Part shown: positions 1 to 64,000 of the stretch, piece by piece
How positions within the stretch are numbered: position 1 is the stretch's first letter
Layout of the letters: every line of letters begins with the position of its first letter
The notes under the pieces: generated by a model
The model's input: the letters and a program-made list of their open reading frames with translations, nothing else
Told to the model about the DNA's origin: nothing
The model's database searches: none
From: Mytilus californianus
Lineage: Eukaryota
Direction: 5' to 3'
DNA length: 64,000 bases
Assembly (NCBI RefSeq): GCF_021869535.1
Contig: NW_026262701.1
Location: 35,960,001-36,024,000 of the forward strand
Program-made: the position numbers and the translations under genes

Positions 1-261
1 TTGTCAAGACAGTTTGTGTTGCAGAGATGCTTACGTGCTTGTTATAATGAACAGGCTTGAAATATGTACAGTTTGTGCTTGACCATCGTTAAAGACTGCA
101 TGTAGTCTTTAGATCTATACACTTGTATTATTCGATTACTGCCTTCTTGACGTTCATTCCACACATGTATATCTATACCAGTACGATTTTTTAGGATTTC
201 ATCCTTTCCATTGTATTTCTTGATTGAACTATTTTCAATATGAAAAACCGCCTCGGTTGTT

Positions 262-494
262 CCGTCGTAGCGCGAACATTTTTTTTAGTTTTTCGACGCT
301 ATCAATCAAATTTTTTTTTCTTCAAAATTTAATACTATTAGGTATGGGGTAAATCTGGATTCAGAATATTTGTTTTTTGTCATCTGCTTGACCACAATAT
401 TTTTTTTCATCAAAATGGGGATCAGAATATTTTTTAGGAAAAAACCATACCCCCCCCCCCCCCCCCCCCCTGAAGTTAAAAGGTCGTTCCCTTA
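262..494. mobile_element. Partial MITE (right end only), related to the 1891-2140 family
   Basis: Ends in AAAAGGTCGTTCCCTTA preceded by a poly-C run; no left TIR found. Confidence 0.55.
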
Positions 495-705
495 CCTTGT
501 GATCTTGCACGTTGAAAATCCATCTCACAGCGTGCCTGTCTAGTACAAAATCAGGTGGTATGTATATCCCATCAATATGTTTTCGTTCATTTAATGCATG
601 TAATGTGAGCCACTGCACGTTATGCATTTATAAATCAATCAATATACTATGATTTTTATTAGAAAAAGACTTGAAATAAATAACTTATAGGATGTCCTAA
701 CATAA

Positions 706-910
706 AAATAAGAAGATGTGGTATGCTTGCCTATGAGAAAACCCTCCATCAGAGACCAAATGACGTTGAAGTTAACAACTATAGGTCACTGCACGGCATT
801 CAACAATAAGCAAAACCAATACCGCATAGTAGGCTATAAAAAGCACCGAAATGACAAATGTAAAACAATTCAAACGAGAAAACAGTCTGATTTATGTACA
901 AAACAATAAA
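706..910 (+). repeat. Dispersed repeat family A (head AAGAAGATGTGGTATGATTGCCAATGAGACAACT-like)
   Basis: Matches copies or fragments at about 12295-12390(+), 18105-18190(-), 40120-40470(+), 41630-41762(-), 42043-42250(+), 63073-63270(-), 63515-63580(+) and 63682-64000(+). Confidence 0.85.
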
Positions 911-1890
911 CTAAAAAAGTTAGACAACGCCTAAAAAAGAAAATTAAACACCAAAAAAACTGTTTGTAATCGTTTACAGACATGTTGCGTACTTTTTATC
1001 TGTTTACCACAAAGAACATGAAAAACTTTAATACTTGTAGTTTATATTCATGTCTTCTTTCCGTGTGTGCCCTCCCACATAACCTATGATTTTTTATGCA
1101 AATACAGATAAATTTCACTGGTATAAAATTGCATTGTCACTAATTTCAATAAAAGACAAACATTTGATAATACTCAATTTTAGTACACCATGTCACCTCG
1201 TGTTTGGTACACACTCTATAATCCACTTATTTTTGGCAATCCTTAACATGGCATACAACTTATCAGAGTTCGCTTGTTTGTTTAGGAACTGGTTTGTCAA
1301 CATTAGATTTTAAGTATATTGTCAATCGAGTCACTAAATAACATGTAATAACATCAATACTATTAAAATGATGTTGACATACGGTATTATATTTAAAAAT
1401 TCGATCCACAAAGACCTTTGACTAGGTTTCAGCATCTATAACATAATAAAACATGGCAGTACTTCAACTGTTTGTTTTCTTGCTGGGGGTTCTCCTGCAT
1501 GTCCAGCAGTGTTTGTTTTTATGACCCAGCTGGTCAGTAAAAGGTTAATTCATTATTAGAAATGGGTTTGATTAATATTCGTTTTGAATTACTTTATTCA
1601 ATCTAAAAAGTTATGTCATATGTATTGAAAATATATATAGTGATATTTAAACTTAGTATCCTTCGTTTCTAAGCTTTGAAAGTAACAAATGGTTATTGTT
1701 TATCAAACTTTTGTTCGGAACAATAAGAATTATATCGGGCTGGACGTCCTATTTAAAAGAAAAAAATGGACTATTTTGTTCAACATGGATAACGGCATCA
1801 TAGTGCTAAACCTGATTGATCATACTGTTTCTCTGACTATTGATGCATTAAATATAGATCTAATTAACCTTATTAAAGTCTGAATGTGAA

Positions 1891-2140
1891 TAAGGGGACG
1901 ACCATTTGATTTTGTCGGTGTGGGGTAGGGAGTGTGGGGAGGGGCGGATTTTTTTCGGGTGAAATATATATTTTTTACCTGCTTCTAGGCCACTTATCTA
2001 TTTTCCCTTTTGAACACAATTACTTCTTACATTTTGTTAGTTGGGCAGAATATTCATTTTTTTCAGTTCTAACCAGGCCAGGATTTTCATTTCCAGAATC
2101 CCCCCCAAAAAAATCAAATAATCAAATGATCGTCCCCTTA
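1891..2140. mobile_element. MITE with 19-bp TIR and TA target-site duplication (Tc1/mariner-type)
   Basis: TA-AGGGGACGACCATTTGATT ... AATCAAATGATCGTCCCCT-TA, one mismatch. Confidence 0.85.
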
Positions 2141-3580
2141 CCACTGCTTGAATAACACCGCCCGTTGTTTTCTTTAAACCATGGACATGGTATCATATTT
2201 TATGTTTTCACCAATTTTGCCAACAGCTTAAGGTATTGTCAATATCACTGGACTTTTGAGGTACCATTGAACTGTGCTTCTGTGTGCTTGTTTTCCTTGT
2301 TACTATTTATAAATGAATCATTATTGGTCTTTATTAGTACTTGATACAACCAACGCCTTAAACTTACATTTGTATTTCATAATTCCTTTTTAAATCAGAC
2401 TTTAAAATATAGCGAACACGTTTCTTTGATGAACGTTACATAAACACACATTTATAAATACCATTAAAATTCATTTTAAATGGAAAGAAACTAATGGTTC
2501 TAGACAATATCAGTCACGGAAACGTCCGTGCAAATTACATTTTAACTCGGTTATACTCCAAGCATGCCTATGTAAAGTACATTATCTCCATAACTTCTTT
2601 TTAAGAAGATATTTGAAGAAAATAATAATGAATGCAAGTTGTAAACCTGTCATAACATTTCCTGCTGTCGTCTGCTGTGTATTACTATAAAAAAAATGAT
2701 GGAACCAAAAAATTACATCAATTATAGAAAAAAATGTGGTTTCATAGATGTAGACAAATAAATTCATAGAGAACTAATGCTGTCACTATGCATTTCAGAT
2801 TTTTTTAAAGTTCACATTACCTTAAGTTCACTCCCATGTTCAGTTTAGTTATGTTATTGTCTAAAACAACCACGAAAGGCTATACCACAAGTGTTTCAAC
2901 CAAATGTCTTCCATGTTAAATACAAATATAAACAAAATAAAACAGTTTGTTGATTCATTTGCGGATGTCTTTAACTAATTTTGTTTCATTTGGGTTTTGT
3001 TTTGATCTCTCAGTTCTCGTCTACGTCTTGACTAATCTACACAGCGAATCAAACCGGTATTATAGGTCAATGCTGTTTCTTGCAATATAAAAGAATTGAT
3101 AATGATTACCATGAAGACAAATATAGGTAAGAGTTCCATATGGCACCCCATCATACTAAATGAACACAATACCATACTGCAGTTCATTCCAAGGTGGTGG
3201 TGGTTGTATGGTACTTTTCCTAAACAATGCAACAGTAAAAAATCTAGCTGAGTATCCCACAGTAAAAAAAAAACTATTTTCTTTGTATGCATGTTTTTAA
3301 AAGTTTGAAATTGAATGTCAATCGGCAATGATGTCCAATGACCGGTGTTCATAGACATGCAGATGCTATAGTCAGTGCTTCGGTACTGACGTGATTTATT
3401 ATACCTTTCTTCATAAAGTATCCGTTGATAAATTATGAAATTAAAAAAATTATAAGGTGCAAACTACCTCATGCAAAGTTGACTTAGTTGCATTTAGCGA
3501 TTGTTTGTTTGTCCCTTTTTGTCATATAGTTCCTCGTGCATGCAGGTACCTATACATCCCTGGCTTTAAACCTAGAGATC

Positions 3581-3617
3581 CCGATGAAGGTAACTACAGG
3601 AAAGCGCTTCGGACGCA
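3581..3617 (+). ncRNA. Decayed type I hammerhead-ribozyme-like remnant within a dispersed repeat
   Basis: CCGATGA (CTGATGA with one change), then GGAAA, palindromic stem III AAGCGCTT and C as the putative cleavage site; stem II is poor. Confidence 0.4.
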
Positions 3618-4098
3618 CTAAATTTATAAGTGTTATTTTTCTTTAATAATCACATATTTTTTGGTTATACAGCTACTTTATATATAATATATGTATATTT
3701 ATCTTACATGTGTTCGTTGTTAATTCTACTTGTTAAATAATCCAATTAAATACGATTTGGTTTACAGCGACACTAAAAGTCTGGTGATTTTTAATTAATA
3801 TTGGATTATAAAAGTCACTATTACTGTAAGTCTACTCTGTTATGAATAAAAGATTTATTTTATGACATCAAATTTATTTTGAGCATTAAGATTGATTAAT
3901 ATATATTTATATTTATAATATATACATCTTATTTTTATATTCCTGATATTCAGGTTAATTAAATTCAATTTTCTATGTCATATTATATACAGATGTTATA
4001 CAGACCTATAGGGATGTTTTTTTTTCTGGATGCCAGTTATTTTAACAAACAGAGAATTAAGAAGTGAAGAGTGTAGAAGTAAACAAAATGCTTTCTTA

Positions 4099-4733
4099 AT
4101 CGGTGTCCGTGCTTCGTCGTTATCATCCATCCACACGTCGGTGCTTCGTCGTTATCATTTCTCCATAAGTCGGTGCTACGTCGTTAACATCCATCCATTA
4201 GTCGGTACTTCGTCGTTATCATCCGTCCACACGTCGGTGCTTCGTTGTTATCATTTGTCCATAAGTATGTGCTTCGTCGTTAACATCCATCCATTAGTCG
4301 GTGCTTCGTCGTAATCATCCATCTATTAGTCGGTGCTTCGTCATTATCATCCATCAAGTAGAAGATGTTAAGTCGTTTTTATCGTCAATTTGTCGGTGCT
4401 TCATCGTAATCGGCCGCCCATATTAAAGTCGGTGTTTCGTCGTTATCATCCGTCCATAAGTCGGTGCTTCATCGTTATCATCCGTCCATACGTCGGTGCT
4501 TCATCGTTATCATCCGTCCATTAGAAGATATTTCGTCGTTTTCAACGTCCATTAGTCGGTGCTTCGTCGTTATCATCTGTCCATTTGTCGGTGCTTCGTC
4601 GTTTTCAACGTCCATTAGTCGGTGCTTCGTCGTTATCATCCGTCCATACGTCGGTGCTGCATCGTTATCATCCATCCATTAGAAGATGTTTCGTCGTTTT
4701 CAAAGTCCAATAGTCGGTGCTTTGTCGTTATCA
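4099..4733. repeat. CpG-rich degenerate minisatellite, 31-33-bp unit (gtcggtgcttcgtcgttatcatccgtccatta), about 20 units; orphan units at about 5168-5240
   Basis: Tandem periodicity visible directly. Confidence 0.9.
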
Positions 4734-5265
4734 TACTTTCATTTGAAAAACAGGATCAGAGTTACAGGATACTAGTCCGGTACTCACGAATGAAGGCCCT
4801 TAATAAATCTACCATCTTGTAAATAGGATTTTGTACCGAGATGAAAATTATGTTAAGTGTATTCAAAGAGATTAATTAAACTTTCAACTTCTATGAAATT
4901 TAGTGTGATTCTAAATTATATAGGGTGGATGATTGTCTTAGTAAATGATCAAAATTTCAACCTCGGTTTTAACCAGGAAGGGAATGAAATGACCATATCA
5001 ATGCCCACTCTTAAGAGCCGGTCATGACCCTTCAAGAACCCTAATAAAAACCACGAAGGGGTTACAAGTATGAGATAGCAATTGAAATTTGGGCAAATTT
5101 AGGGAATACAATTTGTCTTCAATGATTATAAAATTACATTGAATTAATGAGGGAAATAATTGGGTTCCCGTTCCATTTGTCGGTGCTTCGCCATTTTTAT
5201 CCGTCTATTAATCTGTGCTTCGTCGGTATCATCCATTCATTTTTTTTTCGGTATTTGGGGTTTTA

Positions 5266-5900
5266 GTTGTCGTATAATACCTTACATATAATACGGTCAT
5301 GTCTTCAGTTGTCGTATAATACCTTACATATAATACGGTCATGTCTTCAGTTGCTCTATAATACTTACATATAATACGGTCATGTCTTCAGTTGCTGAAT
5401 GATACTTACATATAATATGGTCATGTCTTCAGTTCTCGTATAATACCTTACATAGCATACGGTCGTGTCTTCAGTTGTCGTATAATACCTTACATTTAAT
5501 ACGGTCATGTCTTCAGTTGTCGTATAATACCTTACATATAATACGGTCATGTCTTCAGTTGTCGTATAATACCTTACATAGCATACGGTCATGTCTTCAG
5601 TTGTCGTATAATACCTTACATTTAATACGGTCATGTCTTCAGTTGTCGTATAATACCTTACATATAATACGATCATGTCTTCAGTTGTCGTATAATACCT
5701 TACATATAATACGGTCATGTCTTCAGTTGTCGTATAATACCTTACATTTAATACGGTCATGTCTTTAGTTGTCGTATAATACCTTACATATAATACGGTC
5801 ATGTCTTCAGTTGTCGTATAATACCTTACATATAATACGGTCATGTCTTCATATGTCGTATAATACCTTACGTGTTACATATGTAATACGTTCATGTCTT
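5266..5900. repeat. 42-bp minisatellite (agttgtcgtataataccttacatataatacggtcatgtcttc), about 15 units
   Basis: Highly homogeneous tandem units. Confidence 0.95.
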
Positions 5901-6349
5901 TAATTGATTGCTTTGTGTAATTTTTATATAGAACCAATGGTTCCACTTTCTCAAAGTTGTCAGATTTTGACTCCACATTTTATGATATTTTTAGTTGCTT
6001 CACCCGAGTATACGGTTTTAATCAAACCAGAAACGCAGTTAGAACTAATAAAGTATAATGTATGTTTTGTTTTCGAATAATAATGATCAAGTCGATCTTA
6101 CCAATAGTTTCGAAAACAAGACAATAAAATGAAAATTAATGTCAATGTTACAACAACTTTACAGCATATAAAATTTTTAAGAAAAAAGTTTATATCTACT
6201 CTGTTTTCTAACTGCATTTCAGTGTTAACTAAGAAGATCCATTTTTGCTGCACTTATTTCCTTTTCTTAGAGTCAGACTCTGGTTGCCATGAAACCATTT
6301 GAAAATATTTTTATACTTATTATGATCTCGGTGACGATCTAATTAATGA

Positions 6350-6351
<2 letters not shown>

Positions 6352-6425
<74 letters not shown>
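6352..6425. repeat. (AT)n microsatellite, about 37 units
   Basis: Perfect dinucleotide run. Confidence 0.98.
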
Positions 6426-6427
<2 letters not shown>

Positions 6428-6609
6428 TTTACATTTGACCCCATAAAGGAAGTCTACTTCTTGAAGAAAATATTTATTTCTGCAAAATATCGGTTACATA
6501 TCATCTGACAAAAGTCAATAGTGAAATCAATATTGAAGACGGCAAACACACCAGTATGACAAATACTGGTCTTATAGACCAACGGAAATGTGTGTGTGCT
6601 ACCATGTAT

Positions 6610-8463
6610 AGACATAGGTGGCAGCAACACCTGGTTTAGATTTCATGCTTCCTGGTGCATAGATGACAAACATACTTGGTAACAGGGTTTCATGCTACCC
6701 TATACTTAGATGACAACAACACCTGGTTCCGCGAGATTCCATGTTACCCTCAACATCGTTCACAACAACACCTGGTTTACTGCACATATGTGACAGCAAC
6801 AACTGGTTTAAAGATTCCATGCTATCATTTGCACAGTTCACACAACACCTGGTTTAAAGATTCCATGCTACCCTGTACACAAAAACATAGGTGACAACAA
6901 CAGCTGGTTTAAAGATTCACTACTACCCTGTACACAGAAACATTAGGTGACAACAACAGCTGGTTTAAAGATTCCCTACTACCCTGTACACAGAAACATA
7001 GGTGACAACAACAGCTGGTTTAAGGATCCCCTGCTACCCTGAACACAGAAACATAGATGACAACAACAGCTGGTTTAAAGATTCCCTGCTACCCTGTACA
7101 CAGAAACATACTAAGGTGACAACAACAGCTGGTTTAAAGATTCCCTACTACCCTGTACACAGAAACATAGGTGACAACAACAACTGGTTTAAAGATTCCA
7201 TGCTACCCTGTACACAGAAACATAGGCGACAACAAGTTGGTTTAAAGATTCCCTCCTACCCTGTACACAGAAACATAGGTGATAACAACAGCTGGTTTAA
7301 AGATTCCCTGTTACTCTGTAGACAGAAACATATGTGACAACAACAGCTGGTTTAAATATTCCATGCTACCCTGTACACAGAAACATAGGTGACAACAACA
7401 GCTGGTTTAAAGATTCCCTGCTACCCTGTACACAGAAACATAGGTGACAACAACAGCTGGTTTAAAAATTCCATGTTACCCTGTACACAGAAACAAAGGT
7501 AACAACAACACCTGGTTTAAAGATTCCCTGCTACCCTTTACACAAAAACATAGGTGACAACAACACCTGGTTTAAAGATTCCGTGCTATCATGTGCACAG
7601 TTCACAACAACATCTGGTTTAAAGATTCCATGCTACCCTTTACGTAGAAACATAGGTGACAACAACACCTTGTTTAAAGATTCCCTACTACCCTGTACAC
7701 AGAAGCATAGGTGACAACAACAGCTGGTTTAAAGATTCCCTGCTACTCTGTACACAGAAACATAGGTGACAACAACAGCTAATTTAAAGATTCCGTGCTA
7801 CCCTGTACACAGAAACATAGGTGACAACAACAGCTGGTTTAAAGATTCCCTGCTACTCTGTACACAGAAACATAGGTGACAACAACAGCTGGTTTAAAGA
7901 TTCCCTGCTACCCTGTACACAGAAACATACTTAGGTGACAACAACAGCTGGTTTAAAGATTCCCTGCTACCCTGTACACAGAAACATAGGGGACAACAAC
8001 AGCTGGTTTAAAGATTCCCTGCTACCCTGTACACAGAAACATAGGGGACAACAACAGCTGGTTTAAAGATTCCCTGCTACCCTGTACACAGAAACATAGG
8101 TGACAACAACAGCTAATTTAAAGATTCCCTGCTACCCTGTACATAGAAACATAGGTGACAACAACAGCTAATTTAAAGATTCCCTGCTACCCTGTACACA
8201 GAAACATACTAAGGTGACAACAACAGCTGGTTTAAAGATTCCCTGCGACCCTGTACACAGAAACATAGGTGACAACAACAGCTGGTTTAAAGATTCCCTG
8301 CTACCCTGTACACAGAAACATAGGTGACAACATCAGCTGGTTTAAAGATTCCCTGCTACCCTGTACACAGAAACATAGGTGACAACAACAGCTGGTTTAA
8401 AGATTCCCTGCTACTCTGTACACAGAAACATAGGTGACAACATCACCTGGTTTAAAGATTCCA
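6610..8463. repeat. 55-bp minisatellite (ggtgacaacaacagctggtttaaagattccctgctaccctgtacacagaaacata), about 33 units
   Basis: Period 55 (e.g. 7388 to 7443); degenerate left edge and homogeneous right part; some units carry a 4-bp insertion. Confidence 0.95.
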
Positions 8464-9194
8464 GACTTTACCTAGTTAATAGTTGATTTCATGTCTGTTT
8501 AAATGGAAACGATTTCAATAAATCATCACTTTTACAGTTACCTGTCTTAATTTTGACCTTAAAAGTGCATTTTCAAGTAAAGAAGAGACTCAGATCTATT
8601 GATGGGAAAATTGACGCATGCATGTATAAGTGATGCCAAATAACATTTTGTTCTGTCAAATTTAAATGGACTGATTTAATGACAAGTTTCTTCCACCTAT
8701 CAAAACAAAATGAAATATATACCAAATCATTTTGTTAATCATTAGATCCATACAATATCTTCCGAAAAGATCTCTATTGTATGCATATATTATAAATGTT
8801 CTCTCTTAACATGTCTATAATCAGTTAACGTATAGATCATATTTAATAACATATCTGCATCAAGAACCAAGGTTTGTCACCTTAACGTCATTTACACCTG
8901 ACAACATCATTATATTCATATAATTTATCAAGTCATTTAACTCATAAATGACATATCTTAACTTTCCAAATTAAGAAAAGGACGTTTTCAACCATTAAAT
9001 TATGTGGAAAAGATATCTTATTCTTCCATCTTCGATAATAAAGCGATGAACCAAAACAAACCTTGCTTTCTTTCATAAGGACAAACTAAGGTGACATGAC
9101 AAAATCACCAAGTAAAGTACGGTATCACTAATATTTGTTTTTCACACTAAAGTCTAGATTCAACAAGATAGAGACACCAGTTATTATTAACCAT

Positions 9195-9200
9195 TTTATT
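9195..9200 (-). terminator. Candidate polyadenylation signal AATAAA of gene A
   Basis: AATAAA about 235 nt after the stop codon; the hexamer is common in AT-rich DNA. Confidence 0.3.
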
Positions 9201-9434
9201 TCATTGCACTTGTATAAAAATCTGTTTAAAATGTTTCACTTTTGTCATTTGGAGGTTCCCACAACTGTATTTAATCATTAAACTGGTAAAATCAGTTATC
9301 AAATCTTTCATTACCCTGCTATTATTTTCATTTTAACTGATTAATTTGACACAAAGAATGAACTGACTTGAATGAAACTTTGAACAACTGTATCTAGACT
9401 AGTGAGAAAAATCTTATTTTAAAGAGATCGATTA

Positions 9435-10757
9435 CTAGACTAGAATTAAATGTTGCTTGTCGTAGTTCATTCGAATTAAATCACCCAACAGTTTATTGTT
9501 CTTGTTACTTTTAAGCCTGTCTGGGTCCTGGTAAATTCTGGTTGGTAACGTGGGAACAAGCACCGGCTTTCTGCAAGTTTTATAATTATAATAGTCTATT
9601 TCCTTTTGACAAGACGGTAAGAGGTACATTTCTGTATCCTCGTGAATCACAGATTGAAGTTTGTTTTCATGGTCTTCATCTTTGATTGAATAAATCTTAA
9701 ATTTTGGCTTTCTGCATTTTGACAATCTCTTTTTCTGTTTTTGAACACAATTTTTGAGATCACTGTCAGAATGTTTACTTCCTACTTCCGGTTTTGCCTC
9801 AGCAACTTGATATGATACTTCTATGTTTTCCTTTGTGCATTCATGATATTCATTATCATCATCTGATTCTGATTGATCGGCGAAAACATCCGGGTCCGAA
9901 ACTTCCGACTCAGATGTATGTGGCACGCTAGACGACTCTGTCGAAACAGTCGAAAAAGAATCTGTTCGATTGCATCGTGACTGCTCAGAGTCAGTTCTAC
10001 TTAAGCTCTGGATTATTTCCCGCACTTGTTGTTTTAAAAACAAATTTTGTTCAATTTTGTCCAAAAACACAGGATATTCACTTTCAGTACTTTCACCAGA
10101 ATTGAGGTCATATTCTGTCTCACTATCATCTAAATTTTGTTCCGAATTTTGAATTCGGGTTGGTAAAGCAATCGAATCAGTCTCACTTCTATTACAATTT
10201 AATAAATCCACACTTTCATATGTCGGAGTTTTAGAAATCCCATCACGTGCATTCAAACTTATAATTGTATTAGTTAAATCAGAATTAGATTCCAGTTGAA
10301 CTGTCGATTCTTTGGGGACGTCGTTTTGAGATCTAGATACATTTGTAGCACTTTTTATGGCACTAGATTTGGCGGGAATACGTCTGGCAGGCAATACTGG
10401 AACAACCATATATGGTCCTTCCTTTTCGTCTTCCTCTGTTAGACTAGAAGTAAATTTCAAACCAGTCAAAATTCTGAACTGACTTGCTATAATGTTATCT
10501 GGGAGATCCTTAATTTCATCGTAAATATGGGGTGATGACGAACCGTGTAACCCCGTGGTACAGTCATTTAATGCTGTATTGTTTACTTCCTTTGGCACAA
10601 CGTCTGCAACTTGAACACAATTATTTTCGAACTTTCGGAAACCATACGGTGAATTGTCTCTAGATTTTGAATCTTTAAAACCATATTCTGTTGACGAATC
10701 ATCACTACTATCATAACATTTCCGCTTATGCTTTCTTCCTTTGAACCATCGAATCAT
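9435..10757 (-). CDS. Gene A: uncharacterised 440-aa Ser/acidic-rich, probably disordered protein with Tyr-based linear motifs; paralog of gene B
   Basis: 1.3-kb stop-free ORF in AT-rich DNA. First ATG at 10757 (G at -3) lies 23 nt after a splice acceptor (tttatttacAG, 10782-10781); the ORF track's TTG start at 10775 is less likely. Shares colinear motif blocks with the 59444-60670 ORF. Confidence 0.9.
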   Translation of the reverse strand: MIRWFKGRKHKRKCYDSSDDSSTEYGFKDSKSRDNSPYGFRKFENNCVQVADVVPKEVNNTALNDCTTGLHGSSSPHIYDEIKDLPDNIIASQFRILTGLKFTSSLTEEDEKEGPYMVVPVLPARRIPAKSSAIKSATNVSRSQNDVPKESTVQLESNSDLTNTIISLNARDGISKTPTYESVDLLNCNRSETDSIALPTRIQNSEQNLDDSETEYDLNSGESTESEYPVFLDKIEQNLFLKQQVREIIQSLSRTDSEQSRCNRTDSFSTVSTESSSVPHTSESEVSDPDVFADQSESDDDNEYHECTKENIEVSYQVAEAKPEVGSKHSDSDLKNCVQKQKKRLSKCRKPKFKIYSIKDEDHENKLQSVIHEDTEMYLLPSCQKEIDYYNYKTCRKPVLVPTLPTRIYQDPDRLKSNKNNKLLGDLIRMNYDKQHLILV

Positions 10758-10780
10758 ATCGTCAGGCTGCTTCAATCTTC

Positions 10781-10996
10781 CTGTAAATAAATTGATGTAT
10801 ATAAGATCAGCATAGTTTTTTTAATCCGTTGAAATGACTTTTTGTATAAATCAGACCATTCATTTGTCTTCGAATGTGACTGAATGCATGTAATATAGAC
10901 CAGGAAAAGCGACAACTTGTCATGAATAATTTATAAGGTGCTCCTAGTTAAGCATTTACATGATACGTTCTAAAAAGTAAATGTAAATGCACATAC
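10781..10996 (-). other. Predicted 5'-UTR intron of gene A (about 216 nt)
   Basis: Acceptor tttatttacAG at 10782-10781; donor GTATGT at 10996 (alternative AG/GTGTAT at 10998). The presumed first exon (about 11123-10997) has no ATG. Confidence 0.55.
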
Positions 10997-11145
10997 ACCT
11001 ATCAAACACACGTTAATTCAATTCTAACGGAAATGTATGTTTCCCAGACACAAACTAGAATAATTATGAAGGGTTTATATTGACAAATCCAGTTGAGGTC
11101 AAATATGTAACACGGTGAAGAGTTTCAGGTCAGTCTGCTTGGAGG

Positions 11146-11153
11146 TATTTATA
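11146..11153 (-). promoter_or_regulatory. Candidate TATA box of gene A (TATAAATA)
   Basis: Consensus TATAAATA on the minus strand, about 155 nt upstream of the predicted donor. Confidence 0.5.
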
Positions 11154-14100
11154 AGCTACAAACACAAGAGTTATTTATTGTCGTTATAAACCGAACAGCA
11201 GTTTTAAATTTGATTCTTGCAGTTAGCAGTAGTGTTTCCACAAAATCAAAGGTGCAAATTAATTATAAACAAAAGTGTCTGTCAATGTTGTCCTAACTCC
11301 CCATGTCTTAATACGAGAGGCTAATTTTCAATATAAAACATTAAACTGGCATTTACTTTTATTGCATTGAATTTTTTTTTACTTACTTTATATTTAATAC
11401 AATGCAGTGTTGCAATTATCTTAACCTGCACTTAAAAGTCAGATGTATTTGTACAAAATAATTTTTATTAGAAATATTGAGGAAATGACATTACTGTTAA
11501 TAACGACACCTGCAAAAGCTTTTAAATAACTTTTTGCCCATTAACCTATAAAGCGGTAAATCGTTTTTGTTAAATCATATACATCCGTTTAAACTGTCGT
11601 ACTCGATGGCATAGAATTATCAAATTGAAGGCATTTAGAGACGAAGACGAAATATATTTTAATGTCATATTTTAAAATTACAGGATGATTGATGGTAACG
11701 TCTTTTTTATTAACCTAATAGGTACTATTTATACGAAAGGCTACAGGTAACAAAACTAAAAGATACATTAGTATAATGTAACAAGAAATTGACTGATTAT
11801 AGTTTTTCTTTAAAAATTACAGCATTAACAGGTGTCATCTAAAAAAGATTGATCTATTACAACTTATAATTTTCGGATTCAATAAGTGGGAGCAATAAAA
11901 ATCTGTCTGGATATTTAGGCGAGTGAATGATTACAATGCAAGCAAATTAATCATTTCACAAAGAGGAAATATTGGTTTATAGACTAAGTTTAAGGAAAGG
12001 CATCTTGTCATCCAAGTTGGCAGAGGAGATCTTCAATAGGCCAAAAGTAACTGAAAAGACTAATGTCGGATAATGTACAAAGATTGTGGAAATGATTAGT
12101 TACTACTTGTAGCTACAGTTCTGTCAATTAAAATGTTAAACGACAGTTTATCCAACCTACACATTTTGCAATAAAGATATGTAGAAATAATTTCTGTGGA
12201 TTTGCCAATTCTAGAGGTCCTGGTGACTTTCATAGCTTAAGCTACGTTCCTGAACAAAAGGAGTTAATAAAATGTCCTTGTATGAATATATTAAAATAAG
12301 GCGATGTGGTATGATTTTCAGTGAGATAACTATACACCAGAGATCAAATGGCGTGCATGGAAATGGCAAATATAAGTTACCCGTACGTTTGATGCAACAC
12401 TTGTGACAAAATTTGAAAAATAAAGTACGTTTATAAAGAAAAAAATATGCGCAAATATTTCCCTATTAAATTCCAAGAAAGTAACCTTTTAAACTTTTTC
12501 TTCTGATAATTGCCAATTAAAGTTAATTACAGAAAAGTAAGGTTACAATAATCTTAATAGAAAATAACCTTTTAACCTTTTTCTTCAGCTGATAATTGCT
12601 AATAAAAAATAAAGTTAAAATAAATAATTTAGACATTGTGACTTTACCGTATGACAGAATCAAGTGAACCTCAAAATGAAATTTTCTATCTATAGCAAAT
12701 AATACAAACTAATATTATTGTTAATTGCTGGGCAATCGGTAGGCAAAACTAAGTACAAGATTATGTAAACAACTTATGCATCAGACAATACATTAAAATA
12801 TTGATATTATGGATATACAGGAGTTTCTAACCACATAAATCTTGTACATGTTCACCGTCAGAACGTGACAGGCATGTGATATGTTAACAATGTGCATTAT
12901 ATTCGCCACATCAAAGGAAAAGACAACTTATATGCACTTTTTCTATTTGCATAATGCACTTTGCTGGTTGTTAAGTCTTCAATTTTGATTTATGATCACG
13001 GTAGTAATGTTCCTTACTTAAATATCAATTATAGTGCTGCAAGTAGATGTCTATAAAATATGTATATATATGTAAACAATGCACTTGCTGAATGTGCGGA
13101 TTAAAAAAATGTTTAGAAAAAAGTTTATTTGCATATTTGCATTTAATATCATATAATACGCATAATTTTGAGTGTAATTACATGTGAGAAGACACACAAA
13201 GTTTTCTAGAAATGAATTGATATATATTTTCGGTAAACTTGTGGTGTAGTTGTTTTATTTTTGTTTGTTTGCTTCGTTTAATTAAAGGAAATACAACAAT
13301 GCAGCGATTCAACAAAACCACAAACACAAATTTCCACGAGTTTTGTCTTTGATTGTTCAAAATCCGGCACAATTTCACTTATTTCAAAGTGATGCCAATA
13401 AGAACCAAAATGTAAATGAAAAGTGACACATAAAACAATTCTTTTTAGAATTTATGATGCGAGTCTTAACAACGAATGAAAGATAAGGTGTGAAAAATTT
13501 TACTGCAATAGCGTTTGCGTATATGATCATCGGTATATTGAAAACAATCTTTCTTGAGGATGTTTTATTAAGATGTTTACTCATTGTTGACTAACACAGG
13601 CCTTTTACCCGTATCGGTCCATCTCACTCCTACAATATCACTATATCTATAATAAATATTACTACTTGTTACAGAAGTTTGCATCAAACCAACATTGCAA
13701 TCCTCTGATTTAGACCCCGTGGCTATTATTGATGATGTCAGGCCTGCTTTAGACAACTGAAATTGATCCAGTGTAACCTAGCCGAGCAATGACACACATC
13801 TTCATGGCCCTCGGATAAAATAACAAAAATATTGTGTGAAGAATAGGGTTGTCATGTAAATTATGTATTTACATATAAAGTTGTTAAATTTTATTGATTT
13901 AAGGTATCATTTTATTTAAGAATAATTGCAAGTTTAAAATCAAGTCATGGACCTTTAAAATATATTCATAGTGTTTTCACAGATAATAAAAATCGAAGGT
14001 TAAATCGGCATTAATGATACGTGACGTCGACGTTTTAATTTGAATTTCCTCTCTTTATTATAACATTTACAAAAAGATGTTTTTTCTCATTAAATACATA

Positions 14101-17100
14101 AATATTGTGAAAAGATCAGTTTATTACAGTAAGAACATAATAAATAAGCGAATTTCTATAGAATGAATATGTATATTAAATAATATACCGAATCATTAAT
14201 CAATCTGTATAGCTCAAGACTTAAAAAACTTTTTCACGTAATTTCTCGTTTAAAAGTGAGAATATTTCTGTCGGCAAGTATAACCTGATACCTACAAGGC
14301 CATATCTATGCAGTAAATAAATATTGTCCCTGTTCTCTTGAAATCTACGCCTATCTGTATAAAATTTCAACGATCCTATTTAAATCCTTGAAAATGGATC
14401 ATCCAAAGAGATCAATAAAACGAATCAGAACACTACTTGTAATTCAAAAATCTCCTTTGAATTTTAAGAAACGAGACGTGAAAATAATCTGCCTGTTCGT
14501 TAAATGTAAACATTGTATCTTTCAGCTTATTTTTTCAAAGTTTAAACAGTTAGCTTTTATTTACTTATCAGTTTTGAACGAAGGTTGAAGATTTAAGATA
14601 ACAAAAGGAACATTTAAAATGGACTTTAATAACGACCAAACAAGCTTAATTTATGGTTGCCGCGTTTTTCAGCCCATTACTTCTGCGCTTGACCCACAAA
14701 AAGTAAATTGAACGCCAAGATTGATATCTTTTATCTATAGTACATGACGATACATCTTAAAAATTATACAATACAAAAGGGATACATAGTATATAAAGCA
14801 AATGTTTTAGTCTGCGAACAATATATTGAAATATGATAATTGCCTCGGCACTGAATAAAATGTAGTTCAGATTCGATTTGGATATTTCTGAAGTAAAAGT
14901 CCAATTGTCTATTACGGTGATTTCAGTTGCCACATAAATTTGTCAACGGTTGTCTTACATTGTCTTATGTGATATTAAAAAGTTACCTAAAAAATTTAAT
15001 AAGATATCAAGAAAACAATACAAAATATAAATTTGATGTGTGAGTGTAAAACACTTTGCACATAGAAAAGGAACAATTACCCTGGTTGTTTACTCAGGTT
15101 CTAAAGAAGGGTGTGCATTTCCTGCTCCGGTAATGACACCTGTCGTGTTGTTCATAACATGTAAAATTCTATAATAACTCATGAACGGAGAAAGAAAGAC
15201 CTGATAGTTGCCATGATTTTACATATCAAAGGTTCATTCGCACTTTCGTACAGTTCAACCATGTGACTGTCTCAATTTCAAAATAAATCTATATTTTCTT
15301 ATTGCAAATATTAACGATGAGTACCACATTTAGACAAGTCATGAATCTTCTAAATTATTTACTAAATAAATAATAAATTGCAGAACGTCATAAATTATTT
15401 CCACCTGTTACATCAATATATTGTATTGTATATACATCTATATAGAAAAATTAAGTATCTGAGTCGAATATAATTTCAACACCAATGGTTCCTAGGTTCT
15501 GAAATTTAGTCTTTATATAATTTGTCCAATACACTAGCGTGGCGGGCGTGCGGCCTCCCCTAAAATTATCAAAGCATGGGTAGTCCTCAGCTTATTAAAG
15601 AATATTTCGATAATTTTACCTAAAAAAAATATTTAAGTTTGTGCCCCCCCCCTAACCTAAAATCCTGGATCCACCCCTGCACTAGGCAGGGCCTATAGGT
15701 GTTGGCACGAATTACAAGATACAGATAGAAGAACTGAGTACAATGTACATTATTAAACGATACGAAATAAAACTGTACTTTTAAGTACATGGAGCTTGCC
15801 TTCAGTATAACTTAACATAGTTTGATATAGTATCAATGTACTGTATTTATTGCGCTGTGTTTTCGGTGATTTTGTTCTGGTTTCTTTTTATTGTACCTTT
15901 TTAATTCTTTCTTTCCTAATAGATCGCGATTAAGGGTTGATAATGAGTACCCACAAAACTAAGCTAATCTTGCCACACATTACTGAACAATTTTTGAATG
16001 GGCCATACCCAATTAATAATTAGCCCATAATTCCTGTTATTTATTTTTGATTGAAATCAAAAGTAATAAATTGCATTTCAGACGAAGGGACCTCGAGATA
16101 ACGATGAAACGTTGTCGAGTTCAGTGTGTTCGAATCACTAATGCTGGGTCGATACAATTGCGAGTTGACTACGTATATAAGTTCCAGGTGGATTATGAAA
16201 CCAAGTGGTCAGTGTTTAATTACACAGCTTTTCATCAAATCTCTTTTGAGTTTTTTTTCAAATTTAACAAAAATTGCATAATAAGGGTGAACCTCGTATT
16301 GGTTCCTTTTTGGATATAGAACTACCTTCTTGAATGCTTCCCATATGAACGTTTAAAATAATTGACATAAGGAAGTTTTAGTTGTGTCAAATGTATCTAT
16401 GTGTTTTATGTTAACAGTGTTTTATTGTATGCATACACCTAAAAACCTTCGCTTTTCGCCTAAAACACATCTCTTTTCATTCAAATCAACTATAAGCTAA
16501 GATAAACACTCTCAGTGTACGAGGAGAATAAAAAAAAAAGATAACCGTACAACGAATGACATAAATACAAACGTCGAAATGAAATCAATACATCTGAAGT
16601 CTTTGTATTGTACCGGGTATCCAGACCTAAAGATGATTTTCAATATTTCAATAGCAATTAACCCAACAATCATTTTAACGCTTTAGTCAATAACGATGGT
16701 ACAATGATTGTCAGATGGTTTCCTTGTTGGACTGTTTTCTGTGTTTTTGTCCTTATAGTTATCTTGTCATCTTACTAGAAGTACATCACCATTAACTAAA
16801 AATAAGGTTTGTCACTTCTTATCGCTTAAACCAAAATAGGACTCATCTTATTTTAGGTAATTCGGTAAAAACATGAAATTTTCTCGAAAGATAAGAAATA
16901 ATTGATTTATCACATGCAGCTTGAACAGTCACAGAATGAAACAAGCAGTGAAATGTATTAAGACCTCCGTGGAGTTAGGAAAAAATAATTTATAAAAACA
17001 TGTTAGAGAATACCACAGCAGGATGGATTATTCAATATCTATGGAAGAAAAGAACTGCAGCAGACTGAACAGAAAAAAAAACCCTTGTAGTAATCAATGT

Positions 17101-19173
17101 TAAAATCTGAGTTTTCATTAAGATATAAAAAGTCAATTAATATAGCTACACAACTATGATACAAGTCATGTTGGCAAGGGAAAATATTTATTATATCATT
17201 TTAAATTAAATCTTTTTATATTCCATAAAGAGACATAATAAAAAATATAAAGCTATCAGATACAGCCTGGAAATTAATAATGCATTTTATTTTAGAAAAA
17301 AAGCATCCCGAATTTATATGAAACATATGATATGTCATAAAATTTCTACATCTGCTGCAGGGTGACAGGTCGTGTGAATCCAGCCATATACACACAGTTT
17401 GTAACACAATTACACATGTAACATGTGTGTTAATAGTTTCTGTATGTCCAAAATTAATTTGTTTGTTATATAAATGATATAAATGTCTTATTAGTATAAC
17501 AAAGATTGTCTGATATACCCTATAGTTAAGGAGCATGTCGACCTTGTTATATTATATTGTGAGATGATTTTATTCAATTGAACTTGCATGTATTTTTTTC
17601 TTTAGAAGTTATTTGATTTTAAGGTGTTCTTCTAGAATTAAAAAAAATATGTAATTGTAAATATTAAAGTCAACAAAAATAACATAAAAAACATGGGACT
17701 GTGATATCCAGTAGATGTTTACATTTTTGTCCTCTGGTCTTTGTGGTAAAGTTGTCTTGTCCTTATTTTTTATATTGCATATTGAAATAAAAATGGATCA
17801 CATCATCATTGACCCCAATAACCTTACAGACGGAGACCATAAGGCCCAGAAAAGAATTCCACCAGTGCAATGACTGTATGCCATATTGAAACTGGTATTA
17901 AAAAGTGTCAAGCTTAAAACAACCAATTCTAGATGAACCAATAGATCTCAAATTCTACTGGATTAAATTTTAACAATTAGTAAATAGATTTTCCTGATTT
18001 TTATGTCCATAACCATACTCCTTGGTCCCAAAAACCTTTCAATGTAACTCCCCATACAAATCAACACTTTTAACGATGACTTTCATGTCAAAGGTTAAAA
18101 CAAACATCGTACGGTGGCCTACATCCTCTTCATTTGAACTTTGGTGGTAAGTTGTCTCATTGACAATCTTACCACATCCCTGTTTTTATATTGTCATCAT
18201 TTCCAAGTAAATATCTAATGAAGGCAGATAATTTTTCCTTAATTATTAGAAATTGAGTCAATTGGTTTGGATAGTATTGCAGTCTGCGCAGGAATCTTAA
18301 ATCTTCAATAAAAAAGTATGAAAAAAAATAACGAACTCAAAGGAGAGTTAAAAAAAGGGGAGAGTCCATCAAACCTTACAAAAACTAAAGGACAACCTTT
18401 AAGGTAAAAAGGTATTTACAAAAATCATCTTAAAAAGATTTAAGGTTTGTCTCAACATGGCTTCAGGGATTTGTTCAGGTACTATGAATGAAACATTGGA
18501 GTTGTCACTATTTTCACACAGGTTTGAATACATACATGGAGAAAACTGATACAAGTTGAAATCTGTCTGAATTACCAAACGTGACAATAACAAAAGACTA
18601 CTACATTAACTTATAGACTAAAGAACTGCTTGATTTGTTATAGGTTTATATAGAGTATACAAGAGATTATAAACTATATACAAAATGAAATTATTGTTGA
18701 TTTTGTATCAATAATGTCTGTATAGATTGAAAAATGGAAACTTATTTCCCAGTGTTAAAAAGAACGAATGGAATTTTATGAGCAACGGAATAATTAATAT
18801 TGACATTAAAATGTTTTCAGACAACTTATACTGTTAACAGAATAAAATCATTCTTACGATCAATCGCCGATGATTCTTATAAACACTATCATCTGAGAAA
18901 CAGTTAAATTATTAAAAAATTACGAAGAGGAAGGAAGGAAGACCCTATCGTTAACGTAATGACAACAAACTAATAATTATATTTTAAGTTAATTAAAATT
19001 TCCTTGTGTGTTGGATAGATGATGAACTAACATAAAACCACACACAGCCTGGATACATACCTTTTTAGATTCTATATTGAGATCCATATGACATCTTTAA
19101 AGTTTTCTCAAAATGTAATCCTTAAGACATCAAGATTGAATGCTTATACCGTTAAGGTGTTGAAATTTAACTC

Positions 19174-19316
19174 GACAGGTAAAAATCTAAACATGCACAC
19201 CTGAGTTTAGGATAAAAGCATATTAAATAGGCGGAGCTAAATGACATTTATATGACCAATCAGCCCGAGGCTTTCAAACCAACATATAAAGCGTCAATAC
19301 TGCACAAAAGTCATTC
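19174..19316 (+). promoter_or_regulatory. Promoter-like module S1: CAGGTA, GC box AGGCGGAG (19229), CCAATCAG (19256), GGCTTTCAA, TATAAA (19285), Inr TCATTC (19311)
   Basis: Canonical order of Pol II promoter elements, with 28 nt from TATA to the Inr A; homologous to the module at 50378-50460. Confidence 0.5.
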
Positions 19317-19652
19317 ATAAAATGTAAATACAGCTTCTGTGGAAAAAAAAAACAGCATAAAAATATAGTGTTACTTAACAGAATTTGAAAACAGATATTT
19401 GCCTATTCACAGCTAAATGGATTATAAATATAGTGGAATGAAATGTCATAAGTTATTGGCCTTGCTTCGTATGGAAGTCTATGAAAGGTTTAAATATGCA
19501 TTAACGTAAAAAAAACGAACCATGCAGGCATAAGAAAGAACCTTTCATTTTGTGAATTATTAAAGTGCAAATATCTATATGTGCAGCATCTAATTATATT
19601 TGTTCATAATTCAATTATGAATGATCATTTTTGACAACTTCTGACCGTAACT

Positions 19653-19840
19653 GATATTCTGAAACCTTAAGACATATTAATTCAGTGAACACACATTATT
19701 AAGATATAGTGCATAAACATAGAAGTTTCAATGATAAAATTTATTTGATATTCTAAAACCTTTAGACATATCAATTCAGTGAACAAACTTTATTAAGATA
19801 TATTGCATAAAAATAGAAGTGTCAATGGTAAAACTTTAAG
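19653..19840. repeat. Two-copy tandem duplication, 94-bp period
   Basis: gatattctgaaaccttaagac... at 19653 repeated at 19747. Confidence 0.8.
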
Positions 19841-20979
19841 TGCACACTATCAACAATTTATGGTGCTTGTAATTCACAATATGAAAATCATATTGAAAAT
19901 GTATGAAAATTTAATTCTGACATACCAAAATTTGTATTTGATAGGTTATATCGTCATTAAAAATACCAAAACCAAAAGTTTGAAAGCATAAAATGTGCCA
20001 CTTTACAAAATGAACATAAGATATAGTAAAAAGGTGAAAGGTAAGCTTTTTCTGAGAGAGTTGAAACCTTGCACTTTTTGTATTTACAAAACAAAAGATG
20101 CAATAAACCATGCCCGATTCAATTATCTGCTAAAGAGAGAGAGAGAAGATACAAACAGAGCTATCAAAAACCACAAGTCGAATTATAATAGCATCATGAT
20201 TAACAAAAAAGACTAAGAACAGTTCATAAAACACAGCATAGAGAACAAAATAATGATTGAGCAACTTTTTACACACTATCGGCTGCAGTTTTTTTCAGAG
20301 GGGTAATGCACAGTGCTTAAAATGATCTTATGCAATTCTCGAAGTAATGGCTGATACAGAAAATAAAATAAATGAATAATGTAGACGTGTTTCCAACTAT
20401 AAATAAAAGATTTCAACTAAAAAAAAAAAACATGCATACAATAATCAGCTCAATGTAACGCTTTTGGAAGATTTCACCTCATTAAGAAACGCGTTTGCTT
20501 TTAAATTGATATTGGCATAATAAATTTTAAAAATGGATATGTAAAAAAACAACTATTTTTCAAAAACTTGATCTATAAATTTCACAGTACACACTCTATG
20601 ACCGGTTATCGGTACGACAGTTGCAATATAATTCAATATAATGAATGTACAACACATATTAATATCTGTCGTAAACCTTTCCGAAATCCATTTCATTGTA
20701 TTGCAATGGCAATCGGAAACTCAGATAAAAATCTGCTGTACTCTCTAGGAATTTTATTAAAGATTTAAGATTTTTTTTAAATGGCTTTGGTGGAAGAACA
20801 ATATAAGGAAACTTGGTCGGTTTGTGAAAATATCTGTCAAGCGTTTGTTTCGATGGAACTTTATGTAGTTTAAATATATAACCAGAGTTTTATTTCAATT
20901 AGATTTCACAGGTTACAAAACCCCAAAAGAGGATCCATGAATACCCTTGTATATCAAATATGAATAACAAATGACCGAA

Positions 20980-21435
20980 GCCCCCAAGGGTGACTGGGGA
21001 ATAGAAGTACATCCCGCACAGCCAAACGGACGCCCCACTTTGGCACGGGTTTTACTGCCGGTCGGAGGAAGACCAATGGTGACCATACTTCTATTCATGC
21101 ATATTCAGGACGAGAACAAGTTCACAATACATACAATAGGTAGGTTCTGTAATAGATTAAGGGATTAAGGTCGGAGAAATTTAGACTGCCACGGGAAATG
21201 AGGGTATTTTGGATAGGGACAGAAATTTAGCCTTGCAACAGGTCACCTACGGACCACTCAAAGAGTTGTTGTAAGGGTTCTTAACGTGCAAAGAACGTGG
21301 CACTCTCTTTACACGAGGCATCGGAGTTAACGTCCCCATTCTGACCGGAGTATGTATTGTGAACTTGTTCTCGTCCTGAATATGCATGAAATATTTGCCA
21401 CTGAACGTTAAGCAATCAACAATCAATCAATCAAT
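20980..21435 (+). mobile_element. SINE-like retroposon with (CAAT)n tail, 12-bp TSD and two internal inversions
   Basis: TSD caaatgaccgaa at 20968-20979 and 21436-21447. The core GGGACGTTAA...GCACGTTAAGAACC resembles the Meta/MESC-type mollusc SINE core (from memory). Homologs at 44270-44560 and 46235-46660. Confidence 0.8.
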
Positions 21436-24242
21436 CAAATGACCGAAAAATCCGGCAAGTTAAATACTAGTAACTGTAAATTAAGGAGTGAATCAGTTGT
21501 GTCACAAACAGTATACATTTGAATGTAATTACAGAGGAGCATGCAATAAAAATGATAAACAAAATGACGTACTAAGTGTTATAATTTTTCTACACGCTTA
21601 TATATTCTTTAGTTTGATCTATCTAACTGAGCTCGAAAACACCAATTTGATTCAATGTGATGATTCAATTTGATGTTAATTCCAGATCATTGTACTAAGT
21701 AAATCTCAGATCAATGTATCCATAACTTGTCTAGATGATCAAGAGCTTGGCAGATTCTATTGGCACATATTGACCAATTTAGATATCTCTTTTTTGTTAA
21801 TAAGATACCTTCTTCTCCCTTTTAATCATTCGATGAGTATAAGGGTGTAATACACAACAGTTATGTTTCGAACTGGATCTAAACTTGCTGTCCAGTATAT
21901 GATACGGGGATTTGCGGAAACCCAAAATGGTGTTAAATGAGTTGTATCGACAGGGTAAGCATCTTTATTCTACGTCTTTACTAAATAATATATATAACAT
22001 ATACATGGTCATTGTATCATCTTTGAATCTGTATCGTAAATTGATAGCAACAGTGCTATAGACATAATTGATAATTTATTAATCACCAACAAGGTCAACT
22101 GAAACACCGATCTGAAAAGGGCGAACAAAAGTCAATCCATTATGTTCAGCCGTTCATTTGGTCGGGTTGTTGTCTCTTTGACACATTCTCCATTTCCATT
22201 CTCATTTTATTGAATTTTCAGACTTTTCAATTGCAGTTAATTCAATACTGCCCACAATGCTTGCATGCATTGCTTTAGTTTTCTGTATTGTATACCAATA
22301 AACATTTTAAAAAAGGAGGAAGGATCCACAAACACTACACAGAAATTTTAGATTAAGCAACACGAACCCCACAAATCAACTGGGGAATGAAATGATGTGC
22401 TGTGGATGATTAAGAAGTTCCTGCTTAACCAGTGAACAGGTCGTGCTCATTGCAATTGAACATTCGTACAGTTGACCAGTTGCAATCAGATACAGATATT
22501 CCACAACGGCCAATTAATTATGATGGCGTCTCATTCTGTACTTTACGTACTTTATTTACAATAAGGAAAAAATAAACAACAAAAAGATGAATTTGTTCAA
22601 TTGTACAGAAAGAATCAATTGTCTGCAAAATGTGTTTGTTGAAAGATTTAAAAACTGCTCTTAGTTGACTTTCAATGTTCTGCACAAAAATAAAAATTTC
22701 ACAAACTGCTTTATATATAGTCAAAACCTTAATTCTCTGGAATACAGTTAGTGTAATAATTAATCTTGGAAAGTTCAGCGTTTCGATGATATTCTGGCAT
22801 AGAAAATTTCTCAGAACACTTTGGCGACGCAGTAAATAAAGAAGACGTTGGCTCTGGTATCAGACTGATATATGAGGTCTAAATACTCACTAAAAGGAAG
22901 ACCATGCATATATCCTTGCATAGGTTTCACTACAATAAGTTAGGTTTTCCGTTTTGCCATTAACTTCTGTATTTGGAACAACATCTACAAGTATTTCAGT
23001 TTTTCCCTGAAATTCAGCTGCGTCAAAAACTTAAAAATCCGAGGTTGCTCTTTGCTCGTAAAGGAGTTTTCCGTCGGTAATTGCGTGTTTAAATTTTAAT
23101 TCTTATTCAAAACTGATATAGATGATGAAAATAACCCTTTTTTTAAATTTGGTGTGTTCTAAGTGCTTTATACATGTCTTACCTGCACCAGAAACGCTCA
23201 AAATCTAAAAAAAAGTATAACAAAAATACTAACTCCAAGTCAAATTCAAAAAGGGAAAGTCCATAAAAACTGACAAAATCAAACGCTATCAATCAGCGGA
23301 TCAAATGAAAAAAAAAAACAACTGCCATTTTCCTGACTTTGGTACAAGCATTTTCCGAAGAAAATAGTGGGTTAAACCTGGTTTTATAGCTAGCTAAACC
23401 TCCCATTTGTAAACTTAGAAAGCCAAGGAATTATGAATACTTGAATACTTGAAGCGCTATGTGACTAAAAGAAATATAAAAATAACTGCCACATCCATCT
23501 TAGGTGGTCGTATGGAGTTGCAACCTTATTTTCTTAATATTTTCTATTACCAACGGATGATTTGATAATGGCCTGTTATAAAACATGTCAGTACCGAAGC
23601 ACTGACTACTGATCTGATGATACCCTTGGAAAATAACAGTTAATCAACATCAATATCGACCTATGGCTAGAAAAAAGAAATACATTTTTAAAATTTGGTA
23701 CTGTCATCAGGATCGCTCAAATCAAAAGAATTAAAAGTTAAAAATGAATAAATACTTCAACACTTGATTATATATATGATATGTATATATAAAGAATATC
23801 GAAAACCTATAGGTTAAGTTTAGGCTTTGATGGCATTGAAATGTAAAGATTACCCAGTTTATGAGTACTAACAAATGGAATGAGAGTACCCTTCTCTATG
23901 TACTCTGAACTTGTTCCTTCATACAGTGTACAGATTTTTCCTTCTGTATGCATATGTTTAAAAGAGCTTTAAAATTTTTATTCCTTTTGATGTCTGACCT
24001 CGTTCAAACAATTCAAGGATTCAGTCTATACACCTCATGGAAACAAACACGTTTTTATGTATATGTATATCTAGAATAAATAAGACCGATTGGGTCTTGC
24101 TGTGTACCTCTTTTTCCAGGCCTGCTCCTATACGGTTATGAATCACAGTTAATGGCTTTCTTCATTGAGACAAAATGAAACACTATTAGATACACATTTT
24201 CAGCAATATATACCTGTTGATATTTAGACGACATATTCTCTG

Positions 24243-25103
24243 TAAAAGAGGGAGTGACGGGACGAAAGATACCAGAGGGACAGTCAAACTCATAGATCGA
24301 AAACAAACTGACAACGCCATGGCCAAAAATAAAAAGACAAACAGACAAATAATAGTACAGATGACACAACATAGAAAATTAAAGACTAGGCAACACGAAC
24401 CCCACCAAAAACTGGGGGTGATCTCAGGTGCTCCGGAAGGGTAAGCAGATCCTGCTCCACATGTGGCACCCGTCGTGTTGCTTATGTTAATACAAATCCG
24501 GTAAATAGTATAATTCGATAGGTCACATTCGTGAAAAGGGAAGGGTATTGTAGTTACACGACATAAGGAACATATCCGATATCATCTGTGAAACGGTTAT
24601 TCCATAACGGTCAACCAACTCTTGATGGCATCCGTAAAATTTACGAAGGGATGATTTCAACTTCACCATTTGGATCTCTTGGTTTAATAGCTTCCTTGTG
24701 AGCAGCAATCCTCTATCAAGGAAATCATGATAGGAAATACAAGCCCGGGAATATCGTATCAATTGGGAGATATATACTCCGTATGCAGGCGCTGCTGGAA
24801 TGTTGCTACATAGAAATGGAAAGTTCACAATTGGAAAGCTGAAATCATCTCTTTTGTCGTAAAGTTTTGTTTTCAACCGACCCTCATTGTCAATTTCTAG
24901 ATGTAAGTTAAGATATGAGGCAGACTTAACTGTATCTGTAGTATCCTTTATCTCTAGTTCGATGGGATAGATTCGTTCAACATAGTCACCAATTTTTGTA
25001 TTATTTAGTGAGAGAACATCATCTATATGGCGGAAGGTAAAGTTAAAGGATATTGCTAACTTCTTATCTTTCTTCCTAAGAAGTTCCTGTATGAAGTCAG
25101 CCT
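24243..25103 (-). mobile_element. 5'-truncated Penelope-like retroelement (RT C-terminal half plus 3' UTR)
   Basis: Open frame reading FNFTFRHIDDVLSLNN...KTKLYDKRDDFSFPIVNFPFLCSNIPAAPAYGVYISQLIRYSRAC...LRKFYG; RT catalytic motif F-R-(Y>H)-I-D-D. PLE (possibly Naiad-type) assignment is from recalled family motifs. Confidence 0.8.
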
Positions 25104-25246
25104 ATAATAATCAAGATGTTTTTAAATATACAAATGATTTATGCAAAATCAAATCGTTCGGACATAAACCAACACGAAAAGGATGGTTGTCTTTTTCACA
25201 CCTTGACAGAATTTCTCATGGTTATCGTCAGACCAGGTTAGGCGAA

Positions 25247-25537
25247 GGTGGGGTTCGTGTTGTTCAGTCTTTAGTTTTCTATGTTGTGTTTTGTATACTG
25301 TTGTTTGTCTTTTAGTCTTTTTTTTTTTTGATTTTTTGCCATGGCGTTGTCGGTTTATTTTCGACTTATGAGTTTGGATGTCCCTCTGATTTTCGCCTCT
25401 CTTATATGATAAACGGGACTACATTTCCTTTTCAATTGTTAACTTTCCTTTTTGATGGTGATGTTTTCATGGTTCCTTTCTATGAAGAGTACATTTCGCA
25501 ATTGATTCGATATGTTAGTGTTTGCAGTCACGTTTAA
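25247..25537 (+). mobile_element. Older Penelope-like fragment: 3' UTR copy followed by RT thumb remnant
   Basis: 25247-25404 is an inverted, clearly diverged copy of 24243-24416; then YDKRDYISFSIVNFPF...YISQLIRY. Confidence 0.7.
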
Positions 25538-25728
25538 ATGAACGTTACTGTTCATTACTATTACCTTTTTACGAGAGGAACAAAATAAATATCAAAATAT
25601 TAAGAATAAGCCGAAACTTCTACAAATTATAGGCAACACGTGTTGAAGGCCTCACTGTGACATGGAGATAAGAGCATCCTTTGCTTTTTGCGTGTTTTTG
25701 CTGTACATGCACTGATTTTGTGTCATAG

Positions 25729-26857
25729 CCTCCTTATAGAACTGAAATGTTTGCCACAAATTTGCAGCAGACCTGCTGCAGATGTGCGGCAAACAAAAAG
25801 TTTGCAGGAAAACAGAAAATAGTGTTTGCAGATGTTTGCCGCTAGCTGCAAACTTCCAGCAAACATTGCAGTTTTTTGCTGCAAGCTTGCGGCAAGTTTG
25901 CGGAAACACCAATGTTTGCAGTAAGATTGAAAGATAGTTAAGATAATAAAGAATGTTTGCCGCTAGATTGCAGAAATATTTTACCATTCTATATGTTTGC
26001 AAGAACATTGCAAGAATTACACAATATTGTCTGGGCATGCCTAGTTGTCACTTCCTGGAAGCTGACAATTTGAAATTTTGGGCTAGGTCATCTTGATTGT
26101 GTTGGAGAAATGTTATATGCAAGAGATCAAAGAGGCATTTTGGTTCATTAATATAGGACATTCAATATGTAATTTTGTAAGTACAAATTATTCATAGAAC
26201 TGTAGATTTAATAAAATAATTAATGTCACCATAATACAAAATTAAGTTAACAACTATGTTTGAAATACTCTAGCTGTTATAAGTTTGGATTTTGTTACTG
26301 ATTGAATATATACCGTTTAATAAAGTTCATTTCAATTCTGTAATGAAAGTATTACCTATCTTAATGCTCAATACACATTTGAGATTTATCCGTTTTTATT
26401 TCTTTATATATATATTTACACTTGAGCATGACCCCCATTCAAAAAAGTATTTCTTTAAATATATTCACTAAATCATAGATAAATTTGCAAGTATTCTTTC
26501 AATGGCTGTATATATGTGCAGGAAGTTCTTTTTTTAGAATTTTGATGTGAAAATTTGAAAGAGATAAATTGAATGTGTCTACTCACATGACATTGGTATA
26601 TATGTAGTTCCTGCAAGTTTGCTGCAAACAAGCAGCAGAAAAAAATAACTGGTATAAAAAGTTTGCGACAAGTTTGCGGCAAGTTTGCAGCAAATCTAAT
26701 TTGTAAAATTATGTTTGCCGCAAGCTTACCATAAGCTTCATTTGCATGGTAAAATGGTTGCGGCAAGACTGCAGTAAATGTTTGCTGCAATCTTGCAGCA
26801 ATGTTTGCTGCTAGTTTGCTGCAAACGTTTGCCACAAGGCTTATTTTTCGGAAAGGG
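25729..26857. mobile_element. Non-autonomous DNA element with CC(T)CCTT...AAGGG ends and many GCAAGTTTGC/GCAAAC subterminal repeats (CACTA/EnSpm-like)
   Basis: Two repeat-rich arms around an AT-rich core; it splits a copy of repeat family C. Superfamily is inferred from the termini and a possible 2-bp TSD. Confidence 0.65.
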
Positions 26858-26989
26858 GGATGGATACCTCATATCCTTTGTTTTTCTATTATAATAACAG
26901 AGTTTGTCTCTCGTGCTGTGTGGAGGCCGTAGAAAGTTTCCCCGTGCTTGATATGTATGCTCTTCTGTATTTTTTAAAGTTATGGTGTA

Positions 26990-27760
26990 TTCATTCTTGA
27001 GATAACTTCTCTTATCTGTGCCATATCATTCTCTCAGTCGATCTTTCTCATAACTCTGTTCGAGCAGTTTTTTTTATTTAATCTAGAGCATCTCCCTATT
27101 CATGAAGTCCGTACAGTGCCAATGTGCATAAGCGTAACGTATCAATTGAGATATGTAAACACCATACGATGGAGCAGAGGGTATATTACTGTACGAATGG
27201 GAAGTTGAAAATTGGAAAGTGGGATCATCACGTTTGTCATAGATTCTACTTTGAAGTCGTCCATATGTGTCATTATCAAGGAAAAAATCAAGACATCAAG
27301 CTGACCTTCTAGTTTCAGGTTCACTTGTGTATATGAGATGGTAGCACTCACTGAATTGTGGGTAATTGATTGACAGGACATCATTATCTGAAAATGAAAT
27401 TTAAAGAACTTTGCGAGATGTTCTTTTTTCTTTTTGCCTTGTTGAAAAATAGCATAAATATATATGAGTTTGAGATTGTTATGATATATGATTCCATCTT
27501 CAGGAATTTTATCAAATGGGTATTTCACCACCACATTTATATCGTTATATTATCTATATACCTATCAAATGTAGGAATTGTAGTTTTGGTATTTCATTTT
27601 CGGATATTAGACTTATTGCATATGGTAAAGATAATAATTTACCGTTGTTGTTCAGTAATTGCATCCAAAATTTGTGTAGATGAAAATCAACGCCCTTATT
27701 TATAGTTTGAAGCAGCCTAAACTGTTCTTTTTTATATTCCGCATTGAAATTATCCACAAA
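26990..27760 (-). mobile_element. Decayed Penelope-like RT fragment
   Basis: With frameshifts reads DVLSINYPQFSE...GRLQSRIYDKRDD...SNIPSAPSYGVYISQLIRYA...KKLLEQSYEKDRL. Confidence 0.75.
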
Positions 27761-28494
27761 TTCATACTGAACACTGCAACTAACCGTGTCTTTATAAACC
27801 GTTTATGAGCTGAGCCCGTAACATGGTAAGACAAAGTTATTATGTGTGATACCTGTAAACAGTAGTATCACAGTTCCTGTCTGTCCATTAGCTCACGAAC
27901 ATACAATATCCTAGCAGACGACAGTGCCATAGCATGGGATTGCCTTATTTGCGACTGTCCAAAATTACAGCTCAGTATGCTTTGAACTGCTGCTGACAAC
28001 CTCAAATCCCCTCAGTATCCTGTCTGATTCATCACTTTAGAGTCCACTTCCATATGACTGCATCAAACCTATTCATGCATCCACAGCTGAGAGAAAGAAC
28101 CAGAATATACACTCAAAATCCAAAACTATGCCAATCAAGATGCTCTCAGTCCATTAAATCAAAACAAGGACTAGTCAAAAATCTAGTTGAAAGCACCAAA
28201 CCAGATATTGTCCTAGGTACAGAAACATAGATAGACTCCTCTATAACAGATAATCAAATATTTCCACCAAACTATAATATGGTATGTACAGAAACAATCG
28301 CAATATAAAAGGAGGGAGAGTGCTTATAGCGACCATCTAAGCACACATGTGCCTGAACTGCAAACCAATAGCGAAATTGTGTGGGCTAAAATAAGTCTAT
28401 CTGGAAACAAAGATATTTATCTTGCATCATATTACAACCCAGAAACAGCAAACGAAGAAAGCCTTGAAGAGCTGGGACACAGTCTAGAACGGGT

Positions 28495-29181
28495 AATTGC
28501 AATAAAACTTGCTTTCTTGCCAGTGTCTGAGCAGAACGTTGATGAACCATAGATATATCAAAGAACTTCTCGTCCTTTTTCTAAAAAAGTTCATCGGAAG
28601 ATACCAAGACCTTGTTGGTAAATATTCCGTATCAACTTCACAAATAATACACGATGGTCTTGAAGTATAGATTCTAGGTACTGACGTTGTTTATCATCTT
28701 AATTACTTTTTATAGTGTTCTTTTATTTGTCTTTGTAAATTATTACTTTTACTGTTTAGTCTATTTTGGTGTTTTTTTTGTATTCTTGCCTTTCGTTTTT
28801 GCTGATGTGCTTTGTCTATATGCCTTTTTGTATTTCTTTGTTGACATATTTATCTGTTTTTATATGGATTAAGATTATAACACAATGTTGACTGATGTTC
28901 CCCCTATTTTTGACATTATATGTCTGTTTGTTTTGTTCACACAATGTTGTCAATATAATTGAATTTTATGCGACTGTCATACAAGTGAGAGGTTTAGCTA
29001 GCTATAAAACCAGGTTTAATCCACTATTTTCTACATAAGAAAATGCCTGTACCAAGTCAGGAATATAACAGTTGTTATCCATTCGTTGATGTGTTTGAGC
29101 TTTTGACTTTGTCATTTGATTAGGGACTATCCGTTTTGAATTTTCCTCGGAGTTCGGTATTTTTTGATATTTTACTTTTTC
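28495..29181 (+). mobile_element. Insertion in the LINE endonuclease: 3' end of a second Penelope-like family plus dispersed repeat B (ggtttagctagctataaaaccagg)
   Basis: LINE frame breaks after GHSLER and resumes at IVVGGDFN. The insert reads CLSRTLMNHRYIKELLVLFLKKFIGRYQDLVGKYSVSTSQIIHDGLEV*. An inverted copy of repeat B lies at about 23210-23415. Confidence 0.75.
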
Positions 29182-30726
29182 ATAGTAGTTGGTGGTGATT
29201 TCAACCTTCCAGGCTGGAATTGGTTAACAAGAACTCTAAAACCAGACTCTACTTGAAAAAATTACACTACAAATTTGACGACAGCTTAAACGACAATGGC
29301 CTTATACAACTGGAAGAGGAACAAACAAGAGGTCCCAATACATTGAACCTAGGGATCACAAACAACCCGTTACGCTTCACTCGTATCAAATTAATACCTG
29401 GGGTGTCAGACCACGATATTGTCTTCAGTGAAATAGAGACCAAGCCTATATCAAGGAAGCAAAAACCAAAAAAAATACCCTTATATGGGAAAGCAAACTG
29501 GGAAACTATCAAACAGGAAATGAATGAAACTCATCAGAAGGTCAAAGAATTAGCTGCAAATTGGAGTTCAGCGGAGAAACTCTGGTTACTGTTCAAATCC
29601 AAGCTCAACCAGAGTGTAACAAATCATATCCCGCAGAAAACTGTAAAACAGAAAGATAACATCCCTTAGCTCACTCCGAATGTACGCAAGTTAATACGTC
29701 GTCGGGACAGATTGCACAAAAAAAAGGCAGCAGATTCAAAAACCACCACAAAATTTAAAAAAAAACAAGCAAATGGTTCAGAGAGAACTCCGTCGTGCAT
29801 ACTGGAATTACATTAAAAACATAGTATCACATAAAGAGGAAAACAAGCAATACAGTAATATGAACAGTTCTGGACATACATAAAACATAAATGAAAAGAG
29901 AGCAATGGCGTGGCACCACTACATAGTGAGGGATTACTACATTCGCACCCAGTAGACAAAGCAACCATCCTTAATAAACCGTTCCAATCAGCTTTCTCCA
30001 TCACAGATACATACAATCAACGTGAGTTCTTATCTCGATGTCAGTTGTCAGGTGAAAACCCTTCTGCAGAGGAACATAACACAACAGAAAACGGAATACT
30101 AAAATAACTTACGAAAATTAATCTAAATTAAGTAGCAGGACCCGACAATATAAGACCAAGATTACTACAAGAACTGGCATCGGAAATAGCCCCAATTCTT
30201 ACAATCATCTTTAAAACATCAATTGAAACAGGGGACGTACCATCTGATTGGAGGAATATCAATGCTAGTCCAGTCTTCAGAGAATTATCGACCATCATCT
30301 CTGACTTGTATCTGCTGCAAACTTACAGATCACATTATCACAAGCCACTTCATGAACCATGCAGATCGCCCGCAAACTCTCTACCAATTACAAAACGGCT
30401 TTCGTTCTAAACGATCTTGCGAAACCCAGCTTATTGAATTTGTGGACGGCATCACCAACAACATGAGTGCAGGCAAACAGACAGATGTACTGATTATGGT
30501 TACAGTCTCCTCGTACATAAACTCGAACACTATGGAATCAGAGGAAATGTCAATAGGTGGATTGCTATCTTCCTGTCGCATCCAAGAAGCAGTAGTAGTG
30601 GACGGATAGAGCTCATCACATATTTATGTAGAGTCTGGGGTACCCCATGTCTCAATCTTTTGGCCTTCACTATCCCTTTTCTACATTAACGATATGCCCG
30701 ATGGAATTAAATCCACTATCCGCCTA

Positions 30727-31119
30727 GTGTGTTCTTATAGGATCACCAGTCCTTCACCTTTCATCTGATACCTTAATTACTAAAATATATGCTACAAAGT
30801 TTAAGATTTACACCTGTGCGTAGGAACTATTTGGTTTTAAATATGTACGTCTTTCCAGTATGTTCTTTTTTGACCGGGCCCGATTAGGTGGTGTTACATC
30901 TTACAAAGTCTATCCAAATTATTTTTGCAAAGAATTCCGCTCAAACCGGTGCTTGGGGCGGTCTTAAACTTGCAGTGTGGTGAGAGTCTCACTGTGACTT
31001 TCAGATGAAGAACAGCAATAAAAGCGCTGTTCCTTTGCTTTTTGTGTGTTTTTTTTGCTGTGCATATACTGATTTTGTGTCATGGATGGATACCTCATAT
31101 CCTATGATTTTCTATATTA
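30727..31119 (+). mobile_element. 393-bp dispersed repeat family C inserted in the LINE RT at a duplicated TA
   Basis: cgccTA[insert]TA tttgcagatgac; homologs at 25651-26895 (interrupted) and 57478-57682 (minus). Confidence 0.85.
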
Positions 31120-33769
31120 TTTGCAGATGACACTATAGCATACCTTACTATATCAACCGACAAAGCCTCGAACGACTTACAAAAAGATCTGGATAAACTA
31201 GCTACATGGAAAAACAAATGGAAAATGGCCTTCCACCAAGACAAGTGCAATGTACTTACTATCAGCCGGAAAAAATATATCATTACAACATCATACAATC
31301 TACATAGTCCCACTCTAGAACATATCCGTCAAAAGCGCCATATACCTAGGCTGCACATTCACAAAAAATGAAATGACCATGTTAATAACGTATGTTATAA
31401 AGCCAATTGAATTATCGGCTTCCTAAAACCAAATCTGAACATTGGATCTACTTCAGTCGTAAGACCTATAACAGAATACGCCAATCCAGTATGGGATCCA
31501 TACTTTAAAACAAGACTAGAGATGGTCCAGAGACGAGCAGCACATTAAGTGATGAATAAACACCATGATCACTCGAGTGTAAGCAAGATGCTAAATCAAA
31601 TAGAATGGAGATCCCTAGAACAAAGACGAAAAGATGCAAGACTCACCATGCTCTTTGAAATAATAAATGATAAAGTTGCAGTGACAAAGGAAGGTCGTCT
31701 GATGCCACCAAAACGACTGTCAAGGAACATGCATGACAGAAGCTTCCAAATTCTAGCATCATCAAGTGATTACCGGAAATATTCTTTCTTCCTACAAACC
31801 ATCAGAGATTGGAACACTCTACCTCCTGGGGTTGTATCAGCACTGTCAGTCGTGGTTTCAAAGCCTCGGTGACAAAGCTGAACTAAATTCAAACATTATG
31901 GGGGATGGGGTGAGGGAGGGGTCCGTATGCGCACCAAAGTCATGGCAGAATATGCAGTTCGTTGATTGTGACCATTAGAATAAGTTGTTGATAAGAAGCA
32001 GACCTTCTTGTATCTATAGATACATTTATTCCAAAACCACAAGGATATGTGTGAAGAAAATACTCGCTAAGGAAACAAAGGATTATTGAGTGAGAGGATA
32101 CCATGTGTTTACATATATTTGAACGTGGAATCAAAGGTATTTGCAAATATATTAATTTTAGTTTTTTAAAGATTTTTTTAAAGTTCAAATGAGTGCAAGA
32201 AGAAGCAGATTAGCATACTTGTATGCTCAAAGTTGGTACTCATTGAAAACAGATTTTGTTTTGAAAAATCCTTACCTAAAGATTAAAACTATTCTCAATG
32301 TCGAAGTTGACCATAGTCAGTTGTGTCTGTCCATATCGTTTTGTTTTTAATGTTTACATTTTACGCCCATTTGTGTGCTTTAACATTTCTTTCACGGCTA
32401 CTTACTTTCCGTCTAAAGAGTTACTAGTACATGACGAATGTCGCTAGAGGACGACCCTAGAATAGTGATATTTTTTAAACATACATAAATTCTTAATATC
32501 TGTGTTAAGCTATTTTTCATACCAATTAGTTCCACATGATTTTATTGTTTTTCGTTAAGACATAAATAATGCAGCTTAGCATAAATTCTTAACATTCTAA
32601 AACATTACAATTTAGTAACATCTTTCTTTATATGGTATCATGCGTGATATTTTTTTTCTTATCTTCAAGCACTCTTATATATCATCTACGTCTTGTTACC
32701 ATCAAATCTTGTATAGATTAAAAAAAGTCATACTATCCATATGTCACGCGAGATTTATTTTATTATCTCTATTTTGACGGACACTATGTATAGTTCTCTT
32801 AAAGCTGATAAAGTCCGGATATAAATCCCCGGGTACAGTAAAATGACTTTTAGATTGAAAGGTTATCAGTAAATCAGACATTAACATTTCAGCTCCCGCG
32901 ACCATACATGATCCTCAAAATACCACATCTGCGGCTATATAAATTATCACTTGTAGAATAAACAGGACGGAAAATAAACCTTTGTAAGTGATTTGATAGT
33001 AGTAAATGGAGCAATGATATGGTTTAATTATTGGTATGTACTGATGTACCTGGACATTATAGCAATAACACATACTGTTTTTGGTATATTAACCACATCC
33101 TTTGGTTGAGTCTTGCTCTTAACCAAAAGTTTGCACAAATATGCAAATTATATCTGCATTCAGGGGAATATAAAACATCAAAACCCTAAATATAACAAAC
33201 CAAACTAAATAAGGCAAGTCTTGCATGGAGCATTGGCAGGTTTAAAATTATAAACTACTATTATATGATTATCCAACCTATACCAAAAGATAGATTATGG
33301 TAAAAACTAATATAAAAACAGATCTAAAAAAAATTTACTGAGACGTTTACGCTGAGATAAATTCAGTACTGTGATGAAATAAGCATGCAGTCGTTTAAGA
33401 TCTGTTCTTTCGTTTTTTTAGTATGTTTATCGGGTGCTATTTATTGTTGCTGAACAAGAAATGTTATATGGCCTTGCTGGGGAGTACTTGATTGCCTGGA
33501 AAGAGACAGAAGAGATCATAGATTGTCTGGCAAGTAGTTCACGAAATTTGGATTGTCTGTAAAATGGTTGACGTAAACTGGATTGCCTGTAAAGTGATTG
33601 AGGAGATCTGGATTTACTTCATGCAAAATTTCTGAACAATATTGACATAAAAAGTAAAATTTAGAAAAAGCTTGAAATCGTAAGATGACTTTAGACATTT
33701 AAAATTACGCTTAGGTAAAAATGTCATTTGCAGTCTACAACCTATTTACATACAGAAGAGTTTTCAAGA

Positions 33770-34075
33770 CATATAAACTTTACGACAAAAGAAGTGACTT
33801 AAATTTTCTCATTGTGAACTTTCCACTTTAGTGTAGCACTATTTCAGCAGCGTCTACTTATATATTTGCATGGTTAATACGATGTTTCAGGACTTGTGTT
33901 TTTATCATGTGTTCCTTGATAGAAGTTTCAAGGGTCCAAATGGTGCATGGAGACATCCCTTCAAAAGTTTTTTTCGGACGCCACTTTGATTTGTTTGAAA
34001 GTTAAAGAATATCTGAGTCACAGATGACCACAGATATGTTTCAGTTGTTGTAGCCATAATCCCGTTCTCTTTCTA
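33770..34075 (+). mobile_element. Decayed Penelope-like RT thumb fragment
   Basis: KLYDKRSDLNFLIVNFP...SLQKFFGRHFDL...SQMTTDMF with stops and frameshifts. Confidence 0.7.
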
Positions 34076-35044
34076 GATTGCAATATCATCGATTTGTTAG
34101 TATAACAAGTAATACAATAATATGAAAGTTCTTTTTACAATATAAACTATGAATATATACAGCAATATATATACAGTATAAGTAGATGTTGGATATGCGT
34201 GAATTAAACAGCAACCGAAAGACAGATATAACCAAACACCTAAAAGGCAGCATACATGCAGTCTTCCACAATAGACAGGTGTGTGTACAATATGTTGGGT
34301 TCTAAATCGTCCCGAGTCTATGGCAAGCCGTTGTGGGTTAATAGATCGTTTGTTTATATTAAAAAAAAACATTTGTTAATACATGTATTACAAAATAAAT
34401 TTAATAATATTTAAAATATATTTACAAATGAACGCAACGAGTTATTGGACCAGCTACTTAACCAATATAACAAATCATCTAGAATATGGCGTTATCCAAA
34501 GTGTTCATTTGTATATGGTGAGTTCTGGAGCACTTATCTAGAGTTTTTTGACATGTTGTTCATATAGTGTGAAGTTATATGTATACATATGGGTGTCAAA
34601 TAGCCACTTCGATATCGAGGTCAACGAGTTCACATGAACTGCTGAAGGTCGTATAATGACAACAACTAAAGATTCAATATTTTTTTAAAAGTCGAAGTGG
34701 AGTCTTTGTTTGATAAAATACTTAGCTTACACTCTACATTTTGGGACAGGCATATTTACACAAAAGCGACTTTGCCACTGTGACATTTCTTTTCAAGTAA
34801 AAATGTCTACTTTTAAGATTAATAATAAGAAAATATACATTTTTGTTTTCCTGTTTTGCATTTTTTACGTAGTCGTTGTTTGCATAACGTCCATTGGCAA
34901 GTATTTCATGCACATTCATGACGATTGATTTATTATAAAAGAGTGATTCTGTCATGAACCTGGTATTTATGGAAACATCATAAAATCACCATGATAACAA
35001 TATCTACATATGCACATTTAAAAGGAAGGAAATATCTAATACCT

Positions 35045-35281
35045 GAGAGTCTGGATGGGGTTTACAGAATAGAGAATAATGGGCAAAATGTGCAGAATAA
35101 ATGGCAAAAAAAATTATAAAGAATAGAGAAAATTAGGGCAAACAAATATAGAATAGAGAATAATGGGGTGCTAAAATATAAAGAATAGAGAATAATGGGC
35201 AAAAAATATAAAGAGTAGAGAAAAATTACCTGAAAAATAAAGAATACCGAAATGAAGTACATGTACCCCATCCAGAACCTC
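35045..35281. mobile_element. MITE with GAG...CTC termini, 6-bp TSD ATACCT and internal agaatagagaa repeats
   Basis: GAGAGTCTGGATGGGGT ... ACCCCATCCAGAACCTC; ATACCT at 35039-35044 and 35282-35287. Confidence 0.8.
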
Positions 35282-36153
35282 ATACCTTTCTTTTACCATT
35301 TATACTGTCAGTCTTGGTTTTATGTTAAAGTCATGAGAATTTCAATAGCACGAATCTTCAAAAACATTATTTGAGATCTATGAATACCAGATTGATTCAA
35401 TAACAATTCACTATCGAAAAAAGTAAAATTAAGTTTAGCATGAGTATATATATAATATGATATATAAATAAAAAAAGAGGTGGGTAAACATTAATGAGAC
35501 GGCAATCCAACAACCCAAAAAATTAAAAACGACAACTAAAAGTCTATAGAGTCAACAAAAAGTCTTCAAAATTCGGAATGGAGTTCGTTCAAAACATAAC
35601 CAACACATTTTCATCATCAAAGTTAACCTTGAACTCAATTGAAAACACAGCAAAGTGATTGTGTTGTCATTTTTTAAAGACTTTTTTGTGAAGTATGAAC
35701 ATCATTTTCTTATTTAGTTGTATCAATTTTAACATATGCCTATGTTATATGCCTCCATTGACTTTTGGATGGTCTATAAAGGTAACTATCACAGAAAGAG
35801 ACTTGTGTTTAGCAATAATATTACATTGTTATTATTATTATTCCTTGCAAGAAACGCTTTATAACGTAACCTCTTTTTACAGTTATAATCGTCATTTCAA
35901 ATATGCACTGCAATCGACTTTTCTACTATACAAGTACAGGGTGGCAGATAACATGAAGCGATAAAAGTTTAATATAGACGTTTATAGTCTCCTGGTATCC
36001 TGCTTCTGTTACGAGCGCACAGTTATGTTCAAATTACTGTTTACGAAACAGTTCAATTTAGCGTCCTTATTGCGGTCGCGTAAGTCATGTTGATTTCATT
36101 CAACAACTATTTGGATGGGGAAAACCTTTACGTTTATTGCATGATAAAAACAA

Positions 36154-36289
36154 TATTCGTACAGTGTAGGAAAATATAAATGTATTTGTACTCGCTACGA
36201 AAAGTGAAAAAATCTCGGCGAGCCTCACTTTTCTCTCGGTTTCTAAAGCTTGTCAAATAAATTTCATATTTTCCTACACTGTACGAATA
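36154..36289. mobile_element. Small fold-back element / MITE with about 35-bp imperfect arms
   Basis: tattcgtacagtgtaggaaaatat... / ...atattttcctacactgtacgaata. Confidence 0.7.
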
Positions 36290-38225
36290 ATATATATATA
36301 TATGTCTCTGATGTATGTAATGCATATCGAAAGTCATACCAAATTTGTTAACAGTCATTTTCTTTTGGACAGCAAAATCTCACTGAAACTTTTGAATGAT
36401 TAATTTAATACCAATCTATAATTAATGACAGTCACTAAGCGTATTTGTTAGTACTACACAATAATTTCTCTAATCTGTATCACTATTGAATTTGAAACAC
36501 CATGTGGTCAGCGGTTTGCGACATCTCCGACCATTAATGGACAATGAAATTATCGTTTCTTTCAATTGATAGCTGGTCTGTGATGGACCCGTTAGAACTA
36601 ATGGTTGCTATCGCCAATCTACTGAAATATTTATGATTTATGTTAATTCATTTTAGATGCTCTCAAAAGATTACAGTTTTATGATCATTGACGTGATCAA
36701 TTTTTGTCGCTTTAAACGTGAAATGGGGATTTCTGATAAATACACTTTGTTTAATATCAAAGAGAAGCGAAAAGATTTTTCCAGCAATTGGGATTCGTGA
36801 AAGGATGAATAATATATGAAATTAATTTCTTTGTGATGTTTCTTTTGTAGTTTCCTACTTCCACTTTTCTATATTTTATCGGCATGACAGATAGGTATAT
36901 TTTCATGTTTGTCGAAGTTGTTGATAAAAAAAAATTTAAACAGATTTAAGTAAAGAATGGATATCTATGTTTATTACATCTACTACTAAAATATACTAAT
37001 AAAAATAATATGAAAAAATTGCTATATTGATAAAGTGGCAACCACGGCAAAAAAATGTACAATTTTCAGTGCACGTCTTTCTGAAATAACATTCACCAAA
37101 GTACTCGGGGAGAAAGTGGATACCAAAAACATTCGAGCAGATCAAATCCAATATAGGTTTAATGTATTTTGTTACTGAGAATTTTCAGTCCCGATATTGT
37201 TTAAAAGATAAAAGGATAATTATATATTTTTATATACGTTTAGATGTTATGTAATCGATAAGGATGATCTAAAACGCTTTTAATATATCAAAAACTTCGT
37301 GCCATCTGTAGTCCTTTGTAAAATACAACAAAGCATGTTTAAAGTGGGTCATTCTAAAACATTTTTGTAGTTTGGAAGCATGTTTATTAAATGAGTGCCT
37401 TAACGTATGATATATAAGCATGTTTATTAATTAGGGACAATAACTTATGAGAGATGTAACATAAGTTTATAAGTGCTGTATTTACAATATAGATTAAATA
37501 CATATTGCATCAACATAAACTGAACAACGCAATGTCATGAATGGTTTACACAGTAAGTATTATTAAAAATAGATGATGGGTCAGATATAAAAGGCCCGAT
37601 GTGGCAAAATGTGAAAGAATTGAAACGAAAATACCGACGGCCTGATTTATGATCAATAATGACAGACAGCATCCAACGTAAACTACTGGAGTACATGCTC
37701 CTGACTTGGGACATAAAGCTCAATCCTCCCCATAACCTGGGACAAGTCTAGCTTAGATGAAAAGAATAAAACAGACTACCAAAGATCTGTCATTAATACC
37801 ACATCCTTACATAGACAATATAAAACACGAACGACCATGCAAAGATATGTCATTAATACATCATTCTTACATATACAATGTAAAAAAGAAGGCAGCAATT
37901 TAAAGAGAATGCTACAAAAACCTGATGATAATCCTGACTTTGGGACATTCACATAAACAAATGACGAATTTTAGTCGCCGAAGGTACTATCAACCTAAAG
38001 TAGCCAATGCTTCGGTATTTGCATGGTTTGAGTGAAACATTTTGTTTGCAAATTTAAACTAAGGTTGAAACTACCTCAGGCAAAGCTGGTCTCAGACACA
38101 GCGGCCTTAGACGATTTAAGCTCTGTTTTAGGTCCTCTTTGTGTTTAATGTATGGCTTTCCACATTTTGGTTACCATGGTACCCGGTGAAGGTGAGTATT
38201 AAACCACTTAAAAACTATCATTTGT

Positions 38226-38268
38226 CATCACAGAAGAGACATTTATTGTCGAAATGCGGATATAGTGC
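38226..38268 (+). ncRNA. Decayed type I hammerhead-ribozyme-like remnant
   Basis: CAGAAGA (CTGANGA with U4>A), GACA-tttat-TGTC stem II, GAAA, ATG-CG-GAT stem III with one mismatch. Confidence 0.45.
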
Positions 38269-40119
38269 AGAAAAATTGGTACCGTTAATGTTATTGCCAT
38301 TTACCATTTCATGTTCTTGTTTATTCGACGATTAGATTTTATATGATAGTTTTAAAGAGCTGTTTGAAAAATATGCGAATTCATTTAAACAAGATTGTTA
38401 ACCCCAAAGAGAGTCAGCTACTTTAAAGATAGCTAGCTAAAAATGTTTTGTATGTTAAAGTTGAAAATAGTTTTATTATTTTCTGGAGTTTAAATTCAAT
38501 GGTCATTGCGGTTTTTATTTCATGTTAATTAACTAATAAATAGTATTGTGGCGATTTTGTTTGCATTTATTACCCAAACAATAAAAACATAACCGGACGA
38601 CCTTGCTTGTCATGTTTGCTCAGAGTAAATATTATTCGGACCGATATTATATAACAATAATGGAATCGTCAAAGGGAGATAATTCAAATATTGGTCATCC
38701 TGTGAGACTATGTTAATATTTGCCATCTTAACAAATAATAAATGAAATATTTAGAATTCCACTTCATTTATCATGATCGAATTTTCTGATTTAATTACTT
38801 AATTGATTGTCGTTATAGTTGTACAAATACATATCAGCCACAGCTTCGAGGAATATTTTCTCTTTTTCCAGTCTTGCTTTTTGTACATTTGAAATAAAAC
38901 ATTCAAATATCTTGAATTGAATTTTTTTTGGTGGGTTGTATTGATGGAATAGTAAAAGGGATATTGTATATTAATTGAAATATCATTTTTGTTGAACGAT
39001 ACGTTTCTTTGTTTAGTTTATTTCCGATGATGTGATCATCGTTTGTTTGATTGATGCATGGAATTCTCGCCATTTTAAAGAATAACTGGTATCTTCATCA
39101 CGTATAATAAGTTAGAAAATCATCTTCCCTATGTACATCATGGAATAAAAAAAAATCCTGTACAAATTTGAATATATTTCACCGCAATTCCCTTCAATAA
39201 TTTGTGTAAAATGTTTGTATGCTTCGTTTTGTATCTTAAATTAATTTTGATGTCAGGACTGAATTTTTTACCGTTTTTCTTAGTCCGTATTTTGCACCTA
39301 TAAATGTGCATTTATTGACGAATCTTACATCATATATATTTTTTCCGGGATATATGCAAATAAAGCGAACAATAGTCTGTTTCAAACCCTCTTACATACT
39401 CATCCTTTACAATACCCTATAATAGATTTAGTTGTCCTGTCTAGACAGAACTCATCTGATGATATTTGTCAAAACGTTTAAAGCCCCCTCCCGAAAGAAA
39501 ATTAATTATATGTTTGACTTTCACGACATCATACCAATTCCAAAATAAATATATACTTAGTACTCTAATCAAATCTAAACACATAGTCATAACAAGTCAT
39601 AATTTAAAGATTGGTTTAGTATTATACCAAGTGTGTAGTTGTAAACATTGTTCACCTTCGTTCCTCTGAAAATATCATAACAACTAATTTTAGAGGTTTA
39701 TTTAATAAACTTCATAAACAAGTACTTTGTCGGACCCTTTTACGCGCTCAGCGTGGTTTAAGTTCACGCTGATCGTTTAAGATCATGCATAAACTTAAGT
39801 TGTTTATTTTTAAACAGCTCATTGATATTGCTTTATGAACACCTACCAAATAATTCACGCCAAAAGACCGCCAAGACAAATTTAATAATGCAGAATGGCC
39901 TTGAATGTACCTGATGAAAGCCATGTAAGATCACGTGGCACTTTTGAACCCAAAATCAATTTTACAATGTAAACGACCGCATCTGTGAAAATCTCAATGA
40001 TGTTAAACACTACCTGCATGTTTTATAGGGACATGTTCTTATCCTGTCAACCCATCTCTCTTGCAGTCACAAAAGTTTGTCTTCGCAAAGTCCTACAATG
40101 TTAAACATATGAAAATAAG

Positions 40120-40470
40120 TAGATGTGGTATAATTTTCAATGAGACAACTCTCCACCAGAGACCAAATGACGTGGAAGGTTAGCAACTAAAGGTCACCGT
40201 ACGGCTTTCAACAATGAGTAAATCCAATACCGCATAGCAAGTTTGAAAGGCTCCGAAATGACATTTATTAAACAATTCAAACGAAAAAACTATAATGGCT
40301 TGATTTATGTACAAAACAATAAACAAACAAAATAGATGATATACAGCAACAAATGACAACCGCTGAACAACAGTCTCCTGCATGACTTTGGACAGGAACA
40401 TGTAGAATGTGGGTGGGTTAAACATGTAAGCGGGAGCCCAACTCTTCCCTATAACCTGGACCAGTAGTGA
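40120..40470 (+). repeat. Dispersed repeat family A, long copy
   Basis: gagacaactctccaccagagaccaaatgac...ggtcaccgtacggctttcaacaatgag, shared with the other copies. Confidence 0.85.
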
Positions 40471-41496
40471 AACAGCCATGATCATATACATTTTGCATGT
40501 TGTTTGATCGTTTTTTTAAGCTGTAATCAATGCTATATAAACAGCCTTATGTAGACCATTAGTATTGGATTATGCTTGTCGCTTGCTAAATTATTCATAT
40601 TTGAGTTCCTTCTGATGCTTATTAGGTTTAAGCAAGTGGAACTAATGTTCAAATTGCATTTCAAACAAGACTTTCTAATAACAAAACATGTTATAATCTT
40701 GACTGCATTTGTCGCAATCAGAAACAACACTCATATAACATGCACCATGATTGGTTAATAAAATAAATCTTATCCATAACAGTTTGCACGACTCTGGTTA
40801 TCATAAAATTGAAACAGGTAATATTTGTGAGATGCTAGTAAGTATTCAAAATCTTCAGACATTCGGAAGAAAGTACCATAAAACTGAACTAGTAAGTATG
40901 TCACGCATGTAGCCATTGCTGTTGAGGGATGTTAGAACTTTTCCCCGAGTTTGAATATCATATATATCATTTTCAATGCTTTCGTTCTATTTACGACATT
41001 ACAATAAAAGGTAGGATGGGGCAAGAAAAACATCACCATCGGCTAAACAGAGAAGTTGGTTTTGGGAAGTTGAAATCGTCTCTTTTGTCGTGTATATAGT
41101 TTCAAATTTTCCATTTCGTACCAATACTTATGTTTTTAAAAGTGAACAATAATGACTGTTATTATTATTAGCTTTATTTAACTGAAGTTCTTTTGAATAC
41201 ATGCATTCAGCAGGTTTTGGTAAACTAGGAATTATCAATTATCAGTATAAGCCCAGATTCGAATTTCAGGTTCTAAAGGCAACAATGTAGTATGTGCAGT
41301 TGTTGACTACAGTTGTCTTTAAAACTTTTAAGTTTGAAGAAAAAATAACTAAAGAGATGTGGGGGACACGACAAGGTCCCATGCAACTCAACGACACAAA
41401 TAATCACAAGACATGCATCTAGAGGTCAACAGCCAGTCTTCAAAATAGACACGTGTCCATACATTATGTCTTGAAAGCTATAAATCTTAAAGCCAC

Positions 41497-41609
41497 TAAT
41501 TAAAATTAGTTCTCCGCACTTGCTCCTCATTTTCGTTCCGTTGTTTCTCGCGCGACATATAAATAGCCGAACGAAAATGTGCACAAGTGCGGAGAACTAA
41601 TTATAATTA
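41497..41609. repeat. 113-bp long hairpin (mini-MITE or hairpin RNA candidate)
   Basis: taattaaaattagttctccgcacttg ... caagtgcggagaactaattataatta, plus inner cattttcgttc/gaacgaaaatg pairing. Confidence 0.8.
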
Positions 41610-44269
41610 ATTTGTCGTATAGCTTACTATATATACGGTATGGGTTTTGCTCATTGTTGAAGCCCTTATGGTGATCTATAGTTGTGTAGACCCTCGTCCT
41701 TTATGATCTCTGAAAGAAAGTGATCTCATTGCCAATCATACCACGTTGTGTTATTTTTATATATAAATCTACATTGTTGTTTGTCGTCTGTATTATATTT
41801 GACATATTTTATATGGTGCTAAAATGGCGTTCGAGATTGGTATTATTTCAGTTCTTAAATATTTTACTATATTGAAACGAAAAGCCGAAATACATCCCCT
41901 GTATTTGTTTCACTACTGGAAATTAGAGTATTATAGAGACCAAAGAATTTTCCATCATTTTACATATGTCCATGACATCGAAATGTAATTCACTGCTTAA
42001 CATTTTTGGGAAACCTTTAAAACAATACTGCACATATATAGATATAAGAAGATGTGGTATGAGTGTAAATGAGCTAGACAACTCTCCATCCAAGTCACAA
42101 TTTGTAAAAGTAAACCATTATAGGTCAAAGTACGGCCTTCAACACGGAGCCTTAGCTCACACCGTCTGACAGCAAGCTATAAAGGGCCCCAAAATGACTA
42201 GTGTAAAACAATTCAAACAGGAAAAACCAACGGTTTAATCTATATAAAACACGAGAAACATCTTAATATAATACTGCAAATTTTGCATGTTTTTATTTGG
42301 TAAATTTTTGCCTCGAGTGAAAAAGTTGACCAACATGCATGAAATTAAATTGCAACTTTTTTTCATATACTATACTTTAAATTTTTCAAAATACTATGAA
42401 TGTTTGTAAGATTCATAGATTTAAATGACCCATATATGCAATAAACTCATTGTCCGGAAAATTGTCCCCAACTCTATATAAGGTAAGCCCAGAAAAACTT
42501 TTAACATGCTATTCAAATTTTCATGACAACACACGTTTTATTTTGCAATAATTCACTATCAAAAATTCACAAATCTTTTCACACTTTTTTCCATAATGAC
42601 AATCAGTAAATAATAAACAAACCCATAATAACTAATCATTAACCCGTAGTGTATACACAAAGAAGGTGTAAATTGTGGGATGAGTACCTACATCAAAGTA
42701 CAAAGGGTGGCATTAGGAGGTATTTATTTGGTCATTTTCACACTTTATTATTTATGTATAAACATATGTCCAGCCACGGTGTATTCTTTGAAGTCTGGCT
42801 TCAGTAACACCTTTTGTTAATCCGCGGCTTACTTCAAACAAGGATTTGCAGATATCCGACAATATGATCTTTAATGAATTGCATTTATTCAAAGATTTTT
42901 TGTTGAAATCTTTATAAATATAAGATTTTCATCCGTTCATAATTAGTTGTAATACAAATTTGACTGATTTTCAATCCGGCGATTTTTGAGGATTTTTTTA
43001 ATCATGTTCCAGACTATTGTACTTTTCTTACTTATCTGTTTTAAAAATTTATCTATATGTCAATATAATACTTCCATGATAGACTTTATGTTAAAAATAA
43101 GATAGTCACCAATGTCTTAGTCTTCGAACTTATCTTGAGTTATAAATGGCGATATGGCGGTGTAAGAAAAAACAATTACATGAAATTAAACGATTTCCGA
43201 TTATTTTTTCTCGACTAGATTAAGTCAATCTGATTAATGGAAATAAAGATAAAAATGTTTTTTCATGGAATTATTGGTTTAGCAAGTTGGAATTGTTTTC
43301 TTTACAAATACGATTTCCCCAAGTTGCATCTTGAACTTTATCACTGCGTCTCTCATTAATCTTCTGACGAGAAAATAGTCAACTTTACAAAATATCAATT
43401 TAAAATTAGTAAACATTATGTGAAGATAACCATCTCATCTTATCTTAAACAAAGGCTGTGCTTAATACCTCGTTAAAAGTAAATACTATTTTCTCAACAA
43501 ATTACAATCGATTTGACCTTTTTATTGTTCACGTAAATTACATATTATTTGATAAGTTCGTAGCTCACTCAAATTGTTTGTTTTTGGGCTTTATTTAAAG
43601 AATTTATGTTGTAACGTAAGTCAAGCTTGATTTTACAACCAACATCTGTTATGGTATTTTATCGTGTATCTTAAAGTTTATGTAACGTAGATTACAGTCA
43701 TGTATAATCATTCTAAATAGTGTATTTATTCCAGAAATGGGTTTATATCCATAAAATAAATAGACAGATTATAAATTGTAAACAATGATGTGTCTAGATG
43801 GTCATTTTCTCGTGTCAAGATGATTTCCCTAATAGAGATAAGTAGTTAATTTACATCTGTTCTAAGTCTGGTCAAATAATGGATCAGGGATGTTCATATT
43901 TCCTTAGTCTGAACAAACACGGGACTAAGTATCAATAGATATCCTGACTCGTTAATTAAAGTTTTTGCTCTTCATACAGTTTGGCCGAAGACATAGTGTG
44001 TTTTATTTCCTCTTTTTAGTAGGTTTTGGATTCAGATTCAATATTTTATTAAAAGTCTTACAATTTATATAAAATGAAACATTCAAATACACACTTAAAG
44101 AATCATAAACATCACTATGGAAAATATTAAGTGTGCAATAACAAAAAAAAAAAAAACAAGCACAACAATATAAAATAGATTCCTTTGAATATAAAATATA
44201 AATAATATATATCAATTGAATATTGTTGACATGTTTCCTAAAACTGCATTACATATGCAAAAAAACTGG

Positions 44270-44560
44270 ACTTCCCCAATTCGATAGCAAAACCCTTGCT
44301 AAAGTGGGGCGTCCGTTTTTCTGTTCGGGAAATATAGATACACAGCAACGTCCGGTCAGATTAGGCACTTAAATCCGAAGCCTTGTGTAGGGAGAGTGTT
44401 ACGCTTTCTGCACGGAAAAACCTCCTTGCAATAGTTCCTTGAGAGGTCCGAAAGTGTCCTGCTGCAAGGAAAAAATTGAAGCTATCCAACATACCCTCAT
44501 TTTCTACCCTCATCTTGGTCGTCTTTCCTTGCTGAACCTATACCTATAGTATTAATAATG
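44270..44560 (+). mobile_element. Diverged partial copy of the same SINE-like family
   Basis: aaaacccttgctaaagtggggcgtccg...tccggtcag...ccttgtgt...ataccctcatttt colinear with the other copies. Confidence 0.75.
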
Positions 44561-45802
44561 GTCTAGATATGAATATGTATCAATCATTTGTATGAAAAAT
44601 GCAAGAAGAAATTGTTTTGAATAATCTATTTTGTTTTTTCTGTTTTTTTTTATAAAAATGCACAGTCATTCCTTCTTATACCGACTGTGGCTCATTCCAC
44701 TTGTCCTGCAACTCTTTTGCGAATTAACTTTCGCCCTGTTGACCATTGAACATTCATGTAATTTTAGCTTTTCCTTATACAAAAATGTTTTCTTATAATC
44801 AAATCGAGTATGTGTATAGACAAAGAGCAACTTGCAAAATTCTGTTTGGCACAATTAATCTCAATTAAAAATAAAGTGAAGTCCAAGTGGCACAAGAGCT
44901 GACTTACCTTCCGAAGAACCTAAGGATACCTCAATTTTTAGTCTTTAGTTTTCTGCGTAGTGTTTTTCTGGACTTTTGTTTGTCGTTTTGCCATGATGTT
45001 GTCTGTTTCTCTTCAACTTATGATTTTTCTTTTCCGTCAATAACTGAAAATACATATCAGCGAAGGAACCGGGGATAATGAACTTCTAGTACTTATAAGT
45101 TTATCTAATCCTGGGGGTTTTATTTTTTTTAAATAAGTCGTTAATATTTTACAATGTCACGTTTGAAAAAAAACTATATTCTAATAATTTTTTGCAAATG
45201 TCATGATACTATGCTCTGATATTGATGTTTTTGTGAAGAATGAATAAATGTTTTATGGAACTCTTTATAGCGTTTATCTATCGTTAATGTTATATTTTAA
45301 AACAGAACTATAAACATATGACAACGGCTATTTTCTTTTCTTCTAAAATGTTACGACTGTTGTTCTAATTTAAAGCCATAAACTAGACCAAATGCTTCAA
45401 GTTATATTGGTATGCCATGATCATACAGGAACAAAAAAGCTTTACGACCTTAAAGTCTTGATGTTGATATCAGAAACAAAACCAATCATGGTCCTTCTCT
45501 TAAAAAATAAAACAATCGAAGCCATAAAATAAATGAAACATTTAGACATTGTTCGCTATTGACAGATGATTTGTTGCGTTCCCTCATAAAACATGACTCT
45601 GTATAACTATATTGCGTGCAATCTGCATATTTTGCAGTCAACTATGTCAGGTTACTTATTTTATTATCATTGAACAATGGAATTTATGGGTTTGACCAAT
45701 GAAACATCTTTTATTAGTGTGCAACCCTCCTTTGTATAAATGAATGAAAATTGGAAATCGAAAAATTGCCACATTTGAAGTCCAGTAAATTTCTCGTCTT
45801 TA

Positions 45803-46174
45803 TAGGTTACAAGAGCGCAATTATGCGTAATGCATTTTCCATAGGGTACCAGTGGTGTTTCTTATTTTTGTCTTGAAGACTACACAAACTAACAAAAAAC
45901 GGGTAACAGTTCCTGTTACTAGAAATCCCAGTGTTGCATAACAACCAAAAACATTTATATGGTCATGCTGCAAAAATTGACTTAAAATGCAGTTGGAAAA
46001 CATCGTCTATTTTTTTGGCTAAATGAAAAAGGCATATTTTTCTGGATTTTTTAAACCTTATTGGATAAGCTTTTGATTAAAAGTAATTCCAATCCTGTAT
46101 CATCCAATCAGAAGCCGTACAAGATTCTATTCTGAGTACCATCTTCCGGTAAATAATTGCGCTCTTGTAACCTG
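45803..46174. mobile_element. MITE with 21-bp perfect TIR and TA TSD (Tc1/mariner/pogo-type)
   Basis: AGGTTACAAGAGCGCAATTAT (45804-45824) and ATAATTGCGCTCTTGTAACCT (46153-46173); TA at 45801 and 46175. Confidence 0.85.
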
Positions 46175-46234
46175 TATCTCTGTTGATACAATATGGCAGA
46201 TCCTATGTTATCATCACGGAATGCATTATCACTA

Positions 46235-46660
46235 ACTGATTGATTGGTTGTTGTCTGCTTTACGTCCAGTGTCAAATATTTCATGCGTGTTCAGGACGAG
46301 AATAATTAACAATAATTATAGTAGGAAGGTTCTGTGATTTATAAGTGTCGACCAGGATGCAGGGCGAGAAATTTCGACTGGAAAAAGATGGTATATTGGA
46401 TATAGGGACAGACATTTTGTCTTGCAACAGGCAACCTACTGACCCGTCAAAGAGTTGTCACAAGTGTTCTTAACGGACACGTAGAGAGTGTGTCACTCTC
46501 TCTACACGAGGCATCGGATTCTAACCAGACGTGACTGCATATTTATACATCCCGCACAGCAAAATGGACGTCCTTCTTTGGCAAGGGTTTTACTTCTGTT
46601 TGGAAGAAGACAAAAAGCGACCATATTTATACCCCAGTCACCTTTGGGTTTATCACTAAC
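46235..46660 (-). mobile_element. SINE-like family copy in unrearranged order
   Basis: gattgattggttg tail (reverse complement of CAATCAATC) at about 46238; segments colinear. Confidence 0.75.
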
Positions 46661-49508
46661 TGGGGTATACTTTAAACTCAAATATCATGAGGAAAAATGA
46701 CAAATTAACACCATATTATCTATATATAGTTACAAATATGAATTGGTTGGGCGTTACAGTATAGTGTTCATCTTGAACATTTTAAGAAGACAACATTATA
46801 AAAGAAACAGTACTGAGATCGCATCCGGAGTTAGTTTGGGTTCTTTTTGTACAGACATTTAGTTTTTCTATGTTATGTTTTGTATACTATTTTTGGTGTC
46901 GTTTTTGGTGTATTTGCCATGATTTTGTAGGTCTTGTTTTGATTATGCCTTGGTATCTTCCAATTCTTAATTATTGTATTGAAGAGTTGCCAAATACCGT
47001 CATGATTGGGGTTAAACTGTGGCAACTCTTCAAATACATAAGTTATTCCTTAAATCGAATAAAGGCAGATTTCTTATAGACCCACCTAGTTTCACTTTGG
47101 CTTTGAAGATTACTGGTATAAATGTATGCGATTCCGACTGTTTCCACTGTCAAATTTTGCTTTAATACACTTGGATTTCACTGGCTTAATATCTCTAGAT
47201 TATTTGATATTTTGACTAGTTAGTTTAGATGTGAATTAATAAGGTGGCCATACGGTACCGTTTTGGCAAAACCCATTCTTATGTACTTAATGTTAAGTTC
47301 TCGCATTGACTTAACAGCTTGATATAAATTATGGCTTGACATATGGAAATCGTTTTATTTCCATGAAAAAATCTATTAATCGGACTGCTAACAACAAGGA
47401 ACCACACAGTTTACAACACAAACAAAAAAAGTAGATCGCTGACCATAACTGACATTTTAGTTGATACCCGCACCGAACGCGTGGATCTGTCATTTTTACA
47501 CGTGTTTCAATTCTTAAAAAATAAATTGACAAAAATTTCTACAAAACAGATAAGAAAGAATTATTAAAAATGTCGTCCATTATAATTGTGACGGCTACAG
47601 ATCTGTCAACTGAGATTCTATTCATACTCATCAAGGTGGAAATACAAATGTTGCATCTAATTGAAAAACAACGGGATAGATGAACTCTGATTAGCTTAAC
47701 GTTTCAACTTACATCGATTTGAAGAATTAATTCAGGATTACTTGTTGTCCTTGGTTCTCTTCTTTGTCTTTAATGAGAAAATTTCCTGTTTTTAACGTTC
47801 CTACGCATGCGGAACGTTTTGTGGTTTATCGAGATGGAAAACGACAAATGGGTTCGTGGTTTGTAACATAGGGGACACATGATCTTGCATAATGGTACGA
47901 AATAATAAGTTTTTAAAGAGAAATTGTGATTAAATTACAGAAAGAATCAATTGCGTTGAAAAAAATGTGCGTAACAGTCAGATAATAGTTTTTATTGCAA
48001 TACTGAATTGACACAATAATAGTTAATTGGGAAAACAGGTACGCATATTTATACTCTCTCCGGCCCTACAAAAGAAATGGTAGCGTTTATGTTTCGCTCA
48101 TTCGGACCCCAAGCACCATTTTGGAACCAACCATTAAAATAAAAGATTTTAAGCTTGATGAGATTTTTAAAATCTTCTGAAAATATCCTTGAAACCCATC
48201 AAGCTACTGGTTCAATATGAATGTCGTACAAGTGAATGCACGAACGGACGGACAGACAAGGCTCTATATTCACCCAGTTTACTGATAAGGGTTAAAAAAA
48301 AACAACTGATCACAACAGAAAACAATCAAACTATCTTGATTGTGATTTCTATACATATAGATTCAATAAAATTTTAAACTGGTCGAAATGATAGTAAATT
48401 AGAGTGACATTGTTTGGAATTATAATAAAGTAAGCCTCTCATTTGTAGTTTAAGTCTATGACTTATTTTACCGCATATAAAGAAAAGCTGAATGACTAAT
48501 ATTAAATTGTTTTAAATTAACATTGACCATTTGCCAATTTTATTTACTAATACATAATCAGTTTTACAACTTTGACAAAACAGACTGACACTCTATTGAA
48601 TATGCATAAAAGGAACTACAATTTTAAGCTTGTAATTGTCCAGATTTCGCGATTAGATATTAATCAAACATCCCCTCAAAATGTTGATCTTAAAAAATAT
48701 TGTGAATGGTGAAAATACCACATTACCCAAAACAATAAATAACAATGATCATAATATTGAGTCATATATATTTAGTGGGAAGCATATGTGTTAACATTCC
48801 ATTATGTATCTTAAGTAGGTTTAATTACAATTTACTAGTCCGTGAATATCTATATTTATCTGATAAGTGGGTCTAAACGTAATATGAAGTTCCGTGGGAT
48901 ATATTAAGTCTGTTAATCTTTTCAGTATCCTTATATGATGTTTTTCCAGCTTAAATACAATAAGTTGTTTTATGAAGCCATTTTTTTAATTTGGTATATT
49001 TTGAATTTGTATATTGATGTATATGTACATGTATGTTAAAACTTCCCCTTAGCTCCCCTATAAGTATTATATAAAATTTTCTCTCACGAAGATCAACTTT
49101 TTTCTGTGGTTTATATTTATTATTTGTGTTTTGTGCAGTCTTTGTACTTTTGACCAGATGTCAATACAAAGACAAATCGCTCTTATCACATTGTCAAATT
49201 TTCCAGACATGTATGAAGTATCAAATAAACTAAAAAATGTGTATTCCCTTTATGTTGTTTCTGAAGGTGTGTCATATCTTAAAATATGAAATATCTTCCC
49301 ATAAGTAAAAGATGAAAGACAAAAGGAAATATTATTTTTAGATATAAATAGTCAAAGCCTCTTTTTGCGATCTTGAAACTTTCTTATTATTTCGCTTTCG
49401 TCATGTTGATCTTCGACAGAAAATGTTTCGAATGCAAGGACCTCCCCCCATTTATCACTGTGACTGCTTATGATGTATTGTCAAACAGCTACTAAATGTT
49501 ACCGTAAC

Positions 49509-49541
49509 CAATGAGGTTCTATTCTGAATAGAACCTCATTG
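49509..49541. repeat. 33-bp near-perfect palindrome
   Basis: caatgaggttctattc-t-gaatagaacctcattg. Confidence 0.9.
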
Positions 49542-50377
49542 CTTTACTATACAGATATGATCTTAACCAGCTCTGTCGTGAAATAGACCAACTTGTCCAG
49601 TAAATGATTCGGAGACTGCGAAACCAGGCAATCATGTTTTCTTTCTACGTCCTCTTTCATTTGTATTAACTAGGTTATATATACAGTGTGGTCCTTGATC
49701 TTATTTTCTCAACAAATTTTGACTTCTATTTTATAATATAGCTATCATACGGTAAATAGGCCGTTGCGACCTCATGTTCAGTATGTAACTGTGTGTATGT
49801 CCTCTTTATTAGCATTTTTCCTGTATTATACCGACAGTTACAGCATCGCAAATATAATAGTTCTATGAATATAAGGGCATCACATCGTGTAAGTATAGAA
49901 CATTAATTAAAAACCAAACAGTCAAATGTGTTACTGATGGAATCTGAGACTCAAGGCTCTGCTTGAGAATGCTATTACACCATTACAGTGTAATTCTTTT
50001 ATCAGTTGAAACAAACAAGGCAATAGAAACTTTTGTGAATTTATAACTGTTTGGATGTAAAACAGTTTTATATTTAAAAGAACATGCATGGTATTTTGTC
50101 AGTCAGTGATCTGGTTGTTCTCGTTCCGTCCATGCAATTGACAACATTGTTAGAGCAAACTTTATAAGATATCTTTGAAATAAATAAAAAAATCTATTTG
50201 GCATTTGGATATGCTCATTCATAATGTGAGCTAATGACAAAAATGTTTTAAAATATTGCCGTTTTGAAAACCATAGGATTAATAATAGAGACTTGTGTCA
50301 GGTTATTTACATTTAAAAAATCATAAAGTATTAAAATCAGTGTTATCAAAAGAGCAATTTACCTGTTCGTTTGATGG

Positions 50378-50460
50378 TTATAAATTGAAAACCGATATCT
50401 CATTGGCTATTATAGATAATGTGACTCCGCCTCTTTTAAAATGTGTAAATTTCACCTGTG
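50378..50460 (-). promoter_or_regulatory. Promoter-like module S2: CAGGTG, GC box AGGCGGAG, CCAATGAG, GGTTTTCAA, TATAA
   Basis: On the reverse strand it has the same motifs in the same order as S1, with near-identical GC-CCAAT and CCAAT-TTTCAA spacing but diverged spacers. Confidence 0.45.
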
Positions 50461-53400
50461 TTGAAGAATCACTATCAATTAAGTTGTATAAAGTGTTAAA
50501 AGAGAAAGCAAACAATCTACCACTGTGCTACTGATATATAGGAATATAAAAAATATTTAAGGTAAGTTTATTTTTCTTATTTTCATAAAAACGAAAAAAT
50601 TATCATGGATTTGAAGGAAGTATTAATGAAGATTATAATTAACTTTGTATGTCTTTTTATACAATATATATATATATTATATTAAAGGTATTGAGTTTCA
50701 AAATTTATGTTAGAAAATATTATAATAAAGTCTATGGTTGTCTTATGTTGTACGTATTTTAATGTTTTGTTGCTATTTGAAGCATTTTGTGTTGATGGCA
50801 GATCTTTTCTAGTTAATTTACAACTTTGTGTACTCAATTAATAAGAGCTTCGCATATTATAAAGACACTCGTGTTTGTAAAAGACTTTGTGTAGTCCTCT
50901 AGGTGTCTTCAGTTGGTTTTATTTGCTGTTTGGTCGCTGTGTATACGTAATTGACGTCTTTATTTATTTACATATCTCGTAATCATCATCATTGTCGTCG
51001 TCAAAGAAACCGAGTAGCTCATATTTTTAGAAAGAAGAAAGTAATCTGACCCTACGAATACCGTTTCTTTTATGGTACATGTAGTTTTGGTTTTCACAAA
51101 GGCCTTATATTTCCCAGACTGTAACAATACCATATATTTCACAATATTGATAATATAAAGTGTTTATATACGTGTTGCAATCAAGATAGAGGGCTGATCT
51201 TCAAAATTTTGAAAAATGATCAGGACTAAAAATATATATCAATCCGGTCGATATTTCTTTATCGCGGGAATTTTGTGTCTTTTTAAATTGCTGTCTCATT
51301 GATGTTATCCACTGATTTACCTTTATTAATAGATGTAGGAAAATTTTGATATTTGCTCGTTTTTTTTTGTTAACTTGGTCCGACATCAATCGGCTGATGC
51401 CACTTCCCTCTCCTGAATAACCCCGTATGTCGTATATTTCATTTTATGACCAACCCCAATGTTTTTTTTACACGAAACTGAAAACTGCATGTATAGATAT
51501 TAGCAGAGACGTTTTGCTTTATGTGGTTCTGATATTAGTAATCTATCCAAGATTGTAAACCGAGACCAATACTCGGGTGACCTTCATGTCCTAGGTTTAA
51601 GTTTGGAGGCTAGCTGCTACACGTATCACCGAAACGGCAATCATATCAAATCTCCCTAATTTTTCTTTAAAAAAAAGGAGGTCAATCTGGGCATGCATTT
51701 GAACTACGACATATGACGATTTCAATGCGCGTGACATATGTTTCATAAGTAATCCCGCATCACTGAACATTTTACGAACGATGCGTTTTGATTTCTTTGT
51801 CTTTTGATCATACATGAATTTCACACAGATTTTATTATAAGAAAAGGAACTTGTTTGACTCAGTATAATATGTAAACTCAGCCTATAACATGTAGGGGAT
51901 ATATGTAGCTTTCACTTAAAAAATCACTACCGTATGTAGTGCACTAATGTTTAAAGTTTGTTGAAAAATCGATTGCAAAAAAAAAAACAACAAAATAGTG
52001 TGTTCCACAAGTCATAACAAACATATATGGCCACTTACTGTCTAACCAGCGACATCACTTGATCTTTCAAATTTAATTTTCCATCAGAAGCAGGGAAGAT
52101 GGACATGTTTAAAAAACACTGACCAAAACCACTTAGGATATTTAACAGATGGATAAAAATGTTTGTCGGTATCCCGGGTGAGAACGTTATCTTTACGACA
52201 TATAAATAGCTGTGTAATTGACAGTTTAAAACTCCCAAGTATCCTCATTGATACACGATATCTCTGCTACTGCTTGCCGTCAAAGGAATTTCCCAATACA
52301 CCTTCTCCGCCTTCAAGTGTGAAGAACACTTAAATCACAAGGAGGGTTTCTTGTTCCTTTCATATGGAATAATCTTGTGACTTCTATTCTGATTTATGGG
52401 TCATAGATGAAATAAAGAAGTTGATCTTTGTCTTTATCAAGGGTCTGCACGTAGAACACAAGACAAAAAGCGTGTGAGAAGTAGAAATTAAGATGTCACA
52501 ATAATTGTCTTCGGATTCTTCAGATCTCTTTTATTATATAGTCTTTTGTTTTTAGGTTACCTACGTTGTTTTAGAAATATCGTTCTGGGTGACAATGGGG
52601 ACATTAAATTTTCTTTAGATCTACATGAAAAACACACATTAACAAATATGTGAAATATAAAAAAAAGTGATGATATTCATGATTGATACATGAACCACAA
52701 CAAACAATAACCAACACATATTTTTTTTCCGGCAAGAAAGTAAACCGAACAATGAAAGTAACTTGACATACTACAGGCAATAATATGGTGGGATTGAATT
52801 ATTTGTGACTTATGAGTTTGGTATATTCCGCCTCTTTTGTGTAGTAGAAAAAAACTGTCCTAACTGTTAAAAAACAACTTTGAAGTGATATGGAAAGTTA
52901 CTTAGTTAAATCCCATCATATAATAAATGTGCATGTATCTGTATCAAGGAAGAATGTCTATCTCATGTGTGGATCATAATTATTTGCATATTCTGTGCGT
53001 AAAGTTTTTTCTCTTGGATTTGTCCTGTTATATGCATGTGAAATTTGTAACTTGACGTTTCACAAACAACAAGGCAATCCATTTTTCTTGGGCAAGTTGG
53101 TTAGTAACTATTGCAGGTTATGGCGTGGTAAATGTACATGAAATATTATATTGTGATTTCTGACAGAAAATTGTAGTAAATCATAGTTTCATTTGCTTAC
53201 AAATTTATCTTTATTTCTATAGGTTTTATGTATTGTTTTATGTCTGATAAGCATATGTCCACAATGCTTGTCATATTGCTCCACTGTTTGTAGCCTATTC
53301 TCTGATCTGTTTTGTTCTAACATTAGAGTTTAAGGAGCTAAAGCCTGTTCAGAGCGTAGCAGATCGCAAATCATTGACTATGGAAATGATATAGAGGCTT

Positions 53401-54893
53401 CACTCAACTGATGGCTATCGTTGTAGTGATTTTTTTGTGACGAGCAGTGATCAATACTCCCACTTACATTTAAAATAAAATAAAAAACAATATTTAAATA
53501 ATGTTACCAAGTTAATAAATAGTTTTGTTTCTGTGCTACCCGGGGAAGTGAGGCAGACTTGAGGACAAAATAAATAAAACGATTGTAAACACTGATAGGA
53601 AAGCAGTAACAACCAACACCAAAACTATTTCCTGTACCCGAGGCGCCATCTGGGGTAAATAATGATGTTATCCACTTCCGATAATGTGATGACTATAGAT
53701 ATCCCTTAAAAAAGTGTAACATTACGTGCTTTCTTGTTAAATATGCCATTCAATGAAGATATAAATATTATATGTTTTTGTAAGTTGTCAAACCGTATCA
53801 ATTATAATTGACTGAAGTCGCGACTTCACAAATCAATTAAGTGATTTTCTTTTCCGGTTGTCATTGTTCGATGTTTTTTGTAATGTTTATTAGTTTGGCC
53901 TTCTGAAACCCCTTATTATGGTGAAGTACTGTAATAGATTAGTTATTTTTCATATTTTGTTCAACTTCGATAAATTATCTGTTCCATCTCTCTGAGGACT
54001 GTGTTCATTTCTTTATTTTTATACCTATGGGGGCCATCTTCTTATGATCAAAGTAAACTTATACGAGACATATTTTGACCTTCCGACATTAGCCAAATAA
54101 ACACCTATCATTAAAATGCATATATAGAATATCATCAATAATCTGTATAAAAGATATTAAATATGTTTTAAAGATTGGTCTCAATTGCACGTTTTATAAG
54201 CCCCTAGCTTTTATTAAAGTAGACGGAAATTGTCTCTTTGAAAGACATATAAAAACTAATAAAAATAAAAACTTTTTTGAATATGGAAAAGTTTTATAAG
54301 TTTTCATAATTGAAATAAGAGATTAAGTTGTATTTTATGATTATTTGCTGTTCAAGACGTTGTTTTATGTTTCCAGACAACGTAGCGTTACTGCATTCAG
54401 TCACTGGTTTTAAAATAAAATTGGAGAAAATCATCAACATAGAAAGCTTTTAATGAGAGTTTTAAATTTATTTGTTGTATGTTAAGTATAATTCTCAGAG
54501 ATTTATGTAATTTTAAAGTTGAAGGGGACAATTACCCCCTTAAAGGCATATTCACAACTTCAGGGAGTAGAAATCAACATTAAATAAGAAAAAGACATTA
54601 TAATAAGAAGGAGTTAAAAAAACCTCAAGTTCACTAATGCCTTCTGATGCCTGTAGAAGTACAAGACAACATTATCAAGAGAGAGAGAAAAGACCATTGA
54701 ATTCTGAGATACCAGTTTATTCTCCTTTGTAGAACAACTCATAGTCTCTGAATTACTTTATTTGTCCTCATATATTGTGAACTATATTTTTCTTGGCGAT
54801 TTTTTTTGTTTGATAAAGATCTTCACGAGTTTGTAACGGAGTTTCCTCTCTGTGCCCCTGGTAGAGCTAACGATACTTTTATCTGCCAATGCC

Positions 54894-56058
54894 CATGTAC
54901 ATTGTGGCATTAGTTTAACTTTGTAATATCTGGTCTACATGTACATTGTGGCATTAGTCTGACTTTGTAATATCTGGTCTACATGTACATTGTGGTATTA
55001 GTATGACTTTGTAATATCTGGTCTACATGTACATTGTGGCTTTAGTCTGACTTTGTAATATCTTGTCTACATGTACATTGTGGCATCAGTCTGACTTTGT
55101 AATATCTTGTCTACATGTACATTGTGGCATGAGTATGACTTTGTAATATCTGGTCTACATGTACATTGTGGCATTAGTCTGACTTTGTAATATCTGGTCT
55201 ACATGTACATTGTGGCATTAGTCTGACTTTGTTATATCTGGTCTACATGTACATTGTGGCATTAGTCTGACTTTGTAATATCTTGTCTACATGTACATTG
55301 TGGCATTAGTCTAACTTTGTAATATCTGGTCTACATGTACATTGTGGTATTAGTATGACTTTGTAATATCTGGTCTACATGTACATCATCAGTGTGGCTT
55401 TAGTCTGACTTTGTAATATCTTGTCTACATGTACATTGCGGCATCAGTCTGACTTTGTAATATCTTGTCTACATGTACATTGTGGCATGAGTCTGACTTT
55501 GTAATATCTGGTCTACATGTACATTGTGGCATAAGTCTGACTTTGTAATATCTGGTCTACATGTACATTGTGGCATGAGTCTGACTTTGTAATATCTGAT
55601 CTACATGTACATTGTGGCATTAGTCTGACTTTGTAATATCTGGTCTATATGTACATTGTGGCATTAGTCTGACTTTGTAATATCTGGTCTACATGTACAT
55701 TGTGGCATTAGTATGACTTTGTAATATCTGGTCTACATGTACATTGTGGCATTAGTCTGACTTTGTAATATCTGGTCTACATGTACATTGTGGCATTAGT
55801 CTGACTTTGTTATAGCTGGTCTACATGTACATTGTGGCATTAGTCTGACTTTGTAATATCTTGTCTACATGTACATTGTGGCATTAGTCTGAATTTGTAA
55901 TATCTTGTCTACATGTACATTGTGGCATTAGTCTGCATTTGTAATATCTGGTCTACATGTACATTGTGGCATTAGTCTGACTTTATAATATCTTGTCTAC
56001 ATGTACATTGTGGCATTAGTCTGACTTTGTAATATCTGGTATACATGTACATTGTGGC
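54894..56058. repeat. 44-bp minisatellite (catgtacattgtggcattagtctgactttgtaatatctggtcta), about 26 units
   Basis: Period 44 (54901 to 54945); one 7-bp insertion near 55385. Confidence 0.95.
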
Positions 56059-56928
56059 AAGTGATATTTTATTTCAACGGAGAAATTGTTTTTTTTGCAC
56101 ACCCGACATATTTGTACAAGTTATAATAGTTTATCAGATATACATGTAACAACATTACATGACAGTAAAATACAGCTGGTAGCTAGAACATAGATATATG
56201 ATTTATGTAGGTCAGAAATACTGTTGTTGCATGTTTTTATCATTGCAACATTTCACCTTTTCCTGTTTCCGAGATTTTCAGGAAAAACAGACTTTTTAGA
56301 TTAAGATCGCTATCAAACATCACCATAAAATCATTTTCTGACACTTGACATTTCAGGATTGCATTTTTTATAGCAGCCATATAATTTTAAAATTTAAACT
56401 AAAATTAAATGCGATAACAATCAAGTGCACTTTAATCACGTGACTTTAATGTATTTGTCTGATGGGAAATGTATATAATACATGAATTATGTGTAAAGTA
56501 AAGAAAGGCTACGCCTATTTATATAACAAGAGACCTATATGTAATAGTGCTGCACTCAGCAAAACAGAATTGTGTCCTGTTACTTTTAATAGAAAGAAAG
56601 GATGATGTGTATTTGTCTTCAAACACCTGCACGAAATTGGAAAAAAAAACAGAAACAAAAACAAAAAACACAAAGACACATTGGCCGCTTGTATTGCTGT
56701 TCTTTATCTTAAATTCAGAGTGAGGCTTACTATTCCAAAAAGAATCTCATATTTCACTGCAAGTTTCTAGTACCGGTTTGTGTAAAATGTTTTGCTACAT
56801 GTCAATAACTTGGCATTGCAGCACACATGTGCAGGGTATTTTCAGCACAATACAGACAATAACGATGACAGATAATTAATTTAGAATAAATACTGTCAAA
56901 GTTTGCCAGACAATCTCGAAATTTAGAA

Positions 56929-56966
56929 ACAAGGATTTGTATAGTGAGCACTATACAAATCCTTGT
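56929..56966. repeat. 38-bp palindrome (18-bp perfect arms, 2-nt loop)
   Basis: acaaggatttgtatagtg-ag-cactatacaaatccttgt. Confidence 0.9.
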
Positions 56967-57477
56967 CAGAAACCATACAAACATTTACATGTATTACTAA
57001 GTGTCACTCTTCACTGTTAGCAGATGTAAGTTAATAATACGGAAAGGTGTTTGGACATTCATAAGCCTAGAGAGATACGTACTAGTAAGGTGAAGAAGCG
57101 TCACCTAGAATCATGGATAAATTAACGATTTAAATGGCTTTATTTACTTTGCTTGAACATTTCGCCAGGATTATTTATCAGTTCATAACACAACTTTGGA
57201 TTTAAGAGCTGTCATACATGTATTTACTGAGCCCGAAAATTAACTTTCACACCTTCATGTCACCCGTGTAATAAATTTTGACAGTAGTTTAATTGATTTC
57301 AGAATACTGGAAAAATAAATCCTATAAACATGTTTTATTACCTTTTTAAATCTTGTGAGAAAATCAGTGGGAGTTGAAAAACTAAAATTCTGAGACACTA
57401 ACTATGATTTTATGCAGCTAGCCTTGTGATGGTCACTGAAAATTACATTTCAAGAACCTGCTCTGGCAAGAATATAT

Positions 57478-57682
57478 ATAGAAAAAGAAAGGATATGGGG
57501 TATCCATCCATGACATAAAATCAATATATGCATAGCAAAAAAAAACAAAAAAAACGCAAAGGAACAGCGCTTTCATTGTTCGTCTTAAAGTCAATGTGAG
57601 GCCTTGATCACGGTGCAAAAAAACCCTCTGCAAGTTTAAGACGGTCCCTATATATAGCACCGGCTTGAGAGGAGTTCTTTGA
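57478..57682 (-). repeat. Repeat family C copy
   Basis: Reverse complement matches about 30925-31110 (aaagcgctgttcctttgc...catggatggatacc). Confidence 0.85.
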
Positions 57683-58862
57683 AACTGACGATCACGCTAC
57701 AACTGAATTAAAGAACAAAGTCATGGAGTATTATTAATCAAATAAATCTGGCAAAGAAATCAAATAGGTTTTTTTTTACACCCAGTGTATAGTGACTTTA
57801 GCAAGTCTTAAGATACTTGTATGTATTAAACGTTTTCTGGTATATATATCAGTACTCGCTCAAAATATCATCATGTCTAAGATATTCGAACCTACGTTCA
57901 AATGCTTACTTTAAATTTGAGACTAACACAATTTTAGAAAAAAAATACTAGGGAAAATCTTAAGTCAGTTTAAATCGAAATTGTTGACTTTTTCAGGACG
58001 TTTAAAGTTTATAGGTAAGTCTAGGAGTGTCAGAAATGCATTCTCTAAATTATTCATTTCTAATATATATTTAAAAAAAGTCATTATTTATATATATAGA
58101 CAGTAAAGGCTAAATGCTTTCTCATTCTAATCGCGCAAATTTCCATTATGATTACCGATTGACTGAATTTTCTGTTTGACTATTTATCCCAAATGTATCA
58201 TCAGTTTTATGTTATTAATGAAATAGTTAAAATAACCGCGGCTGCTTAAATTCACGTCATTTGGTGGATAGTTATCTCACTACAATCATACCACATCTCC
58301 CTATTGTATACTGCTCATACAGGACATAAAACTATTGATGTTAGTAATCCTCCTTCCAGCTTCACGAGTCAACGGGAAGCATATTGAACTCCTTTTTAAT
58401 ATATAGATACATTTACATGCAATCTATTTGCGCCTTTGGTTAGAACCAAATTGAATTGTAACAAAATTTCAGGACTGTGATTACTTTCTTTTTTGCAGAA
58501 TTTAAGTCGTAAATTTTGACACTAAATTGTAAAATTTAAATTTTCTGTTTCATTTCATGATCTTTTGAAAGATAAGTTAACTCCTTCCTCAAAAGTCACT
58601 GTATTAATAAGTTTTTGTAACACCGTGCATGTCATCTAAGCGACTGACACAATTAATGATAAAAGGGCACTTAATTAAACAAAAGCTAATCCGCTTAGGA
58701 TCAAAGTGTTGAAAACGTTTTAGAGTTAATTAGTCTTTTACTAGTTATTTTCACTTTTTAAATTTGAGTGACTCATTTAAACCGTCAGGTAAATGCTAGC
58801 AAAGTTAATTAGAGAGATCACAAAATCAAAATATTAAGAAGTTAATATTGCTTTTCTTGGAT

Positions 58863-58870
58863 TATATAAA
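58863..58870 (+). promoter_or_regulatory. Candidate TATA box of gene B (TATATAAA)
   Basis: About 160 nt upstream of the GTAAGT donor, similar to the gene A layout. Confidence 0.45.
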
Positions 58871-59014
58871 TAAATGGTTTTAAAAAAGTGTTACCAAACT
58901 AATTGAAATCGTGAGAAAATTAAGTCAGAAAGGCGACAGTACCCAGTGGGATACAATTGACAAAATATTTATTAAGTTTGCTGAGTTATATCTATATTAG
59001 AATATCAAGGCAAA

Positions 59015-59023
59015 ATGAATAAA
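59015..59023 (+). CDS. Predicted first coding segment of gene B (ATG AAT AAA = M-N-K), spliced in phase 0 to 59444
   Basis: caaaATGAATAAA/GTAAGT: A at -3, consensus donor at 59024, in frame with the main exon; intron 59024-59443 (420 nt). Confidence 0.55.
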
Positions 59024-59443
59024 GTAAGTATGCATGTCATGTAACTGTGATAAGTTGCACACGTTTTGAAATATAAACTGAATGATCTTTTAAAAAAGTT
59101 AATATTAGCTTTACACTGGCATATATTCTATGTCGCTAATGCGTAACCATTAATTAAAATGCGTAAAACTGCTACGAATGATTTTAATAGATAGTTTACC
59201 ATTAAAATGTTTGCTGCCACCAGTGCAATTTATTGATGTTTTATCAGTTGCATAGTTTACTTACAATCTCATACTTGACCTAATGTGCTTTACGATAAAC
59301 ACAAAGGGTTTTTGATAAACAAACATCGTTTGGAAAATAAAATAATAATACCGAAAGGATCAGTCTCTTAGAAACATACGCTTAAAGCATATACTAACCT
59401 TTGTTTAAAATCCTAAAAATATTTTTACTTTTTTTATTTGTAG

Positions 59444-60670
59444 ATGTTTCGGTGGCTAAAAAACGGAAAGAACAAAGAGAAGACCTCCAAAGAAAAATCT
59501 GTTAGTGATAATTATGGTTTTCACAACCAGTCAAATTCAAATTACGGATTCCAAGAAAGTAAATGTCAAGAAAATCTGGATTCTTCAGTTCATATTTATG
59601 ATGAGATAAGTGAAGTTTCAGAAATTTCATTTTCAAGGCAATTCACTCTTTTACCAGAGAAAACTAACATGGGAAATAATGTTGAAGGACCATATTTAGT
59701 CGTACCAATATTACCAAGTAGGAGAACATCTTCAAAAAGGGATGAAGTTCAGGAAGACGAAACAGATTTAAATAAAAAATCGTTTATGAAAAACGAAAGG
59801 AAACAGAGAGTATACAATGCACCTTGGGATAAGCCTAAAACTGAGCAAGGTGAAAAACATAAAAATTCATTTATTCATCCAGCATTTCGTGACTCAGATT
59901 CTGGCTACACGTGCAACAGTGTAAGCACCAGAACGGACTCCGATCGTGTTAATAATGACAGTGATACAGGATGCGAATATGACATGAGCATTTCAACGGA
60001 AAGTGACGTTAGCAGCGAGTATAAGGATCTTATAAGTAAAATACAAAACAATTTAACATTAAAACATCAAATCTTAGAAATGATAAAGGAGTCTGAAAAT
60101 GGGGATAGCGGGGAAATTAAACCGTCTGTAAAGATCACGTCATCATCTTCGCTCGATTCTTGCGAGTTCATTCGGTCACGTGATACTTTTGACAGAGACG
60201 ATACTGAGTCAGAATACAGTAGTGGATTTGAGGAATATGAGTTGGACGAACATTTGTCATGTGAAATTCCCTCAGCAAAGACCGTAAACAGAAAAAGTAA
60301 ATTTCATAGGAATACCTCTGCAGCAAGTTCTGAAAGTGGAAAATCTACCGTAGATCCAAGTGTTTCTAATACCGAGACGTCGTACAAATTACAAACCAAC
60401 AGCCTCAAAGAACAATATGTTATCCCCAAAAGGACCTGCAACCTTCAAAGTAAAAGTTCGACCTCAATAGACATTTCTAAAGATAAGAATGTCGACCTTT
60501 ATGGCATATGTTCAAGATCCAAACGGAATTCGATGCATTCAGCCTCACCAGTATTTCCTAGTCCAACAAATACCTACCAAAAAACTAGCAACACTAGATA
60601 TTCCAGTTCAAATAGAATGCTCGGGGATCTTATAAACATGAACCATAACATGCAAACAATGAAATTTTAA
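59444..60670 (+). CDS. Gene B main coding exon: uncharacterised 408-aa (411 with exon 1) Ser/acidic-rich, probably disordered protein; paralog of gene A
   Basis: 1.2-kb stop-free ORF directly preceded by a strong polypyrimidine acceptor (tttttacttttttttatttgtAG/ATG). Motifs are colinear with gene A. Confidence 0.9.
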   Translation: MFRWLKNGKNKEKTSKEKSVSDNYGFHNQSNSNYGFQESKCQENLDSSVHIYDEISEVSEISFSRQFTLLPEKTNMGNNVEGPYLVVPILPSRRTSSKRDEVQEDETDLNKKSFMKNERKQRVYNAPWDKPKTEQGEKHKNSFIHPAFRDSDSGYTCNSVSTRTDSDRVNNDSDTGCEYDMSISTESDVSSEYKDLISKIQNNLTLKHQILEMIKESENGDSGEIKPSVKITSSSSLDSCEFIRSRDTFDRDDTESEYSSGFEEYELDEHLSCEIPSAKTVNRKSKFHRNTSAASSESGKSTVDPSVSNTETSYKLQTNSLKEQYVIPKRTCNLQSKSSTSIDISKDKNVDLYGICSRSKRNSMHSASPVFPSPTNTYQKTSNTRYSSSNRMLGDLINMNHNMQTMKF

Positions 60671-61130
60671 AAGACTTTGTAAATTCTTCACGATCATCGT
60701 CGAGGAAGTCTACACAAATAAGCATGACAACTAAGGCATTGGTTCCAACCAACTTGAATGTCAAGGCAACACAAATGATGATTGACATCAATGAACGATT
60801 TAGTAAGTAATTGAAATTAAAATTTATAGTTTATACATTAGTATGAGAATCATTAACTCAATATAATTATCAACAAGATTTTCCGATATCCAGGATCGGC
60901 AAAAGTAAATAATTCATAATTAATGACGGAATAAATGATAAATCTTTAAAACTAAAAATTTCAAGAGATTAGAAAAAATTTCTGTGCAGCAAATGCTTTG
61001 CAAAATGTTCAATTATTAACAATATTATGAGCGCATTTTATGATAAGATTTGACCTCTTTTGGCTTTCTGTAGAATATACATTTTCGTATGCATGTTTTA
61101 TAAATGTTATGTTTGCCTTGAAGAAAACAC

Positions 61131-61136
61131 AATAAA
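61131..61136 (+). terminator. Candidate polyadenylation signal of gene B (alternative at 60930-60935)
   Basis: AATAAA followed by T/GT-rich sequence, 460 nt after the stop codon. Confidence 0.3.
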
Positions 61137-62094
61137 TTTATTATGACACTTTTATAGCACTTACATTTTATTTTCTGTATTGTTGGAAGTCAATAGTGTC
61201 GGAACAATTTATCTGCTCGCACCTCTATTCATAATGATATTTATTGCACGGGTCAAATCTGATAGAATAAATATATAATTAGAAGAAAAGATCTTATATT
61301 TGGACTGAAGTTCTGTGTAAAGCCCAGGAAAATCAAGTCTCGTTGACACAAGACAAAATAAATACATTGTATGTACATGCGTTTTAATTAGTAGACCAAA
61401 ATTGCAGGTTGAACCTAAAATTAAAGTGATCTATTGCTTTTATGAAATCTTATGATTTAATTGAACTAATTATTTTCCTATTTCTCTTTCAGACAAGACG
61501 ATAAAGAGCGCCACCAAGAAAAAACATGTAAAGTACACAAACAATGTTAGTGCTATGTCATTTACATAAATAACAAAATTTAACTACTTAGTTTTTTGTT
61601 CTTTCAATTGAAACACTTCAAAGACAAAGATCATTTGTGGTGGTCTTTAGGCTCTTTGTTAACCCAGTTAAAAGGAAAATTGGGAGGAGCAGAGCAAACG
61701 GAGAGGTTAAGTCCCGATGATCCGAAAGGCGATTAAGATGTTACCTTTTTCTCTCAAGATTTAACTTTTTAAGACCTTGTAATCAATGCCTTTTAACTTT
61801 ATAAATCTGAACGCATCTTTGATTTTTTGTTTAGCATCTATTTTTTATGACAGATCACATAATCACATATTCAGACATTCTGTCTGGTTCACTTAAAAGT
61901 ACACAAACCTTTAAGCAAAACATGCCACAGTCTTCTATCCAGCCATTCTTAGTAGAGGACATGATAGCTAGAGAAATTCAAAAAACCATAAATCGAAGAA
62001 CCATAACATGCAAAATACATTATAACCAATAGAGAAAAAAAATAACAAACAGCAGTCCTCAAATAAGCATATTTGTCTCATTGGCAATCATACC

Positions 62095-62196
62095 ACATCT
62101 TCTTTATATATATATAGAAAAATAAAGACCGAACAACACCAGCTACATCTTTTTATATATATATAGAAAAATAAAGACCGACCAACACCAGCTACA
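62095..62196. repeat. Two-copy tandem duplication, about 50-bp period
   Basis: acatct...tatatatatagaaaaataaagaccga(a/c)caacaccagct occurs twice. Confidence 0.85.
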
Positions 62197-63681
62197 CCAT
62201 TAACATGGGGGTAATTCAGGTGCTACGGAAGTTCCTGCCCTTCTGGTGACTGGTGACACCAGCCGTATTATTCCTGTAAAAATCTTATTTATTGCTATCT
62301 ATAGTGATAAGCCATTATATAACAAAGAATACGCGAATAATATGAGAGAATCCACTTATGCTCCTACAGCCTGTCGATACTTATTTCACAAGGTCATGCT
62401 TCTCTCAAACTACTTATAACGTCTTTACACTATACCATATGTCGCGTTGTTACACTATGTCCCCAGGTTAGGAAGACTCACTGAAGAGGGCGCGACGCTC
62501 ACAAACCTGTTGTTCCTCGCCTTATTGTTTATGTGCCTGTCCCAATCCATTAGTTATGGTTGGTTGCTGTCTGTCAGAATTGTTTTCGCTTATTGTTGCA
62601 GTGTAAATCAGGCCGTTGGATTTCTCTTATGACTTGTCTCACATTTTGAAATACGGGGAATTTTATACACTGAAGTAATACATATAACAGACAATAATAC
62701 ATATCACAAACAAATACCGGACGGTATAACAAAAACAATGCAGCAAACTGAATCAAACTCAACCATCGATATCTCTTTTTGCACTAGTCGTGTTTATGAT
62801 ACATACACAATCTGTTTGTAAGTCATATGCATATGTCAATGACAGAATTGTTACTATATGATCGTTGTATAAATTCACAGTCCTCCATTGAACAGATATT
62901 CAGAAAGAGTCTACCATGATGTTGATAAAACTTTCAAAGGAATGACTTCCAACTACACGTATGTCATTCTAAAACTTTGTTTCGATAGTTTCTTAGTAAG
63001 CAGGAAACATCTGTAAAGGAAATTATGCATATATATTTCATATTCACGTACAGCCGAAAATGTATTTATATAGGTTAGACCGTTGGTTTTCCTGTTTGAA
63101 TTGTTTTACACTTGTCATTTTGGGGCCCTTTATAATAAAGCTTGCTGTTCGGTGTGAGCCAAGGCTCCGTGTTGAAGGCCGTACTTTGGCCTATAATTGT
63201 TTACTTTTACACATTATGACTTGGATGGAAAGTTGTCTCATTGGCACTCATACCACATCTAATTTCTATTAGTTCAAGGTACCTTATAACAAAAATTAAT
63301 GTACTAACGCATGTCAAACGCTTCCAACAATTTGAATCTACGTTAATGAGAGGAATACATACGCCAATACAAATTCGTTGAAGATATCAGGATACTAGGC
63401 TGGTGATACCATTTGGGACGTCTACCAGCAGTGGAATCGATTAGGACAGCAACACAACAACAATAAAATAAAATGACATCACAGGTCAATAATTAATGTC
63501 TACAATATAACAATAAGTAGATGTGGCTAGGATTGCCAATGAGACAACTATCCACCAGAGTTCAAATGATGTGGATGTAAGGATTGGTTTTTGGCGGATT
63601 ACCGGTATTTTAAAATTCTGGTCGCTAAGTAATGAAATAATGAATCATTAAAATGTGTTTGACTATAGAAATTACTATAAA

Positions 63682-64000
63682 AATAAGAAGATGTGGTATG
63701 ATTGACAATGAGAAACTATCCAACGGAGACCAAATGACATAACAGTCTACAACTATAGGTCACTGTACGGCCTTCGACAATGAGCAAAACCCATACCGTA
63801 TAGTTAGCTATAAAAGGCCCTGAAATGATAGATGTCATAAATGAAAAAAACAAGTCAAAGATAAAACTAACGGCCTGATTTATGTACAAAACAACAAACG
63901 AAAATCAAATATGATATACAGCAACAAACGACACTGAATTTCAGGCTCCTGACTTGGGACAGGCACGTCTCGACTGTGGCTGGGTTAAACATTTATGATA
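63682..64000 (+). repeat. Dispersed repeat family A, long copy running off the window end
   Basis: Same consensus; an inverted copy lies at 63073-63270. Confidence 0.85.

Follow-up and report, generated by a model that had tools for sequence, protein, structure and literature searches.

Two divergent mussel genes belong to an unnamed family of proteins with a fixed order of short motifs in chains predicted to be almost entirely disordered

Lophotrochozoan genomes hold many conserved genes without a name, and a 64,000-nucleotide stretch of the Mytilus californianus genome (contig NW_026262701.1, positions 35,960,001 to 36,024,000; hereafter the window) raises the question of whether two long open reading frames in it are genes, to which family they belong, and what their products might do. 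An earlier note, made from the sequence alone, had described them as a divergent pair of ancient orphan paralogs sharing about ten collinear blocks. Both frames were recovered, with every block in order:

9435 to 10757, minus strand: coding sequence of gene A, 440 amino acids and a stop codon
59444 to 60670, plus strand: coding sequence of gene B, 408 amino acids and a stop codon

Frame A had first been delimited as 9435 to 10775 on the minus strand, with an ATG at 10757; we set its true start at this ATG and not at the TTG at 10775, because the mature mRNA carries an in-frame TAA upstream of it.

Expression had been proposed as a check, and RNA-seq reads and transcript contigs show both genes to be transcribed and spliced. 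For gene A, the features are as follows:

19229 to 19260, minus strand: core-promoter signature, ATTGG (inverted CCAAT), about 20 nt, CTCCGCCT, then a T/A-rich box
19061 to 19121, minus strand: exon 1, a non-coding 5' exon, donor GTATGT from 19060, 5' end approximate
10781 to 19060, minus strand: 5'-UTR intron of about 8.3 kb, GT..AG
9170 to 10780, minus strand: exon 2, the whole coding sequence and about 200-260 nt of 3' UTR, 3' end approximate

RNA-seq depth over gene A was limited to 9170-10782 in two runs of raw RNA reads as well as in an RNA contig, while reads and the contig ending at 10782 run on into sequence unique to 19063-19092, across an intron whose donor and acceptor are both canonical. 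The strandedness of RNA run X22 agrees with a minus-strand RNA. Repeats flank the gene. For gene B, we found:

50402 to 50432, plus strand: core-promoter signature, ATTGG ... CTCCGCCT
50450 to 50561, plus strand: exon 1, non-coding, donor GTAAGT, 5' end a minimum
50562 to 59443, plus strand: 5'-UTR intron of about 8.9 kb, its acceptor AG directly abutting the ATG
59444 to 60802, plus strand: exon 2, the whole coding sequence and the start of the 3' UTR
60803 to 61492, plus strand: 3'-UTR intron, donor GTAAGT, acceptor TTTCAG, with exon 3 from about 61493

Three spliced transcript contigs (L004-L006) link position 50561 to the coding exon of gene B, and one of them, L005, also joins 60802 to about 61493-61529 in the 3' UTR. 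In comparison with Mytilus edulis, the promoter and exon 1 of gene B reach about 98% identity, while the aligned stretch as a whole stands at 87%.

The divergent orientation was borne out: A is encoded by the minus strand and B by the plus, the 5' exon of A lies at about 19.06-19.12 kb and that of B at about 50.45-50.56 kb, and the two genes thus stand head to head, about 31 kb apart. Common to both are a non-coding 5' exon lying 8-9 kb upstream, a single exon holding the whole coding sequence, and a similar core promoter; the window has three copies of CTCCGCCT where 0.22 would be expected, and two of the three lie upstream of the two 5' exons in sense orientation. The pair may have arisen when an inverted duplication copied promoter, 5' exon, and coding exon together. 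Ten open reading frames of 103-149 amino acids between the genes (17-40 kb) had no match in Pfam, and searches of the window yielded no Rfam family and no tRNA. Nothing points to A and B working together as the "system" of the earlier note.

Are the two proteins homologous? Their identity is about 30% in a global alignment, in which all of the listed blocks appear in the same order, and BLASTP of A against B recovers the C-terminal block only (E 9e-6). A hidden Markov model built from A-type sequences only, with the B clade left out, nevertheless gives B a score of 127 bits (E 5.5e-35 at Z=1e6), whereas the best of 500 shuffled versions of B reaches 2.5 bits. This result establishes A and B as true paralogs. 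As to the age claimed for them, the duplication took place before the sampled mussel orthologs diverged, yet it may be specific to the mussel lineage. In a 38-row tree, the B clade falls in a polytomy with gastropods and a pteriomorph A-like clade, while a reduced 26-row tree makes A+B monophyletic with support 82, a grouping to which long-branch attraction may contribute because both stems are long.

The pair are neither orphans nor sufficient to define their family, as had been supposed. The family profile, which finds A at E 2.4e-135 and B at E 2.3e-110 in the species' own genome, matches 66 representative clusters, whose named members are solely Mollusca (bivalves and gastropods), Brachiopoda (Lingula), and Nemertea (Tubulanus). 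Members span about 370 to about 3000 amino acids because their linkers are highly variable, with gastropod proteins the longest and the motif order unchanged even there. One clade of relatives shows a "KLSCRAT" motif (P0042, P0046, P0055, P0065, and others). The 1.65-Gb mussel genome holds only three copies, namely A, B, and a reduced paralog C elsewhere on the chromosome, in which the two strongest tyrosine motifs are gone; C and its orthologs lack HIYxEI and GPYxVVP, while C retains a basic N-terminus together with acidic clusters and the two helices.

Both genes are under purifying selection, as the earlier note had expected. For A, comparison with a congener gives a dN/dS of 0.14 and comparison with a more distant mussel 0.12, and for B it is 0.21 against M. 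edulis, with the amino-acid differences between species located in the linkers; the picture of conserved islands in fast-drifting linkers of variable length stands. Chance reading frames, pseudogenes, or transposon-derived copies would have been an alternative, given that retroposition can yield intronless coding sequences and that repeats border gene A; this reading is refuted by mRNAs spliced via canonical 5'-UTR introns, dN/dS of 0.12-0.21, orthologs in several phyla, a conserved promoter, and the low copy number, and we give it next to no weight.

No folded domain or named family was recognized, in line with the earlier note. Against Pfam-A, protein A had no match and the best match of B was DUF4390 (E 0.17, with 11.8 bits where the cut-off is 27), five long gastropod homologs likewise had none, and 51 family members gave a single chance match to Mis12 (E 0.0065). 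The best PDB chain matched by the profile was an unrelated transcription regulator (E 1.8). Searches of the ESM Atlas with A, a Lingula protein, and a Pecten protein returned nothing at 0.85 or above, and rows there for KRAP, FAM212, AMER, DUF4592, and an arthropod 264-aa cluster were set aside as noise level. Literature searches found no paper on the motifs HIYEEI, HIYDEI, GPYLVVP, or GPYMVVP and nothing relevant on bivalve "dentin sialophosphoprotein-like" proteins.

That last name deserves attention, as public records call family proteins either "uncharacterized" or "dentin sialophosphoprotein-like", and NCBI labels members from scallop and limpet "dentin sialophosphoprotein(-like)". Taken at face value, the label would make them secreted acidic shell-matrix proteins acting in biomineralization, and like dentin sialophosphoprotein they are indeed Ser/Asp-rich, acidic, and disordered. 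However, A and B have no signal peptide, because their basic N-termini are without a hydrophobic core; there are no SSD/DSS tandem repeat arrays, just short acidic Ser clusters such as SESDDD, and no homologous blocks; and a homolog occurs in a shell-less nemertean. The name mirrors compositional bias alone and is an artefact of it, and the shell-matrix reading is effectively refuted on the first, second, and last of these grounds, which leaves it very improbable. The maximum Kyte-Doolittle average over 19 residues is 0.82, so that A and B have no transmembrane segment either, and the "hydrophobic C-terminus" of the earlier note shrinks to just 3-5 residues.

What the family does share is a set of about ten short motifs in fixed order, which A and B both carry, from the N-terminal WLK-basic motif through NRLLxDLxxMN. 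The N-terminal part runs M-x-x-W-[LI]-K with a basic run, YGF, HIY[DE]EI, GPY[LM]VVP, and YxxPWD; the middle holds C-E-Y-D with an acidic Ser cluster, the amphipathic helix ...Y..[YF]L.K...NL.LK..V..II, and S-E-S-D-D-S-S-G-Y-Y-E; and the end consists of E-x-Y-x-x-P and the terminal helix N-R-L-L-x-D-L-[IM]-R-M-N-[YH]-D-[KR]-Q. Near-universal among these are HIY[DE]EI, GPY[LM]VVP, and ExYxxP, while the C-terminal motif begins about 19 residues from the C-terminus in every full-length member. Of the blocks first listed, PxLPxRR and [SR]QF..L are mussel-specific and no part of the family pattern. The principal motifs map as follows:

10512 to 10529, minus strand: HIYDEI of A, residues 77-82; H, I, Y, E, and I each in at least 90% of 51 members
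10398 to 10418, minus strand: GPYMVVP of A, residues 114-120, conserved in the family
9996 to 10076, minus strand: central amphipathic helix of A, residues 228-254, invariant N-L-x-L-K, AlphaFold2 pLDDT about 95
9453 to 9497, minus strand: C-terminal motif of A, NKLLGDLIRMNYDKQ, residues 421-435, predicted helix
59591 to 59608, plus strand: HIYDEI of B, residues 50-55
59687 to 59707, plus strand: GPYLVVP of B, residues 82-88
60611 to 60655, plus strand: C-terminal motif of B, NRMLGDLINMNHNMQ, residues 390-404

A and B are strongly hydrophilic and S/D/E-rich, with long acidic stretches (net charge -9 to -13 per 40 aa), and the disordered chain proposed earlier is what AlphaFold2 predicts, with a mean pLDDT of 52.6, most of the model under 50, and disorder except for three helices. 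A predicted homodimer of the central helix (two copies of A residues 205-265) scored 0.02, a value that we count neither for nor against dimerization. The N-termini, MIRWFKGRKHKRK and MFRWLKNGKNKEK, carry clusters of K/R and a net charge of +4 to +5 over 20 residues, and neither protein has a Gly2 for myristoylation. Tyrosine is the sole residue type enriched in conserved columns (odds ratio 5.6-8.9, p ~1e-3), accounting for five of the 24 columns that at least 90% of members share; these are Y79, Y116, Y216, Y228, and Y378 in A numbering, each in at least 90% of the 51 members.

Together, these data make us highly confident that A and B are transcribed, spliced, and selectively constrained paralogs in a Pfam-less family with lophotrochozoan named members, predicted to be almost entirely disordered and with a fixed motif order. 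What such proteins do has to be read from the motifs, and the reading that we favor, at a little under an even chance, is that of a cytoplasmic phosphotyrosine docking scaffold. The Trp-centered, Lys/Arg-flanked N-terminus would hold the protein at the inner membrane face, tyrosine kinases would phosphorylate the conserved tyrosines, and HIpY[DE]EI could then dock Src-family or Nck-type SH2 domains, while the Y-x-x-P sites (E-x-Y-x-x-P, Y-x-x-P-W-D, and I-Y-x-D-P) might dock SH2 domains of the Crk/Abl/Nck type. The acidic Ser clusters may be CK2-type phosphosites, and the central and C-terminal helices would bind constant partners. Songyang and colleagues reportedly found in 1993 that pYEEI is the optimum of Src-family SH2 domains, with pYxxP for Crk/Abl/Nck.

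In enteropathogenic E. coli, the Tir phosphotyrosine site HIYDEVAADP has served as a strong ligand for Nck SH2 (PMC4238058), and HIYDEI, the form in mussel A and B, shares five of its six residues with HIYDEV, among them the -2 His and -1 Ile. At +3 the mussel motif has Ile, not Val or Pro, and the nephrin site is YDEV; the likeness to these Nck-recruiting sites is one of convergent short motifs, not homology, and the HIYEEI(P) of most other members is closer to the Src-family optimum pYEEI than to Nck sites. As for the N-terminus, one account (PMC13516693) has membrane insertion of disordered regions favored by aromatics flanked with aliphatic and basic residues, a rule that MFRWLKDKKK matches qualitatively.

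Compared with known docking proteins (Gab/IRS/Dok/FRS2, the p130Cas substrate domain, and PAG/LAT-type adaptors), the family is alike in its long, predicted disordered chain, its ordered pYEEI/pYxxP-type motifs with several conserved tyrosines in SH2-ligand contexts, its fast-evolving linkers between kept motifs, and, by our interpretation, its membrane proximity. It differs in having no sequence homology to them and no PH, PTB, or SH3 domain, transmembrane segment, or lipidation site (Pfam searches of A, B, and family members found no PH or PTB domain), and its sole SH3-type motif is the mussel-specific PxLPxRR. Its own features are the W-centered polybasic N-terminus and two conserved helices, with the tyrosines as candidate phosphosites. 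Paxillin LD motifs are LDxLLxxL helices and ligands of FAT-type four-helix bundles; the C-terminal N-R-L-L-x-D-L-[IM] helix, which we take to recall them as an amphipathic Leu/Asp helix in a disordered scaffold with YxxP sites, differs in register (LLxDL) and is single-copy at the extreme C-terminus.

The SH2 specificities proposed here come from short motifs, which can serve other roles. The pattern YxxPhi, for example, doubles as an AP-2 sorting signal, and is fitted by YDEI and Y[LM]VV. In an endocytic or trafficking accessory protein, unphosphorylated YDEI, YLVV, and PWD/LPDF would bind AP-2 mu2 and appendage domains, the chain serving as a multivalent coat linker. Such proteins are typically long disordered motif arrays, and DPW/DPF-type motifs, which are appendage ligands, find an echo in YxxPWD and in the "E.Y.LPDF" block of the non-mollusc proteins, if only as a lead. 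However, the motifs here are single-copy where the usual DPF/DPW/NPF arrays are repeated, Pfam found no ENTH, ANTH, EH, or other folded module, and the invariant H-I-Y-[DE]-E-I-P context is more specific than YxxPhi needs, and we thus consider this role quite improbable.

The conserved tyrosines can also be plain binding hot spots, and the basic run at the N-terminus might just as well act as a nuclear localization signal. Both would hold in a nuclear or nucleolar acidic phosphoprotein, whose CK2-phosphorylated patches would bind histones or other basic proteins while its helices interact; the N-terminal charge, the long acidic stretches, the S/D/E-rich disordered (predicted) chain, and the persistence of basic N-terminus, acidic clusters, and both helices in paralog C, without the main tyrosine motifs, all fit it. 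We nonetheless judge this explanation unlikely, if less so than the endocytic one, because the invariant Trp and adjoining Phe/Leu in the basic run are atypical of a classical signal, the residue enriched in conserved columns is Tyr and not Ser, Asp, or Glu, and the tyrosine motifs closely resemble known SH2 ligands. For the docking scaffold itself, paralog C and its orthologs, lacking HIYxEI and GPYxVVP, mean that the core function of the family may lie in the helices rather than the tyrosines.

On present evidence, this is an uncharacterized gene family, real and unnamed, yet it joins a kind already familiar and is no new type of system. A testable motif signature now defines it in place of the misleading "dentin sialophosphoprotein-like" label, and it offers a clean natural case of motif order conserved across phyla in a disordered protein of about 370 to about 3000 residues. 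A bolder proposal, which we hold only tentatively and regard as doubtful, is an undescribed lophotrochozoan-wide signaling scaffold whose function would lie purely in an ordered short-motif "barcode" (a membrane-inserting N-terminus, SH2-docking tyrosines, and two partner-binding helices), kept since before the mollusc/brachiopod/nemertean split while linker length varied about eightfold; if true, it would amount to a lineage-specific way of assembling phosphotyrosine signals, without an ecdysozoan or deuterostome counterpart. If the tyrosine motifs are SH2 docking sites, the family would be a lineage-specific node in mollusc tyrosine-kinase signaling with a possible bearing on immunity, adhesion, or development, and the three mussel paralogs, one of them without the main tyrosine sites, would provide built-in comparisons.

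Three ORFs of at least 150 aa lie in the window, and two of them, from the ORF listing and translation, encode A and B, mussel paralogs of an unnamed tyrosine-motif family:

9435-10775, minus strand, ORF A
59444-60670, plus strand, ORF B

The blocks that an earlier note, made from the sequence alone, had reported in these ORFs were all found in the A and B translations, with their order kept. Global alignment placed A and B at 30% identity, and because BLASTP alone finds only the C-terminal block (E 9e-6), homology was tested independently with an HMM built from A-type sequences only, leaving out the B clade. Against this HMM, B scored 127 bits (E 5.5e-35 at Z=1e6), whereas shuffled B sequences (n=500) reached a maximum of 2.5 bits, and thus the paralogy of A and B is real.

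For gene B, transcript contigs (L004-L006) revealed two features beyond the coding exon:

50450-50561, plus strand, non-coding exon 1, joined to the coding exon in the transcript contigs
60803-61492, plus strand, 3′-UTR intron, seen in one of these contigs

The acceptor AG directly adjoins the ATG at 59444, and the mature B mRNA carries an in-frame TAA five codons 5′ of this ATG. RNA coverage of gene A, from raw RNA-seq reads under two species labels and one RNA contig, was restricted to 9170-10782, and reads stopping at 10782 run on into the sequence of 19063-19092, which occurs once in the window, so that a 5′ exon of gene A can be placed there, ~8.3 kb upstream, with donor GTATGT and acceptor TTATTTACAG. 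Since the mature A mRNA has an in-frame TAA 5′ of the ATG at 10757, A is 440 aa long, not 446; read orientation in a stranded RNA run was consistent with minus-strand RNA for this gene. A and B have a common architecture (non-coding exon, 8-9 kb intron, and one whole-CDS exon) and are arranged head-to-head, with their 5′ exons ~31 kb apart. Located 5′ of both of these exons is a core-promoter signature of ATTGG, ~20 nt, CTCCGCCT, and a T/A-rich box, and CTCCGCCT was observed three times in the window versus 0.22 expected:

19229-19260, minus strand, core-promoter signature of gene A
50402-50432, plus strand, core-promoter signature of gene B
52305-52312, plus strand, third copy of CTCCGCCT

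Compared with Mytilus edulis, identity is ~98% over the promoter and first exon of B, versus 87% for the entire aligned stretch.

Several other features of the window were observed. Downstream of gene A are two tandem arrays, one of 55 bp × 29 copies (6842-8462, 90% matches), also found in orthologous contigs of a related mussel (L001 and L002), and one of 42 bp × 14.5 copies (5265-5871, 92% matches), within which sits a 154-aa ORF (5380-5844) that is probably a repeat artefact. A stretch of ~50 nt at 12286-12339 attracted very high RNA-seq read and contig depth (summed contig depth up to ~3400), and its flanks vary between records, with back-joints in some reads, a pattern more in keeping with a short dispersed repeat (SINE/MITE fragment or common UTR element) than with a local transcript. 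Elevated G+C at 24500-32000 (0.36-0.40 versus ~0.31-0.33 elsewhere) accompanies several ORFs, 107-149 aa long and present on either strand, for which Pfam gave no match; a mobile element in decay or exons not yet annotated could account for this region.

Beyond the window, orthologs of A were found at 94%, 71%, 69%, and 64% identity and orthologs of B at 96-49%, with relatives of A at 30-43% in the scallops Pecten, Mizuhopecten, and Ylistrum, in Pinctada, and in others. At an E-value limit of 1e-3, a profile of 25 sequences matched 66 representative clusters, and all of the named ones are lophotrochozoan: the gastropods Patella, Haliotis, Candidula, Pomacea (943 aa), Nucella (~1030 aa), Biomphalaria (1931 aa), and Plakobranchus and Elysia (~3000 aa), the brachiopod Lingula, and the nemertean Tubulanus. 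A motif scan revealed identical motif order in all these named relatives, and the terminal motif starts ~19 residues from the C-terminus in every full-length member, regardless of length. Heterobranch gastropod homologs (protein records P0053, P0057, P0058, P0062-P0064, and P0078) reach 1850-3000 aa; their growth was confined to linkers, leaving motif order and terminal-motif distance unchanged. In the 1.65-Gb M. californianus genome, the only member besides A and B is a third paralog, C, which is divergent and reduced and lies on the same contig 14.6 Mb away:

G000:C121:50655803-50655967 (= L009:1495-2499), minus strand, 334-aa ORF of paralog C

Paralog C, whose orthologs (P0083, P0084, and P0086) are 43-46% identical, retains the N-terminal WLLKKK, YNEPWD, the acidic cluster, both helices, SGF[FY]E, and the terminal NRLLGDLIQMNYEKQ, while HIYxEI and GPYxVVP are absent from it. 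The earlier note's description of A and B as orphans, as a family-defining pair, and as a system is not supported.

As to when A and B arose, a 38-row tree grouped A within pteriomorph orthologs (96/95) and left the B clade on a long stem inside a polytomy, and a 26-row tree recovered A and B as sister clades (support 82). The PxLPxRR block, an SH3-type motif, and the [SR]QF..L block are common to mussel A and B only, which favours a duplication within the mussel lineage, with long-branch attraction possibly affecting the placement.

No Pfam family matched A or B, any of five long homologs, or any of 51 members when each was scanned singly, no PDB chain matched the family profile, and the ESM Atlas gave no match at 0.85 or above. 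AlphaFold2 with a 51-sequence alignment yielded a mean pLDDT of 52.6 and pTM of 0.25, predicting helices in A at residues 87-98, 228-254 (pLDDT ~95), and 422-439 and otherwise one four-residue turn. The chains are strongly hydrophilic (mean hydropathy −0.9 to −1.07), basic at the N-terminus and highly acidic in their middle parts, and contain neither a transmembrane segment nor a signal peptide. Composition alone explains the database label "dentin sialophosphoprotein-like", as the family differs from that protein in lacking a signal peptide and DSS repeats, and one homolog comes from a nemertean, which has no shell.

Conserved columns among the 51 members comprise M.rWlk..kk, yGf, HIY.EI, GPYlvVP, dt..EYD.sS, Y...L.K...NL.LK..v..iI, vSslsss, seS..ssgy.ec, E.Y..P, and NRLL.DLirMNydkQ. 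Tyrosine is the sole residue type enriched in them (odds ratio 5.6-8.9, p ~1e-3); among the 24 columns that at least 90% of members retain, 5 are Tyr. The dN/dS ratio of A was 0.14 against a congener ortholog (dN 0.030, dS 0.22) and ~0.12 against a more distant mussel, where dS is close to saturation; that of B was 0.21 against M. edulis (dN 0.062, dS 0.295) and, against 96%-identical transcripts, 0.37 at dS 0.047, the latter probably within-species polymorphism. Amino-acid differences sit in linkers, sparing the motif blocks. The earlier note's proposal that a disordered motif scaffold without a named family is under selection is supported.

What such a scaffold might do is suggested by its motifs. 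The optimum of Src-family SH2 domains is pYEEI. E-x-Y-x-x-P, Y-x-x-P-W-D, and I-Y-x-D-P in the family we take to be Crk/Abl/Nck-type YxxP sites. The Nck-binding site of EPEC Tir, HIYDEV, has served as a strong ligand for the Nck SH2 domain (PMC4238058), and the family's HIY[DE]EI(P) resembles it in its His/Ile context around a pYEEI-type core. According to a published rule, aromatic-centred motifs with aliphatic and basic flanks favour the insertion of disordered regions into membranes (PMC13516693), and the family's N-terminal Trp, flanked in this way, fits it qualitatively. Together, the tyrosine motifs, which resemble SH2 ligands, and the Trp motif lead us to suggest that family proteins may be phosphotyrosine docking scaffolds in the cytoplasm, close to the membrane, and that their two helices would bind constant partners. 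The same tyrosines could instead, as YxxPhi, be sorting-type ligands of an endocytic accessory protein, which we regard as quite improbable, and a nuclear acidic phosphoprotein is the other main rival, somewhat less remote though still unlikely. Docking function is what we infer for the family; with short linear motifs strung along a disordered chain, its members are proteins of a familiar kind, and the family itself is real, unnamed, and kept across at least three phyla.

What the first reader, a model, noticed from the sequence alone, without database searches (positions are those of the whole stretch)
19174..50460. Mirror-image non-coding module about 8 kb upstream of each paralog
Seen: S1 (19174-19300, plus) reads acaggtaaaaatctaaacat...aggcggag-19nt-ccaatcag-5nt-ggctttcaa..tataa. 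S2 (50460-50378, minus) reads acaggtgaaatttacacat...aggcggag-18nt-ccaatgag-5nt-ggttttcaa..tataa. Motifs and spacing are kept while the spacers diverge. The GC box of S1 is about 8.08 kb from the gene A TATA and that of S2 about 8.43 kb from the gene B TATA, each antisense to its gene. Inference: the inverted duplication that created the pair may have included a distal enhancer or divergent promoter that has been retained in both copies. The alternative is two old copies of a TE that happen to sit symmetrically.
Basis: partly seen in the sequence, partly recalled or inferred. Interest (0 to 1): 0.72.

Follow-up and report, generated by a model that had tools for sequence, protein, structure and literature searches.

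The report
Own promoters of two paralogous genes
The two "mirror-image modules" are the ordinary core promoters and non-coding first exons of the two paralogous mussel genes, each separated from its coding exon by an intron of 8-9 kb, so they are not distal enhancers or transposon relics.

Summary
Both stretches carry TTGAAARCC-N5-CTSATTGG-N18/19-CTCCGCCT (19229-19277 minus; 50385-50432 plus). This composite occurs only at these two places in the 1.65 Gb genome, and each stretch is single copy, so a transposon relic is excluded.

Public spliced contigs settle it.
- **Gene B:** three contigs join window 50450-50561 directly to the ATG at 59444.
- **Gene A:** four contigs join 19185/19126-19061 directly to 10780, 23 nt before the ATG at 10757. 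In four laid runs, two on record as RNA, one contig each covers only 19060-19185..19205 and then leaves the stretch.

S1 and S2 are therefore each gene's own promoter, start region and 5'UTR exon 1. GT donors follow at 19060 and 50562, with introns of 8,280 and 8,882 nt. The "gene TATAs" at about 11.15 and 58.86 kb lie inside those introns.

On the sense strand the order is inverted CCAAT box (NF-Y-like), a TATA box 1-3 nt later, CTCCGCCT, then the start. The module is kept in M. coruscus and M. edulis, with changes only in spacers.

This is an ordinary feature of low interest.

The parts
19269..19277 (-). Gene A upstream box TTGAAAGCC
   Evidence: Pattern match. Invariant in M. coruscus and M. 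edulis.
19256..19263 (-). Gene A inverted CCAAT box CTGATTGG. On the other strand it reads CCAATCAG, which fits the NF-Y consensus.
   Evidence: Invariant in the orthologs.
19247..19252 (-). Gene A TATAAA box, 3 nt after the CCAAT box on the sense strand
   Evidence: Read directly. Kept in the orthologs.
19229..19236 (-).
19061..19205 (-). Gene A non-coding exon 1. The 5' limit is the furthest contig end; the true start probably lies a few to about 20 nt upstream. The GT donor is at 19060-19059.
   Evidence: Contigs L015, L016, L018 and L019 join 19061 to 10780. Contigs of X1, X2, X5 and X13 cover 19060 to 19185/19191/19199/19205 with no mismatch and then leave the stretch.
10781..19060 (-). 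Gene A intron 1 (8,280 nt, inside the 5'UTR).
9435..10780 (-). Gene A exon 2, from the acceptor to the stop codon. ATG at 10757, 440 codons. The 3'UTR runs on to about 9193, past an AATAAA signal.
50385..50393 (+). Gene B upstream box TTGAAAACC
   Evidence: Invariant in M. edulis.
50399..50406 (+). Gene B inverted CCAAT box CTCATTGG (CCAATGAG on the other strand)
50408..50419 (+). Gene B TATA-like stretch TATTATAGATAA
   Evidence: Read directly. One A-to-G change at its second position (50409) in M. edulis.
50425..50432 (+). Gene B CTCCGCCT box
50450..50561 (+). Gene B non-coding exon 1. The 5' limit is where contig L007 meets sequencing-adapter letters. The GT donor is at 50562-50563.
   Evidence: L007, L008 and L009 join 50561 directly to the ATG at 59444.
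50562..59443 (+). Gene B intron 1 (8,882 nt).
59444..60670 (+). Gene B coding sequence (408 codons). It starts at the first base of exon 2.

Best explanation
S1 and S2 are the RNA polymerase II core promoters, start regions and non-coding first exons of gene A (minus strand) and gene B (plus strand).

On each gene's sense strand the order is:
1. TTGAAARCC
2. 5 nt of spacer
3. an inverted CCAAT box, CTSATTGG
4. a TATA or TATA-like box 1-3 nt later
5. CTCCGCCT
6. the transcript 5' end, 18-24 nt or less after CTCCGCCT
7. a 5'UTR exon of at least 112-145 nt
8. a GT donor
9. an intron of 8.3-8.9 kb
10. an acceptor 0-23 nt before the ATG of a single large coding exon

Shown: the transcripts, the splice junctions, single copy in the genome, and conservation in orthologs.

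Inferred: NF-Y binds the CCAAT box and TBP binds the TATA box; CTCCGCCT and TTGAAARCC bind further factors; and the shared syntax was inherited from the ancestral gene and kept by selection in both copies of an old head-to-head duplication.
For: **Gene B junction**
- L007, L008 and L009 come from three runs and encode a protein 96% identical to B.
- Their 5'UTRs equal window 50450/50488/50505-50561 and are joined directly to 59444.
- In L007, adapter letters abut 50450/50451, which marks a fragment end.

**Gene A junction**
- L015, L016, L018 and L019 come from four runs. They join 19185 or 19126 through 19061 to 10780.
- In read laying, X5 (RNA-Seq), X13 (polyA RNA-Seq), X1 and X2 each have one contig of 474-1736 nt that lies on 19060-19185..19205 with no mismatch.
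- None of the pieces listed for these contigs lies elsewhere in 16500-22400, and cover is essentially nil in the intron next to the donor (18273-19060) and zero upstream (19258-20045).

**Splice signals**
- Donors: AAAAAG|GTATGT and TTTAAG|GTAAGT.
- Acceptors directly before both coding exons.

**Copy number**
- Exon 1 plus promoter is single copy for each gene.
- The composite motif occurs twice in 1.65 Gb, with none in the control.
- There are only two protein paralogs, so the spliced contigs do not come from a retrocopy.

**Orthologs**
- The same module sits at the orthologous place in M. coruscus A, M. edulis A and M. edulis B. All differences fall in spacer 2.
- Identity to M. edulis peaks at 95-100% over 50300-50500, against mostly 68-88% in the flanks, lower at indels. 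For gene A it is 93-100% over 19340-19021.
- The head-to-head layout is kept in M. edulis.

**Outgroup**
- A scallop homolog has ATTGG, then TATAAAA, a short first exon, a 6 kb intron and a large coding exon.
Against: - The start sites are not mapped to the base. Contig ends lie 42-47 nt after the TATA boxes, further than the usual 30 or so.
- The CCAAT box sits only 1-3 nt from the TATA box and 35-55 nt from the start. That is closer than the usual -60 to -100 (PMC11802806), so joint NF-Y and TBP occupancy is uncertain.
- No binding or chromatin data exist.
- Plain alignment statistics for S1 against S2 are weak (p of about 0.05), so descent of the module from one ancestral promoter is not proven.
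- Most runs are only guessed to be RNA. Their contigs lack the intron, which argues for RNA.
Confidence: 0.93

Rival explanations
1. Both stretches are promoters, but the shared motifs are generic or convergent and were not inherited from the ancestral gene. CCAAT, TATA and GC-rich boxes occur in many promoters.
For: - Alignment similarity is barely above background.
- The scallop homolog has only ATTGG and TATAAAA, without TTGAAARCC or CTCCGCCT.
- The shorter syntax CTSATTGG-N15-22-CTCCGCCT also occurs at two unrelated places in the genome.
Against: - The full composite, with spacing equal to within 1 nt, is unique to these two places in 1.65 Gb.
- S2 is the best non-self match of the S1 core in the window.
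- The two genes also share the same unusual exon and intron layout.
Confidence: 0.25
2. One reading: a distal enhancer or divergent promoter about 8 kb upstream of each gene, retained in both copies.
For: - The distances to the TATA-like sites are as stated.
- The motifs are of promoter or enhancer type.
Against: - The genes' own mRNAs begin in the modules and are spliced to the coding exons.
- The reference TATA sites are intronic.
- No cover was seen in the divergent direction.
Confidence: 0.03
3. Two old copies of a transposable element that happen to lie symmetrically.
For: The region between the genes holds several dispersed repeats.
Against: - Each stretch matches only itself in the genome.
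- The composite motif has only two genomic matches.
- No terminal repeats flank the stretches.
- The stretches are conserved at orthologous places.
Confidence: 0.01

Closest known systems
CCAAT-box plus TATA-box RNA polymerase II promoters bound by NF-Y
   Same: The CCAAT pentamer has NF-Y-type flanks (CCAATCAG and CCAATGAG), lies in inverted orientation and sits just upstream of the start. A TATA box follows, and transcripts begin downstream.
   Different: - The CCAAT box lies 1-3 nt from the TATA box and about 35-55 nt from the start, instead of -60 to -100 (PMC11802806).
- Two further conserved boxes of unknown factor are present: TTGAAARCC upstream, and CTCCGCCT between the TATA box and the start.
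- No binding was tested.
Genes with a non-coding first exon and a long 5'UTR intron
   Same: There is a short untranslated exon 1 and a first intron of 8-9 kb, and the ATG sits at or within 23 nt of the start of exon 2.
   Different: None in kind. The same layout is kept in both old paralogs, and a first intron of about 6 kb is present in a scallop homolog.
Head-to-head paralog pairs that keep promoter motifs after duplication
   Same: The two divergently oriented paralogs have start regions about 31 kb apart. They share an ordered motif set, and the layout is kept in M. edulis.
   Different: The proteins have drifted to 27% identity, while about 25 promoter positions and their spacing persist. 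Co-expression was not measured.

Membership tests
Pol II core promoter with first exon | Mature transcripts of the gene begin in or just after the element, on the gene's strand | tested here: met
   The 5' ends of contigs lie at 19185-19205 (A) and at 50450 (B).
Pol II core promoter with first exon | Exon 1 is spliced to the coding exon at canonical GT..AG sites | tested here: met
   Junction 19061|10780 is seen in 4 contigs and junction 50561|59444 in 3 contigs. The splice sites were read.
Pol II core promoter with first exon | TATA box about 25-35 nt before the mapped start | tested here: inconclusive
   The TATA boxes lie 42-47 nt before the furthest contig ends. Contigs usually stop short of the true start, and no CAGE data are available.
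NF-Y-bound CCAAT box | CCAAT pentamer with consensus flanks | tested here: met
   CCAATCAG and CCAATGAG. Both are invariant in the orthologs.
NF-Y-bound CCAAT box | Occupancy by NF-Y and the usual position of -60 to -100 | not testable with these tools
   The position here is about -35 to -55, nearer than usual (PMC11802806). ChIP or a gel-shift assay is needed.
Distal enhancer | Lies away from the start site and is not part of the mRNA | tested here: not met
Transposable element relic | Many dispersed copies in the genome | tested here: not met
   Only self matches were found. The composite motif occurs twice.
Bidirectional (divergent) promoter | Stable transcripts on both sides | tested here: not met
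   Cover was zero at 19258-20045 in four runs.

The most novel reading that the evidence does not exclude
The tightly packed cassette is TTGAAARCC-N5-CCAAT, then TATA 1-3 nt later, then CTCCGCCT and the start. It may be a lineage-specific promoter syntax held under strong selection since an ancient duplication. In that reading, CTCCGCCT between the TATA box and the start would act as an undescribed core-promoter element, and the cassette would keep two highly diverged, disordered paralogs co-regulated.
Probability: 0.15. Interest if true: 0.4.

Novelty: new member of a known kind. Interest (0 to 1): 0.2.

Why it matters
- It corrects the gene models. Both genes start about 8.3-8.9 kb upstream of their coding exons, and the TATA-like sites next to the coding exons are intronic.
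- The M. edulis model of gene B starts about 4 kb further upstream again and adds 25 residues that the transcripts do not support.
- It gives a small, clean example of promoter syntax outlasting protein similarity after duplication. It also gives defined motifs for reporter tests in bivalves.
- Otherwise the feature is ordinary.

Tried and rejected
- **Self-comparison of the window.** Neither BLASTN setting found an extended inverted duplication at DNA level. Only dispersed repeats are shared between the two halves, and the two introns share no homology apart from short dispersed-repeat matches.
- **Exact-protein look-ups.** The window's own A and B proteins are not on record. Near-identical cluster members gave the transcript contigs instead.
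- **Unspliced contigs.** L011-L014, L021 and L022 are collinear with the genome upstream of the ATG. They are DNA or unspliced RNA and say nothing about the start.
- **Shorter syntax.** CTSATTGG-N15-22-CTCCGCCT has two further genomic matches, on C1 and C13. The C1 site resembles A's promoter locally, but no A/B-like coding sequence lies in the 10 kb fetched around it, about 7 kb of that downstream of the site. I take it as chance or unrelated.
- **Metagenome scan.** The full pattern gave one GC-rich contig from activated sludge, with no match to the window or to the M. edulis locus. This is a chance match.
- **Protein identity.** Pfam and the protein atlas give no identity for the proteins. 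Pfam also gives nothing for three intergenic ORFs.
- **Scallop promoter.** It lacks TTGAAARCC and CTCCGCCT. A look-up of the Pecten isoform failed.
- **Joined model.** I did not build or search a joined exon 1 plus exon 2 model. All junction evidence comes from public contigs compared with the window exon by exon.
Full report
**What is in the sequence**

On one strand of each stretch the same ordered set of boxes occurs. At 19277-19229 (minus) it is TTGAAAGCC, 5 nt, CTGATTGG, 19 nt, CTCCGCCT. At 50385-50432 (plus) it is TTGAAAACC, 5 nt, CTCATTGG, 18 nt, CTCCGCCT.

The composite pattern found no match in any of 100 shuffles of the window. In the whole 1.65 Gb assembly it occurs at exactly these two places, and the reversed-pattern control finds none. 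Because the pattern was derived from the pair, this shows uniqueness rather than independent significance.

Plain alignment statistics are weak:
- BLASTN with word size 7 does not pair the two stretches.
- Smith-Waterman scores give p of about 0.05 against random pairs from the window.
- With scores that allow for the 33% G+C content, S2 becomes the best non-self match of the S1 core in the window on either strand. The margin is narrow (23.6 against 22.2), with p of about 0.002.

**The two genes**

Gene A is a 440-codon open frame on the minus strand, with its ATG at 10757 and its stop at 9435-9437. Gene B is a 408-codon frame on the plus strand at 59444-60670.

They are the only two relatives in the genome, at 27% identity and E = 1.2e-8. 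BLASTP aligns only their C-terminal 33 residues. Pfam and the protein atlas give no family.

Both coding exons begin at a 3' splice acceptor. In gene A this is ttatttacag|G at 10781/10780, 23 nt before the ATG. In gene B it is tttatttgtag|ATG at 59443/59444, preceded by a tactaac branch-point motif.

**Transcript evidence for gene B**

The protein search found a 96%-identical protein carried on three short public contigs. Their 5'UTRs equal window 50450-50561, 50488-50561 and 50505-50561 at 98-99% identity. Each is joined directly to the ATG at 59444.

The genome reads TTTAAG|GTAAGT at 50561/50562. In L007, sequencing-adapter letters abut 50450/50451, so a cDNA fragment ended there.

**Transcript evidence for gene A**

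Cluster members of the 94%-identical protein P0009 lie on contigs from four runs. L015 and L018 match 19185-19060 and then 10782 onwards. L016 and L019 match 19126-19060 and then 10782 onwards. The genome reads AAAAAG|GTATGT at 19061/19060.

I also laid four runs on 16500-22400. X5 is on record as RNA-Seq and X13 as polyA RNA-Seq. In each run a single contig of 474-1736 nt lies on 19060 to 19185, 19191, 19199 or 19205 with no mismatch. No other listed piece of these contigs lies within the laid stretch.

Cover is essentially nil just inside the intron (18273-19060) and zero upstream (19258-20045). The deep bins at 18.1, 20.8-21.4 and 22.0-22.2 kb are dispersed repeats at 90-95% likeness.

Exon 1 and its promoter are single copy, and there is no third protein match. 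The intron-less contigs therefore come from spliced RNA and not from a retrocopy.

**Anatomy on the sense strands**

| Feature | Gene A (minus) | Gene B (plus) |
|---|---|---|
| TTGAAARCC | 19277-19269 | 50385-50393 |
| Inverted CCAAT box | 19263-19256 | 50399-50406 |
| TATA box | TATAAA, 19252-19247 | TATTATAGATAA, 50408-50419 |
| CTCCGCCT | 19236-19229 | 50425-50432 |
| Furthest transcript 5' end | 19205 | 50450 |
| Exon 1 | through 19061 | through 50561 |
| Intron 1 | 19060-10781 (8,280 nt) | 50562-59443 (8,882 nt) |

Two further similarities lie inside exon 1:
- A CAGGTG/CACCTG hexamer sits 20-25 nt after CTCCGCCT, in opposite orientation in the two genes.
- An AAGCAWWCAATCT block is shared.

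Its 'tataa' lies upstream of TTGAAARCC on the sense strand.

**Conservation**

In M. edulis the two genes lie head to head on one contig, as they do here. The composite pattern occurs once in each fetched ortholog locus, at the orthologous place:
- M. coruscus A: L017 1182-1230
- M. edulis A: L020 1333-1381
- M. edulis B: L010 14154-14201

All differences from the window fall in the second spacer. About five independent changes occur there and none in the 25 box positions, which would happen by chance with a probability of about 0.03.

Identity to M. edulis peaks at 95-100% over 50300-50500, against mostly 68-88% in the flanks, lower at indels. For gene A it is 93-100% over 19340-19021.

A scallop homolog (Ylistrum balloti, L023) has ATTGG followed by TATAAAA, a short first exon, a 6 kb intron and one large coding exon. 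It lacks TTGAAARCC and CTCCGCCT.

**Mechanism**

Shown: transcription of both genes begins at these modules, and the primary transcripts lose an 8-9 kb intron from the 5'UTR.

Inferred from general knowledge of Pol II promoters:
- The CCAAT boxes have NF-Y-type flanks (CCAATCAG and CCAATGAG) and would bind NF-Y. NF-Y keeps the upstream edge of core promoters free of nucleosomes and helps fix the start site (PMC11802806).
- The TATA boxes would bind TBP.
- CTCCGCCT has a partial GC-box core (GGCGG) on the other strand. It and TTGAAARCC would bind further, unidentified factors.

Caveats: the CCAAT box is only 1-3 nt from the TATA box and nearer to the start than the usual -60 to -100 (PMC11802806). 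The start is not mapped to the base.

**Origin**

The shared motif order with spacing equal to within 1 nt, the shared gene layout and the head-to-head arrangement all fit an old inverted duplication that carried the promoter and first exon with it. Neutral sequence has since been erased, and the two introns share nothing but short dispersed-repeat matches. Convergence on generic promoter elements cannot be excluded, and I give it about one chance in four.

**Verdict**

- The transposon alternative is refuted.
- The enhancer or divergent-promoter reading is replaced by an ordinary one: each module is its gene's own promoter and first exon.

Noticed in passing
window 60803-61492 (+): Gene B has a 690-nt intron in its 3'UTR, with donor TTA|GTAAGT and acceptor tttcag|AC. 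It starts 132 nt after the stop codon. Contig L008 runs from 60802 on to 61493 onwards. A junction this far past the stop could expose the mRNA to nonsense-mediated decay.
   Followed up: partly
window 4105-4734, 5265-5871, 6842-8462; 54894-56059: Three tandem arrays (units of 32, 42 and 55 nt) lie downstream of gene A. A 44-nt array of 26 copies lies inside intron 1 of gene B. The 55-nt array is also present after gene A in contigs L011 and L012, which are about 90% identical to the window.
   Followed up: no
L016 1-29; window 19126: Contig L016 carries 29 letters at its 5' end that match nothing in the window, and they join exon 1 of gene A at 19126. L019, with a neighbouring run accession, starts at the same base. 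No AG precedes 19126. This could be an alternative 5' end, another haplotype or an assembly chimera.
   Followed up: partly
window 19095-19066 (-) and 50441-50464 (+): Short upstream open frames sit in the leaders. In exon 1 of gene A the frame is ATG TCA TAT GGA TCT CAA TAT AGA ATC TAA. Gene B has a 7-codon frame starting at 50441, which counts only if the start lies upstream of that base.
   Followed up: no
L010 10001-14154 (M. edulis CAJPWZ010000544.1): The deposited M. edulis model of gene B (P0002, 432 aa) starts about 4 kb upstream of the promoter module. It adds 25 N-terminal residues that are absent from the protein called on the window-species transcript contigs. This is probably a mis-predicted first exon.
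   Followed up: partly
G000:C1:111928758-111928789 (L024 1501-1532): A third genomic site reads CTGATTGGTCACTCAAATAGATTCCTCCGCCTATGTAAAA, which locally resembles gene A's promoter (CTGATTGGTCA...CTCCGCCTAT.TAA). No A/B-like coding sequence lies in the 10 kb fetched around it.
   Followed up: partly
window 18076-18272, 20834-21424, 22016-22212: Short dispersed repeats show very high summed contig depth in all four laid runs at 90-95% likeness. They belong to families also seen at 12.3, 40.1, 41.7, 58.3 and 63.5 kb of the window.
   Followed up: no
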